A program made the position numbers and the translations under genes. The notes under the pieces are model-generated. The model was given only the letters and a program-made list of their open reading frames with translations, was not told the DNA's origin and did not search any database. 64,000 bases of DNA from Candidatus Dormiibacterota bacterium (GTDB taxonomy: Bacteria; Chloroflexota; Dormibacteria; Aeolococcales; Aeolococcaceae), in assembly GCA_963768105.1 (NCBI GenBank), contig CAVYGR010000001.1, forward strand, positions 35,453-99,452, read 5' to 3'. Positions 1 to 64,000 of the stretch are shown one piece after another (the first letter of the stretch is position 1; each line of letters starts with the position of its first letter).

Positions 1-1
1 G

Positions 2-310
2 GTCGCCATCCGCTCCGCGGCCGGCGACTGGTCGGGCGGTTACCTCGTCGTCGCGACGTTGCTCGTGGCCGCCGGGGCCTGGGCATTTGCGACGCTCGTC
101 GGACGCCCTCTGGTCACTGCCCCGGTGCCGGAAGGCGAGATCCCTCCAGTCGCCACCCAGGCCCTGGGCCTGCGCCCCGCGCGCCAGGTCCGCCCGGTCC
201 TGCTCCGTGGAACAGGCTGGCTCGGCCAGATCGACGACTGGCTCACGGTGCAGCCCCAGCTTGCGCTGGTCCTCGGTGGATCGATCGTGGCCATCTTTCT
301 GATCCACTGA
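2..310 (+). CDS. C-terminal fragment of an integral membrane protein (gene begins upstream of the window)
   Basis: The frame is open from the window edge to TGA 308-310. The tail is hydrophobic (...LALVLGGSIVAIFLIH). The stop overlaps the ATG of the next gene (TGATG). Third codon positions are GC-rich. Confidence 0.4.
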   Translation, partial: VAIRSAAGDWSGGYLVVATLLVAAGAWAFATLVGRPLVTAPVPEGEIPPVATQALGLRPARQVRPVLLRGTGWLGQIDDWLTVQPQLALVLGGSIVAIFLIH

Positions 311-957
311 TGGGGGTTTCGGCACCGCTCCTGTCGGCTGCCGGGGTGATCGCCGCCGTCGTCGCGATGATGGTCGACGGCCGCCGCGCGGTGGCCATCA
401 CTGCCGTCGTCCTTGCGGCTGGCATGGCGCCGACCGCCGCAGCGTTCGGCGGGGGGCCCGGCGTCGCGGTGCTCGGCGCGAGCGCCGTCAGCGCGGTGGC
501 GTTCGCCTGGGGCGGGTGGGCGGCCGGCCGTCTCCTGCCGTGGGTCGCCGGGCTCGATCCCAGCATCCCAGCGTTCGCTCCCCCCGACCGGCTCTTCGGG
601 CCGCGCAGCATCCGGGCTTTCGGAGCGGCGGTGGCGGTCCCCTTCGCGTCCTGGGTGAGCTTCAACGTCCCGGTGGGGCAGGTGACGGCTGTCGAGGGAC
701 TGCTCTTCCCGACCGCCTACGCCTGGAGCTGCGGGGTCATCCGCCTGCTGCTCGCCCGAACCGTCGAGGATCTGGCGGTCGGAGTCGCTATGGTGTCGCT
801 CGCGACCGGGACCGCGTGGCTGCTGCGCAGCGGTACCGACTCGCTCCCGGGCGCGGCGCTCGCGTGCGCGGTGGCTCCGATCGCCGCGTTGGTCGCCGGT
901 TGGCTCGCCGGACGGAGCTCGCGCCGCCGGCGGCAACGAATCGAAGCCGAAGCATGA
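310..957 (+). CDS. Integral membrane protein, 215 aa, function unknown
   Basis: ORF 310..957 has several hydrophobic helices (GVIAAVVAMMV, AVSAVAFAWGGWAAG, AMVSLATGTAWLL). Its stop overlaps the next start as ATGA at 954-957. Confidence 0.5.
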   Translation: MGVSAPLLSAAGVIAAVVAMMVDGRRAVAITAVVLAAGMAPTAAAFGGGPGVAVLGASAVSAVAFAWGGWAAGRLLPWVAGLDPSIPAFAPPDRLFGPRSIRAFGAAVAVPFASWVSFNVPVGQVTAVEGLLFPTAYAWSCGVIRLLLARTVEDLAVGVAMVSLATGTAWLLRSGTDSLPGAALACAVAPIAALVAGWLAGRSSRRRRQRIEAEA

Positions 958-2198
958 GCCCGTTCGTGATCGCCGCGGTCTGGCTGGGCCTCGGCGCCGT
1001 CGCGGCGCTGCTGCTTCGGCGCCGCTACGCCAGGTGGCTGGCGATCGTCCCGCTCGCGGGCGCAGGGCTCACCCTGCTGGCCACCCGCTCGCTCACCCCG
1101 GCGGTTCCGCTCGGTGGTCTTGCCGCGATCAGCGGCCTCGACCGCGCCGGCCAGGGCATGCTCGTGGTGTCGGGGGTGTCGATGGCCCTCGTGATCGCGC
1201 TCCAACCGGCGGTCGACGTCTCGATCGGACGCACCCTGGGAGTTGTGGGGGCGGCGGCGACCCTGGCGATGGCCAGCAGCGATCCCCTCGTCACGGCCCT
1301 GGTGCTCACCGCGGCGCTGGGCACCCTCGTCCTTCGCTGGACCGGCCAGGGTCCCGGGAGAGCCACACTTGCCGCGGGCCGGGTCGCAGGCAGCGGGACT
1401 GCGGCGCTGGTCGCGGCCGCACCCCTGCTCCCGCTTTCCGGATTCACAACCGGGGCCCGCCCGGTCGTGGTTGCGGCGCTGCTGGCGGCCGGTGTCGCTT
1501 CGTTGCTCGCGGTGTACCCGCTCGGCGGATGGGCTGCCGGGATCATCGGATCGTTACGGCCCGCGGAGGTCGCACCGTGGCTGGTGCTGCTCGTGCCGGT
1601 GGTCCTGCTCCTCGGCGAGCGGATCCCGGGCGGCGAGCTCGGTGACGGCGTGCCACTGTTCGAACACGTCCTGCTCGTGCTCGGTCTCGGCAGTGCGTTG
1701 TGGGGCGGCGTCTGGGCGGTGCACGGACCCGCTCGTGCCCGCTACGGGCGGGTGTTCATGGCGGACGTGGCGCTCTGCATCGCCGCCGTCGGCGGCGCCC
1801 GGAGCTCGCCGGCAGTCTCCGGCACCCTGATCATCGTGCTCACCCACCTGACCGTTGCCCCGGTCCTCCTCCGTGCCGGCGAAGCCGGTCTGCAGTGGCC
1901 GCGCCGGGTCGCGTGGGCGCTGCTCAGCGGGGTGCCGCCGTCACCGAGCTTCTGGGGGCGCTTCCTGATTCTCGAGGCGCTGGCAGCCGGCAACATCGGG
2001 TCGACGGTGGCCGCCGTGCTGGCGATGACGGCGATCTTCATCGCGACGGTGTCGGCCTGCGCCTCGCGAGCCGTCGCGGCTCCCGAACCGGCATGGCGTG
2101 CTCGAGTGCCCGAAGCCGGCGCCTGGCTCCTCGTTGCTGTCGGAATTGCCATCGGGCTTGCGCCGCAGTCGCTGTCCGGATTCGTTTTCGGGAACTGA
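954..2198 (+). CDS. Divergent NuoL/M/N-MrpD-type polytopic membrane subunit-like protein
   Basis: ATG 954 lies inside listed ORF 516..2198, whose N-terminal 146 aa are Arg/Gly-rich and look non-coding. The protein is about 414 aa and very hydrophobic. LLSGVPPSPSFWGRFLILEAL resembles the LAG(I/L)PP..GF..K helix of proton-conducting antiporter-like subunits. Confidence 0.5.
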   Translation: MSPFVIAAVWLGLGAVAALLLRRRYARWLAIVPLAGAGLTLLATRSLTPAVPLGGLAAISGLDRAGQGMLVVSGVSMALVIALQPAVDVSIGRTLGVVGAAATLAMASSDPLVTALVLTAALGTLVLRWTGQGPGRATLAAGRVAGSGTAALVAAAPLLPLSGFTTGARPVVVAALLAAGVASLLAVYPLGGWAAGIIGSLRPAEVAPWLVLLVPVVLLLGERIPGGELGDGVPLFEHVLLVLGLGSALWGGVWAVHGPARARYGRVFMADVALCIAAVGGARSSPAVSGTLIIVLTHLTVAPVLLRAGEAGLQWPRRVAWALLSGVPPSPSFWGRFLILEALAAGNIGSTVAAVLAMTAIFIATVSACASRAVAAPEPAWRARVPEAGAWLLVAVGIAIGLAPQSLSGFVFGN

Positions 2199-2201
2199 AA
2201 G

Positions 2202-2939
2202 ATGGATCCGCTCGGTCTGCTGCTCGAGGCCGTCGCCATCGCGGTATACCCGGGAGGGCTCTTTCTGGCCGGCCTCGCCTGGCTGATGCGCCGGGCCGCG
2301 GGCGCGCCCGTGGGCACTGGGATGGACGTGCGTCGCGTTGCGGCGATCGTCGCGGCAACCCTGGCCGCGTCGATGGCCTCCCTTCCGGGGTCGCCCGCCG
2401 CCGCGATCCCTCCCCCCGGCGGTGCGGCACCGAACCTGGCTGCCGCAGTCCTGCTGCTCTTCGTGGCGGGCGGGCTGGTGGCCCCCGAGCCGTGGTCGTT
2501 TCGCCGGCGCGCGCTCCTCGGACTCGGAGGCGTCTCGATGCTGCTGCTCGGCCTCATCGCTGCCTCATTCTCGATCCCCGCCCTCGCAGGGGCCGGGGGC
2601 ACCGGCGCCACCGCGGCGCGAATCCTGGCTGCCATCGCCGCGCTGACGGCGGTGCCGCTGGTCCTGCAGCCACATCTCTCCGGTGCAGGCGCAACCGCAC
2701 GCGTGGTGGTCCTCGCGGCGACCGCCGAGGTCGTGCTGTCGACCCTCATCCCACCGTCGCTGCGATGGGAGCCGGCCGTCCTCGCGGTGCTGGCGCTGGT
2801 TGCGGCGGTGCTGCTCTACGCGGTGCTGCTCCGGATGGGGCGGGCGGCGACGCAACGCGAACATCCCTCCCTGGTGGTCGTTGCGGCCGCCTGCTGCGCG
2901 GCCGCGACAGTGGTGGCGGTCCTCGGCGCGCGACCATAG
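2202..2939 (+). CDS. Integral membrane protein, 245 aa, function unknown
   Basis: ORF 2202..2939 starts 4 nt after the previous stop and is hydrophobic throughout. It is the last gene of the coupled membrane operon. Confidence 0.5.
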   Translation: MDPLGLLLEAVAIAVYPGGLFLAGLAWLMRRAAGAPVGTGMDVRRVAAIVAATLAASMASLPGSPAAAIPPPGGAAPNLAAAVLLLFVAGGLVAPEPWSFRRRALLGLGGVSMLLLGLIAASFSIPALAGAGGTGATAARILAAIAALTAVPLVLQPHLSGAGATARVVVLAATAEVVLSTLIPPSLRWEPAVLAVLALVAAVLLYAVLLRMGRAATQREHPSLVVVAAACCAAATVVAVLGARP

Positions 2940-3051
2940 TCCCTGCTGCATGAATGCAGACGTCGATCAACTCGCGGTCAGGTCGCGGTGCTAGCATGAA
3001 GCTCGAGTTGGCGCAAGATTCTCTGCGGTCTGCCGCACGTGTGAGAGCCAC

Positions 3052-3711
3052 GTGATCGGAATCGTCCTCGCCTCTCGGTCGCCTCGCCGCCGCGAGCTGC
3101 TGACCCGAGCCGGGATCCGCTTCCGCATCATCGAGCCTCCGGACGATGTCGCCCTTCCGGCCGGGGTGAGCGCAGAGCTCGCGGTGCAACTGGTCGCGCG
3201 TCAGAAGGCGGTGGCTGTCGCACTGACCGTGCCCGCCGGAACCTACATCCTCAGCGCCGACACGATCGTCGTGGGCCCGCGCGGCCCGCTCGGCAAGCCG
3301 CGGACGCCGGCACTGGCACGCGAGATGCTCAACGACCTCCGCGGCAAGCGCCACACGGTGCTCACCGGGGTCTGCGCGATGTGCACCGAGACTGAGCGCG
3401 AGGCACTGGGGGTCAGCCGCTCCGCGGTGAAGTTCTGCGACTTCACCGACGACGCGCTCGACATGTACGTCGCCTCAGGCGAGCCACTCGACCGCGCCGG
3501 TGCCTACGCGATCCAGGGCGGAGGTTCGGACTTCGTCGAGGCGGTCGCGGGGCGAATTGACACGGTGATCGGGCTCGATGTCGGCCTTGCCCTCCGCCTG
3601 CTTGGTGAGATCGGCTATCCGGACCCGCTGCCCCGGACCACCGACATCAACCTGACGGCATCGCGGCAGCGCCGGCCACTCGCGCCGCTTCGAACCGTAA
3701 CCAGGGTCTGA
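3052..3711 (+). CDS. maf: Maf-family nucleoside triphosphate pyrophosphatase (septum formation protein Maf)
   Basis: GTG start. The sequence carries MIGIVLASRSPRRRELL, SADTIVV and AGAYAIQG, all typical of Maf/YhdE. Confidence 0.85.
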   Translation: MIGIVLASRSPRRRELLTRAGIRFRIIEPPDDVALPAGVSAELAVQLVARQKAVAVALTVPAGTYILSADTIVVGPRGPLGKPRTPALAREMLNDLRGKRHTVLTGVCAMCTETEREALGVSRSAVKFCDFTDDALDMYVASGEPLDRAGAYAIQGGGSDFVEAVAGRIDTVIGLDVGLALRLLGEIGYPDPLPRTTDINLTASRQRRPLAPLRTVTRV

Positions 3712-3731
3712 CCGTTTCGCGTTGCAGGCGG

Positions 3732-4661
3732 GTGCGGACACTGGCGTCGCGACTTACGGGTCTGATCGCACTCTCGCTGCTGGCACCGACCGCGCTGACC
3801 CTCTCGGCGTGCGGCAGCAGCGTCGCCCAACTCACGATCGCGCTCACCCCCGATTTCTCCGGGGCCTTCACGCCCGGCACCACCGTCGGGAGCTTCACCG
3901 TCACGGTGGTGAACCTGGGTCCGGGCAACGCCTCGGGGGTTGTGGTGCACGCGATCATGCCGCCGACGTTCCAGTTCGAGTCGACGACGTCGATCGTCAC
4001 CAATGGCGCGGCTCGTACCTCGCCTCAGGACGCCGAGGCCGGGGTGTCGAATCCGGCGTGGGGCGTCTGGGCACTCTCCTCGCCGACCTCGCCCAACGGC
4101 ACCACCGTGAATGCCCAGGTCGCGATCACCTTCGGGGTGAACATCACCGCGCCTCCGACGACATACTCGTTGACGGCGCAGGTGGTCGACGACAACCTCA
4201 CGAGCACCGTGGAGAGCCATCCGCTGCAGGTTGAGGTGTACCAGGCCCCGCGGCTGGGAGTTTCCGCCTCGGTCGGTCCGTCCTCGGTCCACCCCGCCGG
4301 CCAGGTCACCTACAAGGTCACGGTGACCAACACCGGCAGCGGCATCGCGCCGGACGTCGCCGTGCTCGTGACCCTGCCGCCGATGCTGCAATTCCAGACG
4401 ACGATCATGCCGTTCGGGGGAAATGCGTCGATCCAGCAGCCGATCTTCCCGGTCAAGGGATCGGTGCTGGCCTTCTATGGCGGGTTCGAGTTACCGCCGC
4501 AGACGTCGCTCGGCGCGGGCAAGGTGACCATTGAATTCATTGCCCAGTGCATTGATCAACCCGGGAAGGGAGTATTCCCGATCCAGGTGCAGGTGACCGA
4601 TACGCTGGGCGACATCGCAAGCATCACCAACGTGGCGCCGGTCAATGTCTTCAATGCCTGA
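3732..4661 (+). CDS. Lipoprotein with DUF11-type (conserved repeat) beta-sandwich domains
   Basis: A signal peptide with lipobox (LTLSAC) is followed by repeated segments of the type TVTVVNLGPGNASGVVVHAIMP and TYKVTVTNTGSGIAPDVAVLVTLP. Confidence 0.7.
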   Translation: MRTLASRLTGLIALSLLAPTALTLSACGSSVAQLTIALTPDFSGAFTPGTTVGSFTVTVVNLGPGNASGVVVHAIMPPTFQFESTTSIVTNGAARTSPQDAEAGVSNPAWGVWALSSPTSPNGTTVNAQVAITFGVNITAPPTTYSLTAQVVDDNLTSTVESHPLQVEVYQAPRLGVSASVGPSSVHPAGQVTYKVTVTNTGSGIAPDVAVLVTLPPMLQFQTTIMPFGGNASIQQPIFPVKGSVLAFYGGFELPPQTSLGAGKVTIEFIAQCIDQPGKGVFPIQVQVTDTLGDIASITNVAPVNVFNA

Positions 4662-4773
4662 CGGCCGTCGTTCACCGTCGTGCCTTGGCGCGCACGTGGT
4701 AACCTCGCGTATCGCGCCCGGCGTGTCCCGGCGTTCCTCAGTGGAGTGAACCCGCTCCCGGCGAGAGAGACAG

Positions 4774-5325
4774 ATGTACGCAATCCTGCAACACGGCGGT
4801 CACCAGTACCGAGTCGCTTCCGGCGACCGGATCCTTGTCGACCGCATTCCTGTTGAGGTCGGATCGACAGTCACCCTTGAGTCCGTGCTGCTCATCGGTG
4901 ACGGCGCCGAGACCGACGTCGCCAAGGGGTCGCCGGTGGAGGCGTCGGTCACCGCGACCGTGATCGCGCACCGGCGGGGTCGGAAGATCCGGGTGTTCAC
5001 CTACAAGCCGAAGAAGCGCCATCGGCGCACGCTCGGCTTCCGAAGCCAGCTCACCGAACTGCGCATCGATGACGTGGCTCGAGGCAAGGGCGGAGCAGCC
5101 AAGGCAGCCGCGAAGCCGCGCAAGGCGACCGCGGCACCCAAGAAAGCCGAGGTTGCCGAAGCCACACCGGCAGCCGAAGTCGCCGTGGCCGACGAAGCCC
5201 CGAAGACAGCCGCCGCGGAGCCGGTGGTTGAGGACGCAACGTCCGAAAAGTCCCCCGGCGCAAAGCCGGCAACTCCGAGGCGCAGAGCCCCGAAACCCAA
5301 GAAGGACCCGGAAGATGGCGCATAA
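4774..5325 (+). CDS. rplU: 50S ribosomal protein L21 with an Ala/Lys/Pro-rich C-terminal extension of about 80 aa
   Basis: [14 protein letters not shown]...[27 protein letters not shown] is canonical bL21. The tail reads [23 protein letters not shown]...[11 protein letters not shown]. Confidence 0.95.
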
Positions 5326-5635
5326 GAAAGGCGGCGGAAGCTCCCGCAACGGACGCGACAGCAAGGCCAAGCGACTCGGTGTCAAGCGACACACCGGCGA
5401 GGTCGTCCTGGCGGGGACCATCCTGGTCCGCCAGCGGGGCACCAAGATCCTCGCCGGCGAGCACGTCGGCGTCGGGCGTGATCACACGCTTTTCGCATTG
5501 CGCACCGGGACGGTGGCGTACGACCAGACCGGTCACGAGCGCACCCGCGCCAACGTGCGGGCGATGCCGATCTTCTCGGTGGGCGAGATGATCGAGGAGC
5601 CGCTCGACGAGGAGCCGGTCGCAGCGACCGGCTGA
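5315..5635 (+). CDS. rpmA: 50S ribosomal protein L27
   Basis: ATG 5315 lies inside listed ORF 5069..5635. [25 protein letters not shown]...ILVRQRGTK is canonical bL27. It overlaps the rplU 3' end by 11 nt and has an acidic C-terminal extension of about 20 aa. Confidence 0.95.
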
Positions 5636-7899
<2,264 letters not shown>

Positions 7900-7918
7900 A
7901 AACGCGCCGCCGGACGCG

Positions 7919-9289
7919 TCACGGCGCGAACACGGGCACACCGTGGATGATCGCGGCCGTGAGGTTGAGCAGGGCGAAGACGACCGCGATCGCGCTGAGC
8001 GCGATCGCCCCCCAGAGGATGCATCGCTCGGCCAGGCCGAGGTCCCTGCCGCCGATCCCGGCCAGGGGTGGAAGGACCGCCCCGAGCACCGCTCCGGCCA
8101 GCAGGCCGCCGACGTGCGCGTAGTTGTTGATGTAGCCAGAGCTGTTGAACAGGAGGGTGAAGGCGACGTTGAGCACGATGACGGTCACCGCGTAGTTGCG
8201 GACCGTGTGCGAGATGCCCACCGGCATCCCCTTCCCCTGAATCCGGCCGAGCATCAGGAGCAGGCCGATGAGGCCCGCGATGCCGCCCGACGCACCGATG
8301 GAGACGGTCGCCTGGATGCCCGGGAGCGTGAGGGGCAGATTGCTCGACCCCACCCAGAACAGGCCACCCGCGATCGCGGTGATCAGGAACGTGCCCAGGA
8401 GCACCAGCCGCCCGTACAGCTGCTCGACGAGCCTGCCGATGAACAGCATGGCGATGCCGTTGAAGAGCACGTGGTACACGCTGGTGTTGTCGTGCAGGAA
8501 GGCGCTGCTGACGAAGCGCCACCACTCGATGTCGCACCCCGGGCTTGGCCCGACCGCCGGATACAAGGTCGTGTTGGGGAGGGCGCCCCACGAGCAGATA
8601 TCCGGTGCTTTCGGGGAGCCCGAGATGGTGGTGGTCTCGATGAGCCAGATCACCACGAAGATCCCGATGAGCGCGTAGGTGAGGATGGGCTGCGTCACCA
8701 TCGCTCGCCGCACCGGGGCGACATAGCCTCCGGCGACCGTCTCATGCTCGGCCAGGTCGACCGCGGCAAGGGTTGGGGTGGGCGCACCGTCATGAACGGC
8801 GCGCGCCCTAGCGCGTAGCTCGCCGACCGACGGCAGGCCGGGCGGGATCGGCAGCACCGCCCCGGCGTTCCCGGAGGCGACGTCGACCCACGCGACCCCC
8901 AGCCGCACCGGGTCACCGGGGGTGGTCGCCACCGAGAGAGTGCCGGCGAGGGGGCCGAGCGCCACCAGCAGGATGTCGCACACCTGCGCACCCTGCTGCT
9001 GGATGCGATCGAGACCCCAGCGGCGGGCGGTCTCGCAGCGCTCGGCGAGGTCGCGGCCCGCCGCGTCCGGGTCCGGGGGCGGCTCGTAGAACGCCACCAG
9101 CGCGGCCCGAGGGCCGTTCCACATCGCAGCGGCCAGGACGTACCCGCCGAGGAGGGCTCCGAGCCGTCCGTCGCGCGGGTCGGCGACCCTGAGCCGGTAT
9201 CGGGTCACCAGGTCGAGCGCAATCGCGAGCGCGACCGGACTTGGCCCCGGCGGTGGAGCGGCGTGGTCGGGTGGGGCCACGTCCGTCAC
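7919..9289 (-). CDS. Rhomboid-family intramembrane serine protease with a cytoplasmic N-terminal domain of about 200 aa
   Basis: The C-terminal half carries FLHDNTSVYHVLFNGIAML, GASGGIAGLIG (catalytic Ser) and HVGGLLAGAVLG (catalytic His). Confidence 0.85.
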   Translation of the reverse strand: MTDVAPPDHAAPPPGPSPVALAIALDLVTRYRLRVADPRDGRLGALLGGYVLAAAMWNGPRAALVAFYEPPPDPDAAGRDLAERCETARRWGLDRIQQQGAQVCDILLVALGPLAGTLSVATTPGDPVRLGVAWVDVASGNAGAVLPIPPGLPSVGELRARARAVHDGAPTPTLAAVDLAEHETVAGGYVAPVRRAMVTQPILTYALIGIFVVIWLIETTTISGSPKAPDICSWGALPNTTLYPAVGPSPGCDIEWWRFVSSAFLHDNTSVYHVLFNGIAMLFIGRLVEQLYGRLVLLGTFLITAIAGGLFWVGSSNLPLTLPGIQATVSIGASGGIAGLIGLLLMLGRIQGKGMPVGISHTVRNYAVTVIVLNVAFTLLFNSSGYINNYAHVGGLLAGAVLGAVLPPLAGIGGRDLGLAERCILWGAIALSAIAVVFALLNLTAAIIHGVPVFAP

Positions 9290-9333
9290 CGGGCCAGTCT
9301 ACCCATCGGGCGACGAGGCGCCCTTACGTCGGG

Positions 9334-11826
9334 TCAGGGTACCGGAAAAGTCGGACCCGGGGTGGGTGAAGCCGTCGGCGATGGCCCGGGGGATGGATTC
9401 GGGGTCGGAGGCGGCGCGGCCTTGGTCGGCCCCGCGTAGGTGCAGATCTGGGTCGGAAGCGGGACGGGGCCGTAGTACGTGCAGTTGGTGCTCGCGCCGG
9501 GCTGGGTCCCCGGGAGGTAGAAGTTGGCATTGTCGCCGGGCCCGTCGGCGATGATATCGGTCGGACGCGTGTACCACGTGTCCGGGACGCCCTTGAGCGC
9601 CGAGGACATGTAGATGTGCCAGATGGGCGCCGCACCGCTGTATCCCGACACGATGCCGTCGAGGTGTCCGCAGTCACCATTGATGGGAGTCAACCCGTAG
9701 TGACGGAGGTCTGACGGGCTGAAGGGATCGGTGTACGTGTTCTCTCCGTTGACGATGTTGCCCCGCGCGATCTGTTTGCGCATGAAGGCCTGGTCCTTGG
9801 GTTGGAGGCAGCTCTGGGTGCCGCTGCCGACCCAGACCGCGGTGAGCAGGCTCGGGGTCCAGCCAACCGTGAGGTTGTCGATGAAGAACGGCGCGGTGCC
9901 GGTCTTGGCGCTCACCCGCCGCGGGTTGAGCGTGAGATATCCATTGGGGCCGAACTCCTTGAGGCGGTTGGCGTCGTTGCTGGTGATCTCATCCATGATG
10001 TACGCGACGTTCGCCGGCACGGCCTGGCGGCCCGCCGCCGCGGGGTTGTACGTCCAGACGGTCTTACCGGTCGCCTCGGCGACGATGCTGGTCACCGGCA
10101 TCGGGTTGTGCTGCACTCCCATGTCGGCGAGCGTTGCGGCGCCGTCGGCGAGGTCGAGCAGCGTGATGCCGCATGTGAGCGAACCGAGTGTCGCCGCCCA
10201 TTCATCCGGAGGCGGCCAGTTGACGGCCTGTCCGTTCTCGCATTTCTGGTCGATGGAGTGCACACCCATGGCCAGCTCGAGGTTGGTGATGTAGTTGATG
10301 CCGGTCGCGTACTCGACCTTCACCGCGGGCATGTTGAACGAGTTTCCGAGGCACTGTTTGAGGTCACACACGCCGTGCCAGCGCCGGTCGTAGTCGAGGG
10401 GCGAATACCCGCCGGGATTCCCGGGGATCGGGAACGTGTACGGACCGTCAAGGATCGGCGTCGTCATATTGAGTTTCGTCGACGCGATTGCCGCCGTGTA
10501 GGTGAACAGCTTGATCGTCGATCCGGGATTGATCTGCGTTGTCGCCATGTTGAACTGACCGATGTACGGGTCCGCGTAGTTCCACGTCCCGACCATGGCG
10601 ATGATCTCGCCGTTCTGCGGGTTCAGGCTGACCAGCGCGCCGTCACGCATGTTCTCCGCGTTCCGCTCCTTGGCAACCTGGCTGTGCACCGTCGCGTACG
10701 CGAGATTCTGCTTCGCCGGCTGCAGGGTCGTGTGGATGATGTAGCCGCCGGGATTCATGGCCTGGGGGAAATTGGCCGCGAGATATCCCTGCAGGTACTG
10801 GACGAAGTCGGGATCGAGGTCGGGTTCCAACTCGGTCCAGGAGTGGAACGTGAGCTTCTCCGCGTACGCTGCTGCCGCCACCGGCTCGGTGACGTCCCCG
10901 TTGGCGACCATCGCCTGCAGCACCGCCTTCTGGCGGTACTTCGCGAGCATGTTCACCGACGCACCGGCCGGGTGGGTGAGCGGGTTGTACGCAGTCGGCG
11001 ACTGCGGGAGTCCGGCGAGGAGGGACGCCTGGGCAAGATCCAACTGGCTCGCCGGCTTCTGGAAGTAGAGCTGCGCCGCCGAGCCGATGCCTACCGCGAA
11101 GTTGCCGTAGAAGATCCTGTTGATGTACATCTCGAGGATCTGATCCTTGGTGAAGTTGAGCTCGATCTCATTGCCGAGCACGATCTCCTTGATCTTGTAA
11201 TCGATGCTCTGGGGTGGATCGGCGCCGCCGTAGAGGCTGATCTTGGCGAGCTGTTCTGTGATCGTCGACCCACCCTGGACGGTGCTGCTGCTGTGCGTGA
11301 CGTTCGCGATGCCGGCCTCGACCAGGCGAGGGAGGTCCCAGGAGCCCTCGGTGAAGAAATGGCGATCCTCGACGGCGACGATCGCCTCCTTGAAGTACGG
11401 CGAGATGTCGGTCAGGCCCGCGTGGATGTGGCGGTACCCACTGTTGTGAAACACGTCGATGAGCTGGTTCGAGGCGTCGTACACCGACGTGTCGATCTGC
11501 GGCTCCATGTTCGTGATCGTTGAGGCGTCCGGAAGCTGGCTCTTGTACGCGTTGTATCCGGCGAAGACAGCGCCGACCGTTCCCGCCCCGATCGCCGAGA
11601 AGAGGGTGACCAGGATGAGGACGATGCGGAGGACGCGGCCGCGACGGCGCGGCCGGCGGAGGTGGCGGTAGGCGCTCGCCCGGCGGCGGCGCAGCTCGGC
11701 GCGCGCGGCGGCCTGGGCGGCCCCGATCCCCGGATTGGTAGATCCGGACGGGCGAAGCTGCGCCCGCGAGCCGTTGGAGAGACCCGCCCGGCGACGCCGG
11801 GCCTCCGGGCCCTCGTCGAGGCTCAA
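9334..11826 (-). CDS. ponA: Class A penicillin-binding protein (bifunctional transglycosylase/transpeptidase)
   Basis: GT51 motifs EDRHFF and GGSTITEQLAK are followed by a transpeptidase domain (STIKLFTY). There is an N-terminal TM anchor and a Pro-rich C-terminal tail. Confidence 0.9.
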   Translation of the reverse strand: MSLDEGPEARRRRAGLSNGSRAQLRPSGSTNPGIGAAQAAARAELRRRRASAYRHLRRPRRRGRVLRIVLILVTLFSAIGAGTVGAVFAGYNAYKSQLPDASTITNMEPQIDTSVYDASNQLIDVFHNSGYRHIHAGLTDISPYFKEAIVAVEDRHFFTEGSWDLPRLVEAGIANVTHSSSTVQGGSTITEQLAKISLYGGADPPQSIDYKIKEIVLGNEIELNFTKDQILEMYINRIFYGNFAVGIGSAAQLYFQKPASQLDLAQASLLAGLPQSPTAYNPLTHPAGASVNMLAKYRQKAVLQAMVANGDVTEPVAAAAYAEKLTFHSWTELEPDLDPDFVQYLQGYLAANFPQAMNPGGYIIHTTLQPAKQNLAYATVHSQVAKERNAENMRDGALVSLNPQNGEIIAMVGTWNYADPYIGQFNMATTQINPGSTIKLFTYTAAIASTKLNMTTPILDGPYTFPIPGNPGGYSPLDYDRRWHGVCDLKQCLGNSFNMPAVKVEYATGINYITNLELAMGVHSIDQKCENGQAVNWPPPDEWAATLGSLTCGITLLDLADGAATLADMGVQHNPMPVTSIVAEATGKTVWTYNPAAAGRQAVPANVAYIMDEITSNDANRLKEFGPNGYLTLNPRRVSAKTGTAPFFIDNLTVGWTPSLLTAVWVGSGTQSCLQPKDQAFMRKQIARGNIVNGENTYTDPFSPSDLRHYGLTPINGDCGHLDGIVSGYSGAAPIWHIYMSSALKGVPDTWYTRPTDIIADGPGDNANFYLPGTQPGASTNCTYYGPVPLPTQICTYAGPTKAAPPPTPNPSPGPSPTASPTPGPTFPVP

Positions 11827-11934
11827 GCCGGTACCGTCACGTGCATGTTCGAGATGATCTCCTGACTTCTCAGCGCCCTGGCGCGCCGGAAGTGCCGCCG
11901 AGTTCCCCGGTGAAACGCCGGAGCCCGGCTCGGG

Positions 11935-12087
11935 TTACGCCGGCCGCATGGCGACGGCGAGGACGAAGAGCGCGGCGAACACGGCGATGATGACCGCCCC
12001 GGCGAGGAGCGCGCCGGGGCCCTCCTCGATCCAGAACGGGCCCACGCGGCGCCGGCCCGGGGCGCCTTCGTCGAGTGGCACGGCCAT
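11935..12087 (-). CDS. Small single-pass membrane protein (50 aa), hypothetical
   Basis: The ATG-to-TAA mini-ORF lies below the ORF-track cutoff and encodes MAVPLDEGAPGRRRVGPFWIEEGPGALLAGAVIIAVFAALFVLAVAMRPA. Third positions are strongly GC-rich and there is one clear TM helix. It lies upstream of ponA on the same strand. Confidence 0.35.
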   Translation of the reverse strand: MAVPLDEGAPGRRRVGPFWIEEGPGALLAGAVIIAVFAALFVLAVAMRPA

Positions 12088-12183
12088 GCACACAAAGTAG
12101 CAGGCGGGTCCCTGGAACGGTCGTATGACAATTCGCCACGGGTTTCGGGACCCGTCGGCGGCCCATGACACAATCCGAGATCG

Positions 12184-13500
12184 ATGGCAGTGACCTTGCC
12201 TGTGTCTGCGCCCGCGGCCAGTCCGATCGCGCTCCCGCCCGCACCGCGGACCGCCGAGGAGACGGGGCTGCCATTCAGCTTTGTCTGCGACCTGGTGCTG
12301 AAAGTCCTGTACTTCAACGGCAGCATGCTCGGTCGCGACATCGCGAAGCATCTCTGCCTGCCGTTCTCGTTCGTGGAGACGACGTCGCGATTCCTGGCCG
12401 ACGAGGGCTACTGCTCCTCGACGGGTGTGCACACCGCGATGCTGGATCCCGGGGAGCCGATCAACGCGGGGATGCAGCACATGATCTCGACGACCGGCCG
12501 GCAGCGGGCGCGGGAGCTGCTCGAGATCAATCAGTACGCGGGTCCGGCGCCCGTCCCGATCGCCGATTACACCGCGATGGCGGAGCGTCAGTCGCACGTC
12601 GACGGCCAGGTGAATCGCGCCCGCCTCCACGACGCGTTCAGCCACCTGGTCCTCTCCGAGGTGGTCCTCGACCATCTCGGGCCGGCCCTGAGCGCGCGCC
12701 AGGCGGTCTTCCTCTACGGGCCGCCCGGCAACGGCAAGACGACCATCGCCGAGGCCGCGGCATCGCTGCTGGGCGCCCCGATGTTCATCCCCCGGGCGCT
12801 CTACGTCCACGGCGAGGTGATCAGGTTCTATGACCCGATCCACCACGAGCCCATCGATCGTGAGCTGCCGCCGCACGACCGTCGCTGGCAGCTCGCCAAG
12901 CGGCCGGCCGTCAAGGTGGGCGGGGAGCTCACGCCACGGATGCTCGAGCTCGGCTTCGACCACACGCTGGGTTTCTACGAGGCGCCGATGCAGCTCAAGG
13001 CCAACGGCGGCCTGTTCCTCATCGACGACTTCGGGCGGCAGCAGAACATGTCGCCGCGCGACCTCCTGAACCGCCTGATCGTGCCGCTGGAGAAGAAGGT
13101 CGACTACCTGAACATCCCGCGCGCGGGCTCGAGCATCCCGGTGCCGTTCACCTGCCTGGTGATGCTGTCAACCAATCTCCGGCCGCAGAACCTGATGGAC
13201 GAAGCGTTCCTGCGTCGCGTGCGCTTCAAGGTGCACGTCCCCGATCCCACCGTCGACGAGTACAAGGAGATCTGGCGGCGCAACTGCGTGGACAACAACC
13301 TGCGCATGGACGAGGGACTGGTGGACCGGCTGCTCGAGAATCACTATCACGCCAAGGGCCGCGCGCTGCACGGGACCCATCCACGCGACCTCCTCAACCA
13401 CGTGATTCATGCCGCGCTCTACCTGGGCAAGCCGGTGGAGCTTAACGATGAGTTGCTGGAACTCGCCTGCGAGACCTATTTCGTCGAGGCCGACGAGTAG
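12184..13500 (+). CDS. AAA+ ATPase (MoxR/AAA_5-like core) with an uncharacterised N-terminal domain
   Basis: Walker A is [15 protein letters not shown] and Walker B is [30 protein letters not shown]...[14 protein letters not shown]...EAFLRRVRF matches the MoxR-type layout. The N-terminal ~170 aa ([30 protein letters not shown]) look like a winged helix. Confidence 0.8.
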
Positions 13501-14129
13501 CTCGAGCTTCCTGCGCCGACCGCGTCACCGGATTGGGAGCGCGCGGGTCGCCGTTCGATGATCTGGTCGATCATCCCGTAGGCGAGCGCCTGTTCCGCGG
13601 TCATGTGGTAGTCGCGCTCGATGTCCCTGCCGATCTGCTCGAGATCGCGGCCGGTGTGCCTGTGGTACAGCTCGATCAGCAGCGCGCGCTGGCGGAGGAT
13701 CTCGCGGGCGTGCACGTCGAGGTCCGTGGCCTGACCCTGCATCCCCTGCGCCCAGGGTTGGTGGATGACCACGAGGGAATTGGGGAGCGCCAGCCTCCGG
13801 CCGGGCGCGCCGGCGCAGAGCAGGAGGGAGGCACCGCTGGCGGCCATTCCCAGGCAGGTCGTCTCGACCTGCGGTCGTACGTACTGCATGGCGTCGTACA
13901 TCGCGAGCGACGCGGTCATCGAACCGCCGGGGCTGTTGATGTAGAGATGAATGTCTCGCTCCGCATCCTCGCCCTCGAGGAAGAGGAGTTGCGCGGTGAC
14001 CAGGTTGGCCATGTCGTCGTCGATGACGCCTCCGACGAAGATGATCCGGTCACGCAGGAGGCGCGAGTAGATGTCGTACGAGCGCTCACCGCGAGCCGTG
14101 GTCTCGACGACGGTGGGGACCAGGGTCAC
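13476..14129 (-). CDS. clpP: ATP-dependent Clp protease proteolytic subunit ClpP
   Basis: GTG 14129 overlaps the upstream stop as [36 protein letters not shown] (Ser), IHQP (His) and ERD (Asp) are present. The listed 451-aa ORF 13476..14831 over-extends the N-terminus. Confidence 0.9.
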
Positions 14130-14572
14130 CGCGAGCGCTCCGTGCCGGGTGGAACAAAGCCGATGGGCCGGCGCGCCGGCTCTGCCTGACGCATCGCCAG
14201 GAATGCACCGAACTGCGCCACCGTCCGCAGCGACGCCGCATCGAGCCCGGACGTCACCGCGCGCAGCTGCCGGCGCGGATCGACGGGGGTCACCGGGTCG
14301 GCCTGGGGCCACGATCCGAGCCGCCGGCCCAGGTCCATGTACACGGTGGCGACCGGCACGGCGAGCGCGTACGCGATCGCGACCAGCAGCTCGGTGGAGA
14401 CGTCCTTGCGGCCGCGCTCCACCTCGGACAGGTAGGCGGGAGAGCACCCCGCCTCGCCGGCGATCTCGCCGAGGCTTCGCCCCTGACCATCGCGGTGTCC
14501 TCGAAGGATCGCGCCCAATTCCTGGCGGATCTCCTCGGGAGTTACGCTCAGAGCAGAACTCACAACGCTCAC
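14126..14572 (-). CDS. XRE-family helix-turn-helix transcriptional regulator (ClgR/PopR-like), translationally coupled to clpP
   Basis: The HTH is [41 protein letters not shown]. The stop TGA overlaps the clpP GTG. Confidence 0.8.
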
Positions 14573-14646
14573 AGCATATCATCGCGGCGCGCTGCCAGGC
14601 GGCGCCGGGCCACCGGCGGGGTGGGCGCCGGTATTGTTTGCGAGAC

Positions 14647-15288
14647 ATGGCGACATTGCTGTCGGTCAACCTCGGCACCGCGAAAGCAAGTCGGCACACC
14701 GACACGGGGATCACCGGGATCGACAAGCGACCGTCGCTCGAGCCGGTGGAGATCCATGACCCTGGTCCCCGCACGGGATTGAGCGGGCTCTCGGGCGACG
14801 CGATCGGGGATCCGCGCTCCCATGGCGGCACCGACCAGGCGGTCTACGCCTACGCCCGTGAGGACCTCGACGTCTGGCAGGCCGAGCTCGGACGCGCGCT
14901 GCCCGGCGGCGTCTTTGGCGAGAACCTCACCACAGAGGGGCTGGACATCAGCGGCGCGCGCATCGGCGAGCGCTGGCAGGTGGGTGACGACTGCGTTCTC
15001 GAGGTCACCTCGCCGCGCATCCCGTGCCGGACGTTTGCCGGTTGGCTGGAGGAACAGCTCTGGGTCCGGCGCTTCACCGAGCGGGGAGCCCCCGGCGCCT
15101 ACCTGCGAGTCATCCTGCCCGGTCGGGTGCGCGCTGGGGACGAGATCGCCGTCGTGCACCGTCCCGAGCACGCGGTGACGATCGCCATGATGTTCCGCGC
15201 CATGACCACCGAGAAGTCCCTGCAGCCGCAGCTCGCGGTCGCCGGTGATGCCCTTCCCGAAGAGTTACGGGAGCGGCTCAACCGCTGA
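14647..15288 (+). CDS. MOSC domain-containing protein (YiiM-like)
   Basis: ATG 14647 lies inside listed ORF 14071..15288. [19 protein letters not shown] and [14 protein letters not shown] are typical of MOSC. Confidence 0.85.
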
Positions 15289-15317
15289 CCGGAACCGCGA
15301 CGCGCCGGGTGCATTCA

Positions 15318-16256
15318 TCAGCGTTTGGCGAGGCCGCTGCGCAGGCGTCGTTGCAGGCGCCACGCGCCGCTCGCGATCGGGAATCCCGGCAGTGCCCTGA
15401 GATGCGCCATCTGACGCTCGGCCTCGCCACGCCACACCGCGCGCGTGGCCAGCGCCTCCCACGCAAGACGCAAGCGGTGCGCCGCCACGACCGGATCGCC
15501 GTTCTCAACGGCGCGGCGGAGCGCGAAACCGAACTCGAATCCGTCGGTGACGTCCTCGACGAACATGGCGTCGAGGAGTTCCCAGCGCATGCCCATCGCG
15601 GCGACGGTGTGCACCAGCACCGGAAGGAACTCGTCCTCCGTCCAGCAGTGCACGTGAATCGACCGCTCGCGGTTGAACGCGAACTCCCTGCGACGGTCCT
15701 CCTCGGTCCATGACTCCTGCCAGACGCCGGTCTTGCGCAGGTGATCTTCCATGTGATCGTCGCTCACGACCGTCACACGGTCTCGATGGTCCGCGATCAG
15801 ATGCTCGAGTGGGGTCGGCGACCGCTTGCGATCGAACGTGTAGCGCCGGTCGGGAAGGAAGATCAGGGCGACGCCGCCTCGCTTCAGCACCCGGTGCATG
15901 TCGTCGAGTTGCGTCAGTGGATCCGCCAGATGCTCGAGCAGGTGGCTGGCGACCACGAAGTCCTGACTCTCGTCGGCCAGGGCCGAGAGTCGCTCGACGT
16001 CGAGGTTTGCGATGACGTCGGGTTTGGTGAAGGTCGACCCGGCCGCGACGTCGGGGAACAGCGCGCGATTCTGCTCCGGCTCCCATCGATCCACGTATCG
16101 AACCGTCACGTCCGGGTTCATCATCGGCATGGGGTGGTGTCCTGGGCCGAGCTCCACGCCGGAGCCGCTGAGAAATCGGGTGAGCAAGCCCCGGGCTGCG
16201 GACGGACGGGCGTGATCCGCAGGGTCGTTCACGGCGCCGAGACTAGCATCCGACAC
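15318..16256 (-). CDS. Class I SAM-dependent methyltransferase with an extra C-terminal domain
   Basis: GVELGPG and FVVASHLLEHLADPLTQLDDMHRVLKRGGVALIFLPD match the Methyltransf_11/23 pattern. The C-terminal extension is about 120 aa. Confidence 0.75.
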   Translation of the reverse strand: MSDASLGAVNDPADHARPSAARGLLTRFLSGSGVELGPGHHPMPMMNPDVTVRYVDRWEPEQNRALFPDVAAGSTFTKPDVIANLDVERLSALADESQDFVVASHLLEHLADPLTQLDDMHRVLKRGGVALIFLPDRRYTFDRKRSPTPLEHLIADHRDRVTVVSDDHMEDHLRKTGVWQESWTEEDRRREFAFNRERSIHVHCWTEDEFLPVLVHTVAAMGMRWELLDAMFVEDVTDGFEFGFALRRAVENGDPVVAAHRLRLAWEALATRAVWRGEAERQMAHLRALPGFPIASGAWRLQRRLRSGLAKR

Positions 16257-16269
16257 GGCGGCGCACTGA

Positions 16270-18429
16270 CTACGCGATCACCGCGAACGCCGCGGACACG
16301 TTGCCTTGCCACGGGGCGGAGGTGATAAGTCGAAGATTCGGCAGGCGGGCGATGCAGTTGAGGTCCCACGGATATTCGGGTGCGTCGATGCGGTGCGCGC
16401 CGATGAAGACGACGCTGGCGTCGTAGAGGGTGCGCATACGGCTGATCGTGGCCGCCGCGAAGGCGGGGTTGCTGCACGCATCCGTGAGTGCGACGCCGAG
16501 CGGCACGCTGAGGTTCAGGAATTCGTAGCCGTTGGGGACCAGCGGTGTCAGGTCGGTGAGCCCGGCAAGCCACATGCCCGCGTCATCGCCGCCGTCGGTC
16601 ATCACCACGGTTCCCTGCGGCAGGGTGGTGGTTAGAGTCTTGAGCGTGGTCAGATCCGCCGGCGTGACCATCGAGCGCGCGGCGACCTCGTTGTTGTACA
16701 CGCTGAGCTCCGATGCGGCCCCGATGACAACGCACATGACTGCGATGATGCCCAACGACGCGCCGGCGATACCGAGCCCAGGCGGGACTTTTCCGAGGCG
16801 TTCGGTCACGAACCCGGGCAGATCCATCCGGCGCGCGAGCGCGACCCACGCGATGACGACGGCGATCGCCGCAATGGCCATCGCGGCGATCCATGGGCGC
16901 AGCTGGCCGAGGGGATCGAAGATGCCGAGCGGATAGGTGTAGACCGTGTGTGAGGCCCACACGCTCGTCCAGAGGTGACCGATGGGATGCCGTGCGATGA
17001 AGGCCACCGCGGCAACACCGACGGCGGCGATGGTGGCGATGAGCTGGCGCCGGCGCGTGCGCGAGAGTGCGCGCAGGAGGTCCGCCACGGCGAAGAGTTC
17101 CACCGCCAGGACCAGCGGGATCAGGAAGTACTGCACTCCGAGCATGCGGTCGATGTCGCCCCAGGGATAGACGATCCGCCAGAGGAAATTGAGCTTGTGC
17201 GAGTAGAAGTTGTCGGCCATCAAGAGCACGAGGACGGCCTCCGCACCCAGTATCCAGAGCATCCGCCGGCGGAGGAGCAGCGCGATCACGCCAACACCGA
17301 ACAGGGCAAGGGTGACCGGGCTGATGAGGTCGGTCTGGGCGATCGACGCCAGGATCTGATGCAGTCGTATCGGTGCGCTGACGTTCGGGAAGACGACCGG
17401 CGACGCGTCGGACGCCACCGGCGTCGGCAAGTGGGGTGTTCGGGTCAACACGGTCGCAAGCGCCGCACCCCCCAGGGTCGCGACGACCGCGATGGCGCTG
17501 CGAACGATGCCGGCAGCCGGTGCCTCGCGTATGGCCCTGACACCCGCCGCCGCGAGCAGGAAGAATCCGACGACCAGCGCGGTCAAGAGCTCGAGACCGT
17601 GGATGACCCAGATCGACATGGTGATCGCCACCAGCAGCAGCGCGTTGTCGCGCGTGCCTTGCCCGCGGATGACCCGGAGCGCCGCCACCAGGAAGGGCAC
17701 GATGAGTGTCGAATCGATGACCTCCGGGAACCGTCCGATGATCACCTGATCGGAGGGAAAGGCAAGTCCCAGTGCAAAGAAGGGGACCACCGCGGTGAGC
17801 GCCACCGAGCCGGTAACCTCGTATGTGAGCAGGGTCAGCGAGAGGGGAACCAAGACCAGCGTCACCGTTATTACCGGGGCCATGGAGGCCACAGGTGAGG
17901 GGCCTCCGAGCCAGGACACGACGGCGGCCGTCGCCTCGAAACCCGACCGAGCGCGCACATAGGCCGAGCCCTCGAGCGGGATGCGGACCAGTGGCAGCAC
18001 ATCGTGCGTCCGCGCGATGTCGTTGGCGATGCTGCCGTGGGCTGCGCTGTCCCAGTCGGGCGGCAGAACCTGGCCGTGCAACGCCCACACGAAGAGTCCG
18101 GCCCCGATCAGGCCCGCGACCAGCGCTGGAATGGGGAGCCACCACGGCGCATTGGTCTGCGCTGTGGGTTCAGTGCGCCGCCAGCGGAATATCGACGCGA
18201 CCACCAGGACCGCGATCAGCGGCAGCACCGTGAGTGGCTCGAAGGGGATGTGGACGTCGTGCATGCCGAGCCCGATAACCCCGATGAACCCGGCGGACAG
18301 GCCCGGGGCCATCGCGAGCCGCTGCCACCACCGCCATCGCGGGACGAGCAGGGTCGCGAGCGCGAAGCCGGGGAGCAGTGCCGCGATCACCACGCCGGGA
18401 AGGGATTGCGCGAGGTCCTGCAGTGGCAA
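16270..18429 (-). CDS. Large polytopic membrane protein (719 aa), GT-C-like glycosyltransferase or polymerase candidate
   Basis: The intact ORF has more than 12 hydrophobic helices followed by a soluble C-terminal domain of about 150 aa. It sits between the initiating transferase and a methyltransferase. Confidence 0.55.
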   Translation of the reverse strand: MPLQDLAQSLPGVVIAALLPGFALATLLVPRWRWWQRLAMAPGLSAGFIGVIGLGMHDVHIPFEPLTVLPLIAVLVVASIFRWRRTEPTAQTNAPWWLPIPALVAGLIGAGLFVWALHGQVLPPDWDSAAHGSIANDIARTHDVLPLVRIPLEGSAYVRARSGFEATAAVVSWLGGPSPVASMAPVITVTLVLVPLSLTLLTYEVTGSVALTAVVPFFALGLAFPSDQVIIGRFPEVIDSTLIVPFLVAALRVIRGQGTRDNALLLVAITMSIWVIHGLELLTALVVGFFLLAAAGVRAIREAPAAGIVRSAIAVVATLGGAALATVLTRTPHLPTPVASDASPVVFPNVSAPIRLHQILASIAQTDLISPVTLALFGVGVIALLLRRRMLWILGAEAVLVLLMADNFYSHKLNFLWRIVYPWGDIDRMLGVQYFLIPLVLAVELFAVADLLRALSRTRRRQLIATIAAVGVAAVAFIARHPIGHLWTSVWASHTVYTYPLGIFDPLGQLRPWIAAMAIAAIAVVIAWVALARRMDLPGFVTERLGKVPPGLGIAGASLGIIAVMCVVIGAASELSVYNNEVAARSMVTPADLTTLKTLTTTLPQGTVVMTDGGDDAGMWLAGLTDLTPLVPNGYEFLNLSVPLGVALTDACSNPAFAAATISRMRTLYDASVVFIGAHRIDAPEYPWDLNCIARLPNLRLITSAPWQGNVSAAFAVIA

Positions 18430-18441
18430 GCGGAATCGAGC

Positions 18442-19818
18442 TCAGCGGCCCTTGAGCGTGGCGATCGCGAACACGGTCCGCGCGATGATCAACAGGTCGA
18501 GCGCCACCGACTGATGCTTGATGTAGTAGAGGTCGTATGACAGCTTGACCGTGGATCCCTCGATGCTGCCTCCGTATCCGAAGTTGACCTGCGCCCACCC
18601 GGTGAGACCGGGTCGCACCGAGAGGCGGGTGTTGTAGTACGGGATGCTCGCGCGTAATTCCTCGACGTAGTGCGGCTGCTCGGGGCGGGGGCCGACCACG
18701 CTCATCTCGCCGCGCAGGATATTCCACGCCTGGGAAAGCTCATCGAGGTGCAGCCGGCGCAGCACCGCGCCAACCCTTGTGATGCGTGCGTCGTCCTCAT
18801 CCGTCCAGTGCGACACTGGCTCTGGATGCGCGCGCATGGTGCGCAGCTTCACGATCTGGAAGGGGCGGCCGAAGTGGCCGACGCGCGGCTGCCGGTGGAA
18901 GACCGGACCGTGATCTTCGAGCATGATCGCGATCCACACGAAGGGAAGCAGAATCGCGAGCAAGACCAGCCCGACGAGGCCCGCGATGATATCGACGAGG
19001 CGCTTGAAGAATGCGTAGAGGCGCGACGTCTCGCCGCGCTGCTGCAGCGAGAGCAGCCACGTCTGCCGCAATCGCTCGACCAGCAGGCGGCCGGTCAGCT
19101 CCTCGTACACGTCCGCGATGGATCGGACCACCATCCCCTGGTCGTAGCAGTCGACGAGGCTCTGAAAGAGTTCGGACGGCAGCTCCTCGTCGGCGCCAAG
19201 CACGATCTGGTCCGCTTCGCGCCCGGTCGCGGCGGCGCTGAGCCGGGTGCTCGCGTCCGCATCCCCCGGGTGAATCGTGCCCACGATGCGGTACAGGCCC
19301 GCCATGTGCTCGTCGACCTCCGACCACACCCGATCGAGCAACTCCGCGTCGGCGACCAGCATCATCCGGCCGGCGAAGATCGCCCGGGCGAACACCCTGC
19401 GATAGAGCAGGCGCCAGCACAGGACGGTGATCGCCGCGACCGGGACCCAGATCAGGATCGTCGATCGCGTGACGCCGTAGGGGATCAGGAAGAAGACGCC
19501 GAGTAGAGCAATCGTCTCAAGCGCCGCCGTGGTGGCGACAACCCGAAAGATCCCACGGACGTTCACCGCCTCGCGAAGGTTGTAGGCATCGACCATCAGC
19601 GCAACCGCGAGCCAGATTGCCGTGACCAGCGCCACGCCGGTCCAGGGAACGGTCAGTGCCTTGTGCTGAATGGCCGCGGAACGGAGATTGAAGGCGAGGA
19701 TGAGTGCGGCAGCCACAAGAATGGCGTCGCCGCCCGCCAGAAGTAACTTTCGCTCCGAGGCGAGGATCCCTCGGCGGCGGGTGTCCACCGTGGCGCCCGG
19801 AACTTCCTGGGCGATCAT
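18442..19818 (-). CDS. Polyprenyl glycosylphosphotransferase (WbaP/exopolysaccharide initiating sugar transferase)
   Basis: FFKRLVDIIAGLV...PVFHRQPRVG..GRPFQIVKLRTM...DELSQAWNILRGEMSVVGPRP...RPGLTGWAQV is present. The start was chosen at ATG 19818 so the gene does not overlap the divergent GT2. Confidence 0.9.
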   Translation of the reverse strand: MIAQEVPGATVDTRRRGILASERKLLLAGGDAILVAAALILAFNLRSAAIQHKALTVPWTGVALVTAIWLAVALMVDAYNLREAVNVRGIFRVVATTAALETIALLGVFFLIPYGVTRSTILIWVPVAAITVLCWRLLYRRVFARAIFAGRMMLVADAELLDRVWSEVDEHMAGLYRIVGTIHPGDADASTRLSAAATGREADQIVLGADEELPSELFQSLVDCYDQGMVVRSIADVYEELTGRLLVERLRQTWLLSLQQRGETSRLYAFFKRLVDIIAGLVGLVLLAILLPFVWIAIMLEDHGPVFHRQPRVGHFGRPFQIVKLRTMRAHPEPVSHWTDEDDARITRVGAVLRRLHLDELSQAWNILRGEMSVVGPRPEQPHYVEELRASIPYYNTRLSVRPGLTGWAQVNFGYGGSIEGSTVKLSYDLYYIKHQSVALDLLIIARTVFAIATLKGR

Positions 19819-19879
19819 CGCCGCTAGCCTACACTCCTCGCACGAGGGCGCCCACCGTGGACGGGGCAGATATCGATTC

Positions 19880-20969
19880 ATGACAAAGACGAGGACACGC
19901 CCCATGGCATCCGGGACGGACCACGCGTCCACCGCCCGAACCCCGTTCGTCAGTGTGGTGATTCCCGTCTTCAACGAGGAGCGCTACATCCAAGCCTGCC
20001 TGGAACTCGGTCCTTGCGCAGGATTACCCGGCCGATCGATTCGAGGTGATTGTCGCCGACGGCGGCTCGACCGATCGCACCCGTGCGATTGTCGAGGGAA
20101 TAGCCGCGCTGCACCCCAATCTGCGGATCATCGACAACCCGAGACGGCTCCAGGCGGCAGGTCTCAACGCGGCCATTCTCGCCAGCACCGGCGACGTCAT
20201 CGCACGCCAGGATGGGCACGCCGAGTGGGCGCCGAACCATCTGCGACGGTCGGTCGACGTGTTGTTCGCCACCGCCGCAGACAACGTCGGAGGGCGTCAG
20301 GATGCCGTGGGCGACGGTGACTCGGGTCGCGCCATCGCCCGTGCGATGCGCTCGCCGTTCGGCGTCGGGGGCGCGCGATTTCGCTACTCGAACCGCCAGG
20401 AGGAAATGCCGACAGTGTTCCTCGGGACGTTCCCGCGGCGCGCGTTCGAGCGAGTCGGTCTCTTCGACGAGGCATATCCGCCACACGAGGACTACGAGCT
20501 CAACACCCGGATCCGGTCGACCGGCGGCCGCATCGTGTACAGCCCCGAGATCCGAACTCGATATCACGTCCGCGACGGGCTCATGGCTCTCGCGCGGCAG
20601 TACTACCGGTACGGGAGAGGAAAGGTCCGCGTTGCGCGGAAGAGCCCCGAGGTCCTCCAGCCCTATCACCTCGCGGCCCCGGCGCTGGTTGCGGCCCTCC
20701 CGACGATGGCCGTGCTGGTGGCGACTGGCCGATGGAGGCGCGTCGCCATCAGCGTTGCCGGGTTGTACGCCGGCGCGTGCCTGATCGCTGCACAGCAGGC
20801 CGGCAGTGGCGAGACGGTGCGGGTGCGGCTGCGCATTCCCGCAGCCTTCGCGGTCATGCATATTGCGTGGGGGGTCGGCTTCTGGGCCGGGATCTGGGAG
20901 GCGGTGCGCGGTACTCACGTCGGCGGAGGCTCGCCGCCGCTTCTCCCCGGCGCGTCTGATGCCGCGTAG
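19880..20969 (+). pseudogene. Family 2 glycosyltransferase, +1 frameshift at 20003-20008 (probably a sequence error)
   Basis: VSVVIPVFNEERYIQACLE (frame of ORF 19670..20320) continues as SVLAQDYPADRFEVIVADGGSTDRT (frame of ORF 20046..20969). The break sits on GAACTC. Confidence 0.8.
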
Positions 20970-21021
20970 CGGTGGGGCTGCGACCCGTATCCTTGGGCCT
21001 GTGCCAAAGAGCAAGTCAGTC

Positions 21022-22398
21022 GTGGTGACCGGCCGCCCGAATCCACTCTGCATGGTGGGGGCGGGCTACGTCGGCCTCGTCACCGCGGTCTGCCTGGCGG
21101 ACGCCGGCGTTGACGTTCGGCTCCTCGATATCGATGCCGCGCGCCTCGCGATGCTCCGCCAGGGCAGGACCCCCATCCACGAGCCGCTGCTCGACGACCT
21201 GCTGGCGTCGGTGCTCGCCAACGGCCGGCTGACACTGTGCGACGACGCGGCGGTGGCGATGCACGGTGCCGAGGCGATCATGCTCGCGGTGGGCACGCCG
21301 CCCCTTGCCGATGGCCGGGCCGACCTGACCCAGGTCCGGGCGGCACTGCGTGAGGCGGTGCGTCACGCCGGACGGGACACGGTGATCGTGATCAAGAGCA
21401 CGGTCCCGCCCGGGACCACCGAATCGCTGCGCTCGCTCTGCCGGCGCAACGGACGCCAGGTGCCGTTGACCGTCTGCCCCGAGTTCCTCGCCGAGGGGAG
21501 CGCGGTCCGCGACTTCCGCCAGCCACCGCAGGTTGTGATCGGCGGGGAGGACGGCGAGGCCTGCGCCCGCGTGGCCCGGCTGTTCGGTCATCTCGACGCT
21601 CCCATCCGCATCACCGATTCCACCAGCGCGGAGCTCATCAAGTACGGGGTCAACGCGTTTCTTGCCCTGAAGATCTCCTTCATCAACGAGATGGCGCAGC
21701 TCTGCGAATTCACGGGCGCCGACGTGAGCTCGGTCGCCGACGGCATCGGCACGGACGAGCGCATCGGCAGGGCGTTCCTCGGAGCCGGGCTTGGCTTCGG
21801 TGGCTCGTGCTTCCCCAAGGATGTGCGCGCGCTCGACCAGGCGGCGAGCTATCACGGCCAGAGTTTTCAGTTGCTGCGCGCGGCAGTGGAAGTCAACCAG
21901 CAGGCGCGCAGCCGCTTCGTCGCCAAGATCCAGCGGGCCCTCAATGGCAAGCTTGCCAAGCGACGCATCGCCGTGCTCGGGCTCGCGTTCAAGCCGGGGA
22001 CCGACGACGTCCGGCAGGCAGCGTCGATCGACGTCATCCGCCATCTCGAGGACCTGGGTGCGGTGGTGGTCGCGACCGACCCCGTGGCGATGGCCAACGC
22101 CGAGCCGCTGCTCCCGAACACCGAGCTCGTCGCCGACCCGTACGCATGCGTCAAGTCGGCCGACGCGGTCGTCGTGGTGACCGAGTGGCCGGAGTACGTG
22201 GACCTCGACTGGTCCCGTGTCGCCACTGTGGTGCGGCGCCCGATCATCGTCGATGGGCGCAACTGCCTCGCCCCGGATCCCCTGGTCGATCTCGGCTTCA
22301 CGTACATCGCGGTTGGCCGCCCCGTCCGCAAGCCGAAGACTGTCAAGCCGGCGCAACCCGGTATCAGGCAGGTTCCCGATCTGATCGCGGTGCGATGA
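21022..22398 (+). CDS. ugd: UDP-glucose 6-dehydrogenase
   Basis: [19 protein letters not shown] and [10 protein letters not shown] are present. The GTG 21022 start is inferred; listed ORF 20806..22398 over-extends. Confidence 0.9.
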
Positions 22399-23369
22399 GC
22401 TGGGCTCCGGCGCGCGTGGTTGTCACCGGCGGCGCGGGATTCCTCGGATCTCACTTGGTCGACAGGTTGCTCGCCGATGGTGCCGAGGTGATCGCCATCG
22501 ACAATCTGATCACCGGGAGCCCCCGGAACGTGGGCCATCTCGCCGATGATCCTCGCTTCTCGCTGCGCACCGAGGACGTGACGCGCCCCTGGGACGTTGA
22601 TGGAAGGGTGAACGCCGTTCTGCACTTCGCGTCACTCGCCTCACCGGTTGACTACGAACGCCATCCGATCGAGACGCTCGAGGTCGGGACGCTGGGCACC
22701 ATGAACGCCCTCCGCGTCGCCGAGGAGAAGGGCGCACGTTTTCTCTTCGCGTCGACGAGCGAGGTGTACGGCGACCCGTCGGTGCACCCGCAACCGGAGA
22801 CGTACTGGGGCAACGTGAATCCGATCGGCCCGCGAAGTTGCTACGACGAATCGAAGCGCGTCTCCGAGGCGTTCACGATGGCGTTCGCGAAGGCACGACA
22901 CGTCGACGTCCGGATCGCGCGGATCTTCAACACGTTCGGGCCCCGGATGCGTGCAGAGGATGGGCGAGCAGTTCCGCAATTCGTTACGCAGGCGCTGGCA
23001 GGCGAGCCGATCACCGTGTACGGAGACGGATCACAGACACGCAGCCTCTGCTACGTCGACGACCTCATCGAAGGCTTGATGCGCCTGCTCCGGTCCGACT
23101 ACAGGCTGCCGGTGAACCTCGGCAATCCCCACGAGCTGAGCATGTTGCAGCTTGCGGAGATGATTCGCGACCTCTGCGCCAGCGCCTCTGCCATCGAGAT
23201 GCGTCCGCTGCCGGTGGACGACCCCAAGCGGCGGTGCCCGGACGTGACGGTCGCGGAGCGCGAGCTGCAGTGGAAGGCAACGGTGCCGCTGGCCGACGCG
23301 CTGCGCGCCACCATCGAGTGGTGGCGGCTCGCGTCGCGACCCGAGGCGTCGGCCGACATCGCCAGGTAG
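22395..23369 (+). CDS. uxs: UDP-glucuronate decarboxylase (UDP-xylose synthase)
   Basis: There is an ATGA overlap with ugd. [18 protein letters not shown] and [36 protein letters not shown] are present. Confidence 0.9.
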
Positions 23370-23390
23370 CTGCAGACCGGGATCCGTTCG

Positions 23391-24089
23391 CTAGCGCACT
23401 CGACGGAGCCAGCCCTTGGGGCTGTGGCTGACGAGGTATCGACGGGACCGCTCCTCGTCAACGACGAAACGATCGTCTCGGGCAACAAAGCGTTCGACCG
23501 CGCGTAAAGGCCCAGGTCGCGCGTGCCTGAACATGGCGAGCTCGTCGGTGCACCCATCCTGAACGTGCATATACTCGCCGACCTTCAGGAACTCGGCATA
23601 GAGACGCATCTCGCGTTCGACGTGCGCTTGAGAGTGGTCGCTGTCCAACACCACGAGCACATGTTTCGGCTGCGCATGGACCACGCGGTCGCGCACCGTG
23701 CTCACGATCGTGGGATCCGTGGAGCTCCCGATCAGAAACTCGATCCGTGGGTGCTCGAAATCGGCAAGCTTCTCGACGTCGATGGTGAGCACGCTTCCAC
23801 GACCCAGCAGGTCAAATATCGAAGCCATGTAGAACGCTGAGCCACCCCGGTTGGTGCCGCACTCGATGACGAAGTCAACCTCGTCATGAACGATCGCTTC
23901 CTGGATCAACCAGGCGTCGGTGACGTTTTGCCAGATGGGTCTCCCGAGCCATGTGACGCGATCGAAGTTGGAAGTACGCCTGATCAGGGCGGTGAGGGCG
24001 GCCCTCCGAATGACTGTGTCCTCCATCCAGGAACGCATGCCTCTGGCCGGGCCCGCCTGTGTGATTCGCGTGAGGATGCTCATCGGCAA
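23391..24089 (-). CDS. CmcI-family (cephalosporin hydroxylase-like) SAM-dependent O-methyltransferase
   Basis: RPIWQNVTDAWLIQEAIVHDEVDFVIECGTNRGGSAFYMA matches the CmcI/rhamnosyl O-methyltransferase pattern. Confidence 0.75.
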   Translation of the reverse strand: MPMSILTRITQAGPARGMRSWMEDTVIRRAALTALIRRTSNFDRVTWLGRPIWQNVTDAWLIQEAIVHDEVDFVIECGTNRGGSAFYMASIFDLLGRGSVLTIDVEKLADFEHPRIEFLIGSSTDPTIVSTVRDRVVHAQPKHVLVVLDSDHSQAHVEREMRLYAEFLKVGEYMHVQDGCTDELAMFRHARPGPLRAVERFVARDDRFVVDEERSRRYLVSHSPKGWLRRVR

Positions 24090-24104
24090 ACTAGGATACG
24101 GCCT

Positions 24105-24758
24105 TCACACCGCGTCCTTGCCGTGTGGCTTCCTGGCGATGGTGATTGTGTCAAAGGCAATCGGTAGAGGCCAACCGACAATCGCCTTCGCACGGTTGAG
24201 CATGCGACCGCGCGGTCCACGCCCAGCGTTGTACGACTTCCCGGGAAACCACGACAGCGGACGTTCCTCCAGGCTGTCCCAGCGTGTCAGCTCGACATCG
24301 AGGCCCGCCTCCTCGCACAGCGCGCGCATGCCGTCGGGGTAGATCCGCCAGCAGTCAATCGGCGCCTCGTGGTAGGGCCAGCTCACCGGGTTGACGGTGA
24401 CCACGGCGCCGCCGGGTGCGCATACGCGGGCCAGCTCCCGCATCCAGATCCATGGTTTCCGAACATGCTCGATCACCTGGCCAGAAACAACGATTTCGAA
24501 TGCCGAGTTGGGTGCGGGGATGTCGTACTCGGAGCGCATCGGAAACGTCACATCTGTCCCCGCCCCGATTCCCCAGAGGCGCTCGCCCCCGGCGTCCACC
24601 TGCGACGCGAGATCGGCTGTGGACCAGATGACCGGCGCGGTGATCTGCCGGCGATATGTCGAAGGGTTGCCGTCTGGGCCCACTTCGAGCACACGGGTTC
24701 CGGCGATGAAGAGTGGCAGGGCGTACTTGCGAAAGAGGAGCACGCTGTTCGGGTGCAT
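24105..24758 (-). CDS. Class I SAM-dependent methyltransferase
   Basis: VLEVGPDG and FEIVVSGQVIEHVRKPWIWMRELARVCAPGGAVVTV are present. Confidence 0.7.
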   Translation of the reverse strand: MHPNSVLLFRKYALPLFIAGTRVLEVGPDGNPSTYRRQITAPVIWSTADLASQVDAGGERLWGIGAGTDVTFPMRSEYDIPAPNSAFEIVVSGQVIEHVRKPWIWMRELARVCAPGGAVVTVNPVSWPYHEAPIDCWRIYPDGMRALCEEAGLDVELTRWDSLEERPLSWFPGKSYNAGRGPRGRMLNRAKAIVGWPLPIAFDTITIARKPHGKDAV

Positions 24759-24788
24759 CTGACGAACGCTACCTGTACCGCCTGTCGA

Positions 24789-25653
24789 TCACGAACCGCC
24801 CGCGCTTGAGGCGGCCTTACGCAGGACGAAATGTGTCAGACGGGCGGGTCGCTTCATCGGGCGCTTGTAGCTGCTCAGCCCGGTTCGAACAATGATGCGC
24901 GACCACCCTGCCTGCTCAAACGCCGACTCCCACTGACTGAACGAATACACGGTGTCGCCCAGGTAGGGATCGTAGAGGATGCCGCTGACCGAGATGGAGG
25001 GGGAGTGCGGTTCGTATCTTCCTTGGAGGGATCGGCTCGCGACGTCGATCCCGGTGCGCAACATCTTGTACAGATACCGCGCCGTCCCCAGCGGGGTCTC
25101 GTTGAGCAAGACCATTGTGCCCGACGGCTTCAAGACGCGGTGGCATTCACGCAGCACGTCATCCAGACGGGGCGCGTGATGCAAGGCCGAGCTGGCGACA
25201 ATGAGATCATACGATCCGTCCTGCACAAGCAGCGGTGTGAAGAGAGCTCGCACCGGACGTATTTTCTCAGGCGCACCACCCATGAGCGTCACGACCGCGG
25301 GCAGCATACCCTCAAGATTGGCGCGAACTCAAGTCCAGTGCGTCGATCTGCTCGACCTCATCGAATCGGGAAAGGTAGGCGGAAAGCCAGCCGGTTCCGG
25401 CGCCGAGATCGAGCACGCGACAGTGCTTCCCGGCCAACAGTGATCGCCATGGAATGAACTCCAGGGCATCGAGGAAGTTCCACTCGGTCGTCAATGCGCG
25501 GACCTGTTCCGTTGGATCACTCCAAATGGCTGCGTGCTCGGGGTAGAAACGCGCGATCGCCATTTCCCAACTGCTTGCCTCGCTATCCGCCTGTACCGCG
25601 ATCCAGTCGTCCACCCGTGCCTCCAGCAACCGCCAACCGTGTTGAGGACGCAC
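24789..25653 (-). pseudogene. Class I SAM-dependent methyltransferase, +1 frameshift at 25325-25330 (probably a sequence error)
   Basis: Motif I (RVLDLGAGTGWLSAYL, ORF 25312..25653) and the post-I motifs (YDLIVASSALHHAPRLDDVLRECHRVLKPSGTMVL, ORF 24789..25307) are in different frames. The plus-strand break sits on GAACTC. Confidence 0.75.
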
Positions 25654-25689
25654 TGTACCCGTTCCCTTTTCCGGTTAGCATGCTTCCGC

Positions 25690-27474
25690 ATGCCGGGAAC
25701 CATCACATTCGTTCATGACGCCGGTCACCAGCGGCTCGACGCCGACGGTGCGGTGATCGCGCTCACGCCCGCGGCCTTCGAGGATTGCCGGCGTCAGGGC
25801 CTCGCTCCCAGCGTCGTCGACGATCACACGCGGCGACCTGAGTTCTGCCGGAATCCCTCCGCATATCAACGCTGGCAGTTGGACTGGCTGGCACGCTTGG
25901 ACACCGCGACCCAGCTCGACGGAGTTGCTCGCTCGTGCGCCGAGCTGATCGTTCCTCCCCTGGATTCACTGATCATCGCCACCAGCACGCTGGCAAGTGC
26001 AGTCGATGCGCTCGCTCCACGAGCGATCACGTATGTCGGCCGTGGCGGCCCAGCAGAGGAGACGGGCTACCACAACGGTCATCTGGCATTCTGGCCTCGC
26101 CTCGGCGACCTCCCGCTCGCGTCGCGCGTTCTGCCCTTGATCGCCGCGGCGCGCGGTCTGCAATTGGACATGAGGTCAACCGATTCAGACAATTCTCCAA
26201 GCCCGATCAATCCGCCGCTGCTGAGTCGGTCCCGACGACGCATCGCACGGTGGTTGGGGCCTTTTCGCCGATTGCACTGGGGAGGGATACCGTCGAGCGT
26301 TCGCCGGCCGGCAACCCTGATGCTCTGGTACGCGGGCTATGGCGCGGAGCAATTCGCGAAGGACGAGCGCCGGGCCGGTCGCGACACCATCTTCATCACG
26401 CGGGGCGGCTCGTCATTTCGGATCATCGACCCGGCGTTGCCTCCCAGGCACCGACTAGGCCGGCCCATCGACATTACCGTCCCTGCGGTCTCGAGTTTGA
26501 TGCCGCAGCTTGTGACGCTGCTTGATGAGATCGACGAATGGGCACGGATTCCTGGTGCCGGACGCCTTCTCGAAAGCCGCCTTGCCGTCTACCTTCACGG
26601 GATATGCATCACGGTTGCGTGCGCCGCGAAAGCGGTCGACCGCGAGTTCTCCCGTTTCGCGCTCGATAGCGTCGCCGCCGCAAATCCAAGTTCGCTCGAG
26701 GAGTTCGCGTGCCTGGTTGCGGCCGGCGTCGCCGAGATCCCGCGCACCCTCGTTCAGCATGGCGACCACCTGCTTCCGTACAGCCCGTGGCTCGTCGCCC
26801 AGACACCGGACTTCGAGAACTTTGCCGCCAGCGACCCGACCGTTGCCGCGGCTTTCGACGCCGAAGCGGCGGCGCTCGGCGTCGATGCGCCGCGGGTCAT
26901 CAATTACGCCCCGCGAATCCAAGCCCTTCGCGCGAGGGCATCACATCGCGTGCGTCGGCCGACGTCTGCTGTCGGAACCATCTGCTACGTCCCGTGTTTC
27001 TTCCTCGGCGATTCGAAACGCGTTGCAGGCGGTCATTTCGACGATGCGTGGTACCACCGCTGGCACCTTCGCATTCTTGATCTCATGGCGTCGCGACCGG
27101 ATCTGCGTTTCGTGTGGAAGGGTCTGCCGTCGGTCGATCTCGCGCCCGACCCCATCCCGGCGATCCTTGGCGAACGTCAGCTCGCGAACGTGACATACGA
27201 GGCGCGCGCCTTCCTGGAGGTGGTGGGAGAGGTGGAGCGAGTGTTCACCGATTACCCGAGCACGGCCCTCTACGAGACGGTGCACGTTGGCAAGCCGGTG
27301 CTCGCCCTGGTCTTCGAACGTTTCGCCACGGTACGCGAGGACGCGGCTCAGCGATTCGATCAGGTGCTGCGCAGGTGCAACAGCGAAGAAGACGCGCTTG
27401 GCTACTTGCGCGAATTCCTGAAAAGCGATCCCGCAACCTGGCTGCTACCGGTCGAGCGGATCACAGTCACTTGA
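25690..27474 (+). CDS. Hypothetical soluble protein (594 aa); possible GT-B / TagF-KpsS-like transferase
   Basis: ATG 25690 lies inside ORF 25534..27474. I recognised no canonical motif except a C-terminal VFTDYPSTALYETVHVGKPVLALVFE segment, which resembles the nucleotide-sugar-binding half of TagF/capsule-type GT-B enzymes. Confidence 0.5.
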   Translation: MPGTITFVHDAGHQRLDADGAVIALTPAAFEDCRRQGLAPSVVDDHTRRPEFCRNPSAYQRWQLDWLARLDTATQLDGVARSCAELIVPPLDSLIIATSTLASAVDALAPRAITYVGRGGPAEETGYHNGHLAFWPRLGDLPLASRVLPLIAAARGLQLDMRSTDSDNSPSPINPPLLSRSRRRIARWLGPFRRLHWGGIPSSVRRPATLMLWYAGYGAEQFAKDERRAGRDTIFITRGGSSFRIIDPALPPRHRLGRPIDITVPAVSSLMPQLVTLLDEIDEWARIPGAGRLLESRLAVYLHGICITVACAAKAVDREFSRFALDSVAAANPSSLEEFACLVAAGVAEIPRTLVQHGDHLLPYSPWLVAQTPDFENFAASDPTVAAAFDAEAAALGVDAPRVINYAPRIQALRARASHRVRRPTSAVGTICYVPCFFLGDSKRVAGGHFDDAWYHRWHLRILDLMASRPDLRFVWKGLPSVDLAPDPIPAILGERQLANVTYEARAFLEVVGEVERVFTDYPSTALYETVHVGKPVLALVFERFATVREDAAQRFDQVLRRCNSEEDALGYLREFLKSDPATWLLPVERITVT

Positions 27475-28054
27475 TGACGCGCAGTTTGAACGTCAACTCG
27501 TCGAGCGGCAGCAGCGGCGCAACGTGCTGCTCGTACTGATCCGGCCACCGAGTGGCTGCCCGAGCGAGCAAACCGCGAACCCCACGAGTCGGGAAGCGCT
27601 CGTTGAACGTCACGCTGTCCACGGCATATCGAGCCCGCGAATACCCGTACTGACTGAAGAATGGATGGCTCGGATCAAAGTACGCCATGGACCCCGATGT
27701 GAACGCGTGCCGGTGAGTGGGATCGAGCGCCGCCCAGCGCGATCGGAAGTAGGGCACGTCGATGCGCACCCTGCATCCGCCCTGCCCGATCCTGTGGACC
27801 TCTTCCAGGGTCGCGACGACGTTGTCGAGATGCTCGAGCACGTTGTCCATGTAGATCGATTCGGCACTCGACGTGTCGAACGGGTACGGGAAGACGTTGA
27901 GGTCGTGGATGACATCGGCGCCCGACGACGGATTGACGTCGACACCGATAGCGCCGGGGCGTTTCGTGGATCCGCATCCGAGATCGAGAATCACTTCGGT
28001 GATCCATTCGCGTGGGCCATCCCGACCGACCTGTCCCGGCGCGACAGCAGCCAC
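27467..28054 (-). CDS. Class I SAM-dependent methyltransferase
   Basis: VILDLGCGSTKRPGAIGVD and IYMDNVLEHLDNVVATLEEVHRIGQGGCRVRIDVP are present. The start is uncertain because the ORF overlaps the upstream GT4 by 64 nt. Confidence 0.7.
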   Translation of the reverse strand: MAAVAPGQVGRDGPREWITEVILDLGCGSTKRPGAIGVDVNPSSGADVIHDLNVFPYPFDTSSAESIYMDNVLEHLDNVVATLEEVHRIGQGGCRVRIDVPYFRSRWAALDPTHRHAFTSGSMAYFDPSHPFFSQYGYSRARYAVDSVTFNERFPTRGVRGLLARAATRWPDQYEQHVAPLLPLDELTFKLRVIK

Positions 28055-29292
28055 CGGTAGGTTCGCCAGTACTCGCTGACCACCTCGCGCGGGGCGAAGT
28101 GCGTCTCGTAACGAGATCTTCCTGATTTCCCCATCGCAGCTCCACGACCGGGCACATCGAGAACGTCGGTGAGCGCTGCGGCGAGAGCGGTCGCGTCGCC
28201 CGGCGGAACCAGACGCCCGGTCACGTTGTCGACCACCTGATCCGGGATTCCGGCGACGCGGGTGGCTACCACGGGACGACCGGCCGCCATGGCTTCGAGG
28301 ATAACAATTGGGAAATCCTCGTGGCTGATCGACGGCAGCACGACGACGTCAGCGATCTCGTAGAGCGACCATGGGTCGGGATGCTCCCCGAGAAATCGGA
28401 CTCGGTCGGACACGCGGAGGGACTCGGCCAGGTGTTCGAGCGCTGCGCGCTCGGGGCCGGTGCCTGCGATCACGACCGTGAGGTCAGCGCATGATGCGGG
28501 GAGGTGTTGCAAAGCCTCAAGGAGGTAGCGGTGGCCCTTGCGCACCTCGAGACGCGCCACCACGAGCGCAATGCGCCTGTCGCGCGCGATGCCGAGCGTT
28601 TTACGCGTCGCATCAGGGCTGGAGCCGGGATCACGACGAACCACCGCATTGGGAATCACCCGATGTTGCGTCGCTTTGAGACGAAGCACACGCTGCAGGG
28701 CGTACCCCGCGGCATTCGATCCGGTGACGAACACGCCGACCGACCGGGCAACCATTCGATCGATCGGGTAGTCAAGCGCTCGTCCAGGGGTCCGGTATGG
28801 ATACGCGATGTTGTTGACGACGTACACACTGGGAATACCGGCCAGGCGCGAGGCGATGGCCGCGGCGTTGCACGAGATCGCCCCGGGAAAACCGCCGTTG
28901 TTGATGTGCACGATATCCGGATTGCTGCGCCGCAGCTCCGCGTACATACGCGCGATGTCCCACACGAGGCACGCCTGTTTGACGGGCAGCAGGGACACCC
29001 CACCCCGCAGCGCGCGCGAGACCCGCGGCGACCGGCCGCGCGACAGCGCGACCTTGAGGTCCGCAGGATCCGGCAGCTGCAACCGCAGCCGCGGGACGCG
29101 CGGGCCCAGCTTCGTCCTCAAGCCCTCCTCGTATTCCGGCCAGGCCCGGTACGTGAACACCATCTCTACCGCGGGTTCATCGACCGCCGCGGTCAACAGA
29201 ACCAGGAGGGTGGTCTCACTCCCGCTGAACCAGTAGTTGTCCGTGTGATAGTGAATACGCACCTGGACCCCTACACGCTGCCGTCGCCGCAC
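27991..29292 (-). CDS. Family 4 (GT-B) glycosyltransferase
   Basis: RKGHRYLLEAL...RFLGEHPDPWSLYEIADVVVLPSISHEDFPIVILEAMAAGRPVVATRVAGIPDQV carries the EX7E-type motif. Confidence 0.85.
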   Translation of the reverse strand: MRRRQRVGVQVRIHYHTDNYWFSGSETTLLVLLTAAVDEPAVEMVFTYRAWPEYEEGLRTKLGPRVPRLRLQLPDPADLKVALSRGRSPRVSRALRGGVSLLPVKQACLVWDIARMYAELRRSNPDIVHINNGGFPGAISCNAAAIASRLAGIPSVYVVNNIAYPYRTPGRALDYPIDRMVARSVGVFVTGSNAAGYALQRVLRLKATQHRVIPNAVVRRDPGSSPDATRKTLGIARDRRIALVVARLEVRKGHRYLLEALQHLPASCADLTVVIAGTGPERAALEHLAESLRVSDRVRFLGEHPDPWSLYEIADVVVLPSISHEDFPIVILEAMAAGRPVVATRVAGIPDQVVDNVTGRLVPPGDATALAAALTDVLDVPGRGAAMGKSGRSRYETHFAPREVVSEYWRTYRWLLSRRDRSVGMAHANGSPK

Positions 29293-29316
29293 GATGCGCC
29301 GCGCGGATTTGAAATC

Positions 29317-30659
29317 ATGAACCCTGAGGAGACGTGAACTGAACGAGCGCGACCTGCGGCCGGCGAAGTCGCCGAGGATCCGGCTTGGGCTCTACAGCCA
29401 TGCTTCGCGGATCGGCGGAGCCGAAACCTACCTGCGAGACGTGGCATCTGGCATGGACCCAAGCATCTTCGACGTGCACGTCTTCGTTCCTCCGTGGCAG
29501 GAGTTCATCGATTTCCTCGGCATCGACGGGACACCCGGTGTGGACCTGCACATAGTGAGGGTAGTCGAGCCGGCCACCGCATTCCCCGATGAGCGACGCG
29601 GGCAGTCCGGTGCACGGTCGCAGCCGAGTTTCGGGACCGAGTTCCTCCGCCTCCCGGGTCCGCCGCATCGCCCTGGCGATGCGCCTGCCACCGCATGCGC
29701 TGCGCATTGGTCACGACGCTCTCCGCTATATGACCATGCCCGTGAACCGTCCTCGGCTGGCGGCCGCGTTTGCGCCATACGACCTGGACGTGCTCCACGT
29801 GATCAATGGCGGGTATCCCGGTGCGGCCAGCGCTCTTGCGGCCGTCCTCGCGGGGCGGCGCACCGCGCGCCGCCGGGTGATGACGGTCTGCAGCACCGCC
29901 ATGCCACGGAGCATCCTCGAACCGGCTGAACGCCTCGTCGACAGTCGTGTCGAAGGCTGTCTGGATTCGGTGATCGTTCCAGGACGACGACCCGGGACGG
30001 CGCTCGTGCGCCGTGGCTTCCATCGCGACAAGATCGAGATCATCCCCTGGGGCGCGCGGGCGGTGCCAGCCGCGACGGATCCCGGAGCCCGTTCTCGACT
30101 GGGTTTGCCGAGCGAGGGTCCCGTCATCGTCTGCCTGGCGAACTTCACCCCGACCAAGGGCCAGAGAGTGGTCGTGGATGCGATGCCGGCGCTGGTGGCG
30201 CAGTTCCCCGGTATCCGTGCCGTGCTGGCGGGAGACGGCCCGGAGCTCCGAGCCGTTCGCGATCGCGCCGATGCCCTTGGGCTCGACGGCAGCGTGCTCT
30301 TTCCGGGGTCGTTCACCGAGCCGTGGGACCTGCTCCGAGCCGCCGACGTTCTCGTCCTCGCCTCGGAGATGGAGGGTTTGCCGCTCGTGATCCTCGAGGC
30401 GATGAGCCAGGGCGTCCCCGTGGTCGCCACCGACGTTGGTGGCATCCCCGAGGCGGTCACCGATGGCGAGACAGGTTTCCTGATCGCTCCGCGGGATGCC
30501 GGCGCGGTCGCGACCGCGGTTGCCCGGATCCTCGCGGCCCCCTACCTGAAGCAGCACATGCGCGAGGCGGCCTTGGTCCGGTTCGGTGAGCGATTCACGA
30601 TGAGGGCGATGCTCGAAAGTCATCGCGCGCTTTATCTGCGCCTCGCCGACGCCGGCTGA
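29317..30659 (+). pseudogene. Family 4 (GT-B) glycosyltransferase, +1 frameshift at 29649-29654; 5' end unresolved
   Basis: RIRLGLYSHASRIGGAETYL...(frame of ORF 29441..29929) continues as SASRVRRIALAM...VINGGYPGAA...PSEMEGLPLVILEAMSQGVPVVATDVGGIPE (ORF 29589..30659). The break sits on GAGTTC. The conserved N-terminal frame opens at 29321 with no ATG/GTG/TTG before the motif. ATG 29317 is in the neighbouring frame. Confidence 0.72.
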
Positions 30660-30697
30660 ATGCAGCGTGATCACCGTCTGCCCGTAGACTGCTCTGA

Positions 30698-31522
30698 ATG
30701 CGATCCGGACCGGAACTCGCCCTGCCTGAGCAGGTCGAAGCGAACGAGAGCCACTGGGCGGCCTACGACGCGGCGGGGATTGACCGGTTGCTGGCGGTCG
30801 AGGACAGGCATTTCTGGTTCCGCGCACGGAACGAGATCATCGCCGCCTTGGTTCGTGCGCCGATCCACAACCTCCCGGATGGCTTTCGCATCCTCGAGGT
30901 GGGCTGCGGGAGCGGCAACGTGCTGCGGGTTCTCAAGAGGGTGGCTGCGGGTCGCGGCAGCGTCGAAGGGCTCGAGGTCAGTGCCCCGGCGGCGGCAGCG
31001 GCGCGAACTCGCACCGATCTCCCGATCACCAAAGGGTATCTGGCCGATCTTCATGCGCCGGAACCCTACGACCTCATCGCTGCATTCGACGTGCTCGAAC
31101 ACATCAGGGATGAGCATGCCGCGCTGAGTCAGATGCGAGTGCGACTCAAGGAGGGAGGCCGCGTCATTCTCACTGTCCCCGCCCACCCCGCTCTCTGGAG
31201 CGCCTTCGACGTCGCCTCGGAACACATGCGGCGGTACACGTCAACGGGCCTGACCCGGGCGTTGGGGAAGGCCGGTTTCGAGGTCGAATATCTCACGTAC
31301 TTCATGTCGCTGCTCTTCCCTGCGATGTGGCTGCGCCGTAACCTTCTCAAGGCGGATCGGCGAGATCTGGCAGTGGTGTACGACTCGGAGTTCCGGATCG
31401 TTCCAGGCATCAACCGGGTGGCGTACGAAATACTCCGCCAGGAGGCACATCTCATTCGCAGGGGCGGTCGGCTGCCGTTTGGCACGTCGCTCGCGGTGAT
31501 CGCCCGGACGGCCCCTCGATAA
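30698..31522 (+). CDS. Class I SAM-dependent methyltransferase
   Basis: RILEVGCGSGNVLRVL and YDLIAAFDVLEHIRDEHAALSQMRVRLKEGGRVILTVP are present. Confidence 0.8.
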   Translation: MRSGPELALPEQVEANESHWAAYDAAGIDRLLAVEDRHFWFRARNEIIAALVRAPIHNLPDGFRILEVGCGSGNVLRVLKRVAAGRGSVEGLEVSAPAAAAARTRTDLPITKGYLADLHAPEPYDLIAAFDVLEHIRDEHAALSQMRVRLKEGGRVILTVPAHPALWSAFDVASEHMRRYTSTGLTRALGKAGFEVEYLTYFMSLLFPAMWLRRNLLKADRRDLAVVYDSEFRIVPGINRVAYEILRQEAHLIRRGGRLPFGTSLAVIARTAPR

Positions 31523-31540
31523 CGCTCCGCGCGACGGCAA

Positions 31541-32524
31541 TCAGGTATTGACGGTCCCGGCAGGATCGACCTGGAGCTCCCGACGCCGTGAGTACTCCGC
31601 AGCAGTCAGTTCCAGGCCACGACCAAAGTCGGTTGGCGCGTATGGGATCAGTGAGCTGAGACGTGTGATGTCCAGGACAACGGATCGGACATCAAATCCG
31701 CGCCTCGGTCTGTGGTCCACGATGGCGGACACGCCGATTGACCTGCTGACGGCGTCCACGATCTCGAGCACCGTGTGCCCCTGCCCCGAGCCGACATTGA
31801 CGGTTCCCACATCGATGCGATCCTCGACGACGCGAGCCACGACTGAGGCAACGTCGTCAACCAGGATGTAATCCCGCAGGGCCTTTCCGTCGCCGAAGAT
31901 CGAAAGGGGAAGCCCGCGGCTGATGCGATCCAGAAAGATCGCGATAACGCCCTGATCCCGGTCGTACGCCTGGCCGGGGCCGTAGACGTTGGCGCATCGA
32001 AGGATGTTCAGCGGCGTGCCAAAGCGTCGCGCATACGCCTGGGCGCACGTTTCAGCCGACAGATGCAGCGCACCGTACGGCGAAATCGGCAGCGCGGGCT
32101 CGTTCTCGTCAACCGGAAGTCGATCGGGATCGCCGTAGACGGCACCTCCGGATGACAGGTAGGTCAGTGCGACATGCGGGCGCTTGATCAGCGCTTCGCT
32201 GACCGCCAGCAGCGGTACCAACATCGCGATGGCAGCCTTGGAGGGGTCGGCCGCCGCTGCGGGGGGCGTGATGCCACCCGCGCAGAACACGACGTGCTCG
32301 ACATCGAGGAGCGACTCTTCGAGGACATCCGGCCGGCGCGTATCGCCGACGATGATGCGAGCGCCGGCACGGCGCGCTGACTCAGTACGCCCCGTGGCCG
32401 AGCGTGTCAGACCGGTCACGCTCAACCCATCGGCCAGCAGCCTGGTGCCGATCGCGGCGCCCAGAAACCCCCAGCCGAGGATCAGGATCCGACGTTGCTC
32501 CGGCCCCATTCCAACCATCGGCAA
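31541..32524 (-). CDS. NAD-dependent epimerase/dehydratase (extended SDR), atypical YxxxH in place of YxxxK
   Basis: The Rossmann motif is ILILGWGFLGAAIG. The active-site region reads SPYGALHLSAE where SPYGxSKxxxE is usual. Confidence 0.8.
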   Translation of the reverse strand: MPMVGMGPEQRRILILGWGFLGAAIGTRLLADGLSVTGLTRSATGRTESARRAGARIIVGDTRRPDVLEESLLDVEHVVFCAGGITPPAAAADPSKAAIAMLVPLLAVSEALIKRPHVALTYLSSGGAVYGDPDRLPVDENEPALPISPYGALHLSAETCAQAYARRFGTPLNILRCANVYGPGQAYDRDQGVIAIFLDRISRGLPLSIFGDGKALRDYILVDDVASVVARVVEDRIDVGTVNVGSGQGHTVLEIVDAVSRSIGVSAIVDHRPRRGFDVRSVVLDITRLSSLIPYAPTDFGRGLELTAAEYSRRRELQVDPAGTVNT

Positions 32525-32618
32525 GAGTATAGACGCGACCTGCGGGCGTCACTGTCGAGAGGGCAGTGCGTCGTAATCAGACCTTGCATCGGGCATCGGG
32601 CTTGGTTGACATCACGCA

Positions 32619-33572
32619 TTATGGAACCGGGTCGTCGTCAGTGGAATCTCCAACGACGTACGTCGGCCGGTCCATGAGACGGAAGTGCATGCGGGCCACG
32701 TACTCACCCATGATGCCGAGGATCAGCAGCTGGACACCAGCGAAGATCGCGACGATGGACGCGAGAAATGGAAACCCAGGGACAGAGATGCCCCCCGCGA
32801 AGAAACGAATGACGACCACGGCAAAGACGACGATGCCGAAGATGGTGAACAGAAAGCCGATCATGCTCGCGATTCGCAATGGGCGGCTGGTGAACCCGGT
32901 GATCATGTTGGTGGCATGCTGCACGAGCCGCCCAAACGTGTAATTCGATCGCCCCTGCGACCGCGGCTCCTGACGGACACGAATTGCCGTGAAGCGGTTG
33001 GTCGCCCAGGTCAGAAGCACATCGATGGACATGTCCGGACTCTGAAAGCGCTCGAATGCACGACGAAGATCGGTACGGAAAGCACGGAAGGAGCTCACGC
33101 TTCGTGCCGCCGGCGTACCCATGGCCTCCTCGAGCGCGTATTTCGTGATCCGAGAGGCAGCGGACCGCCAGAGGCTGTGTTGCTCGGATATGGGTGATCC
33201 ATAGACGACATCAACATCGTCGGTGAGGCATTCGACCAGACGAGAGATCTCCTCCGGTGGGTTCTGAAGGTCGTCATCGAGCGTGACGACGTACTGAAAT
33301 CGAGCGGCTCGAATTCCCACCAACAGGGCGTTGTGCTGGCCGAAGTTGCGCATCAGTCGGAATCCACGAACCCGCCGGTCGTCTCGCGCGGCGGCGGCGA
33401 TGACCGACCAACTGCCGTCAGGGCTACCGTCGTCGACCAGAATGATCTCGTGGTCGGGGACGATGGCTTGAAGTGCAGCGGTCAGCCGGGGCAGCAGTAG
33501 CGGCAGGGTCTTCTCGGCACGATGCACCGGAATCACCGCCGAAATCCCTGGACTTAGCTGGGTAGGCGCCAT
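32619..33572 (-). CDS. Polyprenyl-phosphate glycosyltransferase (GT2, GtrB/ArnC/DPM1-like) with C-terminal TM helices
   Basis: ISAVIPVHRAEKTL...IILVDDGSPDGS...MRNFGQHNALLVGIRAA...VVTLDDDLQNPPEEI is followed by two C-terminal TM segments. The start was chosen at ATG 33572, 5 nt after the upstream stop. Confidence 0.85.
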   Translation of the reverse strand: MAPTQLSPGISAVIPVHRAEKTLPLLLPRLTAALQAIVPDHEIILVDDGSPDGSWSVIAAAARDDRRVRGFRLMRNFGQHNALLVGIRAARFQYVVTLDDDLQNPPEEISRLVECLTDDVDVVYGSPISEQHSLWRSAASRITKYALEEAMGTPAARSVSSFRAFRTDLRRAFERFQSPDMSIDVLLTWATNRFTAIRVRQEPRSQGRSNYTFGRLVQHATNMITGFTSRPLRIASMIGFLFTIFGIVVFAVVVIRFFAGGISVPGFPFLASIVAIFAGVQLLILGIMGEYVARMHFRLMDRPTYVVGDSTDDDPVP

Positions 33573-33576
33573 GTGT

Positions 33577-35853
33577 CTAACCGACGGCGATGATCGTTGC
33601 ATCGCTATTGGTGAATACGACCCGACCCAGCCCGAGAACGGCCGCGTCAGCGCCGCCATGGATGCGGTCGATGAAAAGAAAGCGCACCCCGTACCGCTGA
33701 GTCAGGATAGCCAGCGCCGCCGCATCCGCGTGGTCGAAAACCGCGTCGTTCAGTCGCGCCCGATACACGAAGCTGACCTCCGCGGGTGTGGGTATCCCGA
33801 CCGTGATGCCGTAATCGTCAGGATTGTAGGATTCCACGAAGATCTGTCGCTCGGAGAACGCGGAATAGTTTTGATCCCGACCGTCAGTTGCCGCAGCGTC
33901 GATCCAGTGATTGCTCACAGCGAACACGGTATCGACTGACGTATGGTTCTGCAACCATTCGAGCGCCACCAACAGGCCCGGCGTGAGACCTCGCACCTTT
34001 TGAGGGTCGGGTTGCGTGACCGTGACGGGACGACCCGACAGGAACCGTCCAACCGTCGGGGAAAGCTGAATGGGTGTCGTCAGCGCGGCCGCGGCGGTCA
34101 GGGGAATCAATCCAATGGCGAGCACGCCGGGCGACCGCAGGTGTAGGACGCTCGAGTACCGCACGACCGCGGTGACGAAGACGACATACAGGACCGTTAT
34201 CAAGGCATATCGGAGTACGAGACCGCCGTGAGCAAGGGTTGGCGATGTCACCGCGGAGATCGCGAGGATGAGCGCCACCCAACCCACAAACGCAAGGATG
34301 ACGGCCCTCATCGCAGAGGCACCCAGGGTTTGGACATCCAACCAAGCCAGGCGCAGACCGGCGGCAGCGACGATGAAGCCGGCCGCGAATCCCGTGTCCT
34401 GAAAATAAAGCTCGCTGGATCCAACCTGGTGGAAAAGATTCGCGATGAGTATCCCTCCTCCGAACATGCAGAGAGGCAACATGCAGCGGGAGAGTTGCGC
34501 CCGGTGCCGTCGTCGCAGGAGCGAGAGCATCCCGGCAAATGGGAGCAGCATGCCGGCGAGGCCGGCGACATAGGCAAAAGGAAGGGCAACCGTTCGAAGA
34601 GGGACGCTGGAGATCTTGTTGGCGACCTTTACGGGCGCGGTGTATTGGTAAGAGGCGATTGGTTCAATCACAGTGCCGGGAACCCCTCCTCCGTAGACGA
34701 TGGCGAACGTCGCCGCGAAGATCACGATCCCCAGCCCAAACACCAGCAGCGCGTTTGTGGAGACGGTGCGTCTGGTGACGAATACAACCACCGCGTACAA
34801 GCCGGTGCCGACGACGATGACGGGGAGGATCGTTGCCTTTGATCCCGATGCGCCGATCATTAGCAGGCCGATCACGACCCACGAGCCAATGTCCGAAGGG
34901 GTTCGCCACGTTGTCGATTGGAGGCGCTCCGCAATCAAGTAGACCAATGCCAGGAAGAAGGTCAATCCGAACGGAAACGTCCAGCTTGCCCAGAGGTGAA
35001 AGCTGAAGAGATCGAAGAACGGCGGTGCTCCGGGATCCGTGGTCAGATCGAGCGGCCCCAACATGAAGCCGACGACGACCGCGAGCACACCGACCCACGT
35101 ACTCCTCCCAATAAACCGTCCCACGACGAACAGCTGAAATCCGATCATCAGGACTGTCGGAAGAAAGTCCAGCCTCAAGGCGATCACCGGAATTGACACG
35201 CCGGTTACCTGATTGATCGCCGCCATCTGATAGAAGACGAACCACTGGTAATGCAAGGGCACTCCGGACAGTCCGGGGCTGGTTGGGGGCCAGTGGTTCC
35301 TGACTTCCGCGGTCAGCCCGATGAAGTTGGGGAAGTCGACGTAGTACGAGACCGGTGTCGTCAGCGACGGCAAGGGCACGGTTGGAAGGAACGCGAGGCA
35401 TATGTAGCCAAGCCCCAACGACAGCGCCGCCGCCAGCACCCACATCACGCGCCCGGATATCCGGTCTTCTGAGGAGTCCCTCAGCTCGTAGCGGCGGCGT
35501 CTCCAGATCCAGAGCGCACAGGCGGCGACGACGACGATTGGATAGGTTGGGAAAAGGCCCCGCGAGCCCGTGGCCGCGGTGGCGCTGAACGCAAGGATCT
35601 CCAGGGTCTGCCCCAGCGGCCAGCCCAACGCCACCGTAACGAGCCAGCCCTCGCGTCCTCTGAGTGCCCAGAGCAGCGCTGCCCCTGGAAAGAGGATAAA
35701 GGCGATCTCGTAGCCCACGAACCTGGCGATGTCGCCTGCGCCGACGCCCGATATCGCCCAGATCAGCACAACGACGGCTGCCACCAGCCCCGCTGGTCCG
35801 AGCGCACGGCGCGGCATCAAAGGCGTACCGCGCCTACCGTCGGCAGCACCCAA
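33577..35853 (-). CDS. GT-C-type polytopic membrane glycosyltransferase candidate (758 aa)
   Basis: The intact ORF has many TM helices followed by a soluble C-terminal domain of about 190 aa. It lies directly upstream of, and is co-oriented with, the GtrB-like gene. Confidence 0.55.
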   Translation of the reverse strand: MGAADGRRGTPLMPRRALGPAGLVAAVVVLIWAISGVGAGDIARFVGYEIAFILFPGAALLWALRGREGWLVTVALGWPLGQTLEILAFSATAATGSRGLFPTYPIVVVAACALWIWRRRRYELRDSSEDRISGRVMWVLAAALSLGLGYICLAFLPTVPLPSLTTPVSYYVDFPNFIGLTAEVRNHWPPTSPGLSGVPLHYQWFVFYQMAAINQVTGVSIPVIALRLDFLPTVLMIGFQLFVVGRFIGRSTWVGVLAVVVGFMLGPLDLTTDPGAPPFFDLFSFHLWASWTFPFGLTFFLALVYLIAERLQSTTWRTPSDIGSWVVIGLLMIGASGSKATILPVIVVGTGLYAVVVFVTRRTVSTNALLVFGLGIVIFAATFAIVYGGGVPGTVIEPIASYQYTAPVKVANKISSVPLRTVALPFAYVAGLAGMLLPFAGMLSLLRRRHRAQLSRCMLPLCMFGGGILIANLFHQVGSSELYFQDTGFAAGFIVAAAGLRLAWLDVQTLGASAMRAVILAFVGWVALILAISAVTSPTLAHGGLVLRYALITVLYVVFVTAVVRYSSVLHLRSPGVLAIGLIPLTAAAALTTPIQLSPTVGRFLSGRPVTVTQPDPQKVRGLTPGLLVALEWLQNHTSVDTVFAVSNHWIDAAATDGRDQNYSAFSERQIFVESYNPDDYGITVGIPTPAEVSFVYRARLNDAVFDHADAAALAILTQRYGVRFLFIDRIHGGADAAVLGLGRVVFTNSDATIIAVG

Positions 35854-35863
35854 CCGAGCTCCG

Positions 35864-37378
35864 TCACGGTCTGCTCAGCTTCTTGAGCCCCGTTCCCAAG
35901 AGCGCGACTCCCATGGCGGCCCAGACGACGCCGACGGCGCCACAGCGAAGCAGAAAACCGGCGATGTCGAGGCGCCCAGACGTGAGGTGAGCAGCGTGTG
36001 CGTCGAGCAGGATGGTGCCAGCGGCCGCCACAGCGATGACGGATGCGAGCTTGGCGTAGAGGCGAAAGCGCAGAGCGGCATCGTGGGTCCAGATGTGGGA
36101 AGAGGCGGTTTCAAAGATCACAATCGCGACGGCGAATTGTATCCAGACATCGTTCACCGCGACTCCCTGAGCGCCCCCGCCCGCCCGGAGCACGAGGATG
36201 TTGGCGCCAACGTTGACCAGCAGCGCGACCGTCCAGATTGCGAGATGACGCCTCTGACGATTCACGCGTTTGGAGTCGAGCACCAAGGACGGGACGGTCG
36301 CGATCGGGAGAAGCAGGATGGTGAGCGCAAGGATGTCGAACAGCCGGATCGACGGTTGGAAGCTCGGCAGGAATGCCACGACCACTGGGGCGAAGCCGGC
36401 CTGACCCAAGCCCGCTGTGGCACCCGCGATGACCGCCAGGGCGAGCGTGATCCGCTCGGCGTGTCGGGACCACAGCGGGCCGGTTGCGCCGAGGGAGAGC
36501 TCGCGCCAGATGTTGGGCAGCAGCACCGCCTGGATGCCACCGATCGCGCTCGTGGCAACGGCCACCGGTGCGGCGGCGAACGCGTACAGTCCGAACGTGG
36601 CCGCCTTGGTTGCGAGCGCCACCGAGGTGCTGCCGACCAGGCGGTATGCCCAGTAGACCTCTGCCAGCAGCCCGAGCGGAAACCCGACCCCCAGGAATGC
36701 GCGTGCCAGGTGGGCGTCAAACGACGGACGAAGTTCCAGCGGCGGTCGGAACGCGAAATACATGAGCGCCGTCACGACCGAAGTCACCGCGGGCGCAAGG
36801 AATATCCCGGGCGTCCCGATCGTCGCGACGAAGACGATGAGCAGGACGGGACCCAGGATCGCCTGCGCGAATGCAACCTTGCCGACGACGTCGAATCGAC
36901 GGCGAGCCGACCACAAGGTGGAGAGGAACGTGCCGCCGCTCGAGGCGACCACCGCCGCAGGTGCGATGAAGAATCCCAGCTGACGCACCCCGGGCCCGAG
37001 GAAGATTCCAATGATGGCGATGACGACGCCCGGAATCGCCGAGACAATCAGCTCGACGGATACGCCGACGTTCTGCGTGCGACGCGCCTCACGCTCTTCG
37101 CCGCGCGAGAGGTGGTCGATGAACGACCGGACCGAGCCCTCGAACACCCCGCTCCGGATCAGAGTCGCGTACAGGTAGATGAGCAGGACGAACTGCCCAT
37201 CGCCGTAGCGAACGGGTCCAAGCCGGCGCGCGGCGAAAAACCCCGCGCCGACGGCGAGCGCCGAGCCGACCAGCGAGGCGCCGGACAGACCTGACGCCGA
37301 GCGAAGAATCCTGCGCAGGCCGAGGCTTTCCAGGGGATCCGGGACCTCCGCCTCCAGTGGCAGCTCCTCCCCGGTCAC
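35864..37378 (-). CDS. Wzx/MOP-family oligosaccharide flippase
   Basis: The protein is about 504 aa with roughly 12-14 TM helices, as in polysaccharide biosynthesis proteins. GTG 37378 overlaps the upstream GT2 stop as GTGA. Confidence 0.72.
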   Translation of the reverse strand: MTGEELPLEAEVPDPLESLGLRRILRSASGLSGASLVGSALAVGAGFFAARRLGPVRYGDGQFVLLIYLYATLIRSGVFEGSVRSFIDHLSRGEEREARRTQNVGVSVELIVSAIPGVVIAIIGIFLGPGVRQLGFFIAPAAVVASSGGTFLSTLWSARRRFDVVGKVAFAQAILGPVLLIVFVATIGTPGIFLAPAVTSVVTALMYFAFRPPLELRPSFDAHLARAFLGVGFPLGLLAEVYWAYRLVGSTSVALATKAATFGLYAFAAAPVAVATSAIGGIQAVLLPNIWRELSLGATGPLWSRHAERITLALAVIAGATAGLGQAGFAPVVVAFLPSFQPSIRLFDILALTILLLPIATVPSLVLDSKRVNRQRRHLAIWTVALLVNVGANILVLRAGGGAQGVAVNDVWIQFAVAIVIFETASSHIWTHDAALRFRLYAKLASVIAVAAAGTILLDAHAAHLTSGRLDIAGFLLRCGAVGVVWAAMGVALLGTGLKKLSRP

Positions 37379-38358
37379 CAGCGCCGCCGGCGAGCGGCGT
37401 CTCCCAACCTGACGGCGAGCGATGGCGACGCAAGCAGCAAGGTGGCTTCCAGGGCCATCCGAGGCGGCCCGGTCAGGCATCTGGCGGCGGCCATCCGGGC
37501 CCTCCAGCCGCCCCCGTCTCGAGCGGCGGCATAGGCGATCGCCAGCGCCCGCCGGCCCTTCATCCAGCTCAGACCGGCGAGAGCAGCCGCCCGCTGAGCG
37601 TCATCGCCGGCTTCGGCGACGGCCCGCTCAAGGACCCGAACGTAGGTGTCGAAGATGACGGCGCGGTGGCTGAGCCCCGCGGAATCGACCCGATACAGCA
37701 CGGTGGGGGCAGGTATCCCGTGGACCCGGAGACCGTTCCTGATCATCCGGATCCACAGGTCCCAATCCTCCGCGCCGGAGACCCCATCGCGGAAACCACC
37801 GGCCTCGTCGTAGGCCCGGCGGGGGAAGAGGGCCCCGATCGATACGAAGTTGTGGCGGAGGATGCCGAGCACCTGGCGGTCAGCGGGGGGAATCGGGAAA
37901 TGGTCCCGATGGGTCGCGGCGTGCACCCCCCTGCCGGGACGCCAGCGCATCACGTCGGCACACACGATCCCGCCACAGCGCTCGTGCAGGCGGGCCGCCG
38001 ATTCGAGGTGGTCGGGGAGCCAGACGTCGTCGGCGTCGAGGAGCGCGATCAGGGGGGCGTCGATAGCGGCTATGGCCGCTCGGCGCGCGGCGGCCGGGCC
38101 CGAATTCCGCTCCAATCGCACCACCTCGAGTGGTAGGAGGCCCTGCCAGCGGCGCGCCAGCTCGGGGGTGTCATCGCCCGAGTGGTCGTCGCCGACGACC
38201 ACCGCCGACGCAGCGTGCGTCTGGGCGGCGATCGACGCGAGCGCCGCATCCAGTGTATGCGCCGAGTTGTACGCGGGGATGACCACGGCGATCGAGCTCG
38301 CAGCGCCTCGCGGGGCGGCGCCAGCGGCGGCCGGCGGCCCCTGCGGCTCCGTCGTCAT
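37375..38358 (-). CDS. Family 2 glycosyltransferase
   Basis: IAVVIPAYNSAHTLDAALASIAAQT...VVGDDHSGDDT...LLDADDVWLPDHL is present. Confidence 0.85.
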   Translation of the reverse strand: MTTEPQGPPAAAGAAPRGAASSIAVVIPAYNSAHTLDAALASIAAQTHAASAVVVGDDHSGDDTPELARRWQGLLPLEVVRLERNSGPAAARRAAIAAIDAPLIALLDADDVWLPDHLESAARLHERCGGIVCADVMRWRPGRGVHAATHRDHFPIPPADRQVLGILRHNFVSIGALFPRRAYDEAGGFRDGVSGAEDWDLWIRMIRNGLRVHGIPAPTVLYRVDSAGLSHRAVIFDTYVRVLERAVAEAGDDAQRAAALAGLSWMKGRRALAIAYAAARDGGGWRARMAAARCLTGPPRMALEATLLLASPSLAVRLGDAARRRRW

Positions 38359-38423
38359 CGGCCCAAGCGTACCCGCAGGAATCAGCCGTGGGTTGCGTTT
38401 GCCGCTCTCTATGATCTGCAGGT

Positions 38424-39503
38424 GTGAGCGCCCACGTATACGGCAACACGGAATTCCAGATCGGCGATCGGCGGGTTGGCCCGGGGAACCCGTGCTACGT
38501 GATCGCGGAGGCGGGATCCAACCACAACCGCGATCTCGGCATGGCGCTGCGTCTCATCGAGGTCGCCGCCGAGGCCGGCGCCGACGCGGTCAAGTTCCAG
38601 ACCTACACGGCCGAAGGTCTCTATTCGCGACGGACACCGGACATGAGCTATCTCAAGGAGCAGGGCCTCGTCGGCGATCGTGAGTCGGTGTGGGAGCTCA
38701 TCAAGCGCGTGGAGATCCCGTGGGAATGGCACGCCGATCTGGCTCGCCACGCGGCGAACGTGGGCATCACATTCTTCTCGACGCCGTTTGAGGAGGCCGC
38801 CGTCGATCTGCTGGAAACGCTCGACGTTCCCGCCTACAAGATCGCGTCGTATGAGGTGAATCACCTGCCGCTCATTGAGCGCGCGGCCCGTACCGGCAAG
38901 CCCCTGCTGATCTCCACCGGCATGGCCGCGCTGGGCGATATCGAACGGGCGCTCGACACCGCTGCCGCTGCCGGGGCGCATGACCTGTTGGTGATGCACT
39001 GCGCGGTCAACTACCCCCCGCGCTTCGAGGATCTCAATCTCCGCGCCATCACGACGCTCCGGGATGCGTTCCAGGTTCCCATCGGGTGGTCGGATCACAC
39101 CCCGGGGCACACCGCCGATGTCGTCGCGGTGGTGCTGGGCGCGTGCGCCATCGAGAAGCACTTCACGGTGAGCCGCAACCAGGAGGGACCCGACCATCCC
39201 TTCGCGCTGGAACCGGATGAGCTCAAGGCCATGGTCCGGGCCATTCGCGAGACCGAAGCGTCGCTGGGATCGAGCGTCAAGCGTGTCACGGAGTCGGAGG
39301 CCGAGATGTACCGGCTCGGACGTCGCAGCATCGTGGCGGCGCGGGACGTCGCCGCAGGTCACACGATCACGCGAGACGACATCGCCATCAAGCGTCCGGG
39401 GTTCGGCATTCCGGTGCACGACCTGGACCGTGTCATAGGAAGTCACGCGGTCCGGGCGCTGGAGTCCGACGAAGTCCTGCAATGGGATGACCTCGTGCGG
39501 TGA
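38424..39503 (+). CDS. pseI: Pseudaminic acid synthase (NeuB family nonulosonate synthase)
   Basis: NPCYVIAEAGSNHNRDLGMALRLIEVAAEAGADAVKFQTY is followed by a C-terminal SAF/antifreeze-like domain. The pse gene context supports the call. Confidence 0.82.
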   Translation: MSAHVYGNTEFQIGDRRVGPGNPCYVIAEAGSNHNRDLGMALRLIEVAAEAGADAVKFQTYTAEGLYSRRTPDMSYLKEQGLVGDRESVWELIKRVEIPWEWHADLARHAANVGITFFSTPFEEAAVDLLETLDVPAYKIASYEVNHLPLIERAARTGKPLLISTGMAALGDIERALDTAAAAGAHDLLVMHCAVNYPPRFEDLNLRAITTLRDAFQVPIGWSDHTPGHTADVVAVVLGACAIEKHFTVSRNQEGPDHPFALEPDELKAMVRAIRETEASLGSSVKRVTESEAEMYRLGRRSIVAARDVAAGHTITRDDIAIKRPGFGIPVHDLDRVIGSHAVRALESDEVLQWDDLVR

Positions 39504-39979
39504 CGACCGGCAGGTCAGACCACCGCGTGACCCTGCGCCGGGCACGTGAGGATGACGCCCCCCTGCTCCGCGAGTGGCGCAACGAGGCGGACGCGGTTCG
39601 ATTCAGCGCGACCGCTCGACCTGTGTCTGGAGCGGCGCACGCGCGGTGGTTGGCCGCGCGCCTGGCCGATGCCGGGACGCGCCTCTGGGTCGGCGAGGAG
39701 GCAGGGGTCCCCGTGGGGCAGGTGCGCGTCGATCTGCTTGACGGCTCCGGCGTGGTGTCGATCGCTGTTGCAACCGCGGCACGGGGACGGGGTATTGGAC
39801 AGGCGATGCTGCGCGCCGCGATCGAGGAGATTGCTCAGGAGGACGCTGCGACCCAGCTGAGGGCCTTGATTCACCCCGATAACACCGCGTCGCTGCGAGC
39901 ATTCGAACGAGTTGGATTTCGCCGTGTGTCGTCGGACGAGCACGGATTCGTGGTCCTGGAACGGGCCGCCTCCGGCTGA
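39500..39979 (+). CDS. pseH: GNAT N-acetyltransferase, PseH-like
   Basis: The start overlaps the pseI stop. LRRAREDDAPLLREWRNE and AVATAARGRGIGQAML form the acetyl-CoA motif. Confidence 0.65.
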   Translation: MTTGRSDHRVTLRRAREDDAPLLREWRNEADAVRFSATARPVSGAAHARWLAARLADAGTRLWVGEEAGVPVGQVRVDLLDGSGVVSIAVATAARGRGIGQAMLRAAIEEIAQEDAATQLRALIHPDNTASLRAFERVGFRRVSSDEHGFVVLERAASG

Positions 39980-39992
39980 CGCTCGCGTGTCG

Positions 39993-40774
39993 TTACCCCG
40001 TCTTGTGTTGCCCGTGCGCAGCCGCGCGCTGAGCCAGGTAGCGCTCGTTCCTCGCAGGCAGGTGCCGTTGATCCCAGAGCTCGGTATGGCTCTCGAAATA
40101 TGCGACCACAGCGCCCAGGTTCGGCGGCGGTGACGCAGGCAGCGCGGAGAGGATGGTGCGTACCCGGTCGAGGTCGGCGGGGACGTCGACGGTGAGACGA
40201 ATCCATGTCAGGTCACGGTCGTTGCGCAGCTGCGCGGTTCGGTACTCGTCAGGGTGCTCCCGGATGCGCGGGGTGACGTGCTCGCGTTCGTAGCCGAGGG
40301 TTGATTCGACGTCGACCCGCCTCAGACATTCGGCGGTGAGCACCTCGGCGTCGTATCCCTCCGGGAAGCTCGGCTCCAGGACATTGCTCGCGTACTCGGC
40401 GTCCGCGTCGGCGCGGACGCGTACCAGCCTGTCGACGAGTTCCGGGTCGACCAGGGGGCAGTCGGCGGTGATCCTGACCACGACGCCGGCGCCGTGCTGC
40501 TCGGCGGCGAGCACGTACCGGCCCAGCACGTCCAAAAGCGATCCGCGGGTCACGCCGGCGCCGCGTTCGGCTGCGAGCTCGGCGACGGCGTCGTCCTCGG
40601 GCCCATCGGTGGTGGCGACCACCACCCGGTCAAGAGTTCTCGGCAAGCCGGAGTCGCTCGATGATGTGGGCCAGCATCGGCTTGCCGCCGAGGTCGGCGA
40701 GCACCTTGCCGGGAAACCGAGTTCGAGCTCATCCGTGCCTGGACCACCGCGACGGTCTTGAGCGCGTGCTTCAT
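39993..40774 (-). pseudogene. pseF: Nonulosonate (pseudaminic acid) cytidylyltransferase, SpsF/PseF-like, with two +1 frameshifts (40719-40724, 40634-40639)
   Basis: Three frames join as MKHALKTVAVVQARMSS / TRFPGKVLADLGGKPMLAHIIERLRLAE / LDRVVVATTDGPEDD...ITADCPLVDP. Both breaks sit on plus-strand GAGTTC. Confidence 0.72.
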
Positions 40775-41755
40775 GCGGTCCCGACCTGGGCGAGACGGTG
40801 CACCGCCTGCGCCACCCGCGCCGCGCCGTGCCCATCGACCAGCGCGCGGCCACGCGCGGCCATGTCATCGCAAAGCGGCACGTCGTCGAGCAGCCTCAGA
40901 CACTGCGACGCGATGTCCGAGCCGTCTGTCACGACGGCGCACCCGGCGGACGCGAGCGCTGCGGCCTGAGCGGCCTGATTCGAGATCGCGGCGGTGATGA
41001 CCGCGGGAATCCCAACGCAGGCCGCCTGCACCGCCGTCGTACCTGCCGCCCCCGCATACACCGTCGCGCCAACCATGACCTCTGCCAGGTTGGGTGGCGC
41101 GATGAGCACGCGTTCACGCGGACGAGGCGGTCGATCGCGGGCCGATGTATCGGGTCCTACCACCACCACGACCTCGATGGTCCTGTCGGTCCGCCGCAGA
41201 TCTGCGCTGACCGAGTTCGGCGAGACCGCCCATGTCGGTCCATCCGGTCGAGACCAGCACCGTTCGCGCGGGGCGCCCGCGGCGCATCACCTCCTCGCGC
41301 GCGCCGGCGAACGCGTCGCGCAGCAAGGCAAAGGTCGCGCCGCCGAGAAACGCGTCGGCGCCCGCGGGACGCATGGCCTCACCTCCGGGCGACGGGTTGA
41401 CGGCGAGGTCGCAGTCTGCCGGCAGGCCGAGGTCGTCGACAACGGTCAGCGGCGCGCGCAGGCGGAGCCGGTGCTGCAGTGCGGGGTCGAAGGCATATCC
41501 GTCGAGGACGATGACGGTCGGCGGCTGCACCTGCGCCACGACGGATTCGACCCGGTGGGCGGCGTCACCCGTCGCTTCCAGCGCGTTGTGGCCGCGGTCG
41601 GAGACCCGGCCGCGCAGCACCCCATCTCCTGCGGGCACCAACACCGAGACCGCAAGGTGCGGGACCAGTGCGTCCGCGAGGGCGAGCAACCGCTCGACGT
41701 GACCGAGGCCCACGCCCTGACCGCAGTCGGGGACAAGCAGCGCTTGGGGAGTCAC
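40771..41755 (-). pseudogene. pseG: UDP-2,4-diacetamido-2,4,6-trideoxy-beta-L-altropyranose hydrolase PseG-like, +1 frameshift at 41213-41218
   Basis: GQGVGLGHVERLLALADAL...VLVSTGWTDMGGLAE (ORF 41114..41779) continues as SVSADLRRTDRTIEVVVVVGP...GAAGTTAVQAACVGIPAVI (ORF 40771..41169). GTGA and ATGA overlaps link it to pseC and pseF. Confidence 0.72.
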
Positions 41756-42947
41756 GCTGCGCCCGCGTGCGCCGCCCATGCCTGTATCCGACGCAGCGCG
41801 GTGATGACGTCATCCTGGTCCGAGGTGGTCATTGTCGAGTACAGCGGCAACGTCACCAGCCGCTTGCACAGGGCTTCGGCGCGCGGGATAGTACCAGGAA
41901 CACCTCCTCGAGCCCGATAGAACGAGAGCAGATGGAGGGCCGGGTAGTGGAGGGTCGCCTCGATGCCCTCTGCACGGAGGGCGTCGATCACCATGTCTCG
42001 CTCGCACCCGAACGTGCCCGGATCGATCTCGATGGGATAGATGTGCCACGCGTTGCGCCGTCCGGCGGGACGAGGTGGCACACCTATCCCGGGAATGTCC
42101 TGCAACAGCGCGTCGTACCGGTCCGCGATCTCGCTCCGCTCGGCGACGACCTCGTCGAGCCGGCGCAGCTGCGACCTGCCGAGCGCAGCCTGAAAGGCCG
42201 TCATCCGATGGTTGTCGCCCAGCATGGTGACGTCGTATTTCCAGAGCGCGCCCGTGCGCTCATCGGCGGTGCTGGTCATGCCGTGGTTGCGCAGGCTGCG
42301 AATGCGGGCGGCGAGCTCGCCGTCGTCGGTGAGGCACGCACCCCCTTCACCGGTGGTCATCTGCTTCACGGGATGAAAGCTCAGAGTCGTGATGTCAGCG
42401 AGCGAGCCGACCGGCCGCCCGTGCAGCGACCCGCCGAGCGAATGCGCGCTGTCGGCGATCACGGGAAGCGCTCTGGGCAGCGCGGCCCTGAGCGCAGGGA
42501 TGTCGGAGGGGAGGCCCGAGTAGTCGACCGTGATCACCGCCTTGGTGCGCGGGGTGACCGCGAGCGCGACGGACGCAGGGTCGAGGCACCGATCGTCGCC
42601 GACATCCGCGAACACCGGAGTCGCGCCGGCCCGCACCACGGCATTCGCAGTCGCGACGAAGGTCAGTGGCGTGGTGATCACTTCATCTCCGGGACCGATG
42701 CGCAGCGCCAGCACCGCCAGGTCGAGCGCGGCGCTTCCGTTGGCGACTACCGCTGCGTGCTCCACCTTGCAGCGGGCCGCCAGCGCGTGCTCGAAGTCCG
42801 CGATCTCCGCCCCCCCTGTGAGGGTACCCGAGCGCAGCGACGCGATCACGGCGTCGACGTCGCTCTCCTCGAGGTGGTGACGACCGTAGGGCAGCGGACG
42901 GAATCGCACCGGCGTGCCCCCGGCGATCGCCGGCGGATCGACCGGTT

Positions 42948-42951
<4 letters not shown>
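41752..42951 (-). CDS. pseC: UDP-4-amino-4,6-dideoxy-N-acetyl-beta-L-altrosamine transaminase (DegT/DnrJ/EryC1 family)
   Basis: ATG 42951 lies inside listed ORF 41752..43371. ITTPLTFVATANAV, DSAHSLG and SFHPVKQMTTGEGG (PLP Lys) are present, and the 399 aa are intact. Confidence 0.88.
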
Positions 42952-43988
<1,037 letters not shown>

Positions 43989-44033
43989 TCACGGGGTAGC
44001 CTACGGGACACCCTGCTCGGGTGGCGCCCGTTG

Positions 44034-44267
44034 ATGGTATCAAGGCGGTATCATCGCGCCGTGGCACTGACCGTCCGCACCGACGCTGAGATGGAGCGAG
44101 CGCTCACCGCCCTCACGGAGGCGGAAGGTGCATCCCGTCAGGAGATCATTCGCCGGGCGGTGCTGGAGCGATACGAGCGCGCCGCCCACGTCGCCCACGT
44201 GGACGGCGTCGCCGCGCATTTGGCTGATCGGTGGGAGGACGTCCTTGGGCGTCTCGGTGACACGTGA
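44034..44267 (+). CDS. Ribbon-helix-helix antitoxin (Phd/CopG-like)
   Basis: ATG 44034 lies inside ORF 43977..44267. VALTVRTDAEMERALTALTEAEGASRQEIIRRAVLERY is an RHH fold signature. The stop overlaps the doc start as GTGA. Confidence 0.7.
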   Translation: MVSRRYHRAVALTVRTDAEMERALTALTEAEGASRQEIIRRAVLERYERAAHVAHVDGVAAHLADRWEDVLGRLGDT

Positions 44268-44626
44268 GCGGCGTCGAGTACCTCGATATCGAAGACGCAC
44301 TTCGTCTCGTGCGACGCCTCGGCGTGGGGCCGGTACGCGACCTCGGTCTGCTCGATTCCGCGCTGGCGCGGCCGAGGTCCGTATTCTTCGGCGACGATGC
44401 GTACCCGACGATGCGAAAGAAGGCTGCGGCGCTGCTCCATTCGATAGCCGGCAACCACGCGTTGGTCGACGGCAATCGACGTCTGGGGTGGTTGGCCACC
44501 GTGGTATTTCTCGATCTCAACGGATGCGAGGTGGATGTGGACGACAACGCAGCATTTGACCTGGTCACTGCTGCCGCGGCTGGAGCGATGGACATCGAAC
44601 AGATATCCCAACGCCTGGACGCATGA
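44264..44626 (+). CDS. doc: Doc (death-on-curing) Fic-fold toxin
   Basis: The protein is 120 aa and carries the Doc motif HALVDGNRRLG. Confidence 0.85.
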   Translation: MSGVEYLDIEDALRLVRRLGVGPVRDLGLLDSALARPRSVFFGDDAYPTMRKKAAALLHSIAGNHALVDGNRRLGWLATVVFLDLNGCEVDVDDNAAFDLVTAAAAGAMDIEQISQRLDA

Positions 44627-46143
44627 ACCTCCGCAGCCACGACGCGACCCTGGAGCTGCCGGTGGAGCACTCTGAGGGTTCGGCGTTCGACCGCGTAGCG
44701 GCGGTTGGCATGGCAGCCGAATGGGCACTCGTTGCCGTTCTGGTCGTAACGGTTTCCCTGTATGCCTATCTGGGACGATACGCCCGATATGTAGCTGACG
44801 ACTACACGCTGAGCAACGGTCTGCACGCGCGCGGCTACTGGACTTCAGAGATCTGGGAGTATCTGCACTGGACAGGTCGCTTCGCTTACATAGCGGCGGT
44901 GGACGCCGGGCTGCTGCTGAATGATCTCTTCGTTCGGCTACTGCCCGGGCTCATGGTCGTCGTATGGGTCGTGGCAATCGCTACGGCTGTCAAGTTCATC
45001 GTTCCCACGGTCGGTCGGGTAGCGCGCCTGGGTCTGGCCTCGGGCATTGTCTTCAGCACACTGCACGTCACGCCAAGTCCATTCCTGTCCCTGTACTGGA
45101 TGGCAGGATCCCTCGAGTACACGGCGCCGTTACTCCTCGGAACCGTCCTTGGCGCACTGCTGGCATCCCGGCGCGAGGCCGGTCGTCTGCGAATCGGTGC
45201 CGCCGGCCTGGTCGCGTTCGTGGCGGGGGGATTCAACGAGGCATATGCGTTCTGCCAGCTGGTCGGACTGGTGTTCCTCCTGCTGACCTTGGCGGTCGTG
45301 GCGCGGCCTGACCTGCGGCGATTGCGACCCCTGTTGGTTTCCAGCTTTGTGGGCGCGGTCGTCTCTCTCGCCGTTCTCGCGGCCGCGCCCGGGAACGGCG
45401 CTCGCTTCGCTGTCATCACAGCGATCATCGGCACGCGCCCCTCCTTCATCGAATTGCCCGGAGTCACCATTGGCTTCGCCGGGCAGTTCTTCAACGAGGT
45501 CTTCGTCGCGCATTGGACCGCTCTTCTGGCCATGGGCGGCCTGGCTGCACTCATTGCGGCGCGGACGCCCCCGCTCTCCCGGACGAGTCCGAGCCGGGGA
45601 CCGCTGATCGTGCTGTTCGTCATCGTCGCCGCCATGGTGGCGATCGTCGGATCGTTCGCCCCAACAGCCTATGTCGAAGGTCTCATCGCACCCATCTACG
45701 GTCAAATCCTCCCTGTATTCATTGGTATCTGCACCGTCACGGTCATCGGTTGGGCGTGCGGTCGCTACGCGCAATCGTTGTTAGCGCGCGCCGGTGCAGC
45801 GTCGAGGATGAGCCCTGGGCGGCGTTCGTTGGCGGCCGCGGCCGCTACGGTGGCGCTCTCCTGTCTGGTAGCGGTGATCCCGATCCACAACGCGATCGGC
45901 ATCTGGGAGGACCGTGGTGCAATCAACGCGTACGCTGCGACGAAGGACGCTCAGGCCGCCTTGGCGCGAGCAGCCGCAGCCGCGGGCAAGCCGTCGGTGA
46001 TCGTGCCGTCGACGAGCGTGATAGCCAACCTCGGCGTTTTCAGCCACCCGAGCTACGAAGAAATGCTCGCCGACCCGAAATGGTGGATCAACGCGGGTGA
46101 GGCAAGCTATTACGGTGTTGGCTCCATCCGCGCGTCCGGGTGA
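44623..46143 (+). CDS. Polytopic membrane protein (about 480-506 aa), GT-C/polymerase-like candidate
   Basis: The protein has many TM helices. There is an ATGA overlap with the doc stop, with an alternative start at ATG 44710 (MAAEWALV). To the eye, third codon positions are richer in A/T than in neighbouring genes. Confidence 0.55.
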   Translation: MNLRSHDATLELPVEHSEGSAFDRVAAVGMAAEWALVAVLVVTVSLYAYLGRYARYVADDYTLSNGLHARGYWTSEIWEYLHWTGRFAYIAAVDAGLLLNDLFVRLLPGLMVVVWVVAIATAVKFIVPTVGRVARLGLASGIVFSTLHVTPSPFLSLYWMAGSLEYTAPLLLGTVLGALLASRREAGRLRIGAAGLVAFVAGGFNEAYAFCQLVGLVFLLLTLAVVARPDLRRLRPLLVSSFVGAVVSLAVLAAAPGNGARFAVITAIIGTRPSFIELPGVTIGFAGQFFNEVFVAHWTALLAMGGLAALIAARTPPLSRTSPSRGPLIVLFVIVAAMVAIVGSFAPTAYVEGLIAPIYGQILPVFIGICTVTVIGWACGRYAQSLLARAGAASRMSPGRRSLAAAAATVALSCLVAVIPIHNAIGIWEDRGAINAYAATKDAQAALARAAAAAGKPSVIVPSTSVIANLGVFSHPSYEEMLADPKWWINAGEASYYGVGSIRASG

Positions 46144-46264
46144 GTGCCAGCGGATCGCAGCACGTCCGGGAGATGGGGCAGCTCGCGTGGGTTGCATGTG
46201 ATCGTTGGCCACGTTGATATGCTCGTGGCGGCTGGATGACCTTGCACTTGGAGGAGACGCAGCG

Positions 46265-46651
46265 ATGGACATGCCCCTCGAAGTCGTTCCCGTGCCGGTG
46301 AGCGACACCGACCGGGCGATAGAGTTCTACAAGCGCGTGGGGTTCAACGTCGACATGGACACGCGCATCAGTGATGACGTGCGCTTCGTGCAGCTCACGC
46401 CGCCCGGTTCCAACTGTTCCATCCACATCGGCGAGGGCACCTCCACCATGAAGCCGGGAACCGTCAAGGGGTTGATCCTGGTTGTGGACAGCGCCGAGGC
46501 AGCCAAGGCCGAGCTCGATGAGCGTGGTATTGCGACGAGCGATGTCGAAGCGCAGCCGTGGGGCAAGCATGTGTATTTCAGCGACCCCGACGGCAACTCC
46601 TGGACCGTGCAGGAGTCCTATGCGAGGAACGAGAGACGATCTGCTTCCTAG
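46265..46651 (+). CDS. VOC-family (glyoxalase/bleomycin-resistance fold) protein
   Basis: VPVSDTDRAIEFYKRVGF and FSDPDGNSWTVQE are present. The AGGAG-like RBS GGAGGAG lies upstream of ATG 46265. Confidence 0.8.
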   Translation: MDMPLEVVPVPVSDTDRAIEFYKRVGFNVDMDTRISDDVRFVQLTPPGSNCSIHIGEGTSTMKPGTVKGLILVVDSAEAAKAELDERGIATSDVEAQPWGKHVYFSDPDGNSWTVQESYARNERRSAS

Positions 46652-46652
46652 T

Positions 46653-46727
46653 TGGTGGAGCGGGGGGACTCGAACCCCCGACCTCTGCCGTGCGAGGGCA
46701 GCGCTCTCCCAGCTGAGCTACCGCCCC
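46653..46727 (-). tRNA. tRNA-Ala: tRNA-Ala (anticodon CGC), CCA encoded; one nt short in the T-stem/acceptor C-run as assembled
   Basis: The reverse complement is GGGGCGGTAGCTCAGCTGGGAGAGCGCTGCCCTCGCACGGCAGAGGTCGGGGGTTCGAGTCCCCCCGCTCCACCA. It folds as a cloverleaf with G3:U70 and anticodon loop CT-CGC-AC. Confidence 0.9.
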
Positions 46728-46780
46728 GAGCCGTTGGTCATGTCGAGGCGTTTCGCAGTATAGGGCGGGTGCTCGAGGCC

Positions 46781-47170
46781 CTAGAGGGGGGCGGTGCGGC
46801 TGGCGAAGAACGTCTTGACGGCCTCGGCCAGCGCCGGGAGATTGAAGGGCTTGGGGAGCATCCCGTCGGCACCGGCAAGCCGAGCGGCTTCGGCCTCCTC
46901 GGACAGCGCGCTGAACATGAGCACGGGGGTCTGGGCGGTTGTCGCGTTCGCGCGGATCCTCCGGCACGCCTCGATGCCGTCGATGCCGGGCATCATGATG
47001 TCGAGGATGATCAGGTCGGGGAGGTCGGCCGTGGCCGACGCCACCGCCGCTTCGCCGTCCGAGACCGTCGACATCTCATAGCCCTCGAGGGCGAGGTAAC
47101 GCGAGACGACTGACAGGACGCGCGGGTCGTCGTCGGCAAGCAGGACACGCGGCCGGGACATTGCCTCCAT
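46781..47170 (-). CDS. Stand-alone response-regulator receiver domain (CheY-like)
   Basis: RVLLADDD, IILDIMMPGIDG (phospho-Asp), VLMFSALS and LPKPF are present, with no output domain. The start is ATG 47170 or 47161, inside listed ORF 46781..47407. Confidence 0.85.
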   Translation of the reverse strand: MEAMSRPRVLLADDDPRVLSVVSRYLALEGYEMSTVSDGEAAVASATADLPDLIILDIMMPGIDGIEACRRIRANATTAQTPVLMFSALSEEAEAARLAGADGMLPKPFNLPALAEAVKTFFASRTAPL

Positions 47171-47280
47171 GGTACGGAGGGGATGCCGAAACGGAGCGGT
47201 CGCGTCCATTCCTTTACAGATGAGGTGGAGCTCGGGCACAGCGGGCGTCCCAGCCACGGTGGCTATACTCGCCCGCAGCC

Positions 47281-48237
47281 ATGTCGAGCACCCCGGCGTC
47301 CCTGGTTCTCTTCGGGATCGCGGTCGGCGCATACACCCTGGCGGTGGTGGCGTTTGTGCTCCATCTGGCGTTCCGGAAGCGCTGGCTGGGTGACGCCGGC
47401 ATGGCACTGGTGCTCGTCGGCTGGCCTCTCCACTTTGCGTCCATCCTGACCCGTGCCCTCGAGGCCGGCCACTGGCCGCTCGGCAACATGTACGAGTACT
47501 CGACCGGGATCGCCTTCGTCGTCGTCACCGTCTGCGTCGTGCTCATGGTCCGCGGCCGGATGCGGCTGATCGGGCTGCCCGCGATGATCGTGACGGTTGC
47601 TCTGATGGGGGTCGCCTACATGCTCTACGTGCCTCCGGGGCAGCTGGTCCCCGCGCTGCACAGCTACTGGCTGACCATCCACGTCACCGCGATGGCGACG
47701 TCCTCAGCCATCCTGAGTTTCTCGTTCTTCTTCGGCATGGCATACCTGGCCAGGCGGTGGGCCGACCACCGGGTGCTCGCCGTCGCCACCTCCGCTGCCC
47801 CGACGAGCGTCAGCAGCGGCGGGGTCGCCACCATGACCATGGGTGGGGGTGGGTCCGGTGCCCGCCTCGGCTCTGCCGGCGGCGTCCGCCGGCCTCTCGC
47901 CACGTGGTTCCAGCGGCTGCTCCCCAACGCCGGAACGCTCGACGGCTGGAGCTACCGGTTCGTGATGATCGGGTTCCCGATCTGGACCTTCGGGGTCATC
48001 TGTGGGGCGATCTGGGGCGAGCACGCCTGGGGACGCTACTGGGGATGGGATCCGAAGGAGACCTTCGCGTTCATCACGTGGGTCATCTTCGCAATCTACC
48101 TGCATGCACGCGTCACCTATGGCTGGAAGGAGAAGCGCGCCGCGATGATCACCGCCTTCGGGTTTGCGGCGATCCTCTTCACGCTCTACGCGGTCAACCT
48201 CTGGATCGCTGGACTGCACTCATATGCGCGCGCCTGA
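47281..48237 (+). CDS. ccsA: Cytochrome c biogenesis protein CcsA/ResC (System II heme handling)
   Basis: The Trp-rich motif WGRYWGWDPKETFAFITW is followed by conserved His residues and multiple TM helices. Confidence 0.9.
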   Translation: MSSTPASLVLFGIAVGAYTLAVVAFVLHLAFRKRWLGDAGMALVLVGWPLHFASILTRALEAGHWPLGNMYEYSTGIAFVVVTVCVVLMVRGRMRLIGLPAMIVTVALMGVAYMLYVPPGQLVPALHSYWLTIHVTAMATSSAILSFSFFFGMAYLARRWADHRVLAVATSAAPTSVSSGGVATMTMGGGGSGARLGSAGGVRRPLATWFQRLLPNAGTLDGWSYRFVMIGFPIWTFGVICGAIWGEHAWGRYWGWDPKETFAFITWVIFAIYLHARVTYGWKEKRAAMITAFGFAAILFTLYAVNLWIAGLHSYARA

Positions 48238-48281
48238 CGGGCCCCGATCGCGCGACGAAGCGCACGAAACAGGCATCGCGG

Positions 48282-48374
48282 TTACCCGCGACGCTGCCAC
48301 CTAGTCTTCTTCAGCATCTTCTTGTGCTTGTGCTTGCGCATTTTCTTGCGCCGCTTCTTGATGACCGAGCCCAT
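48282..48374 (-). CDS. Ribosomal mini-protein bS22 (30 aa; actinobacterial AURKAIP1/COX24-like)
   Basis: This ORF is not in the ORF track. ATG-to-TAA encodes MGSVIKKRRKKMRKHKHKKMLKKTRWQRRG, matching the conserved MGSVIKKRRK...KKHRKLL pattern of mycobacterial bS22. It lies 10 nt downstream of the HIT gene on the same strand. Confidence 0.8.
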   Translation of the reverse strand: MGSVIKKRRKKMRKHKHKKMLKKTRWQRRG

Positions 48375-48384
48375 CTGGCAACGA

Positions 48385-48882
48385 CTATAACTGCCCGAGG
48401 CGATTGAACGCCGCGCGAACGTTCACGGCGGTCGTCGCGAGATCCTCGGGCAGCACCTTCACGTCCCCGATCACCGGCATGAAGTTGGTGTCCCCGCCCC
48501 AGCGCGGCACGACGTGCAGATGGAAGTGCTCGATGCTCGCGCCCGCCGCGCTTCCCTGATTCACCCCGAGATTGAATCCACCCGGGTGCATCACCTCGGT
48601 GAGCGCGCGGATCGCCCGCTGGGTGGCGGCGACGACGGCCGAGCCCTCCGCCGCGGTGAGCGCCGGCAGGTCGGGGGCGTGGCGCAGGGGCGCGACCATG
48701 AGATGGCCGCTGCTGTACGGATATCGATTCAGGATGGTCAGCGTCAGCTCGGCGCGCTCGACGACAAGGGAGCCCTCCGATGCGCTGTCGTCGACCGCCG
48801 CGCAGAGGAAGCAGCCATCGCCTCCGGCTCCCGGGGCGGACGAAACGTACGCCATGCGCCACGGAGCCCAGAGCCGCCTCAC
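48385..48882 (-). CDS. HIT-family nucleotide hydrolase/transferase
   Basis: GTG 48882 lies inside listed ORF 48385..49686. LWAPWR, LNRYPYSSGHLMV and the histidine triad EHFHLHVVPRW are present. Confidence 0.85.
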   Translation of the reverse strand: MRRLWAPWRMAYVSSAPGAGGDGCFLCAAVDDSASEGSLVVERAELTLTILNRYPYSSGHLMVAPLRHAPDLPALTAAEGSAVVAATQRAIRALTEVMHPGGFNLGVNQGSAAGASIEHFHLHVVPRWGGDTNFMPVIGDVKVLPEDLATTAVNVRAAFNRLGQL

Positions 48883-48893
48883 AGGCGATGACG

Positions 48894-50132
48894 TTAGCCG
48901 ACCGCCGCCGTGGGCCGTGGGGCGCTGACCGCCAGGCCCGAGCCATGCTGCTGCAACAGGGTGGGTCGCCAGGCCTCGAGGCACGCCGCGACGGCGGCCG
49001 CGATCAGTGCCCAGGCGGCGAGCTGACCTGGAGGAAACGCCCCGCCGTCGACGAAGTCGACAAGGGCCGCCGCGGTGATGAGCGCCCACAGGCCCACCAC
49101 GGCGATCCGGCGCTCGGCCGCGATCGCGATCGCCCAGATCACCACCGGCGCCAGCATGACGAGGTCCTGGGCATACGCATGGGGCGCCCCGAGCAAGGAC
49201 AGGACCACAGCGGCGACGAGGGCTCGATCGAAGCGATCGGGTCGTCTGCGGGCCAGGATACCGAGTCGCAACGCGACGGCGATCGCCGCGGCCGTGCCCG
49301 CAAGCCCGATCACCTCGCTGGTGGTCCCGTTGCCTGCGATCGCTCCCGGAATCGCGATGAAGCTGAGCATCCGGCGCAGATCCCAGGCGCCGCCCTGGGC
49401 AACCGCCAGGCCGGCGAATGCGACGATCCCGGCGGTCCCGACCGCCGCCAGGCTCGCCACCGCCAGGCTGGTCAGCCCCGCGAGCGCTCCCAGGATCACC
49501 CGGCGGCGGCCCCATCCGAGCAGGAAGGCAGCGAGACCCAGGGCGAGGTGCGGCTTGGCAACCCCCGCCGCGAGCACCAGGATGACCGCCCCCCGAGCGT
49601 CGTGCCCATGACGCCACTCGCGGTAGGCGAGCGCAAGTCCAAGCGCCGTCAGCGACGTCCACTGCCCCTGGAGCAGCAGCGTCCATGTGCCCATCGACGC
49701 CAGGGCCACCATCGCCGCTGCGAGCCGCCAGACCCGGGGCGTCGCCACCGGCCAGGGTGCGCTGCGCACGGCCACGATCACCGCGAGCACGAGCAGGGCG
49801 AGCGACAGCGCCGTCCAGAGCCGGTAGGCGGTGGCGAGATCGAGCCGGGTGACGGGAACGACGAGCACCGCCGCCGGGGGTGCGTCGACGAAGGGGACGG
49901 CGCCGTTGTGGACCGGCGCGATGAGCCGATCGCGCAGCGCGGTCTGGGTCGCGGCGTTGTACACGGCGGCCCCACCCGGGTGGCGCAGCAGGAGCCCGGC
50001 GACGTATGACGAGGTGAAGTCGGATCGATCGATATCCGTCGTTGGGAGTCGCGCCCAGATCAGGACATAGGCGAGGAGGAGGGCGGCCGCGATCGCGATG
50101 ACGAGGCGAGCCTGCCGGGCTTGCGAACCCAC
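48894..50132 (-). CDS. GT87/DUF2029-like polytopic membrane glycosyltransferase
   Basis: The protein is 412 aa and highly hydrophobic. The N-terminal DRSDFTSSYVAGLLL..GGAAVY pattern is typical of the DUF2029 mannosyltransferase-like family. Confidence 0.6.
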   Translation of the reverse strand: MGSQARQARLVIAIAAALLLAYVLIWARLPTTDIDRSDFTSSYVAGLLLRHPGGAAVYNAATQTALRDRLIAPVHNGAVPFVDAPPAAVLVVPVTRLDLATAYRLWTALSLALLVLAVIVAVRSAPWPVATPRVWRLAAAMVALASMGTWTLLLQGQWTSLTALGLALAYREWRHGHDARGAVILVLAAGVAKPHLALGLAAFLLGWGRRRVILGALAGLTSLAVASLAAVGTAGIVAFAGLAVAQGGAWDLRRMLSFIAIPGAIAGNGTTSEVIGLAGTAAAIAVALRLGILARRRPDRFDRALVAAVVLSLLGAPHAYAQDLVMLAPVVIWAIAIAAERRIAVVGLWALITAAALVDFVDGGAFPPGQLAAWALIAAAVAACLEAWRPTLLQQHGSGLAVSAPRPTAAVG

Positions 50133-50175
50133 GCCTCGACGCTATCAGCCATCGCTTCGCTCCGAGCCCAACGCG

Positions 50176-50194
50176 ACCGGAGCGTGACTCCGGT
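50176..50194 (-). terminator. Candidate stem-loop downstream of ohr
   Basis: ACCGGAG-cgtga-CTCCGGT forms a 7-bp stem 11 nt after the ohr stop. There is no U-tract, so the terminator assignment is weak. Confidence 0.3.
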
Positions 50195-50204
50195 GTTGAG
50201 GCGG

Positions 50205-50645
50205 TCAGAGCAGCGTGAGGGTCACCTCGACGTTGCCACGAACGGCGTTGGAATAGGGGCAGCGTTGCTCGGCCTCGTCGACCAGTGTCTGCGCCTGCTC
50301 CCGATCGGGGATCGACGGGAGTGTGATCAGCAACTCAACCGCGAGACCGTATCGTCCCGAGCTGACCGGTCCGATGCCCACTCGAGCTGTGACTGTTGAA
50401 TCCAGGACGTCGAGCCCTTTGCGGCGGGCGATGCCGATCATCGCGTTCTGCCAGCAGGCGCCATACCCGAGGGCGAAGAGTTGCTCGGGGTTGGTCCCCG
50501 GTCCGCCGTCGCCCCCCATCTCGGTCGGGGAGCTGAAGTCGACCGCGAGCCTGCCGTCCGACGTTGCTCCGTGGCCCCGCCGCCCCCCGTTGACCGTCGC
50601 CTCCGCCGTGTAGAGCACTCGGGGCCGGTTTTCGCTGTCGCTCAT
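50205..50645 (-). CDS. ohr: Organic hydroperoxide resistance protein Ohr (OsmC/Ohr family)
   Basis: TNPEQLFALGYGACW and EQRCPYSNA carry the two catalytic Cys residues. The start was chosen at ATG 50645. Confidence 0.85.
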   Translation of the reverse strand: MSDSENRPRVLYTAEATVNGGRRGHGATSDGRLAVDFSSPTEMGGDGGPGTNPEQLFALGYGACWQNAMIGIARRKGLDVLDSTVTARVGIGPVSSGRYGLAVELLITLPSIPDREQAQTLVDEAEQRCPYSNAVRGNVEVTLTLL

Positions 50646-50659
50646 TGCTCCTCCGATCT

Positions 50660-52012
50660 TCAAGTCTCACCGGGTCCCCGGCCGGTCCTGTTGAACCGAG
50701 GGTCGTAGAGGTGGCAGGCCACTTCCACGCTTGGGGGCTCCACTGGCTGTAGCGATGGCACGGTCCCCTCGCGGAAGTCGACCGCGACGGTGCGCCCGTC
50801 AACGGCGGCACGCTCCACACCGCGCCAGAGAGGCTCGTCGGGGTTGTCGCGGCGCATGCGGGTGAGAACGTCGAGCACACGCTGCGCCACGGCGGGGTCC
50901 GGCGTCCGGAGCCGCGGTTTCGTCGTGATGGCCGTGAGTTCCTGCAGGTCTCCCAACAGGGCACGCTCCGCCTGAAACTGGCCGTATTCGAGCGACGCCC
51001 AGCGCTGCTCCAGGACGAACCGCAGGTCGCGGCCTTCCCAACCACAGGGCTCGAACGCGCGCGGGCAACGAGGATGGAACGCACAGCCCAGCGGGAATCG
51101 GGAGGCGTCGGGCACCTCCCCGCGGGGCAGGTTCCTCATGACCTGCTTGAGCGGGTCGGGTTCCGGTATCGCGCTCAGCAGTGCCAGCGTGTAGGGATGA
51201 CGTGGATTCGCATAGATCTCGTCGGCCGGACCGATCTCGACGATACGGCCGAGATACATGATCGCGATGCGGTCGCAGAAGAACTTGGCGGTGGCCAAGT
51301 CGTGCGTAATGTAGAGGTACGTGAGGTCGAGATCGCGCTTGATCTCGAGCATGAGCTCAAGCACTTTGGCGCGCACGCTCATGTCCAGCATCGACACGGG
51401 CTCGTCGGCAACCAGCAGCTTCGGCCCCAGGATGATTGCCCTTGCCAGCGCGGCACGCTGGTTCTGACCGCCCGAGAGGTCGCCCGGATACTTGAGCAGG
51501 AACTGCGTAACCGGCGTCAAGCCGACCCGCTCCAGCGCTTCTGACACGCGACGGCGGATTGCCTCCTTGTCGCGAGTGATGCCATGAATGATCAGCGGAT
51601 GCCCGATCGCCTCGAGCAGCGTCATCGAGGGGTTAAGCGACGCGCGTGGATCCTGAAAGATCATCTGCGCCTGGCGCCGGAACGGCCGGAAGTCGCGCTC
51701 GGAGAGCCGGGTCACATCGTGGCCGTTGATGACGAGCCGGCCCGCCGTCGGCTGTGTGAGGTGGAGGACGGTGCGACCCAGGGTGGTCTTGCCGCTACCC
51801 GATTCGCCTACCAGGCCGAGCACCTCTCCGTGGCGCAGTTGGAACGAGACACCGTCGACGGCGCGCACGGAACCGAGGTCACCCCCGGCGAGCCGGCTGA
51901 GGAACCCCCCTCGTAGGGCGAAGTGAACTTCGAGATCCTTTACCTCAAGGACGGGCGCCTGGGGATCGGCATTCGCGTCGGTGGTCGAGACGGCAGTGGC
52001 GGTCACGCTCAC
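50660..52012 (-). CDS. Peptide/nickel-type ABC transporter ATP-binding protein (OppF/DppF-like) with a C-terminal extension of about 120 aa
   Basis: GESGSGKTT, LSGGQNQR and LLVADEPVSMLD are followed by the oligopeptide C-terminal motif and extra sequence. Confidence 0.9.
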   Translation of the reverse strand: MSVTATAVSTTDANADPQAPVLEVKDLEVHFALRGGFLSRLAGGDLGSVRAVDGVSFQLRHGEVLGLVGESGSGKTTLGRTVLHLTQPTAGRLVINGHDVTRLSERDFRPFRRQAQMIFQDPRASLNPSMTLLEAIGHPLIIHGITRDKEAIRRRVSEALERVGLTPVTQFLLKYPGDLSGGQNQRAALARAIILGPKLLVADEPVSMLDMSVRAKVLELMLEIKRDLDLTYLYITHDLATAKFFCDRIAIMYLGRIVEIGPADEIYANPRHPYTLALLSAIPEPDPLKQVMRNLPRGEVPDASRFPLGCAFHPRCPRAFEPCGWEGRDLRFVLEQRWASLEYGQFQAERALLGDLQELTAITTKPRLRTPDPAVAQRVLDVLTRMRRDNPDEPLWRGVERAAVDGRTVAVDFREGTVPSLQPVEPPSVEVACHLYDPRFNRTGRGPGET

Positions 52013-53034
52013 GCCTCCTCGGCGGCTGGGATGTCACTGGGCATCACCTTCTGCGCGCCCCCGGGGGGGATCTCCGTCTCGGGTCCGTGTAGCCAACAGG
52101 CTACGCGATGCCCTCCAGGGGTCTTGACCTCGACCGGATCCAGGACGCTGCAGACGCGCATCGCGTCAGGACAGCGCGGGTGAAAACGACACGCGCTTGG
52201 GGGATCGACGAGGTCCGGTGGCGCGCCGGGTATGTAGTGCAGACCGGTTGTCGTCAGGGAGATCGTCGAGCGCAGCAGCTCGCGAGTATATGGGTGTTGG
52301 GGCGCGCTGAACACACTTCGCGCGTCGCCCAGCTCTACGATCTTGCCTGCATACATCACAGCCACGCGGTCACACGAGCTGGCGACGATGCCGAGGTTGT
52401 GTGTGATGAGCAGCAGGGCCGTGTTGGAATTGCGCTTCAGGTCGTGAAGGATGGCGAGTATCTGCGCCTCCACAAGGACGTCGAGTGCCGTGGTCGGCTC
52501 GTCCGCGATGATGAACGTCGGGCGCAGCACGAGCGCCAGCGCGATCATCGTGCGCTGGCGCATACCCCCGGACAGCTCGTGTGGATAGTTGTTGTAGCGC
52601 GTGGGCGGAATTCCCATACCACGCAGCGCTTCGAGCGCGCGTCGCTCGATCTCCGCCTTGTCGATGCCCGGGTTATGGGCCCGCAGCGTCTCGTCAAAGT
52701 GCTGGTTGACCCGCATGAGTGGGTCGAGCCGCGTCATGGGCTCCTGGAACACCAAGCCGATGCCGGGTCCGCGCAGGTCTCGCATCTCAGCCTGCGACTG
52801 CTGCACTACGTCGAGTCCGCCGAATTGCACGCGACCGTCCATTACCGCGCCCGGCGGCAGCAGACGCACCAAGCCACGTCCGAGCGTCGACTTGCCACAC
52901 CCCGACTCTCCCACCAGACCAAGCGTTTCGCCCGGCATCACGTCAAAGCTGACGCCGTCGACTGCGCGCACTGCCCCACGCTCCGTGCCGTACCACACGC
53001 GCAGGTCGTGAACCGAAATGATGGGCTCCGTCAT
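52009..53034 (-). CDS. Peptide/nickel-type ABC transporter ATP-binding protein (OppD/DppD-like)
   Basis: ATG 53034 overlaps the permease stop as [21 protein letters not shown] and [12 protein letters not shown] are present. Confidence 0.9.
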
Positions 53035-54038
53035 TCGCCGTCGGGCCGTGTCGCGGTCCTCTTCGGGAGGACCACAGGAGCGATTCGCCGCTTTCGCAGG
53101 ATGGGGTTGATCGTGTCGTTCAATCCCTCGCCGAGGAACGTCAGCCCGGTGACGAGCAGGACGATGGCCATACCTGGGAACAGCGCCGTCCACCAGTAGC
53201 CGGCAAGGATGTCGTCGATGGCGCGGTAGACATCGTAGCCCCACTGCGCCTGCGCCGTCGGGTTTAGGCCGATGCCGAGGAATGAGAGACCGGCCAAGGT
53301 GAGGATGGCGTCGGCCGCGTTGAGGGTCGCGAGCACCGGCACGGACTGGATGACGTTGATGAAGATGTATCGGAAGATCACCGTCCGTGGGCGCGCTCCC
53401 AGAGCGCGCGCGGCTTCCACGTACACCTCCTCACGCACGCTGATAACGGTGTTGCGAACCACGCGAAAGTACTGCGGGATGTAGACGACGGTGATCGCGA
53501 TGGCGCCCACCAGCACGCCGCCGCCGATGGAGTTCTGCAGGATGAAGGCGATCACGATCGCCAGCAGCAGGTAAGGAAATGCGAACAGCGCGTCCATGAT
53601 CAGGACAATGATCCGATCGAACGGGCCGCCGAAGTACCCTGCTATGAGGCCCAGGGGGACACCGATCAGCACCGAGGCGATGACCGCAAGCACCACCACC
53701 TCGACTGCCGTTTGCGCCCCCCAGATCACACGTGACAACACATCCTCGGATCCGACCGTCGTGCCGAAGAGATGCGCTGCGGACGGGGGTGACTGTTTGG
53801 GAAAGAACACCCCGTGCGACATGTACTGGTTGAAGCCGTAGGGGGAGATCACCGGTGCGAGCACGGCCATGAGCACGAAGATGAGCGTGATCACAATGCC
53901 GATCCACAGCAGCCAACGCTGCAGTCCTTTCGCTTTGAAGATCGGAGCAAGCGCCCGCCTCAGTGCGTAAAAGCGTCCCGCATGGACGGTGAGCCCGACC
54001 TCCTCTGGAATCGCTGGTAGAGAACCGGTGACGGTCAT
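53031..54038 (-). CDS. ABC transporter permease (OppC/DppC-like)
   Basis: The BPD_transp_1-type EAA loop is EAARALGARPRTVIFRYIFINV, with 6 TM helices. Confidence 0.9.
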   Translation of the reverse strand: MTVTGSLPAIPEEVGLTVHAGRFYALRRALAPIFKAKGLQRWLLWIGIVITLIFVLMAVLAPVISPYGFNQYMSHGVFFPKQSPPSAAHLFGTTVGSEDVLSRVIWGAQTAVEVVVLAVIASVLIGVPLGLIAGYFGGPFDRIIVLIMDALFAFPYLLLAIVIAFILQNSIGGGVLVGAIAITVVYIPQYFRVVRNTVISVREEVYVEAARALGARPRTVIFRYIFINVIQSVPVLATLNAADAILTLAGLSFLGIGLNPTAQAQWGYDVYRAIDDILAGYWWTALFPGMAIVLLVTGLTFLGEGLNDTINPILRKRRIAPVVLPKRTATRPDGE

Positions 54039-55066
54039 GTGTAGCGCACCCGCGGATCAATCCATGCGTTGACGAAGTCGATGACCAGGCTGATGAAGAC
54101 GACCACCAGGGCGAATACGGTGATGATGCCCTGGACTGCGATGTAGTCGCGGCCCTGGAGATAGTAGAACAGTTCACTCCCGATCCCCGGCCAGTTGAAG
54201 GTCACCTCCGTGAGCACCGCACCGGAGAGCAGCAGCGCCGCCTGCAAGCCCATCACCGTGAAGATGGGCACGAGCGCGTTCTTGAAGGCGTGCCGATACA
54301 CCACAGTACGTTCCTTCAATCCTCGCGCGCGTGCTGCTTCGACATAGTCACCGCGAAGAGTCTGAATGACATTCACCCGCACGAGACGGATGGTGACGCC
54401 GGCGATCACCAGCCCAAGTGTGATCGCCGGCATGGCGAGGTGTGCCAGCACGTCGGGGACACACCCCCAATTGCCATCGATGAGCGTGTCGATCACGAGC
54501 ATATTCGTATGCGGGGTGATGCTGACCTCACATAGGACGCTGGCCTGGCTCGACACTGGCAGCCAGCCCAGGATCTCGCCGAAGATGAGCTGGGCGATCA
54601 GCCCCAGGAAGAAGACGGGCGCCGCGTAGATGACGATGCCGAACGTCCGGATGAGTGCGTCGAGCCACGAATCGCGTAATCGCGCCGCCAACATGCCGAG
54701 GGGGATGCCCACGACCAGCGCGACGATCATCGCCGAAATCGTCAGTTCCAGCGTCGCCGCTCCGTTCACCGCGATCACGTCGGATAAGGGGCGATGGTCG
54801 GTGAGCGTCGTGCCGAAATTGCCTGTGACGACGCTGCCCAGGTACTCACCGTACTGGACGATGATCGGCTGGTCGTACCCAGCCTCGTGACGGCGCACGG
54901 CCAGCTCCTTCGGCGGCAGCCGGGCCCCAAGTGCGGCGCTGACCGGGTCTCCCGGGGCAACACGCAACATGATGAACACGAACGTCAGCAGGATGAACAC
55001 CATGGGCACGACCAGCAGGAGCCTGGTGATCAGGTAACGCCGCAGCGACCCGGAGGAGGCAGCCAC
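54035..55066 (-). CDS. ABC transporter permease (OppB/DppB-like)
   Basis: LRRYLITRLLLVVPMVFILLTFVFIMLRVAPGDP and EAARARGLKERTVVYRHAFKNA are present. Confidence 0.9.
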   Translation of the reverse strand: MAASSGSLRRYLITRLLLVVPMVFILLTFVFIMLRVAPGDPVSAALGARLPPKELAVRRHEAGYDQPIIVQYGEYLGSVVTGNFGTTLTDHRPLSDVIAVNGAATLELTISAMIVALVVGIPLGMLAARLRDSWLDALIRTFGIVIYAAPVFFLGLIAQLIFGEILGWLPVSSQASVLCEVSITPHTNMLVIDTLIDGNWGCVPDVLAHLAMPAITLGLVIAGVTIRLVRVNVIQTLRGDYVEAARARGLKERTVVYRHAFKNALVPIFTVMGLQAALLLSGAVLTEVTFNWPGIGSELFYYLQGRDYIAVQGIITVFALVVVFISLVIDFVNAWIDPRVRYT

Positions 55067-55090
55067 GGGCTAAGACTAGCTCCCGAGATT

Positions 55091-55125
55091 CCCCGCGCGT
55101 GGGTGTCCTCGGCCCACGCGCGGGG
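55091..55125 (-). promoter_or_regulatory. Strong intercistronic GC stem-loop between the binding-protein and permease genes
   Basis: CCCCGCGCGTGGG-tgtcctcgg-CCCACGCGCGGGG is a perfect 13-bp stem with a 9-nt loop in the 68-nt gap. There is no U-tract. Confidence 0.6.
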
Positions 55126-55134
55126 ACGGTGTCA

Positions 55135-56775
55135 TTACGACCGTCCGATAAGCCAGAAACGGAAGGTGTACGACGGGTCGAGCGTGCTCTTCACGCCGGT
55201 GATGGTGTTGTGTACCACGGCGAGCTGCCCGCCCTGCCAAAGCGGGATCAGGGGCGCGTCGGCAGCCGTCAATGTCTGGAGCTGGGCGAAGATCTGATTG
55301 CGCGTCGTCTGGTCGGTGGCAACCTCCTCCTGGTGGATGAGTGAATCCACCGTGGGGTTGCAGTAGTGATCGTTCATGAACGGCTGAGCACCATTGCAGC
55401 CGAGGTAGAAAGGCGACGTGTAGTCATCAGGATCCGGGTAGTCGGGGAACCATCCGAGCTGGTAGAAGGCGAAACCGTTGTTGGCGAACCCCGACGAACC
55501 ACTGTAGGCAGTCCACGGCTCCGTTTGGAGAGTCGCGTTGAAGAGACCACTGGCGTTCAGCTGGCGCATATAGTCGGTGAACTCGTCAATCGATGCTGCC
55601 TGATAGTGGTCGCTGTTGTACCAAAGCGACATCGACACGGGCGTCGATACGCCAGCGGCCGCAAGCACCTGCTGTGCTTTTGTCACGTCCGGCGTCGTTC
55701 CGTATTGTGATGCGAAGGCTTCAGTGTGACCCTGGAGTCCCACTGGGATGATGGAGTACAGGGGCTTTACGGTGCCGTCATAGACATCCGTTGCTACCTG
55801 CTGACGGTTGATCGTATACGCGATCGCCTGTCGAATGGCCAGCTTTTGAGCCGCTGTGCCCCCAGGCTGTGTGTGAAGGTTGAACACAAGGTACCGGATC
55901 TCGATGCCCGTGCCCTGATCAATGGTGAGCCCGCTCACCGCCTGCAGCGTCTTTACGTCGGTGGGCGAGAGACCGCGATAGGCGATGTCGACGGCGTTAG
56001 TCTTGACGTCTTGCACCAGCGTGGAGTCGCTCTTCTCATAGCGGATGATGAACTCCTTGTTGTGCAACTGGTCATCGCCTTTGTAGTTGGGGTTGGCGAC
56101 AAAGTCGCCGATGCCCAGGCCCTTGTCGAACTCCTTGATCTTGTACGGCCCGCTGCCGATGGTGCTGGCGTCCGCAAGTAGTTTGGTGGCCGGGAACACC
56201 GCGTGGTCTACGATGGCGCCCGCGCCGGTGGTCAGCACGTACGGCCAGACCGCGTCAGGAGTGGAGAGGGTGAACGTCACGACATTGCCTGATGCGCTTA
56301 TCCCGGGGGTGCAATGCGGAGGCCCGGGCGGCGTTGGGCAGATCGGAGCCAGCAGCGACGACGGCCCGTTGGGATCGTTGATCTTGAGGATGCGGTCGAA
56401 CGAGTAGACGACGTCCGCTCCTGTGACAGGGTCGCCGTTGGAGAACTTGAGCCCGGGCTTGAGGGTGCACACATAGGTTGTCGCGCCCGTCCCTTGCCAG
56501 CTGCAGCTGGCCGCATCGGGCACGGGTATGGTGCTGCCGACAGGGATCTTGATGAGCGTCTGATAGACGTTGTAGATGACCGTCCAGGACGGGAGGTCGT
56601 ACGAGCCGGCAGGGTCAAGCGACACGACCGAGTCCGTGGTCCCCAACGTCACTACAGTGTTTGTGCTGGTGCTTCCGCTACTGGGGCTGCTGCCGCCGCT
56701 GCCGCATGCAGCCGTGCCGACCAAGGCGGACACGATCACGGCTACACCGGTGCAACGCGATTTGCTCAAAAGCAA
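55135..56775 (-). CDS. ABC transporter substrate-binding lipoprotein, family 5 (OppA/DppA-like)
   Basis: The TTG start is preceded by AAAGGAGGA. The lipobox is LVGTAAC. The SBP_bac_5-type body is 546 aa. Confidence 0.9.
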   Translation of the reverse strand: MLLSKSRCTGVAVIVSALVGTAACGSGGSSPSSGSTSTNTVVTLGTTDSVVSLDPAGSYDLPSWTVIYNVYQTLIKIPVGSTIPVPDAASCSWQGTGATTYVCTLKPGLKFSNGDPVTGADVVYSFDRILKINDPNGPSSLLAPICPTPPGPPHCTPGISASGNVVTFTLSTPDAVWPYVLTTGAGAIVDHAVFPATKLLADASTIGSGPYKIKEFDKGLGIGDFVANPNYKGDDQLHNKEFIIRYEKSDSTLVQDVKTNAVDIAYRGLSPTDVKTLQAVSGLTIDQGTGIEIRYLVFNLHTQPGGTAAQKLAIRQAIAYTINRQQVATDVYDGTVKPLYSIIPVGLQGHTEAFASQYGTTPDVTKAQQVLAAAGVSTPVSMSLWYNSDHYQAASIDEFTDYMRQLNASGLFNATLQTEPWTAYSGSSGFANNGFAFYQLGWFPDYPDPDDYTSPFYLGCNGAQPFMNDHYCNPTVDSLIHQEEVATDQTTRNQIFAQLQTLTAADAPLIPLWQGGQLAVVHNTITGVKSTLDPSYTFRFWLIGRS

Positions 56776-56954
56776 CTCGAGTCCTCCTTTGGGGCTACCA
56801 GACCACAGCCCCTGCTGTCTCCAGGCCTACCGAGGTCGTTTGACCACGGTTTGGGGCAGCAGGGTAGCAGGTGACGAGAGGCTTCGCCTCCCCCGTTGGA
56901 GGGATTTCCACACGGGGCCAGGACTCGACCGCCTCGCTGCGAGGCCATCCTGCG

Positions 56955-57030
<76 letters not shown>

Positions 57031-57103
57031 AGGTCATGGTACCGGGCGGCGACGGAGGAAGCGACCGCCGGATTGCCGGCCGTCGTGCCGCTCGAGGACG
57101 AGG

Positions 57104-57120
57104 ATTGCAGTCGCTGCAAT
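57104..57120. promoter_or_regulatory. Inverted repeat ATTGCAG-tcg-CTGCAAT, candidate operator
   Basis: This perfect 7-3-7 palindrome lies in the relatively AT-rich divergent region between tRNA-Ala and the 57232 gene. Further ATTGC(A) words occur at about 57072, 57129 and 57202. Confidence 0.25.
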
Positions 57121-57231
57121 ACGGCTCGATTGCACCCGTGTGTCTCGGTATCGGACAATGCGCGGGTCAGCAAGCGCCGCCGGCAATGGGTCGCCTGCGA
57201 TTTGCATCCACTCCCTGTTCCCAGGAGCTAC

Positions 57232-57729
57232 ATGCCTGACGCCGGCGACCGCGATGTGGTCTCGGGCGCGACCTCGCCGGTGCTGCAGGCGGCCGAGCGG
57301 CTGGTCACGCGCATCGAGGCGCTGGTCAAGCAGGTCGCCGAGCTGAAGGCTGACAACGCGGCGCTGCGCCGCGAGGTGCGTGCCGCTGTCGCGCTCCTCG
57401 AGCGGGCGGGCGACGCGGCGGCCCCCGCACGCGCGGCCAAACGGGCGGCGGTGCCGGCCGTTCGCCACACCAGGGGCCGCCGTCGCGGCAAGGGTCCCAA
57501 GGGTCGCGCGACTCCCGCCTCAGTCACCCCCGACATCGTGCTCGCCACGATCGGCAAGCTCGGATCCGCCACCGCATCGGAGATCGCCAAGGAGCTGAGC
57601 GTTCTGGGTGACCAGGTCTCCGGTCGGGCAGTGCGCTGGCTCGCGGAGCGGGCAGGGGCATCCACGTCCGTCGGTGAGGACGGACAGCTCAGATACCGGC
57701 TTCCTGGGTCGCCCCCGCGGCCCGTCTGA
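57232..57729 (+). CDS. Hypothetical protein: coiled coil, basic linker and a C-terminal winged-helix-like domain
   Basis: An AGGAG RBS lies 5 nt before ATG 57232. LQAAERLVTRIEALVKQVAELKADNAALRREV is a coiled coil. RGRRRGKGPKGR is basic. ATIGKLGSATASEIAKELSVLGDQVSGRAVRWL looks like an HTH. Confidence 0.5.
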   Translation: MPDAGDRDVVSGATSPVLQAAERLVTRIEALVKQVAELKADNAALRREVRAAVALLERAGDAAAPARAAKRAAVPAVRHTRGRRRGKGPKGRATPASVTPDIVLATIGKLGSATASEIAKELSVLGDQVSGRAVRWLAERAGASTSVGEDGQLRYRLPGSPPRPV

Positions 57730-57803
57730 TCGGTCCCGGGTCGCGCGAAGGGGCGCAGTGACAGCGGTGCACGTCGAGCCGCCGCTGCATTACACTGCGC
57801 GGT

Positions 57804-58379
57804 GTGTTGTCTGATGCAAATACACCGCTTGGTCTAGGTAGGCGACGGATCGCTCTCGCCGTCGCGGGTGTTCTGGCCCTCACCGGGGGCGTCGGCTGGC
57901 TGGTCGTCCATCAGTCCGCTGCTGCGGCTCCCGCCCCGGTCGGCGAAACCGTCAATCCGCCCGCCCCTCCGACGGTGCTCGTCTTTGTCAGCGGTGCCGT
58001 GGCACATCCTGGTCTGTATGAGCTCAGCCCCGATGCGCGCGTGGCGGATGCCCTCGCCGCGGCAGGAGGGATCACGACCCTTGCAGATCCCGGGCATCTG
58101 CCCGACATGGCGGGGCGAGTGCACGACGGTCGCCAGATCAACGTGCCGTTCCTGAAAAGCGGAACGACCGCGGCGAAGCTCGATATCAACAGCGCGGCGC
58201 AGGACGAGCTCGACGCCGTGCCTGGAATGCCACCCGGGCTGGGCGGAGAGATCGTTGCCTACCGCGACCAATGGGGCCCGTTCACATCGATGAGCCAGCT
58301 CCATTCGGAGCTCGGAGTCGACTCAGCGACGGTCACCGGACTGGGCCACTACCTCCGCGTCGTCCTGCCGGTGCCGTGA
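57804..58379 (+). CDS. comEA: ComEA-family DNA-binding competence protein (SLBB + helix-hairpin-helix)
   Basis: An N-terminal TM segment is followed by VFVSGAVAHPGLYEL (SLBB) and INSAAQDELDAVPGMPPGLGGEIVAYR..GPF (HhH). Confidence 0.85.
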   Translation: MLSDANTPLGLGRRRIALAVAGVLALTGGVGWLVVHQSAAAAPAPVGETVNPPAPPTVLVFVSGAVAHPGLYELSPDARVADALAAAGGITTLADPGHLPDMAGRVHDGRQINVPFLKSGTTAAKLDINSAAQDELDAVPGMPPGLGGEIVAYRDQWGPFTSMSQLHSELGVDSATVTGLGHYLRVVLPVP

Positions 58380-59872
58380 GGCTCGTTGCCGCCTCGCGCA
58401 CCGGTCGCTGGGCAACGGTGATCTGGGGCGGATTCGCACTCGGGTGTGGGATCGGCTTTGCGGCAGCACTGGCCCCTTGGGTGGTCGCGGCACTGAGCTG
58501 TGCCGCCGCCGGCGCAATCCTCTGCACCGCCGCAGCGGCGTGGCGATATCTCGTGCCCGCAGGCGCCGTCGCACTGGCGGTCCTGGTCGGGGTCCTGCGC
58601 GGTTCGCTAGCGGTCGCGACACCAGGTCCTGGCACCATCGACGGCAACTTCGGGACCCGCCCGGTGGTGCTCCTCGGGGTGGTGCGAATTGCCGACCCGG
58701 GGAGGTCGCAGGTCATCGTCGATGCCAGCCACCTGTCGGATGCCGACACCGACCGCCCGGTGTCGGGGGGAGTACTCGTGAGTGGTCCTCTTGTCCCCGC
58801 GCTGTGGCCCGGGGACCGGGTCGAGATCGACGCCTCGGGCCTGCATACGCTCGATCGCCGGCCCGGTGCCAACTCCGAGGCGACGCTCGAGCGCGAGGGT
58901 GTGGTCGGGGTCGCCTCGTCTCCGCAGGTCTTCGTCCTGAGCGCCGGTGGTCCGTCGCTGGCCGGCGTCATCGCCTGGGCGCAGGGACAATTGACGGGCG
59001 CGGTTGACCGCGAGGTCCCGGCACCCGGGGCCGCCCTGCTTCTCGGCATTGCCTTCGGGATCCACCAATCGCTCGCCGCCGACGTGCGCGCACCGCTGCA
59101 GGACGCGGGCTTGATCCATATCGTGGTGGTGAGCGGATTAAAGGTAGTCCTCGTCATCGGGTTGGTGAGCGCACTGGCGCGAGCCTTCGAGTGGTCGCGC
59201 CGCCGCACCCTGTTCGTCACCGTGCCCGTGGTGGCCTGCTACGTGCTCGTCAGCGGGGCCGGCCCCGCGGCCATGCGGAGTGCGCTCATGGCCGGAGCGG
59301 CTCTGCTCGCGGCAACCGGTGGGCGGCGTACCGATCCGGTGCCGATGCTCGCGCTCGTCGCCGCGCTCCTGCTCGGCCTCTCGCCCGCACTGGTCGGCGA
59401 TCCCGGCTTCCAACTCTCCTTTCTCGGTACCGCTGGAATCCTCCTGCTTGCCGCTCCGATCGCGGAAAGGCTGCCAGGTCCACGCCTGATCGCCGAGCCG
59501 TTCGCGGTGACGGTGGCAGCCCAGCTCGCGACCCTGCCGGTCATGGCCGGGACCTTCGGGGTGGTGGCGCTCGGCGGTCCGCTCGCCAACGCGCTGGTGT
59601 TGCCCCTGCTCCCGGTCATGATCGTCGGCGGTGGAGCCGGCGCCCTCCTGAGCGCGCTGCACCCGGGGCTCGGCTGGGTGCTCCTGCAGTGCACAGGGCT
59701 GGGCACGGTGGCGATCACGGATATCGCCCGCGTGATCACCGCAGTGCCTGGCGCGGCGATCCGGGTTGGAAACTGGCCGCCGGCCTGGTCGGTGGCGGAG
59801 ACGGCCGGCCTCGTCACCGCGTTCGCGGTCTTCGCGGCGGCGAGCCTGCGTCGGCACGCGGTCTCCGCATGA
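58376..59872 (+). CDS. comEC: ComEC/Rec2 competence membrane channel (competence domain)
   Basis: GTG 58376 overlaps the comEA stop. LLLGIAFGIHQSL...DAGLIHIVVVSGLKV...LSFLGTAGILL is present with many TM helices. Confidence 0.85.
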   Translation: MRLVAASRTGRWATVIWGGFALGCGIGFAAALAPWVVAALSCAAAGAILCTAAAAWRYLVPAGAVALAVLVGVLRGSLAVATPGPGTIDGNFGTRPVVLLGVVRIADPGRSQVIVDASHLSDADTDRPVSGGVLVSGPLVPALWPGDRVEIDASGLHTLDRRPGANSEATLEREGVVGVASSPQVFVLSAGGPSLAGVIAWAQGQLTGAVDREVPAPGAALLLGIAFGIHQSLAADVRAPLQDAGLIHIVVVSGLKVVLVIGLVSALARAFEWSRRRTLFVTVPVVACYVLVSGAGPAAMRSALMAGAALLAATGGRRTDPVPMLALVAALLLGLSPALVGDPGFQLSFLGTAGILLLAAPIAERLPGPRLIAEPFAVTVAAQLATLPVMAGTFGVVALGGPLANALVLPLLPVMIVGGGAGALLSALHPGLGWVLLQCTGLGTVAITDIARVITAVPGAAIRVGNWPPAWSVAETAGLVTAFAVFAAASLRRHAVSA

Positions 59873-60657
59873 ACCTCAGAGCGATCGCCGCCGCCGGAGT
59901 GGCTGCCACGATCGCGTCAGGACTGGCGTGGGCCGTCGCATCGCGCCCGGATGGGATGCTACACGTCACGGTCCTCAACACGGGATCATCGACCGCAGTG
60001 CTGGTGCGCTCCGCGGACGGCAGCACGGCTCTCGTCGACGGCGGGTCGTCGCCCACCGGACTGCTCGCTGCGCTCGGGAGGGTGATGCCACCGGCTTCCA
60101 CGCACCTCGACATGGTCGTGTTCACTGGAGGCGAGCCGGCGGCCGCGAACGGCCTGAATGGACTTGTCGGCCACTACACGGTTGGAACCGTGGTGACCCC
60201 GGGAGGCTTGAATCCGGGCGCCAACACCATCGTCGCCGCGCTTGAGAACGCCGGAGCGAACGTGCTGGAGGCTGACGGAGCGGGCTGGTCCTTCGGCGGC
60301 GCTACGTGGAGGTGCCTCGGCTTCATGGCACTCGCGACCGCCCGGAGCATGTGCGTTCTCGTCGTGGACGACCCCAGCGGCCGGGCACTTGTCCTCGGCG
60401 ATGCGGGGACCGCCGACCAGGAAGACCTGTGCGCCGTCTACGGAAGCGCGCTTGACGCCGAACTGGTGGTCGCACCTCCCGGTGGCGCGATCTCGCCGGT
60501 GCTGCTCGCCACCGTGCGACCGTTCGAGCTTGCGGTACCGATCGCCACGGGAGCCCCGGCCTCACCGGCACCCCAGGGATACCCGACGGACCGAACCAGC
60601 ATCGACGGTGATCTCGTCTATACCGGCAGCCCGCACGGCCTCGTACCGGCCGCTTGA
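59869..60657 (+). CDS. ComEC C-terminal metallo-beta-lactamase-fold domain encoded as a separate ORF (metal motif degenerate)
   Basis: There is an ATGA overlap with comEC. LHVTVLNTGSSTAVLVRSADGSTALVDGGSS and LVLGDAG follow the MBL-fold layout, but I did not see the HxHxDH motif. Confidence 0.55.
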   Translation: MNLRAIAAAGVAATIASGLAWAVASRPDGMLHVTVLNTGSSTAVLVRSADGSTALVDGGSSPTGLLAALGRVMPPASTHLDMVVFTGGEPAAANGLNGLVGHYTVGTVVTPGGLNPGANTIVAALENAGANVLEADGAGWSFGGATWRCLGFMALATARSMCVLVVDDPSGRALVLGDAGTADQEDLCAVYGSALDAELVVAPPGGAISPVLLATVRPFELAVPIATGAPASPAPQGYPTDRTSIDGDLVYTGSPHGLVPAA

Positions 60658-60720
60658 GGCGGTCGCGCGCATCGCCTCGTGGCACCGTGGGACGCGCCAG
60701 GCGGCTGCGATACTTCGGGG

Positions 60721-61757
60721 ATGGCCGCGACTCAGCCATTGAATCCATTGACCATGATCCACGGCGAGGAGCGGTTCCTCGTCGATCGTTCTATCCGTAC
60801 GTGGCGCGAGCGGGCGCGGCCGCCCGAGCTGGACATCGAGGTCTTCGAGACGCCGGGCCGGCTCGACGAGCTTCGCATCGCAGTCGCCGAGACCCACTAT
60901 TCGACCCCGAACGGGCCCTCCTGGTCCGCGATCCGCCGCAGCTCACCGGCTCGGCGAAACGTGGCGGCGCGATCCGCCCGGAGCGGCTGGCGGCGATCCT
61001 CGCCGAGCGCGCGCCGACCACCGTTCTCTGCCTGGTCGCCCACGCCAAGGTGCCCGGACGAAACCCCGTGTTGCGGCAGTCAAGGCGATGCACGGCGCGA
61101 TCTCGTTCCACCCGCGGTCAAGGGGCGCGAGCTGCGAGCCTGGGTCGAGAAGGAGATCGCGGCGCGGCAGCTGCGCCTCGGGCCCGGGTCGGTCGAGCAT
61201 CTCATCCGGGTCGCCGGCCCCGACCTCGGCAGCATCGCGTCGGAGCTCGACAAGCTTGTCGTTCGGCGCCGGCGGTCGCCCTTTTCGATCAGCGATGTCC
61301 GAGCTGCTGTGGCTGGAGACGAGGCGACCGGCCTCTACGAGACGCTCGGGGATCTGCTCGGACCCATGCCGGCGAAGGGCGCGGAGTCGATCGACCATCT
61401 GCTCGCTGAGGGGCGCGCCGGGCAATATCTGCTCGCCATCCTGGCCGGCCAGATTCGCGACCTCGTCTTCGCTCAGGCGTACTTCAAACCCATGGGTCTG
61501 CGGGCGGGACTTGCCGCGGCAGATCGGCAAGCCGGACTGGGCCGCGGAGCGCCTGGTGCGCCAGGCCCGGTCGGTGCCGCCCGCCGTCGCGGCAGGCTGG
61601 CTCGGCGCGCTGCACGAAGCCGATCGAAAGCTCAAGACTGGCGAGATCTCGGATACAGACGGGCTGCGGCTGACAGTCCTCCGGGCCGCGGCCGACGTGA
61701 CCGCAGACGACGGCAAGCGGCGAGACTCGAAGCGGAGGCCGCCGCGCCGGGAGCTAG
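60721..61757 (+). pseudogene. holA: DNA polymerase III delta subunit HolA, at least four frame changes; 3' end unresolved
   Basis: Pieces occur in order: MAATQPLNPLTMIHGEERFLVDR...AVAET / PLFDPERALLVRDPPQLTG...TVLCLVAHAKVPGRNPVL / AAVKAMHGAISFHP / VKGRELRAWVEKEI...ELDKLV...LLAILAGQIRDLVFAQAY / DLPRQIGKPDWAAERLVRQARS...LHEADRKLKTGE. Breaks lie near 60893, 61072, 61116 and 61506. Confidence 0.7.
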
Positions 61758-62261
61758 GCGCGGCGTGGGCCGCGACGGCCTTGCTGGTGCTGTTGTTCTG
61801 GCCGGGGCGGTTGCCGCCGCTTGGGTGCCGCCTTCGCCTGGTGGCCCGTCGCGGGTGCCTTTGCCGCCGGAGCCTTGCCCGCAGGCTTGGCGGCGGTTTT
61901 CGCGGCGCGGCCCTCGTCTGCTGTTTCGCGCTCCTGCCTTTCGCACCCCCAGCCGCGGCGGAGCGCGACCGCAGCAGCCTTCGGCGCCCTCGGCCACGTT
62001 CGAAAGGCGAGCGGCCATCGACGCCAGTCGCGACTTGCGCCGGCGGACGTTGTTGGGGTGCAGCACGCCCTTCTCAGCGGCGCGATCCAGGGCGCGGATG
62101 GCTGCGTGCAGCTCGGTGTCGCCGCCGGCTCCGCCCTCGTCGAGTAGCGCGTGACGCGCTTTGATCACCTTGGTGCGGACCGCCGACTTCACGGCGCGGT
62201 TGCGCTCGTGCTTCCGTTCGCTGGATCTGATGCGCTTGCGCGCCGATCGGGAGTTGGCCAT
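61632..62261 (-). CDS. rpsT: 30S ribosomal protein S20; only the first ~88 codons are S20-like and the true 3' end is uncertain
   Basis: MANSRSARKRIRSSERKHERNRAVKSAVRTKV...AAEKGVLHPNNVRRRKSRLASMAARL is canonical bS20. The remaining ~120 codons of the open frame overlap the holA 3' region. A neighbouring frame encodes an AKP-rich tail (AAKTAAKPAGKAPAAKAPATGHQAKAAPKRR) that ends at TAG 61754-61756. Confidence 0.8.
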   Translation of the reverse strand: MANSRSARKRIRSSERKHERNRAVKSAVRTKVIKARHALLDEGGAGGDTELHAAIRALDRAAEKGVLHPNNVRRRKSRLASMAARLSNVAEGAEGCCGRAPPRLGVRKAGARNSRRGPRRENRRQACGQGSGGKGTRDGPPGEGGTQAAATAPARTTAPARPSRPTPRLAPGAAASASSLAACRRLRSRRPRPGGLSAAARLYPRSRQS

Positions 62262-62362
62262 GCTCGCTCTTCTACGTCACTCAATGTCTGGCGATGTCTG
62301 GGCGCGCCGCCCGGGCGGCATAACAGCCAGGGACGCACGAAGGCAGCAGTATATCAGCGTCC

Positions 62363-63249
62363 GTGTCTTGCCTCTCCACGTGGGTAGTCCCCGCATACGC
62401 AAAGCTGAATCTGTCGCTCGTCGGTCGTCGCAACTCGCGCCGATGGCTGGCACGACATCGACAGCGTGCTGTCCCCATCGATTGGCACGACCTCATCGGC
62501 CTCAGCCTCTCGCTTTGCGGAGGCCGAGAGCGTGTCATTGACTGTGACCGGGCCGGCCGGCGGCAGGGGTACCGACCGGCGAGGCCAATCTGACCGTGCG
62601 CGCCGCGCGCGCTCTGGCCGTGCTCGCCGGGCGTCCCCTCGACCTCCGCCTGTGGTCTCAGCAAGGCCGTGCCGCACGGGGCGGGACTGGGCGGGGGGTC
62701 GGCCGACGCTGCGGCCGTGCTTCGAGCCGGAACCGCGATGCTGGCCGGGCTCGGCGTGGCGACCGATCCGGATCAGGTGGCCGCCGCGGCACTCGAAATC
62801 GGCAGTGACATCCCCGCGCTGCTCGAGGTCGAGGCGCACCGCGTGCGCGGTCGCGGTGAACGGTCGCAACCATGGCCGGCCCCGCGCTCCAGGTCGTGGT
62901 GGCCTCCACGGTGCCCAGCTCGACGGCGGCCACCTATGCGGCGCTCCGCCCCGAAGAGATGGGCGACGACGGTCGATCCGCGCGCCTCGCGGAGGTGCTG
63001 CAAGCCGGTGGTGCGCTCGACTCCTCCCTGCTCGGAAGTGCGCTCGAGCGCGCGGCCTGCCGCGCCGATCCTGTGCTCGGCGTCGCGCTCCAACGCGCCC
63101 GGGAGGTCATCCCAGGAATCGAGTGGCACCTGACCGGCAGCGGGGGCGCCGTGTTCGCGCTGACCCCCACGCGTACACGCTCTGAAGAGATCGCGTCGTC
63201 GATGCGCAATGCCGGATTCAATGCCCGAGCCTGCCGGACAGTCGGCTGA
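62363..63249 (+). pseudogene. ispE: 4-diphosphocytidyl-2-C-methyl-D-erythritol kinase IspE, fragmented by about six indels
   Basis: Pieces occur in order but in alternating frames: VVPAYAKLNLSLVGRR / DGWHDIDSVL / PIDWHDLIGLSL / RFAEAESVSLTVTGPAG / VPTGEANLTVRAARALAVLAG / SKAVPHGAGLGGGSADAAAVL...EIGSDIPALL...GRGE / QVVVASTVPSSTAATYAAL...LTGSGGAVFAL. Confidence 0.75.
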
Positions 63250-63278
63250 CCCCTTCCCGGACTACAATCCAGTTCTCA

Positions 63279-64000
63279 GTGGCTGTCGCCGACGCGCCTT
63301 CTGTCCTGCCGCCGACACCCGAAACCTGCGACCACCCCGCGCCGGTCACCGGTGTCCTCGCGCATGAGTTCGCTCACTACGAGGGCGCCGTCGGGCCCGA
63401 GGGACTGCGCCGAACCGTCACGTACTACGGGCCGATCGTCGGCGGTCTGCCCATTCGCGCCTGGCATTGCGAGAAGTGCGGGTTGCTCCGCCTCAGCTAT
63501 CCGGACGGCCGGACCGAGGAGCGCAGGCTGTTCCCCGGGCCGCAGCCGGGCCTCCTGGCGGCCGCGAGCCCAGTCGCCACCGAGCGTGAGTACTTCGGCA
63601 TGCAGGCACGCGTCTCCGGGCTGAGCGGTCAGCCGGCCTTTATCGACCAGCTGACCGGCGGGGCATCGGTCGCGCGGCCGCTGCAGCTCCCGACCATCAA
63701 CCTGCCCGCGTGGGACGCGATCACGTGGCTGACCGTGCTGGGGATGGTCTCGGTGCTCGTCGGGCTGCTCCTCGCCGGCCTCTTCGCCACGCTCTCGTAC
63801 AGCACGCCGAGCGTCGAACTGCCGCTGGTGCTGATCATCGTCGGCATCTTCGTCGGCGTGCTCGGCCTGCGCCTGCTCGTCGCCGCGATCCGCCACTTCG
63901 CCCCCGCCGAGCCGCTCAGTCCCAGCGCCGCGGAGCTGCTGCGCGGCAAACCCGAGGTCGACGCCACGACCAGGATCGTCATCACGCTGCTGGTGCGTCT
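63279..64000 (+). CDS. Hypothetical membrane protein with an N-terminal Cys-pair (zinc-ribbon-like) region, 3' partial
   Basis: The frame is open from GTG 63279 to the window end, so it is absent from the ORF track. CDHP...WHCEKCG is followed by two clear TM helices (AITWLTVLGMVSVLVGLLLAGLFA and LPLVLIIVGIFVGVLGLRLLVAAI). Third positions are GC-rich. Confidence 0.5.
   Translation, partial: MAVADAPSVLPPTPETCDHPAPVTGVLAHEFAHYEGAVGPEGLRRTVTYYGPIVGGLPIRAWHCEKCGLLRLSYPDGRTEERRLFPGPQPGLLAAASPVATEREYFGMQARVSGLSGQPAFIDQLTGGASVARPLQLPTINLPAWDAITWLTVLGMVSVLVGLLLAGLFATLSYSTPSVELPLVLIIVGIFVGVLGLRLLVAAIRHFAPAEPLSPSAAELLRGKPEVDATTRIVITLLVR

Follow-up and report, generated by a model that had tools for sequence, protein, structure and literature searches.

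A conserved Candidatus Dormibacterota gene cluster predicted to direct synthesis of a methylated, pseudaminic acid-containing surface glycan

Results

Gene content of the cluster

Positions 15318-46143 of the window, that is, of the whole 64 kb stretch of DNA analyzed, were evaluated by Pfam, NCBIfam and PDB searches. The glycan genes listed there by a previous sequence-only reading were largely present, and the block is a genuine surface-glycan gene cluster with genes for pseudaminic acid (Pse), xylose/glucuronate and many methyltransferases. It holds one phosphoglycosyltransferase, an initiating polyprenyl-phosphate hexose-1-phosphate transferase (18442..19818, minus strand; 458 aa; Bac_transf, 199 bits) that is roughly 80% identical across many Dormibacterota. 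The earlier assignment as an initiating phosphotransferase stands, while its WbaP type does not: the protein passes TIGR03025 EPS_sugtrans (333, cut-off 295.6) and scores 155 with the WbaP model, under the cut-off of 403, and is accordingly of the EPS/WcaJ type and not WbaP proper. Family matches confirmed four GT2/GT4 transferases, namely GT2_a (about 19880..20969, plus strand; Glycos_transf_2), GT4_a (27991..29292, minus strand; Glycos_transf_1, 149 bits, and Glyco_transf_4), GT4_b (about 29453..30659, plus strand; Glycos_transf_1) and GT2_c (37375..38358, minus strand; 327 aa; Glycos_transf_2, 96.9 bits). GT2_a and GT4_b are frame-broken, the N-terminus of the former lying in a different frame, and their orthologues are intact in relatives' contigs (designated by L numbers) L014 (354 aa) and L010 (401 aa), respectively. 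The ugd and uxs genes were likewise recovered. Ugd, a UDP-glucose 6-dehydrogenase (21025..22398, plus strand; 457 aa), contains three UDPG_MGDP_dh domains and passes TIGR03026 (418, cut-off 190), and Uxs, a UDP-glucuronate decarboxylase/UDP-xylose synthase (22395..23369, plus strand; 324 aa), has human UXS1 (4gll/2b69; E 5e-103, 348 bits) as its top PDB matches, with the next SDR at 144 bits.

Six SAM methyltransferases were found where seven had been predicted; the additional one probably stems from the second piece of MT_c, which is frameshifted. MT_a (15318..16256, minus strand; class I, 312 aa; Methyltransf_11/23) has a frame that looks intact and is a variable edge gene, as the close relative L014 lacks the stretch inserted at 15287-16262 and has DUF6541 directly beside MOSC. 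The others on the minus strand are a CmcI/rhamnosyl-O-methyltransferase-type enzyme (23391..24089; 232 aa; PF04989, 156.7 bits; NF045824, 105 bits, under cut-off), the class I enzymes MT_b (24105..24758; 217 aa; Methyltransf_11/23; 87% identical to its L010 orthologue) and MT_c (24789..25626; C-terminal half matching Methyltransf_11; broken into two frames, intact in L010 with 278 aa), and MT_d (27467..27994; 175 aa), a divergent class I enzyme with a DLGCG motif, a Methyltransf_11 match of only E 0.0048 and 90% identity to its L010 orthologue. MT_e (30698..31522, plus strand; 274 aa) is of class I and matches Methyltransf_23 at 79.8 bits.

All six pse genes that had been listed are present, although pseB, pseG and pseF are not intact frames here. 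PseI, the pseudaminic acid synthase (38424..39503, plus strand; 359 aa; NeuB and SAF), passes TIGR03586 (345.4, cut-off 340.25), and the PseH-like GNAT N-acetyltransferase (39500..39979, plus strand; Acetyltransf_3) has TIGR03585 PseH as its best match at 42.8 bits, missing the cut-off of 93.1. On the minus strand, the PseF-like CMP-sugar cytidylyltransferase gene (39993..40774; CTP_transf_3) is broken across three frames and intact in L010 (259 aa); the protein is nearer to KdsB-type models than to TIGR03584 PseF, with a score under the equivalog cut-off. The gene for the PseG-like UDP-sugar hydrolase (40771..41779, minus strand) is frame-broken and is intact in L004 and L010 (335-336 aa), the L010 orthologue having TIGR03590 PseG as its sole NCBIfam match (107 bits, under the equivalog cut-off). 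A plus-strand ORF of 308 aa at 40994-41920 was rejected as an antisense artefact. The PseC aminotransferase gene (41752..42990, minus strand; DegT_DnrJ_EryC1, 368 bits) is intact and aligns with L010 in a single HSP with no gaps; its best match is TIGR03588 PseC at 370.8 bits, where the cut-off of 423.5 is missed. The gene for PseB, an inverting UDP-GlcNAc 4,6-dehydratase (42951..43960, minus strand), is frame-broken with fragments matching TIGR03589, and its L010 orthologue passes that model (474.8, cut-off 407.75).

Two polytopic proteins correspond to the large GT-C-like proteins noted previously: a DUF6541 protein (16270..18429, minus strand; 719 aa, about 15 TM; PF20176, 95.9 bits), which is a candidate GT-C-like transferase or polymerase and is carried as the same 719-aa gene by L014, and a candidate GtrC-type membrane glycosyltransferase (44623..46143, plus strand; 506 aa; PF19528, 74 bits, cut-off 27). 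PF19528, formerly DUF6056, is now GT_STM0557_N according to the precomputed annotation of the L010 orthologue. The extended SDR epimerase proved GalE-like, a nucleotide-sugar 4-epimerase (31541..32509, minus strand; 322 aa; Epimerase, 132 bits) with the UDP-glucose 4-epimerases 4zrm and 7ys8 as top PDB matches, and the proposed GtrB-like/GT-C pair was also supported. GT2_b (32619..33572, minus strand; Glycos_transf_2) is an ArnC/GtrB/PgfS-like polyprenyl-phosphate sugar synthase with 2 C-terminal TM helices, its best NCBIfam matches being ArnC (181 bits) and PgfS (140 bits), both under cut-off. It is flanked on one side by the epimerase and on the other by a GT-C-fold membrane glycosyltransferase (33577..35817, minus strand; 746-758 aa) with a C-terminal extracytoplasmic domain. 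The latter has no Pfam match, its homologues form at least 184 clusters, all of them unannotated, and its AlphaFold model (pLDDT 79.3, pTM 0.86) gave only GT-C enzymes as top Foldseek matches (DPY19, STT3, AftA, PMT). No small GtrA-type flippase was identified, and the Wzy_C/O-antigen-ligase, Wzz and LCP families were absent among the genes scanned.

One flippase candidate is encoded in the block (35864..37378, minus strand; 504 aa, about 12-14 TM). Its earlier description as a Wzx flippase is retained as a candidate Wzx/MOP-type assignment made second-hand via relatives: the protein has no Pfam match of its own, and is 42% and 40% identical to proteins adjoining homologues of the 594-aa protein (see below) in L008 and L017, the L017 relative matching Polysacc_synt and Polysacc_synt_3. 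A Phd/Doc-type toxin-antitoxin pair (44034-44626) also lies inside the glycan block, abutting pseB. It consists of an RHH (Phd/CopG-type) antitoxin (44034..44264, plus strand; RHH_1), kept at the same position in L010-L012, and a Fic/Doc toxin (44261..44626, plus strand; PF02661, 49.7 bits), also kept in L010-L012.

A candidate pseudaminic acid transferase

The 594-aa protein (25690..27474, plus strand) had been regarded as an orphan. It is instead predicted to adopt a GT-B fold, and its genomic linkage to nonulosonic-acid genes is tight. Its AlphaFold model (pLDDT 88.8, pTM 0.90) matched GT-B enzymes only in Foldseek and its homologues adjoin NeuB/DegT/PseB-like/CTP_transf_3 genes in 5 out of 5 distant contexts, which makes it the best candidate for a CMP-pseudaminic acid (nonulosonate) transferase. 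In four of these contexts (L006, L008, L017 and L018) a flippase-type protein is adjacent or in the same cluster; homology to the 504-aa protein of the window was examined for two of the four. The LIC12162 family of putative transferases (TIGR04331/PF27859; Leptospira and other O-antigen/sialic-acid regions) resembles the 594-aa protein in size and in its position beside NeuB-type genes, and a Lic12162-family transferase adjoining neuABC has been mentioned (PMC6679464). Among 37 relatives of the 594-aa protein, three gave weak TIGR04331 matches (best E 4.5e-5), and PF27859 matched one first-tier and one second-tier relative. As the window protein itself has no match to the TIGR04331 model, its kinship to the LIC12162 family is remote. 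A characterised member of this family was not found in the literature.

Conservation of the cluster

The named relatives of three different island proteins all belong to Candidatus Dormibacterota/Dormibacteria, and the block is kept across this uncultured soil phylum and not in Actinobacteria, contrary to the actinobacterial framing given to it before. A literature search combining Dormibacterota and pseudaminic returned no paper, and on that search the lineage has no characterised glycan product. At least 8 relatives' contigs share the gene order from ugd/uxs (at about 21.9 kb) to pseB (at about 44 kb), with 58-96% amino-acid identity. L001, L002, L003 and L004 are collinear with the window over approximately 21.9-43.9 kb (58-85% identity), L010-L013 over approximately 23.5-46 kb (78-96% identity, with every gene intact there) and L014 over 7.5-23.4 kb. 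A synteny break between 31.5 and 38.4 kb had been named beforehand as evidence against a single contiguous island. None was found in any of the at least 8 contigs, meaning that the block is one conserved locus.

It could still be argued that two or three independent systems are juxtaposed, each making or modifying a different product: an EPS-type locus (DUF6541, phosphoglycosyltransferase, GT2, Ugd and Uxs), a Pse-glycan or protein-glycosylation locus equipped with a separate flippase and transferase, and a Gtr/Arn-like decoration module. In L016 the left arm (phosphoglycosyltransferase, GT2 and Ugd/Uxs) adjoins transketolase genes, with no methyltransferase/pse arm after it, MT_a is missing from L014, and L013 is without the toxin-antitoxin pair and the GtrC-type gene. 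The separate arm in L016 and the absence of MT_a from L014 indicate that the block edges are modular. In addition, the module of nonulosonic-acid genes, 594-aa homologue and flippase has other partners in distant lineages, and within the block itself the separate GT-C-like proteins number three and the genes fall into several divergently transcribed units. Against this stand the order kept from Uxs/Ugd to pseB and the fact that the 31 kb encode a single initiating transferase and a single flippase candidate, which leaves the pse arm without its own initiator. Furthermore, such a mixed composition is itself recurrent, as the distant clusters in L008 and L017 also hold GT2/GT4 genes, a methyltransferase and a Bac_transf gene. 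On balance we consider juxtaposition of independent systems unlikely.

Frame-breaking indels

Frame breaks in six or seven genes, not noticed in the sequence-only reading, amount to about 14 single-base indels, the named genes being GT2_a, MT_c, GT4_b, pseF, pseG and pseB. Outside pseB all six shifts are +1 insertions yielding GAACTC/GAGTTC: GT2_a at about 20004 (GAACTC), MT_c at about 25325 (GAGTTC), GT4_b at about 29639 (GAGTTC), pseF at about 40634 and 40719 (both GAACTC) and pseG at about 41213 (GAACTC). These hexamers occur only 38 times in the 64 kb. At the same six sites, short-read relatives have GA(N)TC-like 5-mers in four cases (GAGTC, GAATC, GAGAC and GAGCC) and unrelated bases in two. 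Nanopore assembly errors at methylation motifs including GANTC, hitting some occurrences only, have been described (PMC12392509). As 69 GACTC/GAGTC sites are still found in the window, a motif-linked error would be partial here too. The pseB indels, mapped by three-frame translation and alignment to the intact L004 and L010 genes, number 10 unpaired single-base events relative to the closest relative L010 (8 relative to L004) plus one close-spaced compensating pair; they are not at the GAACTC motif and cluster in a stretch taken as low-quality.

Taken at face value, the broken frames would mean that the island is decaying, that pseB, pseG, pseF, GT2_a, MT_c and GT4_b are pseudogenes and that the strain no longer makes a Pse-containing methylated glycan. 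The number of frames broken as sequenced, the ten unpaired indels in pseB alone relative to L010, the toxin-antitoxin pair next to pseB and the frequent inactivation of surface-glycan loci are all in line with decay. After frame correction, however, dN/dS of the broken genes (0.11-0.24; pseB, 0.116) equals that of intact glycan genes (0.04-0.22), and ten independent pseB indels without excess amino-acid change are implausible. Nor does decay account for one hexamer being created by all six shifts outside pseB, or for pseC being indel-free between broken genes; large deletions and premature stops born of substitutions are absent. A shift of the same kind is, moreover, present at the GT4_b position in L001 and L002, MFD MAGs with 'contig_' names, and absent from the short-read L003 and L004, where the long-read origin of the window and of L001/L002 is taken from contig naming. 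Decay of the island thus appears quite improbable, and the frameshifts are most likely long-read consensus/assembly errors, in which case the organism itself would have a complete pathway.

Discussion

The block is probably one conserved Candidatus Dormibacterota locus for a lipid-linked, Wzx-type, heavily O-methylated surface heteroglycan of hexose, glucuronate/xylose and pseudaminic acid. Based on sequence, family and fold, the EPS-type phosphoglycosyltransferase would begin the chain on polyprenyl phosphate, Ugd and Uxs would be the source of UDP-GlcA and UDP-Xyl, and the six Pse enzymes (PseB, C, H, G, I and F) that of CMP-Pse, and the four GT2/GT4 enzymes would be on hand for chain extension. 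The six SAM methyltransferases may O-methylate sugars at the cytoplasmic face and the 594-aa GT-B protein may add Pse from CMP-Pse, before the finished unit is flipped across the membrane, putatively by the 504-aa MOP-like protein. Outside the membrane a further sugar could be added from a polyprenyl-phosphate donor by way of the GalE-like epimerase, the ArnC/GtrB-like GT2 and the 746-aa GT-C-fold protein, and the DUF6541 and GtrC-type proteins may polymerise, transfer or decorate the glycan. Possible final acceptors are peptidoglycan, an S-layer or other protein, or lipid.

In Campylobacter, Helicobacter and Aeromonas, pse genes serve to glycosylate a particular protein, for instance flagellin or pilin. 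That the pse genes have this role here, in place of one in a lipid-linked glycan, is highly improbable. In its favour, Pse is most familiar from the O-glycans of flagellin, and in L008 the nonulosonic-acid genes have type IV pilin-like genes (N_methyl, prepilin peptidase) at a distance of 0.3-2 kb. However, Pfam scans of the window found no Maf (motility-associated factor) protein and no flagellar genes and that the pse genes sit amid a flippase candidate, glycosyltransferases and a phosphoglycosyltransferase, pointing to a lipid-linked route that could still end on protein as in Tannerella.

The combination of genes had been implied to be unprecedented. A precedent is nevertheless found in the 27-kb general protein O-glycosylation cluster of Tannerella forsythia, which holds wzx, pseBCFHGI, five glycosyltransferases and three methyltransferases, with gtfSMILE, mtfJOY and wecBC among its named genes, and whose product is a decasaccharide that ends in a Pse derivative and bears two 4-O-methyl sugars, xylose also being in that paper's list of sugars (PMC6120980). 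There a GT-B-type Pse transferase gene lies beside the pse genes and the intermediate is undecaprenyl-linked (PMC6120980, PMC5420450). Both clusters combine a Wzx-like flippase, six CMP-Pse genes, several glycosyltransferases and several SAM methyltransferases. The glycan core in Tannerella forsythia reportedly also carries Xyl and GlcA (Posch et al. 2011). The union of pse genes, methyltransferases and Wzx is thus known already, and the Dormibacterota locus differs from the Tannerella forsythia cluster in host and gene complement. Its host is a presumed monoderm and not a diderm Bacteroidota; Ugd, Uxs and the initiating transferase lie within the locus; methyltransferases number six against three; three GT-C-like membrane proteins and an ArnC/GtrB-like GT2 have no Tannerella forsythia counterpart; and the candidate Pse transferase is of 594 aa and not detectably TagB-like.

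The CMP-pseudaminic acid pathway resembles that of Campylobacter/Helicobacter in that the PseB orthologue and PseI pass equivalog cut-offs and that PseC, PseG and PseH have Pse models as best or sole specific matches, all under cut-off, and differs from it in a cytidylyltransferase nearer to KdsB-type models and in having neither a Maf transferase nor flagellar context. The decoration module, in which the GalE-like epimerase and the GT-C-fold protein flank a GT2 ending in TM helices, recalls ArnC/ArnT, GtrB/GtrC and PgfS-PgfE-PgfM of Streptococcus mutans, as does the second protein, of the GtrC-type family (PF19528), that closes the island. The module departs from such systems in that no GtrA-type flippase was identified and in that its GT-C protein falls in no Pfam family.

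Organization and conservation of the glycan island

Genes of the high-GC window (61–74% G+C) were called by third-position GC bias and subsequently scanned against Pfam and NCBIfam. The sequence-only reading of this DNA had described positions 15318–46143 as one contiguous 31-kb glycan island, and nearly every item in its gene list was recovered there by Pfam, NCBIfam and structure searches. This included a GT2/GT4 set of two GT2 and two GT4 transferases, while six methyltransferases were counted in place of the seven claimed. The island is bordered on the left by clpP, an HTH gene and MOSC, and on the right by a glyoxalase gene, tRNA-Ala(CGC) (46654–46728, roughly 0.5 kb past the right end) and ccsA. 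Parts of it drop to 61–65% G+C as compared to approximately 70% in the flanks. A GT87-family membrane glycosyltransferase (PimE-like; 48894–50141, minus strand) is found 2.7 kb downstream of the island, and upstream, near maf and rplU, lies a gene for a DUF11/CARDB-repeat protein (3609–4661), which is probably a surface protein and could be a candidate glycoprotein.

The gene order between ugd/uxs and pseB was kept in four contigs of relatives (L001–L004) at 58–85% identity, and exact collinearity was observed at 78–96% identity in L010–L012 and L013. A further contig, L014, matched the left arm and its flank at roughly 89–90% nucleotide identity. As none of the contigs that span 31.5–38.4 kb showed a break in synteny there, which would have pointed to a junction between separately conserved loci, the island holds as a single block. 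Its edges are plastic. The methyltransferase gene MT_a is a 976-bp insertion (15287–16262) relative to L014, where the DUF6541 gene directly abuts MOSC; additional genes are found between conserved ones in L004 and L001; and L016 has the left arm only. In L004 (8257–10085) the flippase candidate is separated from the GT-C gene by two genes that the window lacks, one for an aldo/keto reductase and one for a short-chain dehydrogenase. Extra Aminotran_3, GFO_IDH_MocA, GNAT or methyltransferase genes, which the window does not have, were observed in the nonulosonic acid arm of L001 (2901–5959), L013 (4448–5833), L006, L008 and L018, and suggest that N-acyl or otherwise modified nonulosonic acids differ between lineages.

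A gene pair for an RHH (Phd-like) antitoxin and a Fic/Doc toxin was identified with Pfam at 44034–44626, between pseB and the GtrC-type gene. As in Phd/Doc type II systems, the RHH_1 match (28.7 bits) is directly upstream of the Fic match (49.7 bits); the stop of the first gene overlaps the start of the second. The pair occupies the same position in L010–L012 and is absent from L013, in which a response regulator gene is found ahead of pseB.

The island had been viewed against actinobacterial polymers. This frame had to be abandoned because, for the initiating phosphoglycosyltransferase, the GT-C protein and the 594-aa orphan alike, nearly all named relatives came from Dormibacterota or Dormibacteria. 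When species-representative genomes were scanned with the GT-C protein, all matches were in Candidatus Dormibacterota MAGs.

Initiation, sugar supply and candidate export genes

The product of 18442–19818 had been termed a WbaP-type initiator. It fails the WbaP model and passes the EPS-type phosphoglycosyltransferase model of Wzx/Wzy-dependent pathways (TIGR03025, 333 bits against a cut-off of 295.6; Bac_transf, 199 bits), so that its initiating role is retained and its subtype is not. The stop codon of ugd (21025–22398) overlaps the start of uxs. The assignment of Uxs was borne out, its best solved relative being human UXS1 at 348 bits versus 144 bits for the next SDR, and the motifs STSEVYGDP and YDESKR, which we take to be the UXS1 catalytic motifs, are visible in its sequence. 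A GalE-like epimerase was additionally found by PDB search.

The flippase candidate (504 aa; 35864–37378, minus strand) has approximately 12–14 transmembrane helices. Neither it nor the GT-C protein (746–758 aa; 33577–35817, minus strand) matched any Pfam family even at an E-value of 0.5, and comparison of both to PDB sequences returned nothing meaningful. The flippase candidate is 40–42% identical to proteins of other lineages, of which the one in L017 (40%) matches Polysacc_synt and Polysacc_synt_3. Wzy_C, Wzz and GNVR gave no match in any scanned gene of the window, nor was the LCP family found among the scanned genes.

Three large polytopic proteins are encoded in the island, namely the DUF6541 protein, a PF19528 protein and the GT-C protein without a Pfam family. 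PF19528, GT_STM0557_N in precomputed annotation and of GtrC type, was matched at 74 bits against a cut-off of 27. The GT-C protein was modelled from 25 homologues (pLDDT 79, pTM 0.86), and all eight structural matches at E-values up to approximately 2e-3 were GT-C enzymes, with TM-scores up to 0.52. These sole significant matches were DPY19, STT3, AftA and PMTs, in agreement with the earlier description of GT-C-like giants. The transferase GT2_b is ArnC/GtrB/PgfS-like with two C-terminal transmembrane helices, scores 181 bits with the ArnC model and 140 bits with the PgfS model, both below cut-off, and has GT-C partners in the island. Either the DUF6541 protein or the GT-C protein might replace a Wzy polymerase.

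The CMP-Pse pathway

Six genes for pseudaminic acid (Pse) synthesis had been claimed. The pathway families are indeed present, but pseB, pseG and pseF are interrupted and the sequence as given encodes no intact PseB, PseG or PseF. The PseB fragments of the window score 95 and 109 bits with TIGR03589, while the intact orthologue in L010, the closest relative, scores 474.8 bits against a cut-off of 407.75 and only 58 bits with the LegB model; PseB of the window is 87% identical to it once the frame is corrected. PseI passes TIGR03586 (345.4 versus 340.25) and scores 375.9 with the NeuB model, under that model's own cut-off of 399.65. PseC (370.8 versus 423.5), PseH (42.8 versus 93.1) and PseG (107 versus 153.6) fall below cut-off, yet the Pse models are their best or only specific matches. 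The L010 orthologue of PseF reaches only 31 bits against 205.7 for the equivalog model TIGR03584, as compared to 79.5 bits for KdsB-type models, and passes Pfam CTP_transf_3; judged by sequence, the PseF-like protein belongs to the expected cytidylyltransferase superfamily without being the equivalog. A plus-strand 308-aa ORF (40994–41920) was rejected as pseG, its translation being Arg-rich, junk-like, without a family match and antisense to the true minus-strand pseG.

Origin of the frameshifts

Three-frame translation placed pseB (42951–43960) in all three frames, with 10 unpaired frame-breaking indels relative to L010 and 8 relative to L004. Comparison with intact orthologues located the breaks beyond pseB, which are single in the minus-strand pseG (~41213), GT4_b (~29639), MT_c (~25325) and GT2_a (~20004) and double in pseF (~40634 and ~40719). 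Each of the six shifts beyond pseB adds one base (+1) and thereby generates a GAACTC or GAGTTC hexamer. As the 64-kb window holds only 38 such hexamers, their presence at every one of these shifts is not a coincidence. At four of the six sites short-read relatives have GA(N)TC-like 5-mers (GAGTC, GAATC, GAGAC, GAGCC), and at the remaining two unrelated bases. The pseB indels share no common motif and lie in homopolymer or GC-rich contexts.

True pseudogenization of the pse arm would account for the broken frames themselves. With indels removed, dN/dS relative to the closest relative was 0.12 for pseB, 0.24 for both pseG and pseF, 0.11 for GT4_b and 0.12 for MT_c, compared to 0.04–0.22 for intact glycan genes nearby. 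The same kind of shift at the GT4_b site was moreover observed in the MFD MAG contigs L001 and L002 ("contig_" names) and was absent from k141/JGI short-read assemblies. On account of dN/dS, the common hexamer and this shared GT4_b error, decay is judged unlikely. Consensus error fits far better, since pseB would have ten independent indels without excess amino-acid change and none are found in pseC, which lies between broken genes.

Nanopore assembly errors tied to methylation motifs, GANTC included, have been documented, and they affect a given motif at some of its sites and not at others (PMC12392509). The GAACTC/GAGTTC insertions look like a systematic long-read consensus error of this kind that mimics pseudogenes, and methylation of GANTC may be involved. 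GACTC/GAGTC sites have not been converted throughout, as 69 of them remain in the window (1.1/kb, against 1.3–2.1/kb in relatives). Motif-linked insertion touches only a subset of sites, and some of the 38 hexamers are legitimate, as seen from in-frame Glu-Phe codons in MT_a. Based on dN/dS, the shared hexamer and the indel pattern, the pathway is therefore very probably intact in the organism.

Three hexamers (6335, 6542 and 7409) are also found inside a single continuous 641-aa ORF (5636–7561), in which Obg domains are followed by a NadD-like cytidylyltransferase domain; this could be a real fusion or the result of a stop lost through another indel. A frameshift suspected in oppD was dismissed in view of an intact 411-aa ORF (52009–53244). 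The MAG MFD09286.bin.3.221 holds two copies of the island, L005 (contig_18977) and L002 (contig_76463). For many genes the matches in the L005 copy are fragmented and split, and this copy could be a degraded paralogue, strain mixing in the bin or the outcome of heavier assembly error.

The 594-aa orphan protein

Homologues of the orphan (25690–27474, plus strand) were found in 83 unnamed clusters by word-indexed search. An HMM scan of 1.84 billion representatives resulted in 914 matches, 535 of these at E-values up to 1e-10 (clusters at 50% identity). The homologues have no Pfam coverage beyond sub-threshold GT-B domains, and the orphan profile returned nothing meaningful against PDB sequences. 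The AlphaFold model is confident (pLDDT 88.8, pTM 0.90) and resembles GT-B enzymes only (MurG, BshA, WecB and plant UGTs) at 9–15% identity. Positions Q356-H357-G358-D359, W476-K477 and S524/T525/E529 are invariant. In all five distant contexts examined, an orphan homologue was inside or abutting a NeuB/DegT/PseB-like/CTP_transf_3 gene cluster. A flippase-type protein adjoined it or was in the same cluster in four of the five, with homology to the 504-aa protein of the window tested in two. On the basis of fold and nonulosonic acid neighbourhood together, the orphan is best read as the putative nonulosonic acid transferase of the locus.

Discussion

A route to the glycan can be proposed from these assignments. 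The phosphoglycosyltransferase would start a lipid-linked oligosaccharide that GT2/GT4 enzymes would lengthen with UDP-hexose, UDP-GlcA and UDP-Xyl, upon which the orphan GT-B protein may add Pse as a cap or branch. Up to six methyltransferases would then O-methylate the glycan and the MOP-like protein would flip it across the membrane, where GT-C-type proteins, one of them supplied by the epimerase and the ArnC/GtrB-like GT2, would process it on the outside.

A wider reading, which we hold tentatively and at somewhat less than even chances, is that the orphan represents a large unmodelled GT-B family, which would be new in the CAZy sense and whose members would transfer pseudaminic or legionaminic acid from the CMP-nonulosonate. 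Such a transferase, paired with a MOP flippase that travels with it, would mark a portable "nonulosonic acid capping" module in uncultured soil bacteria, and the island would encode a phylum-typical, Pse-capped and poly-O-methylated envelope glycan without a described monoderm counterpart.

Dormibacterota are abundant in soil and permafrost; we know of no cultured member and of nothing established on their envelope glycans, and a literature search found no paper linking Dormibacterota to pseudaminic acid. The class-wide conserved locus provides a concrete prediction, namely a Pse-containing, methylated Xyl/GlcA heteroglycan. Pse transferases are scarce. A GT-B family with a confident model, encoded with nonulosonic acid genes wherever its context was examined, offers a practical candidate for biochemistry and glyco-engineering. 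The frameshifts further carry a warning for genome mining, as recurrent +1 insertions giving GAACTC/GAGTTC can mimic pseudogenes in apparently long-read MAGs.

In comparison with known systems, the LIC12162-family transferases, which are uncharacterised, are also found beside sialic acid genes. A few relatives of the orphan match their model weakly (TIGR04331; 3 of 37, best E-value 4.5e-5), while the orphan itself gave no match at E-values up to 1. What is new in the island is its lineage, which is an uncultured phylum, how densely methyltransferases and GT-C proteins are packed, and the presence of two families without a model, those of the GT-B orphan and of the GT-C protein. The gene combination, for which the sequence-only reading knew of no characterised actinobacterial polymer, is not unprecedented, since the O-glycosylation cluster of Tannerella forsythia, the closest characterised system, already combines wzx, pse genes, glycosyltransferases and methyltransferases, and its product is Pse-capped with methyl sugars (PMC6120980, PMC5420450).
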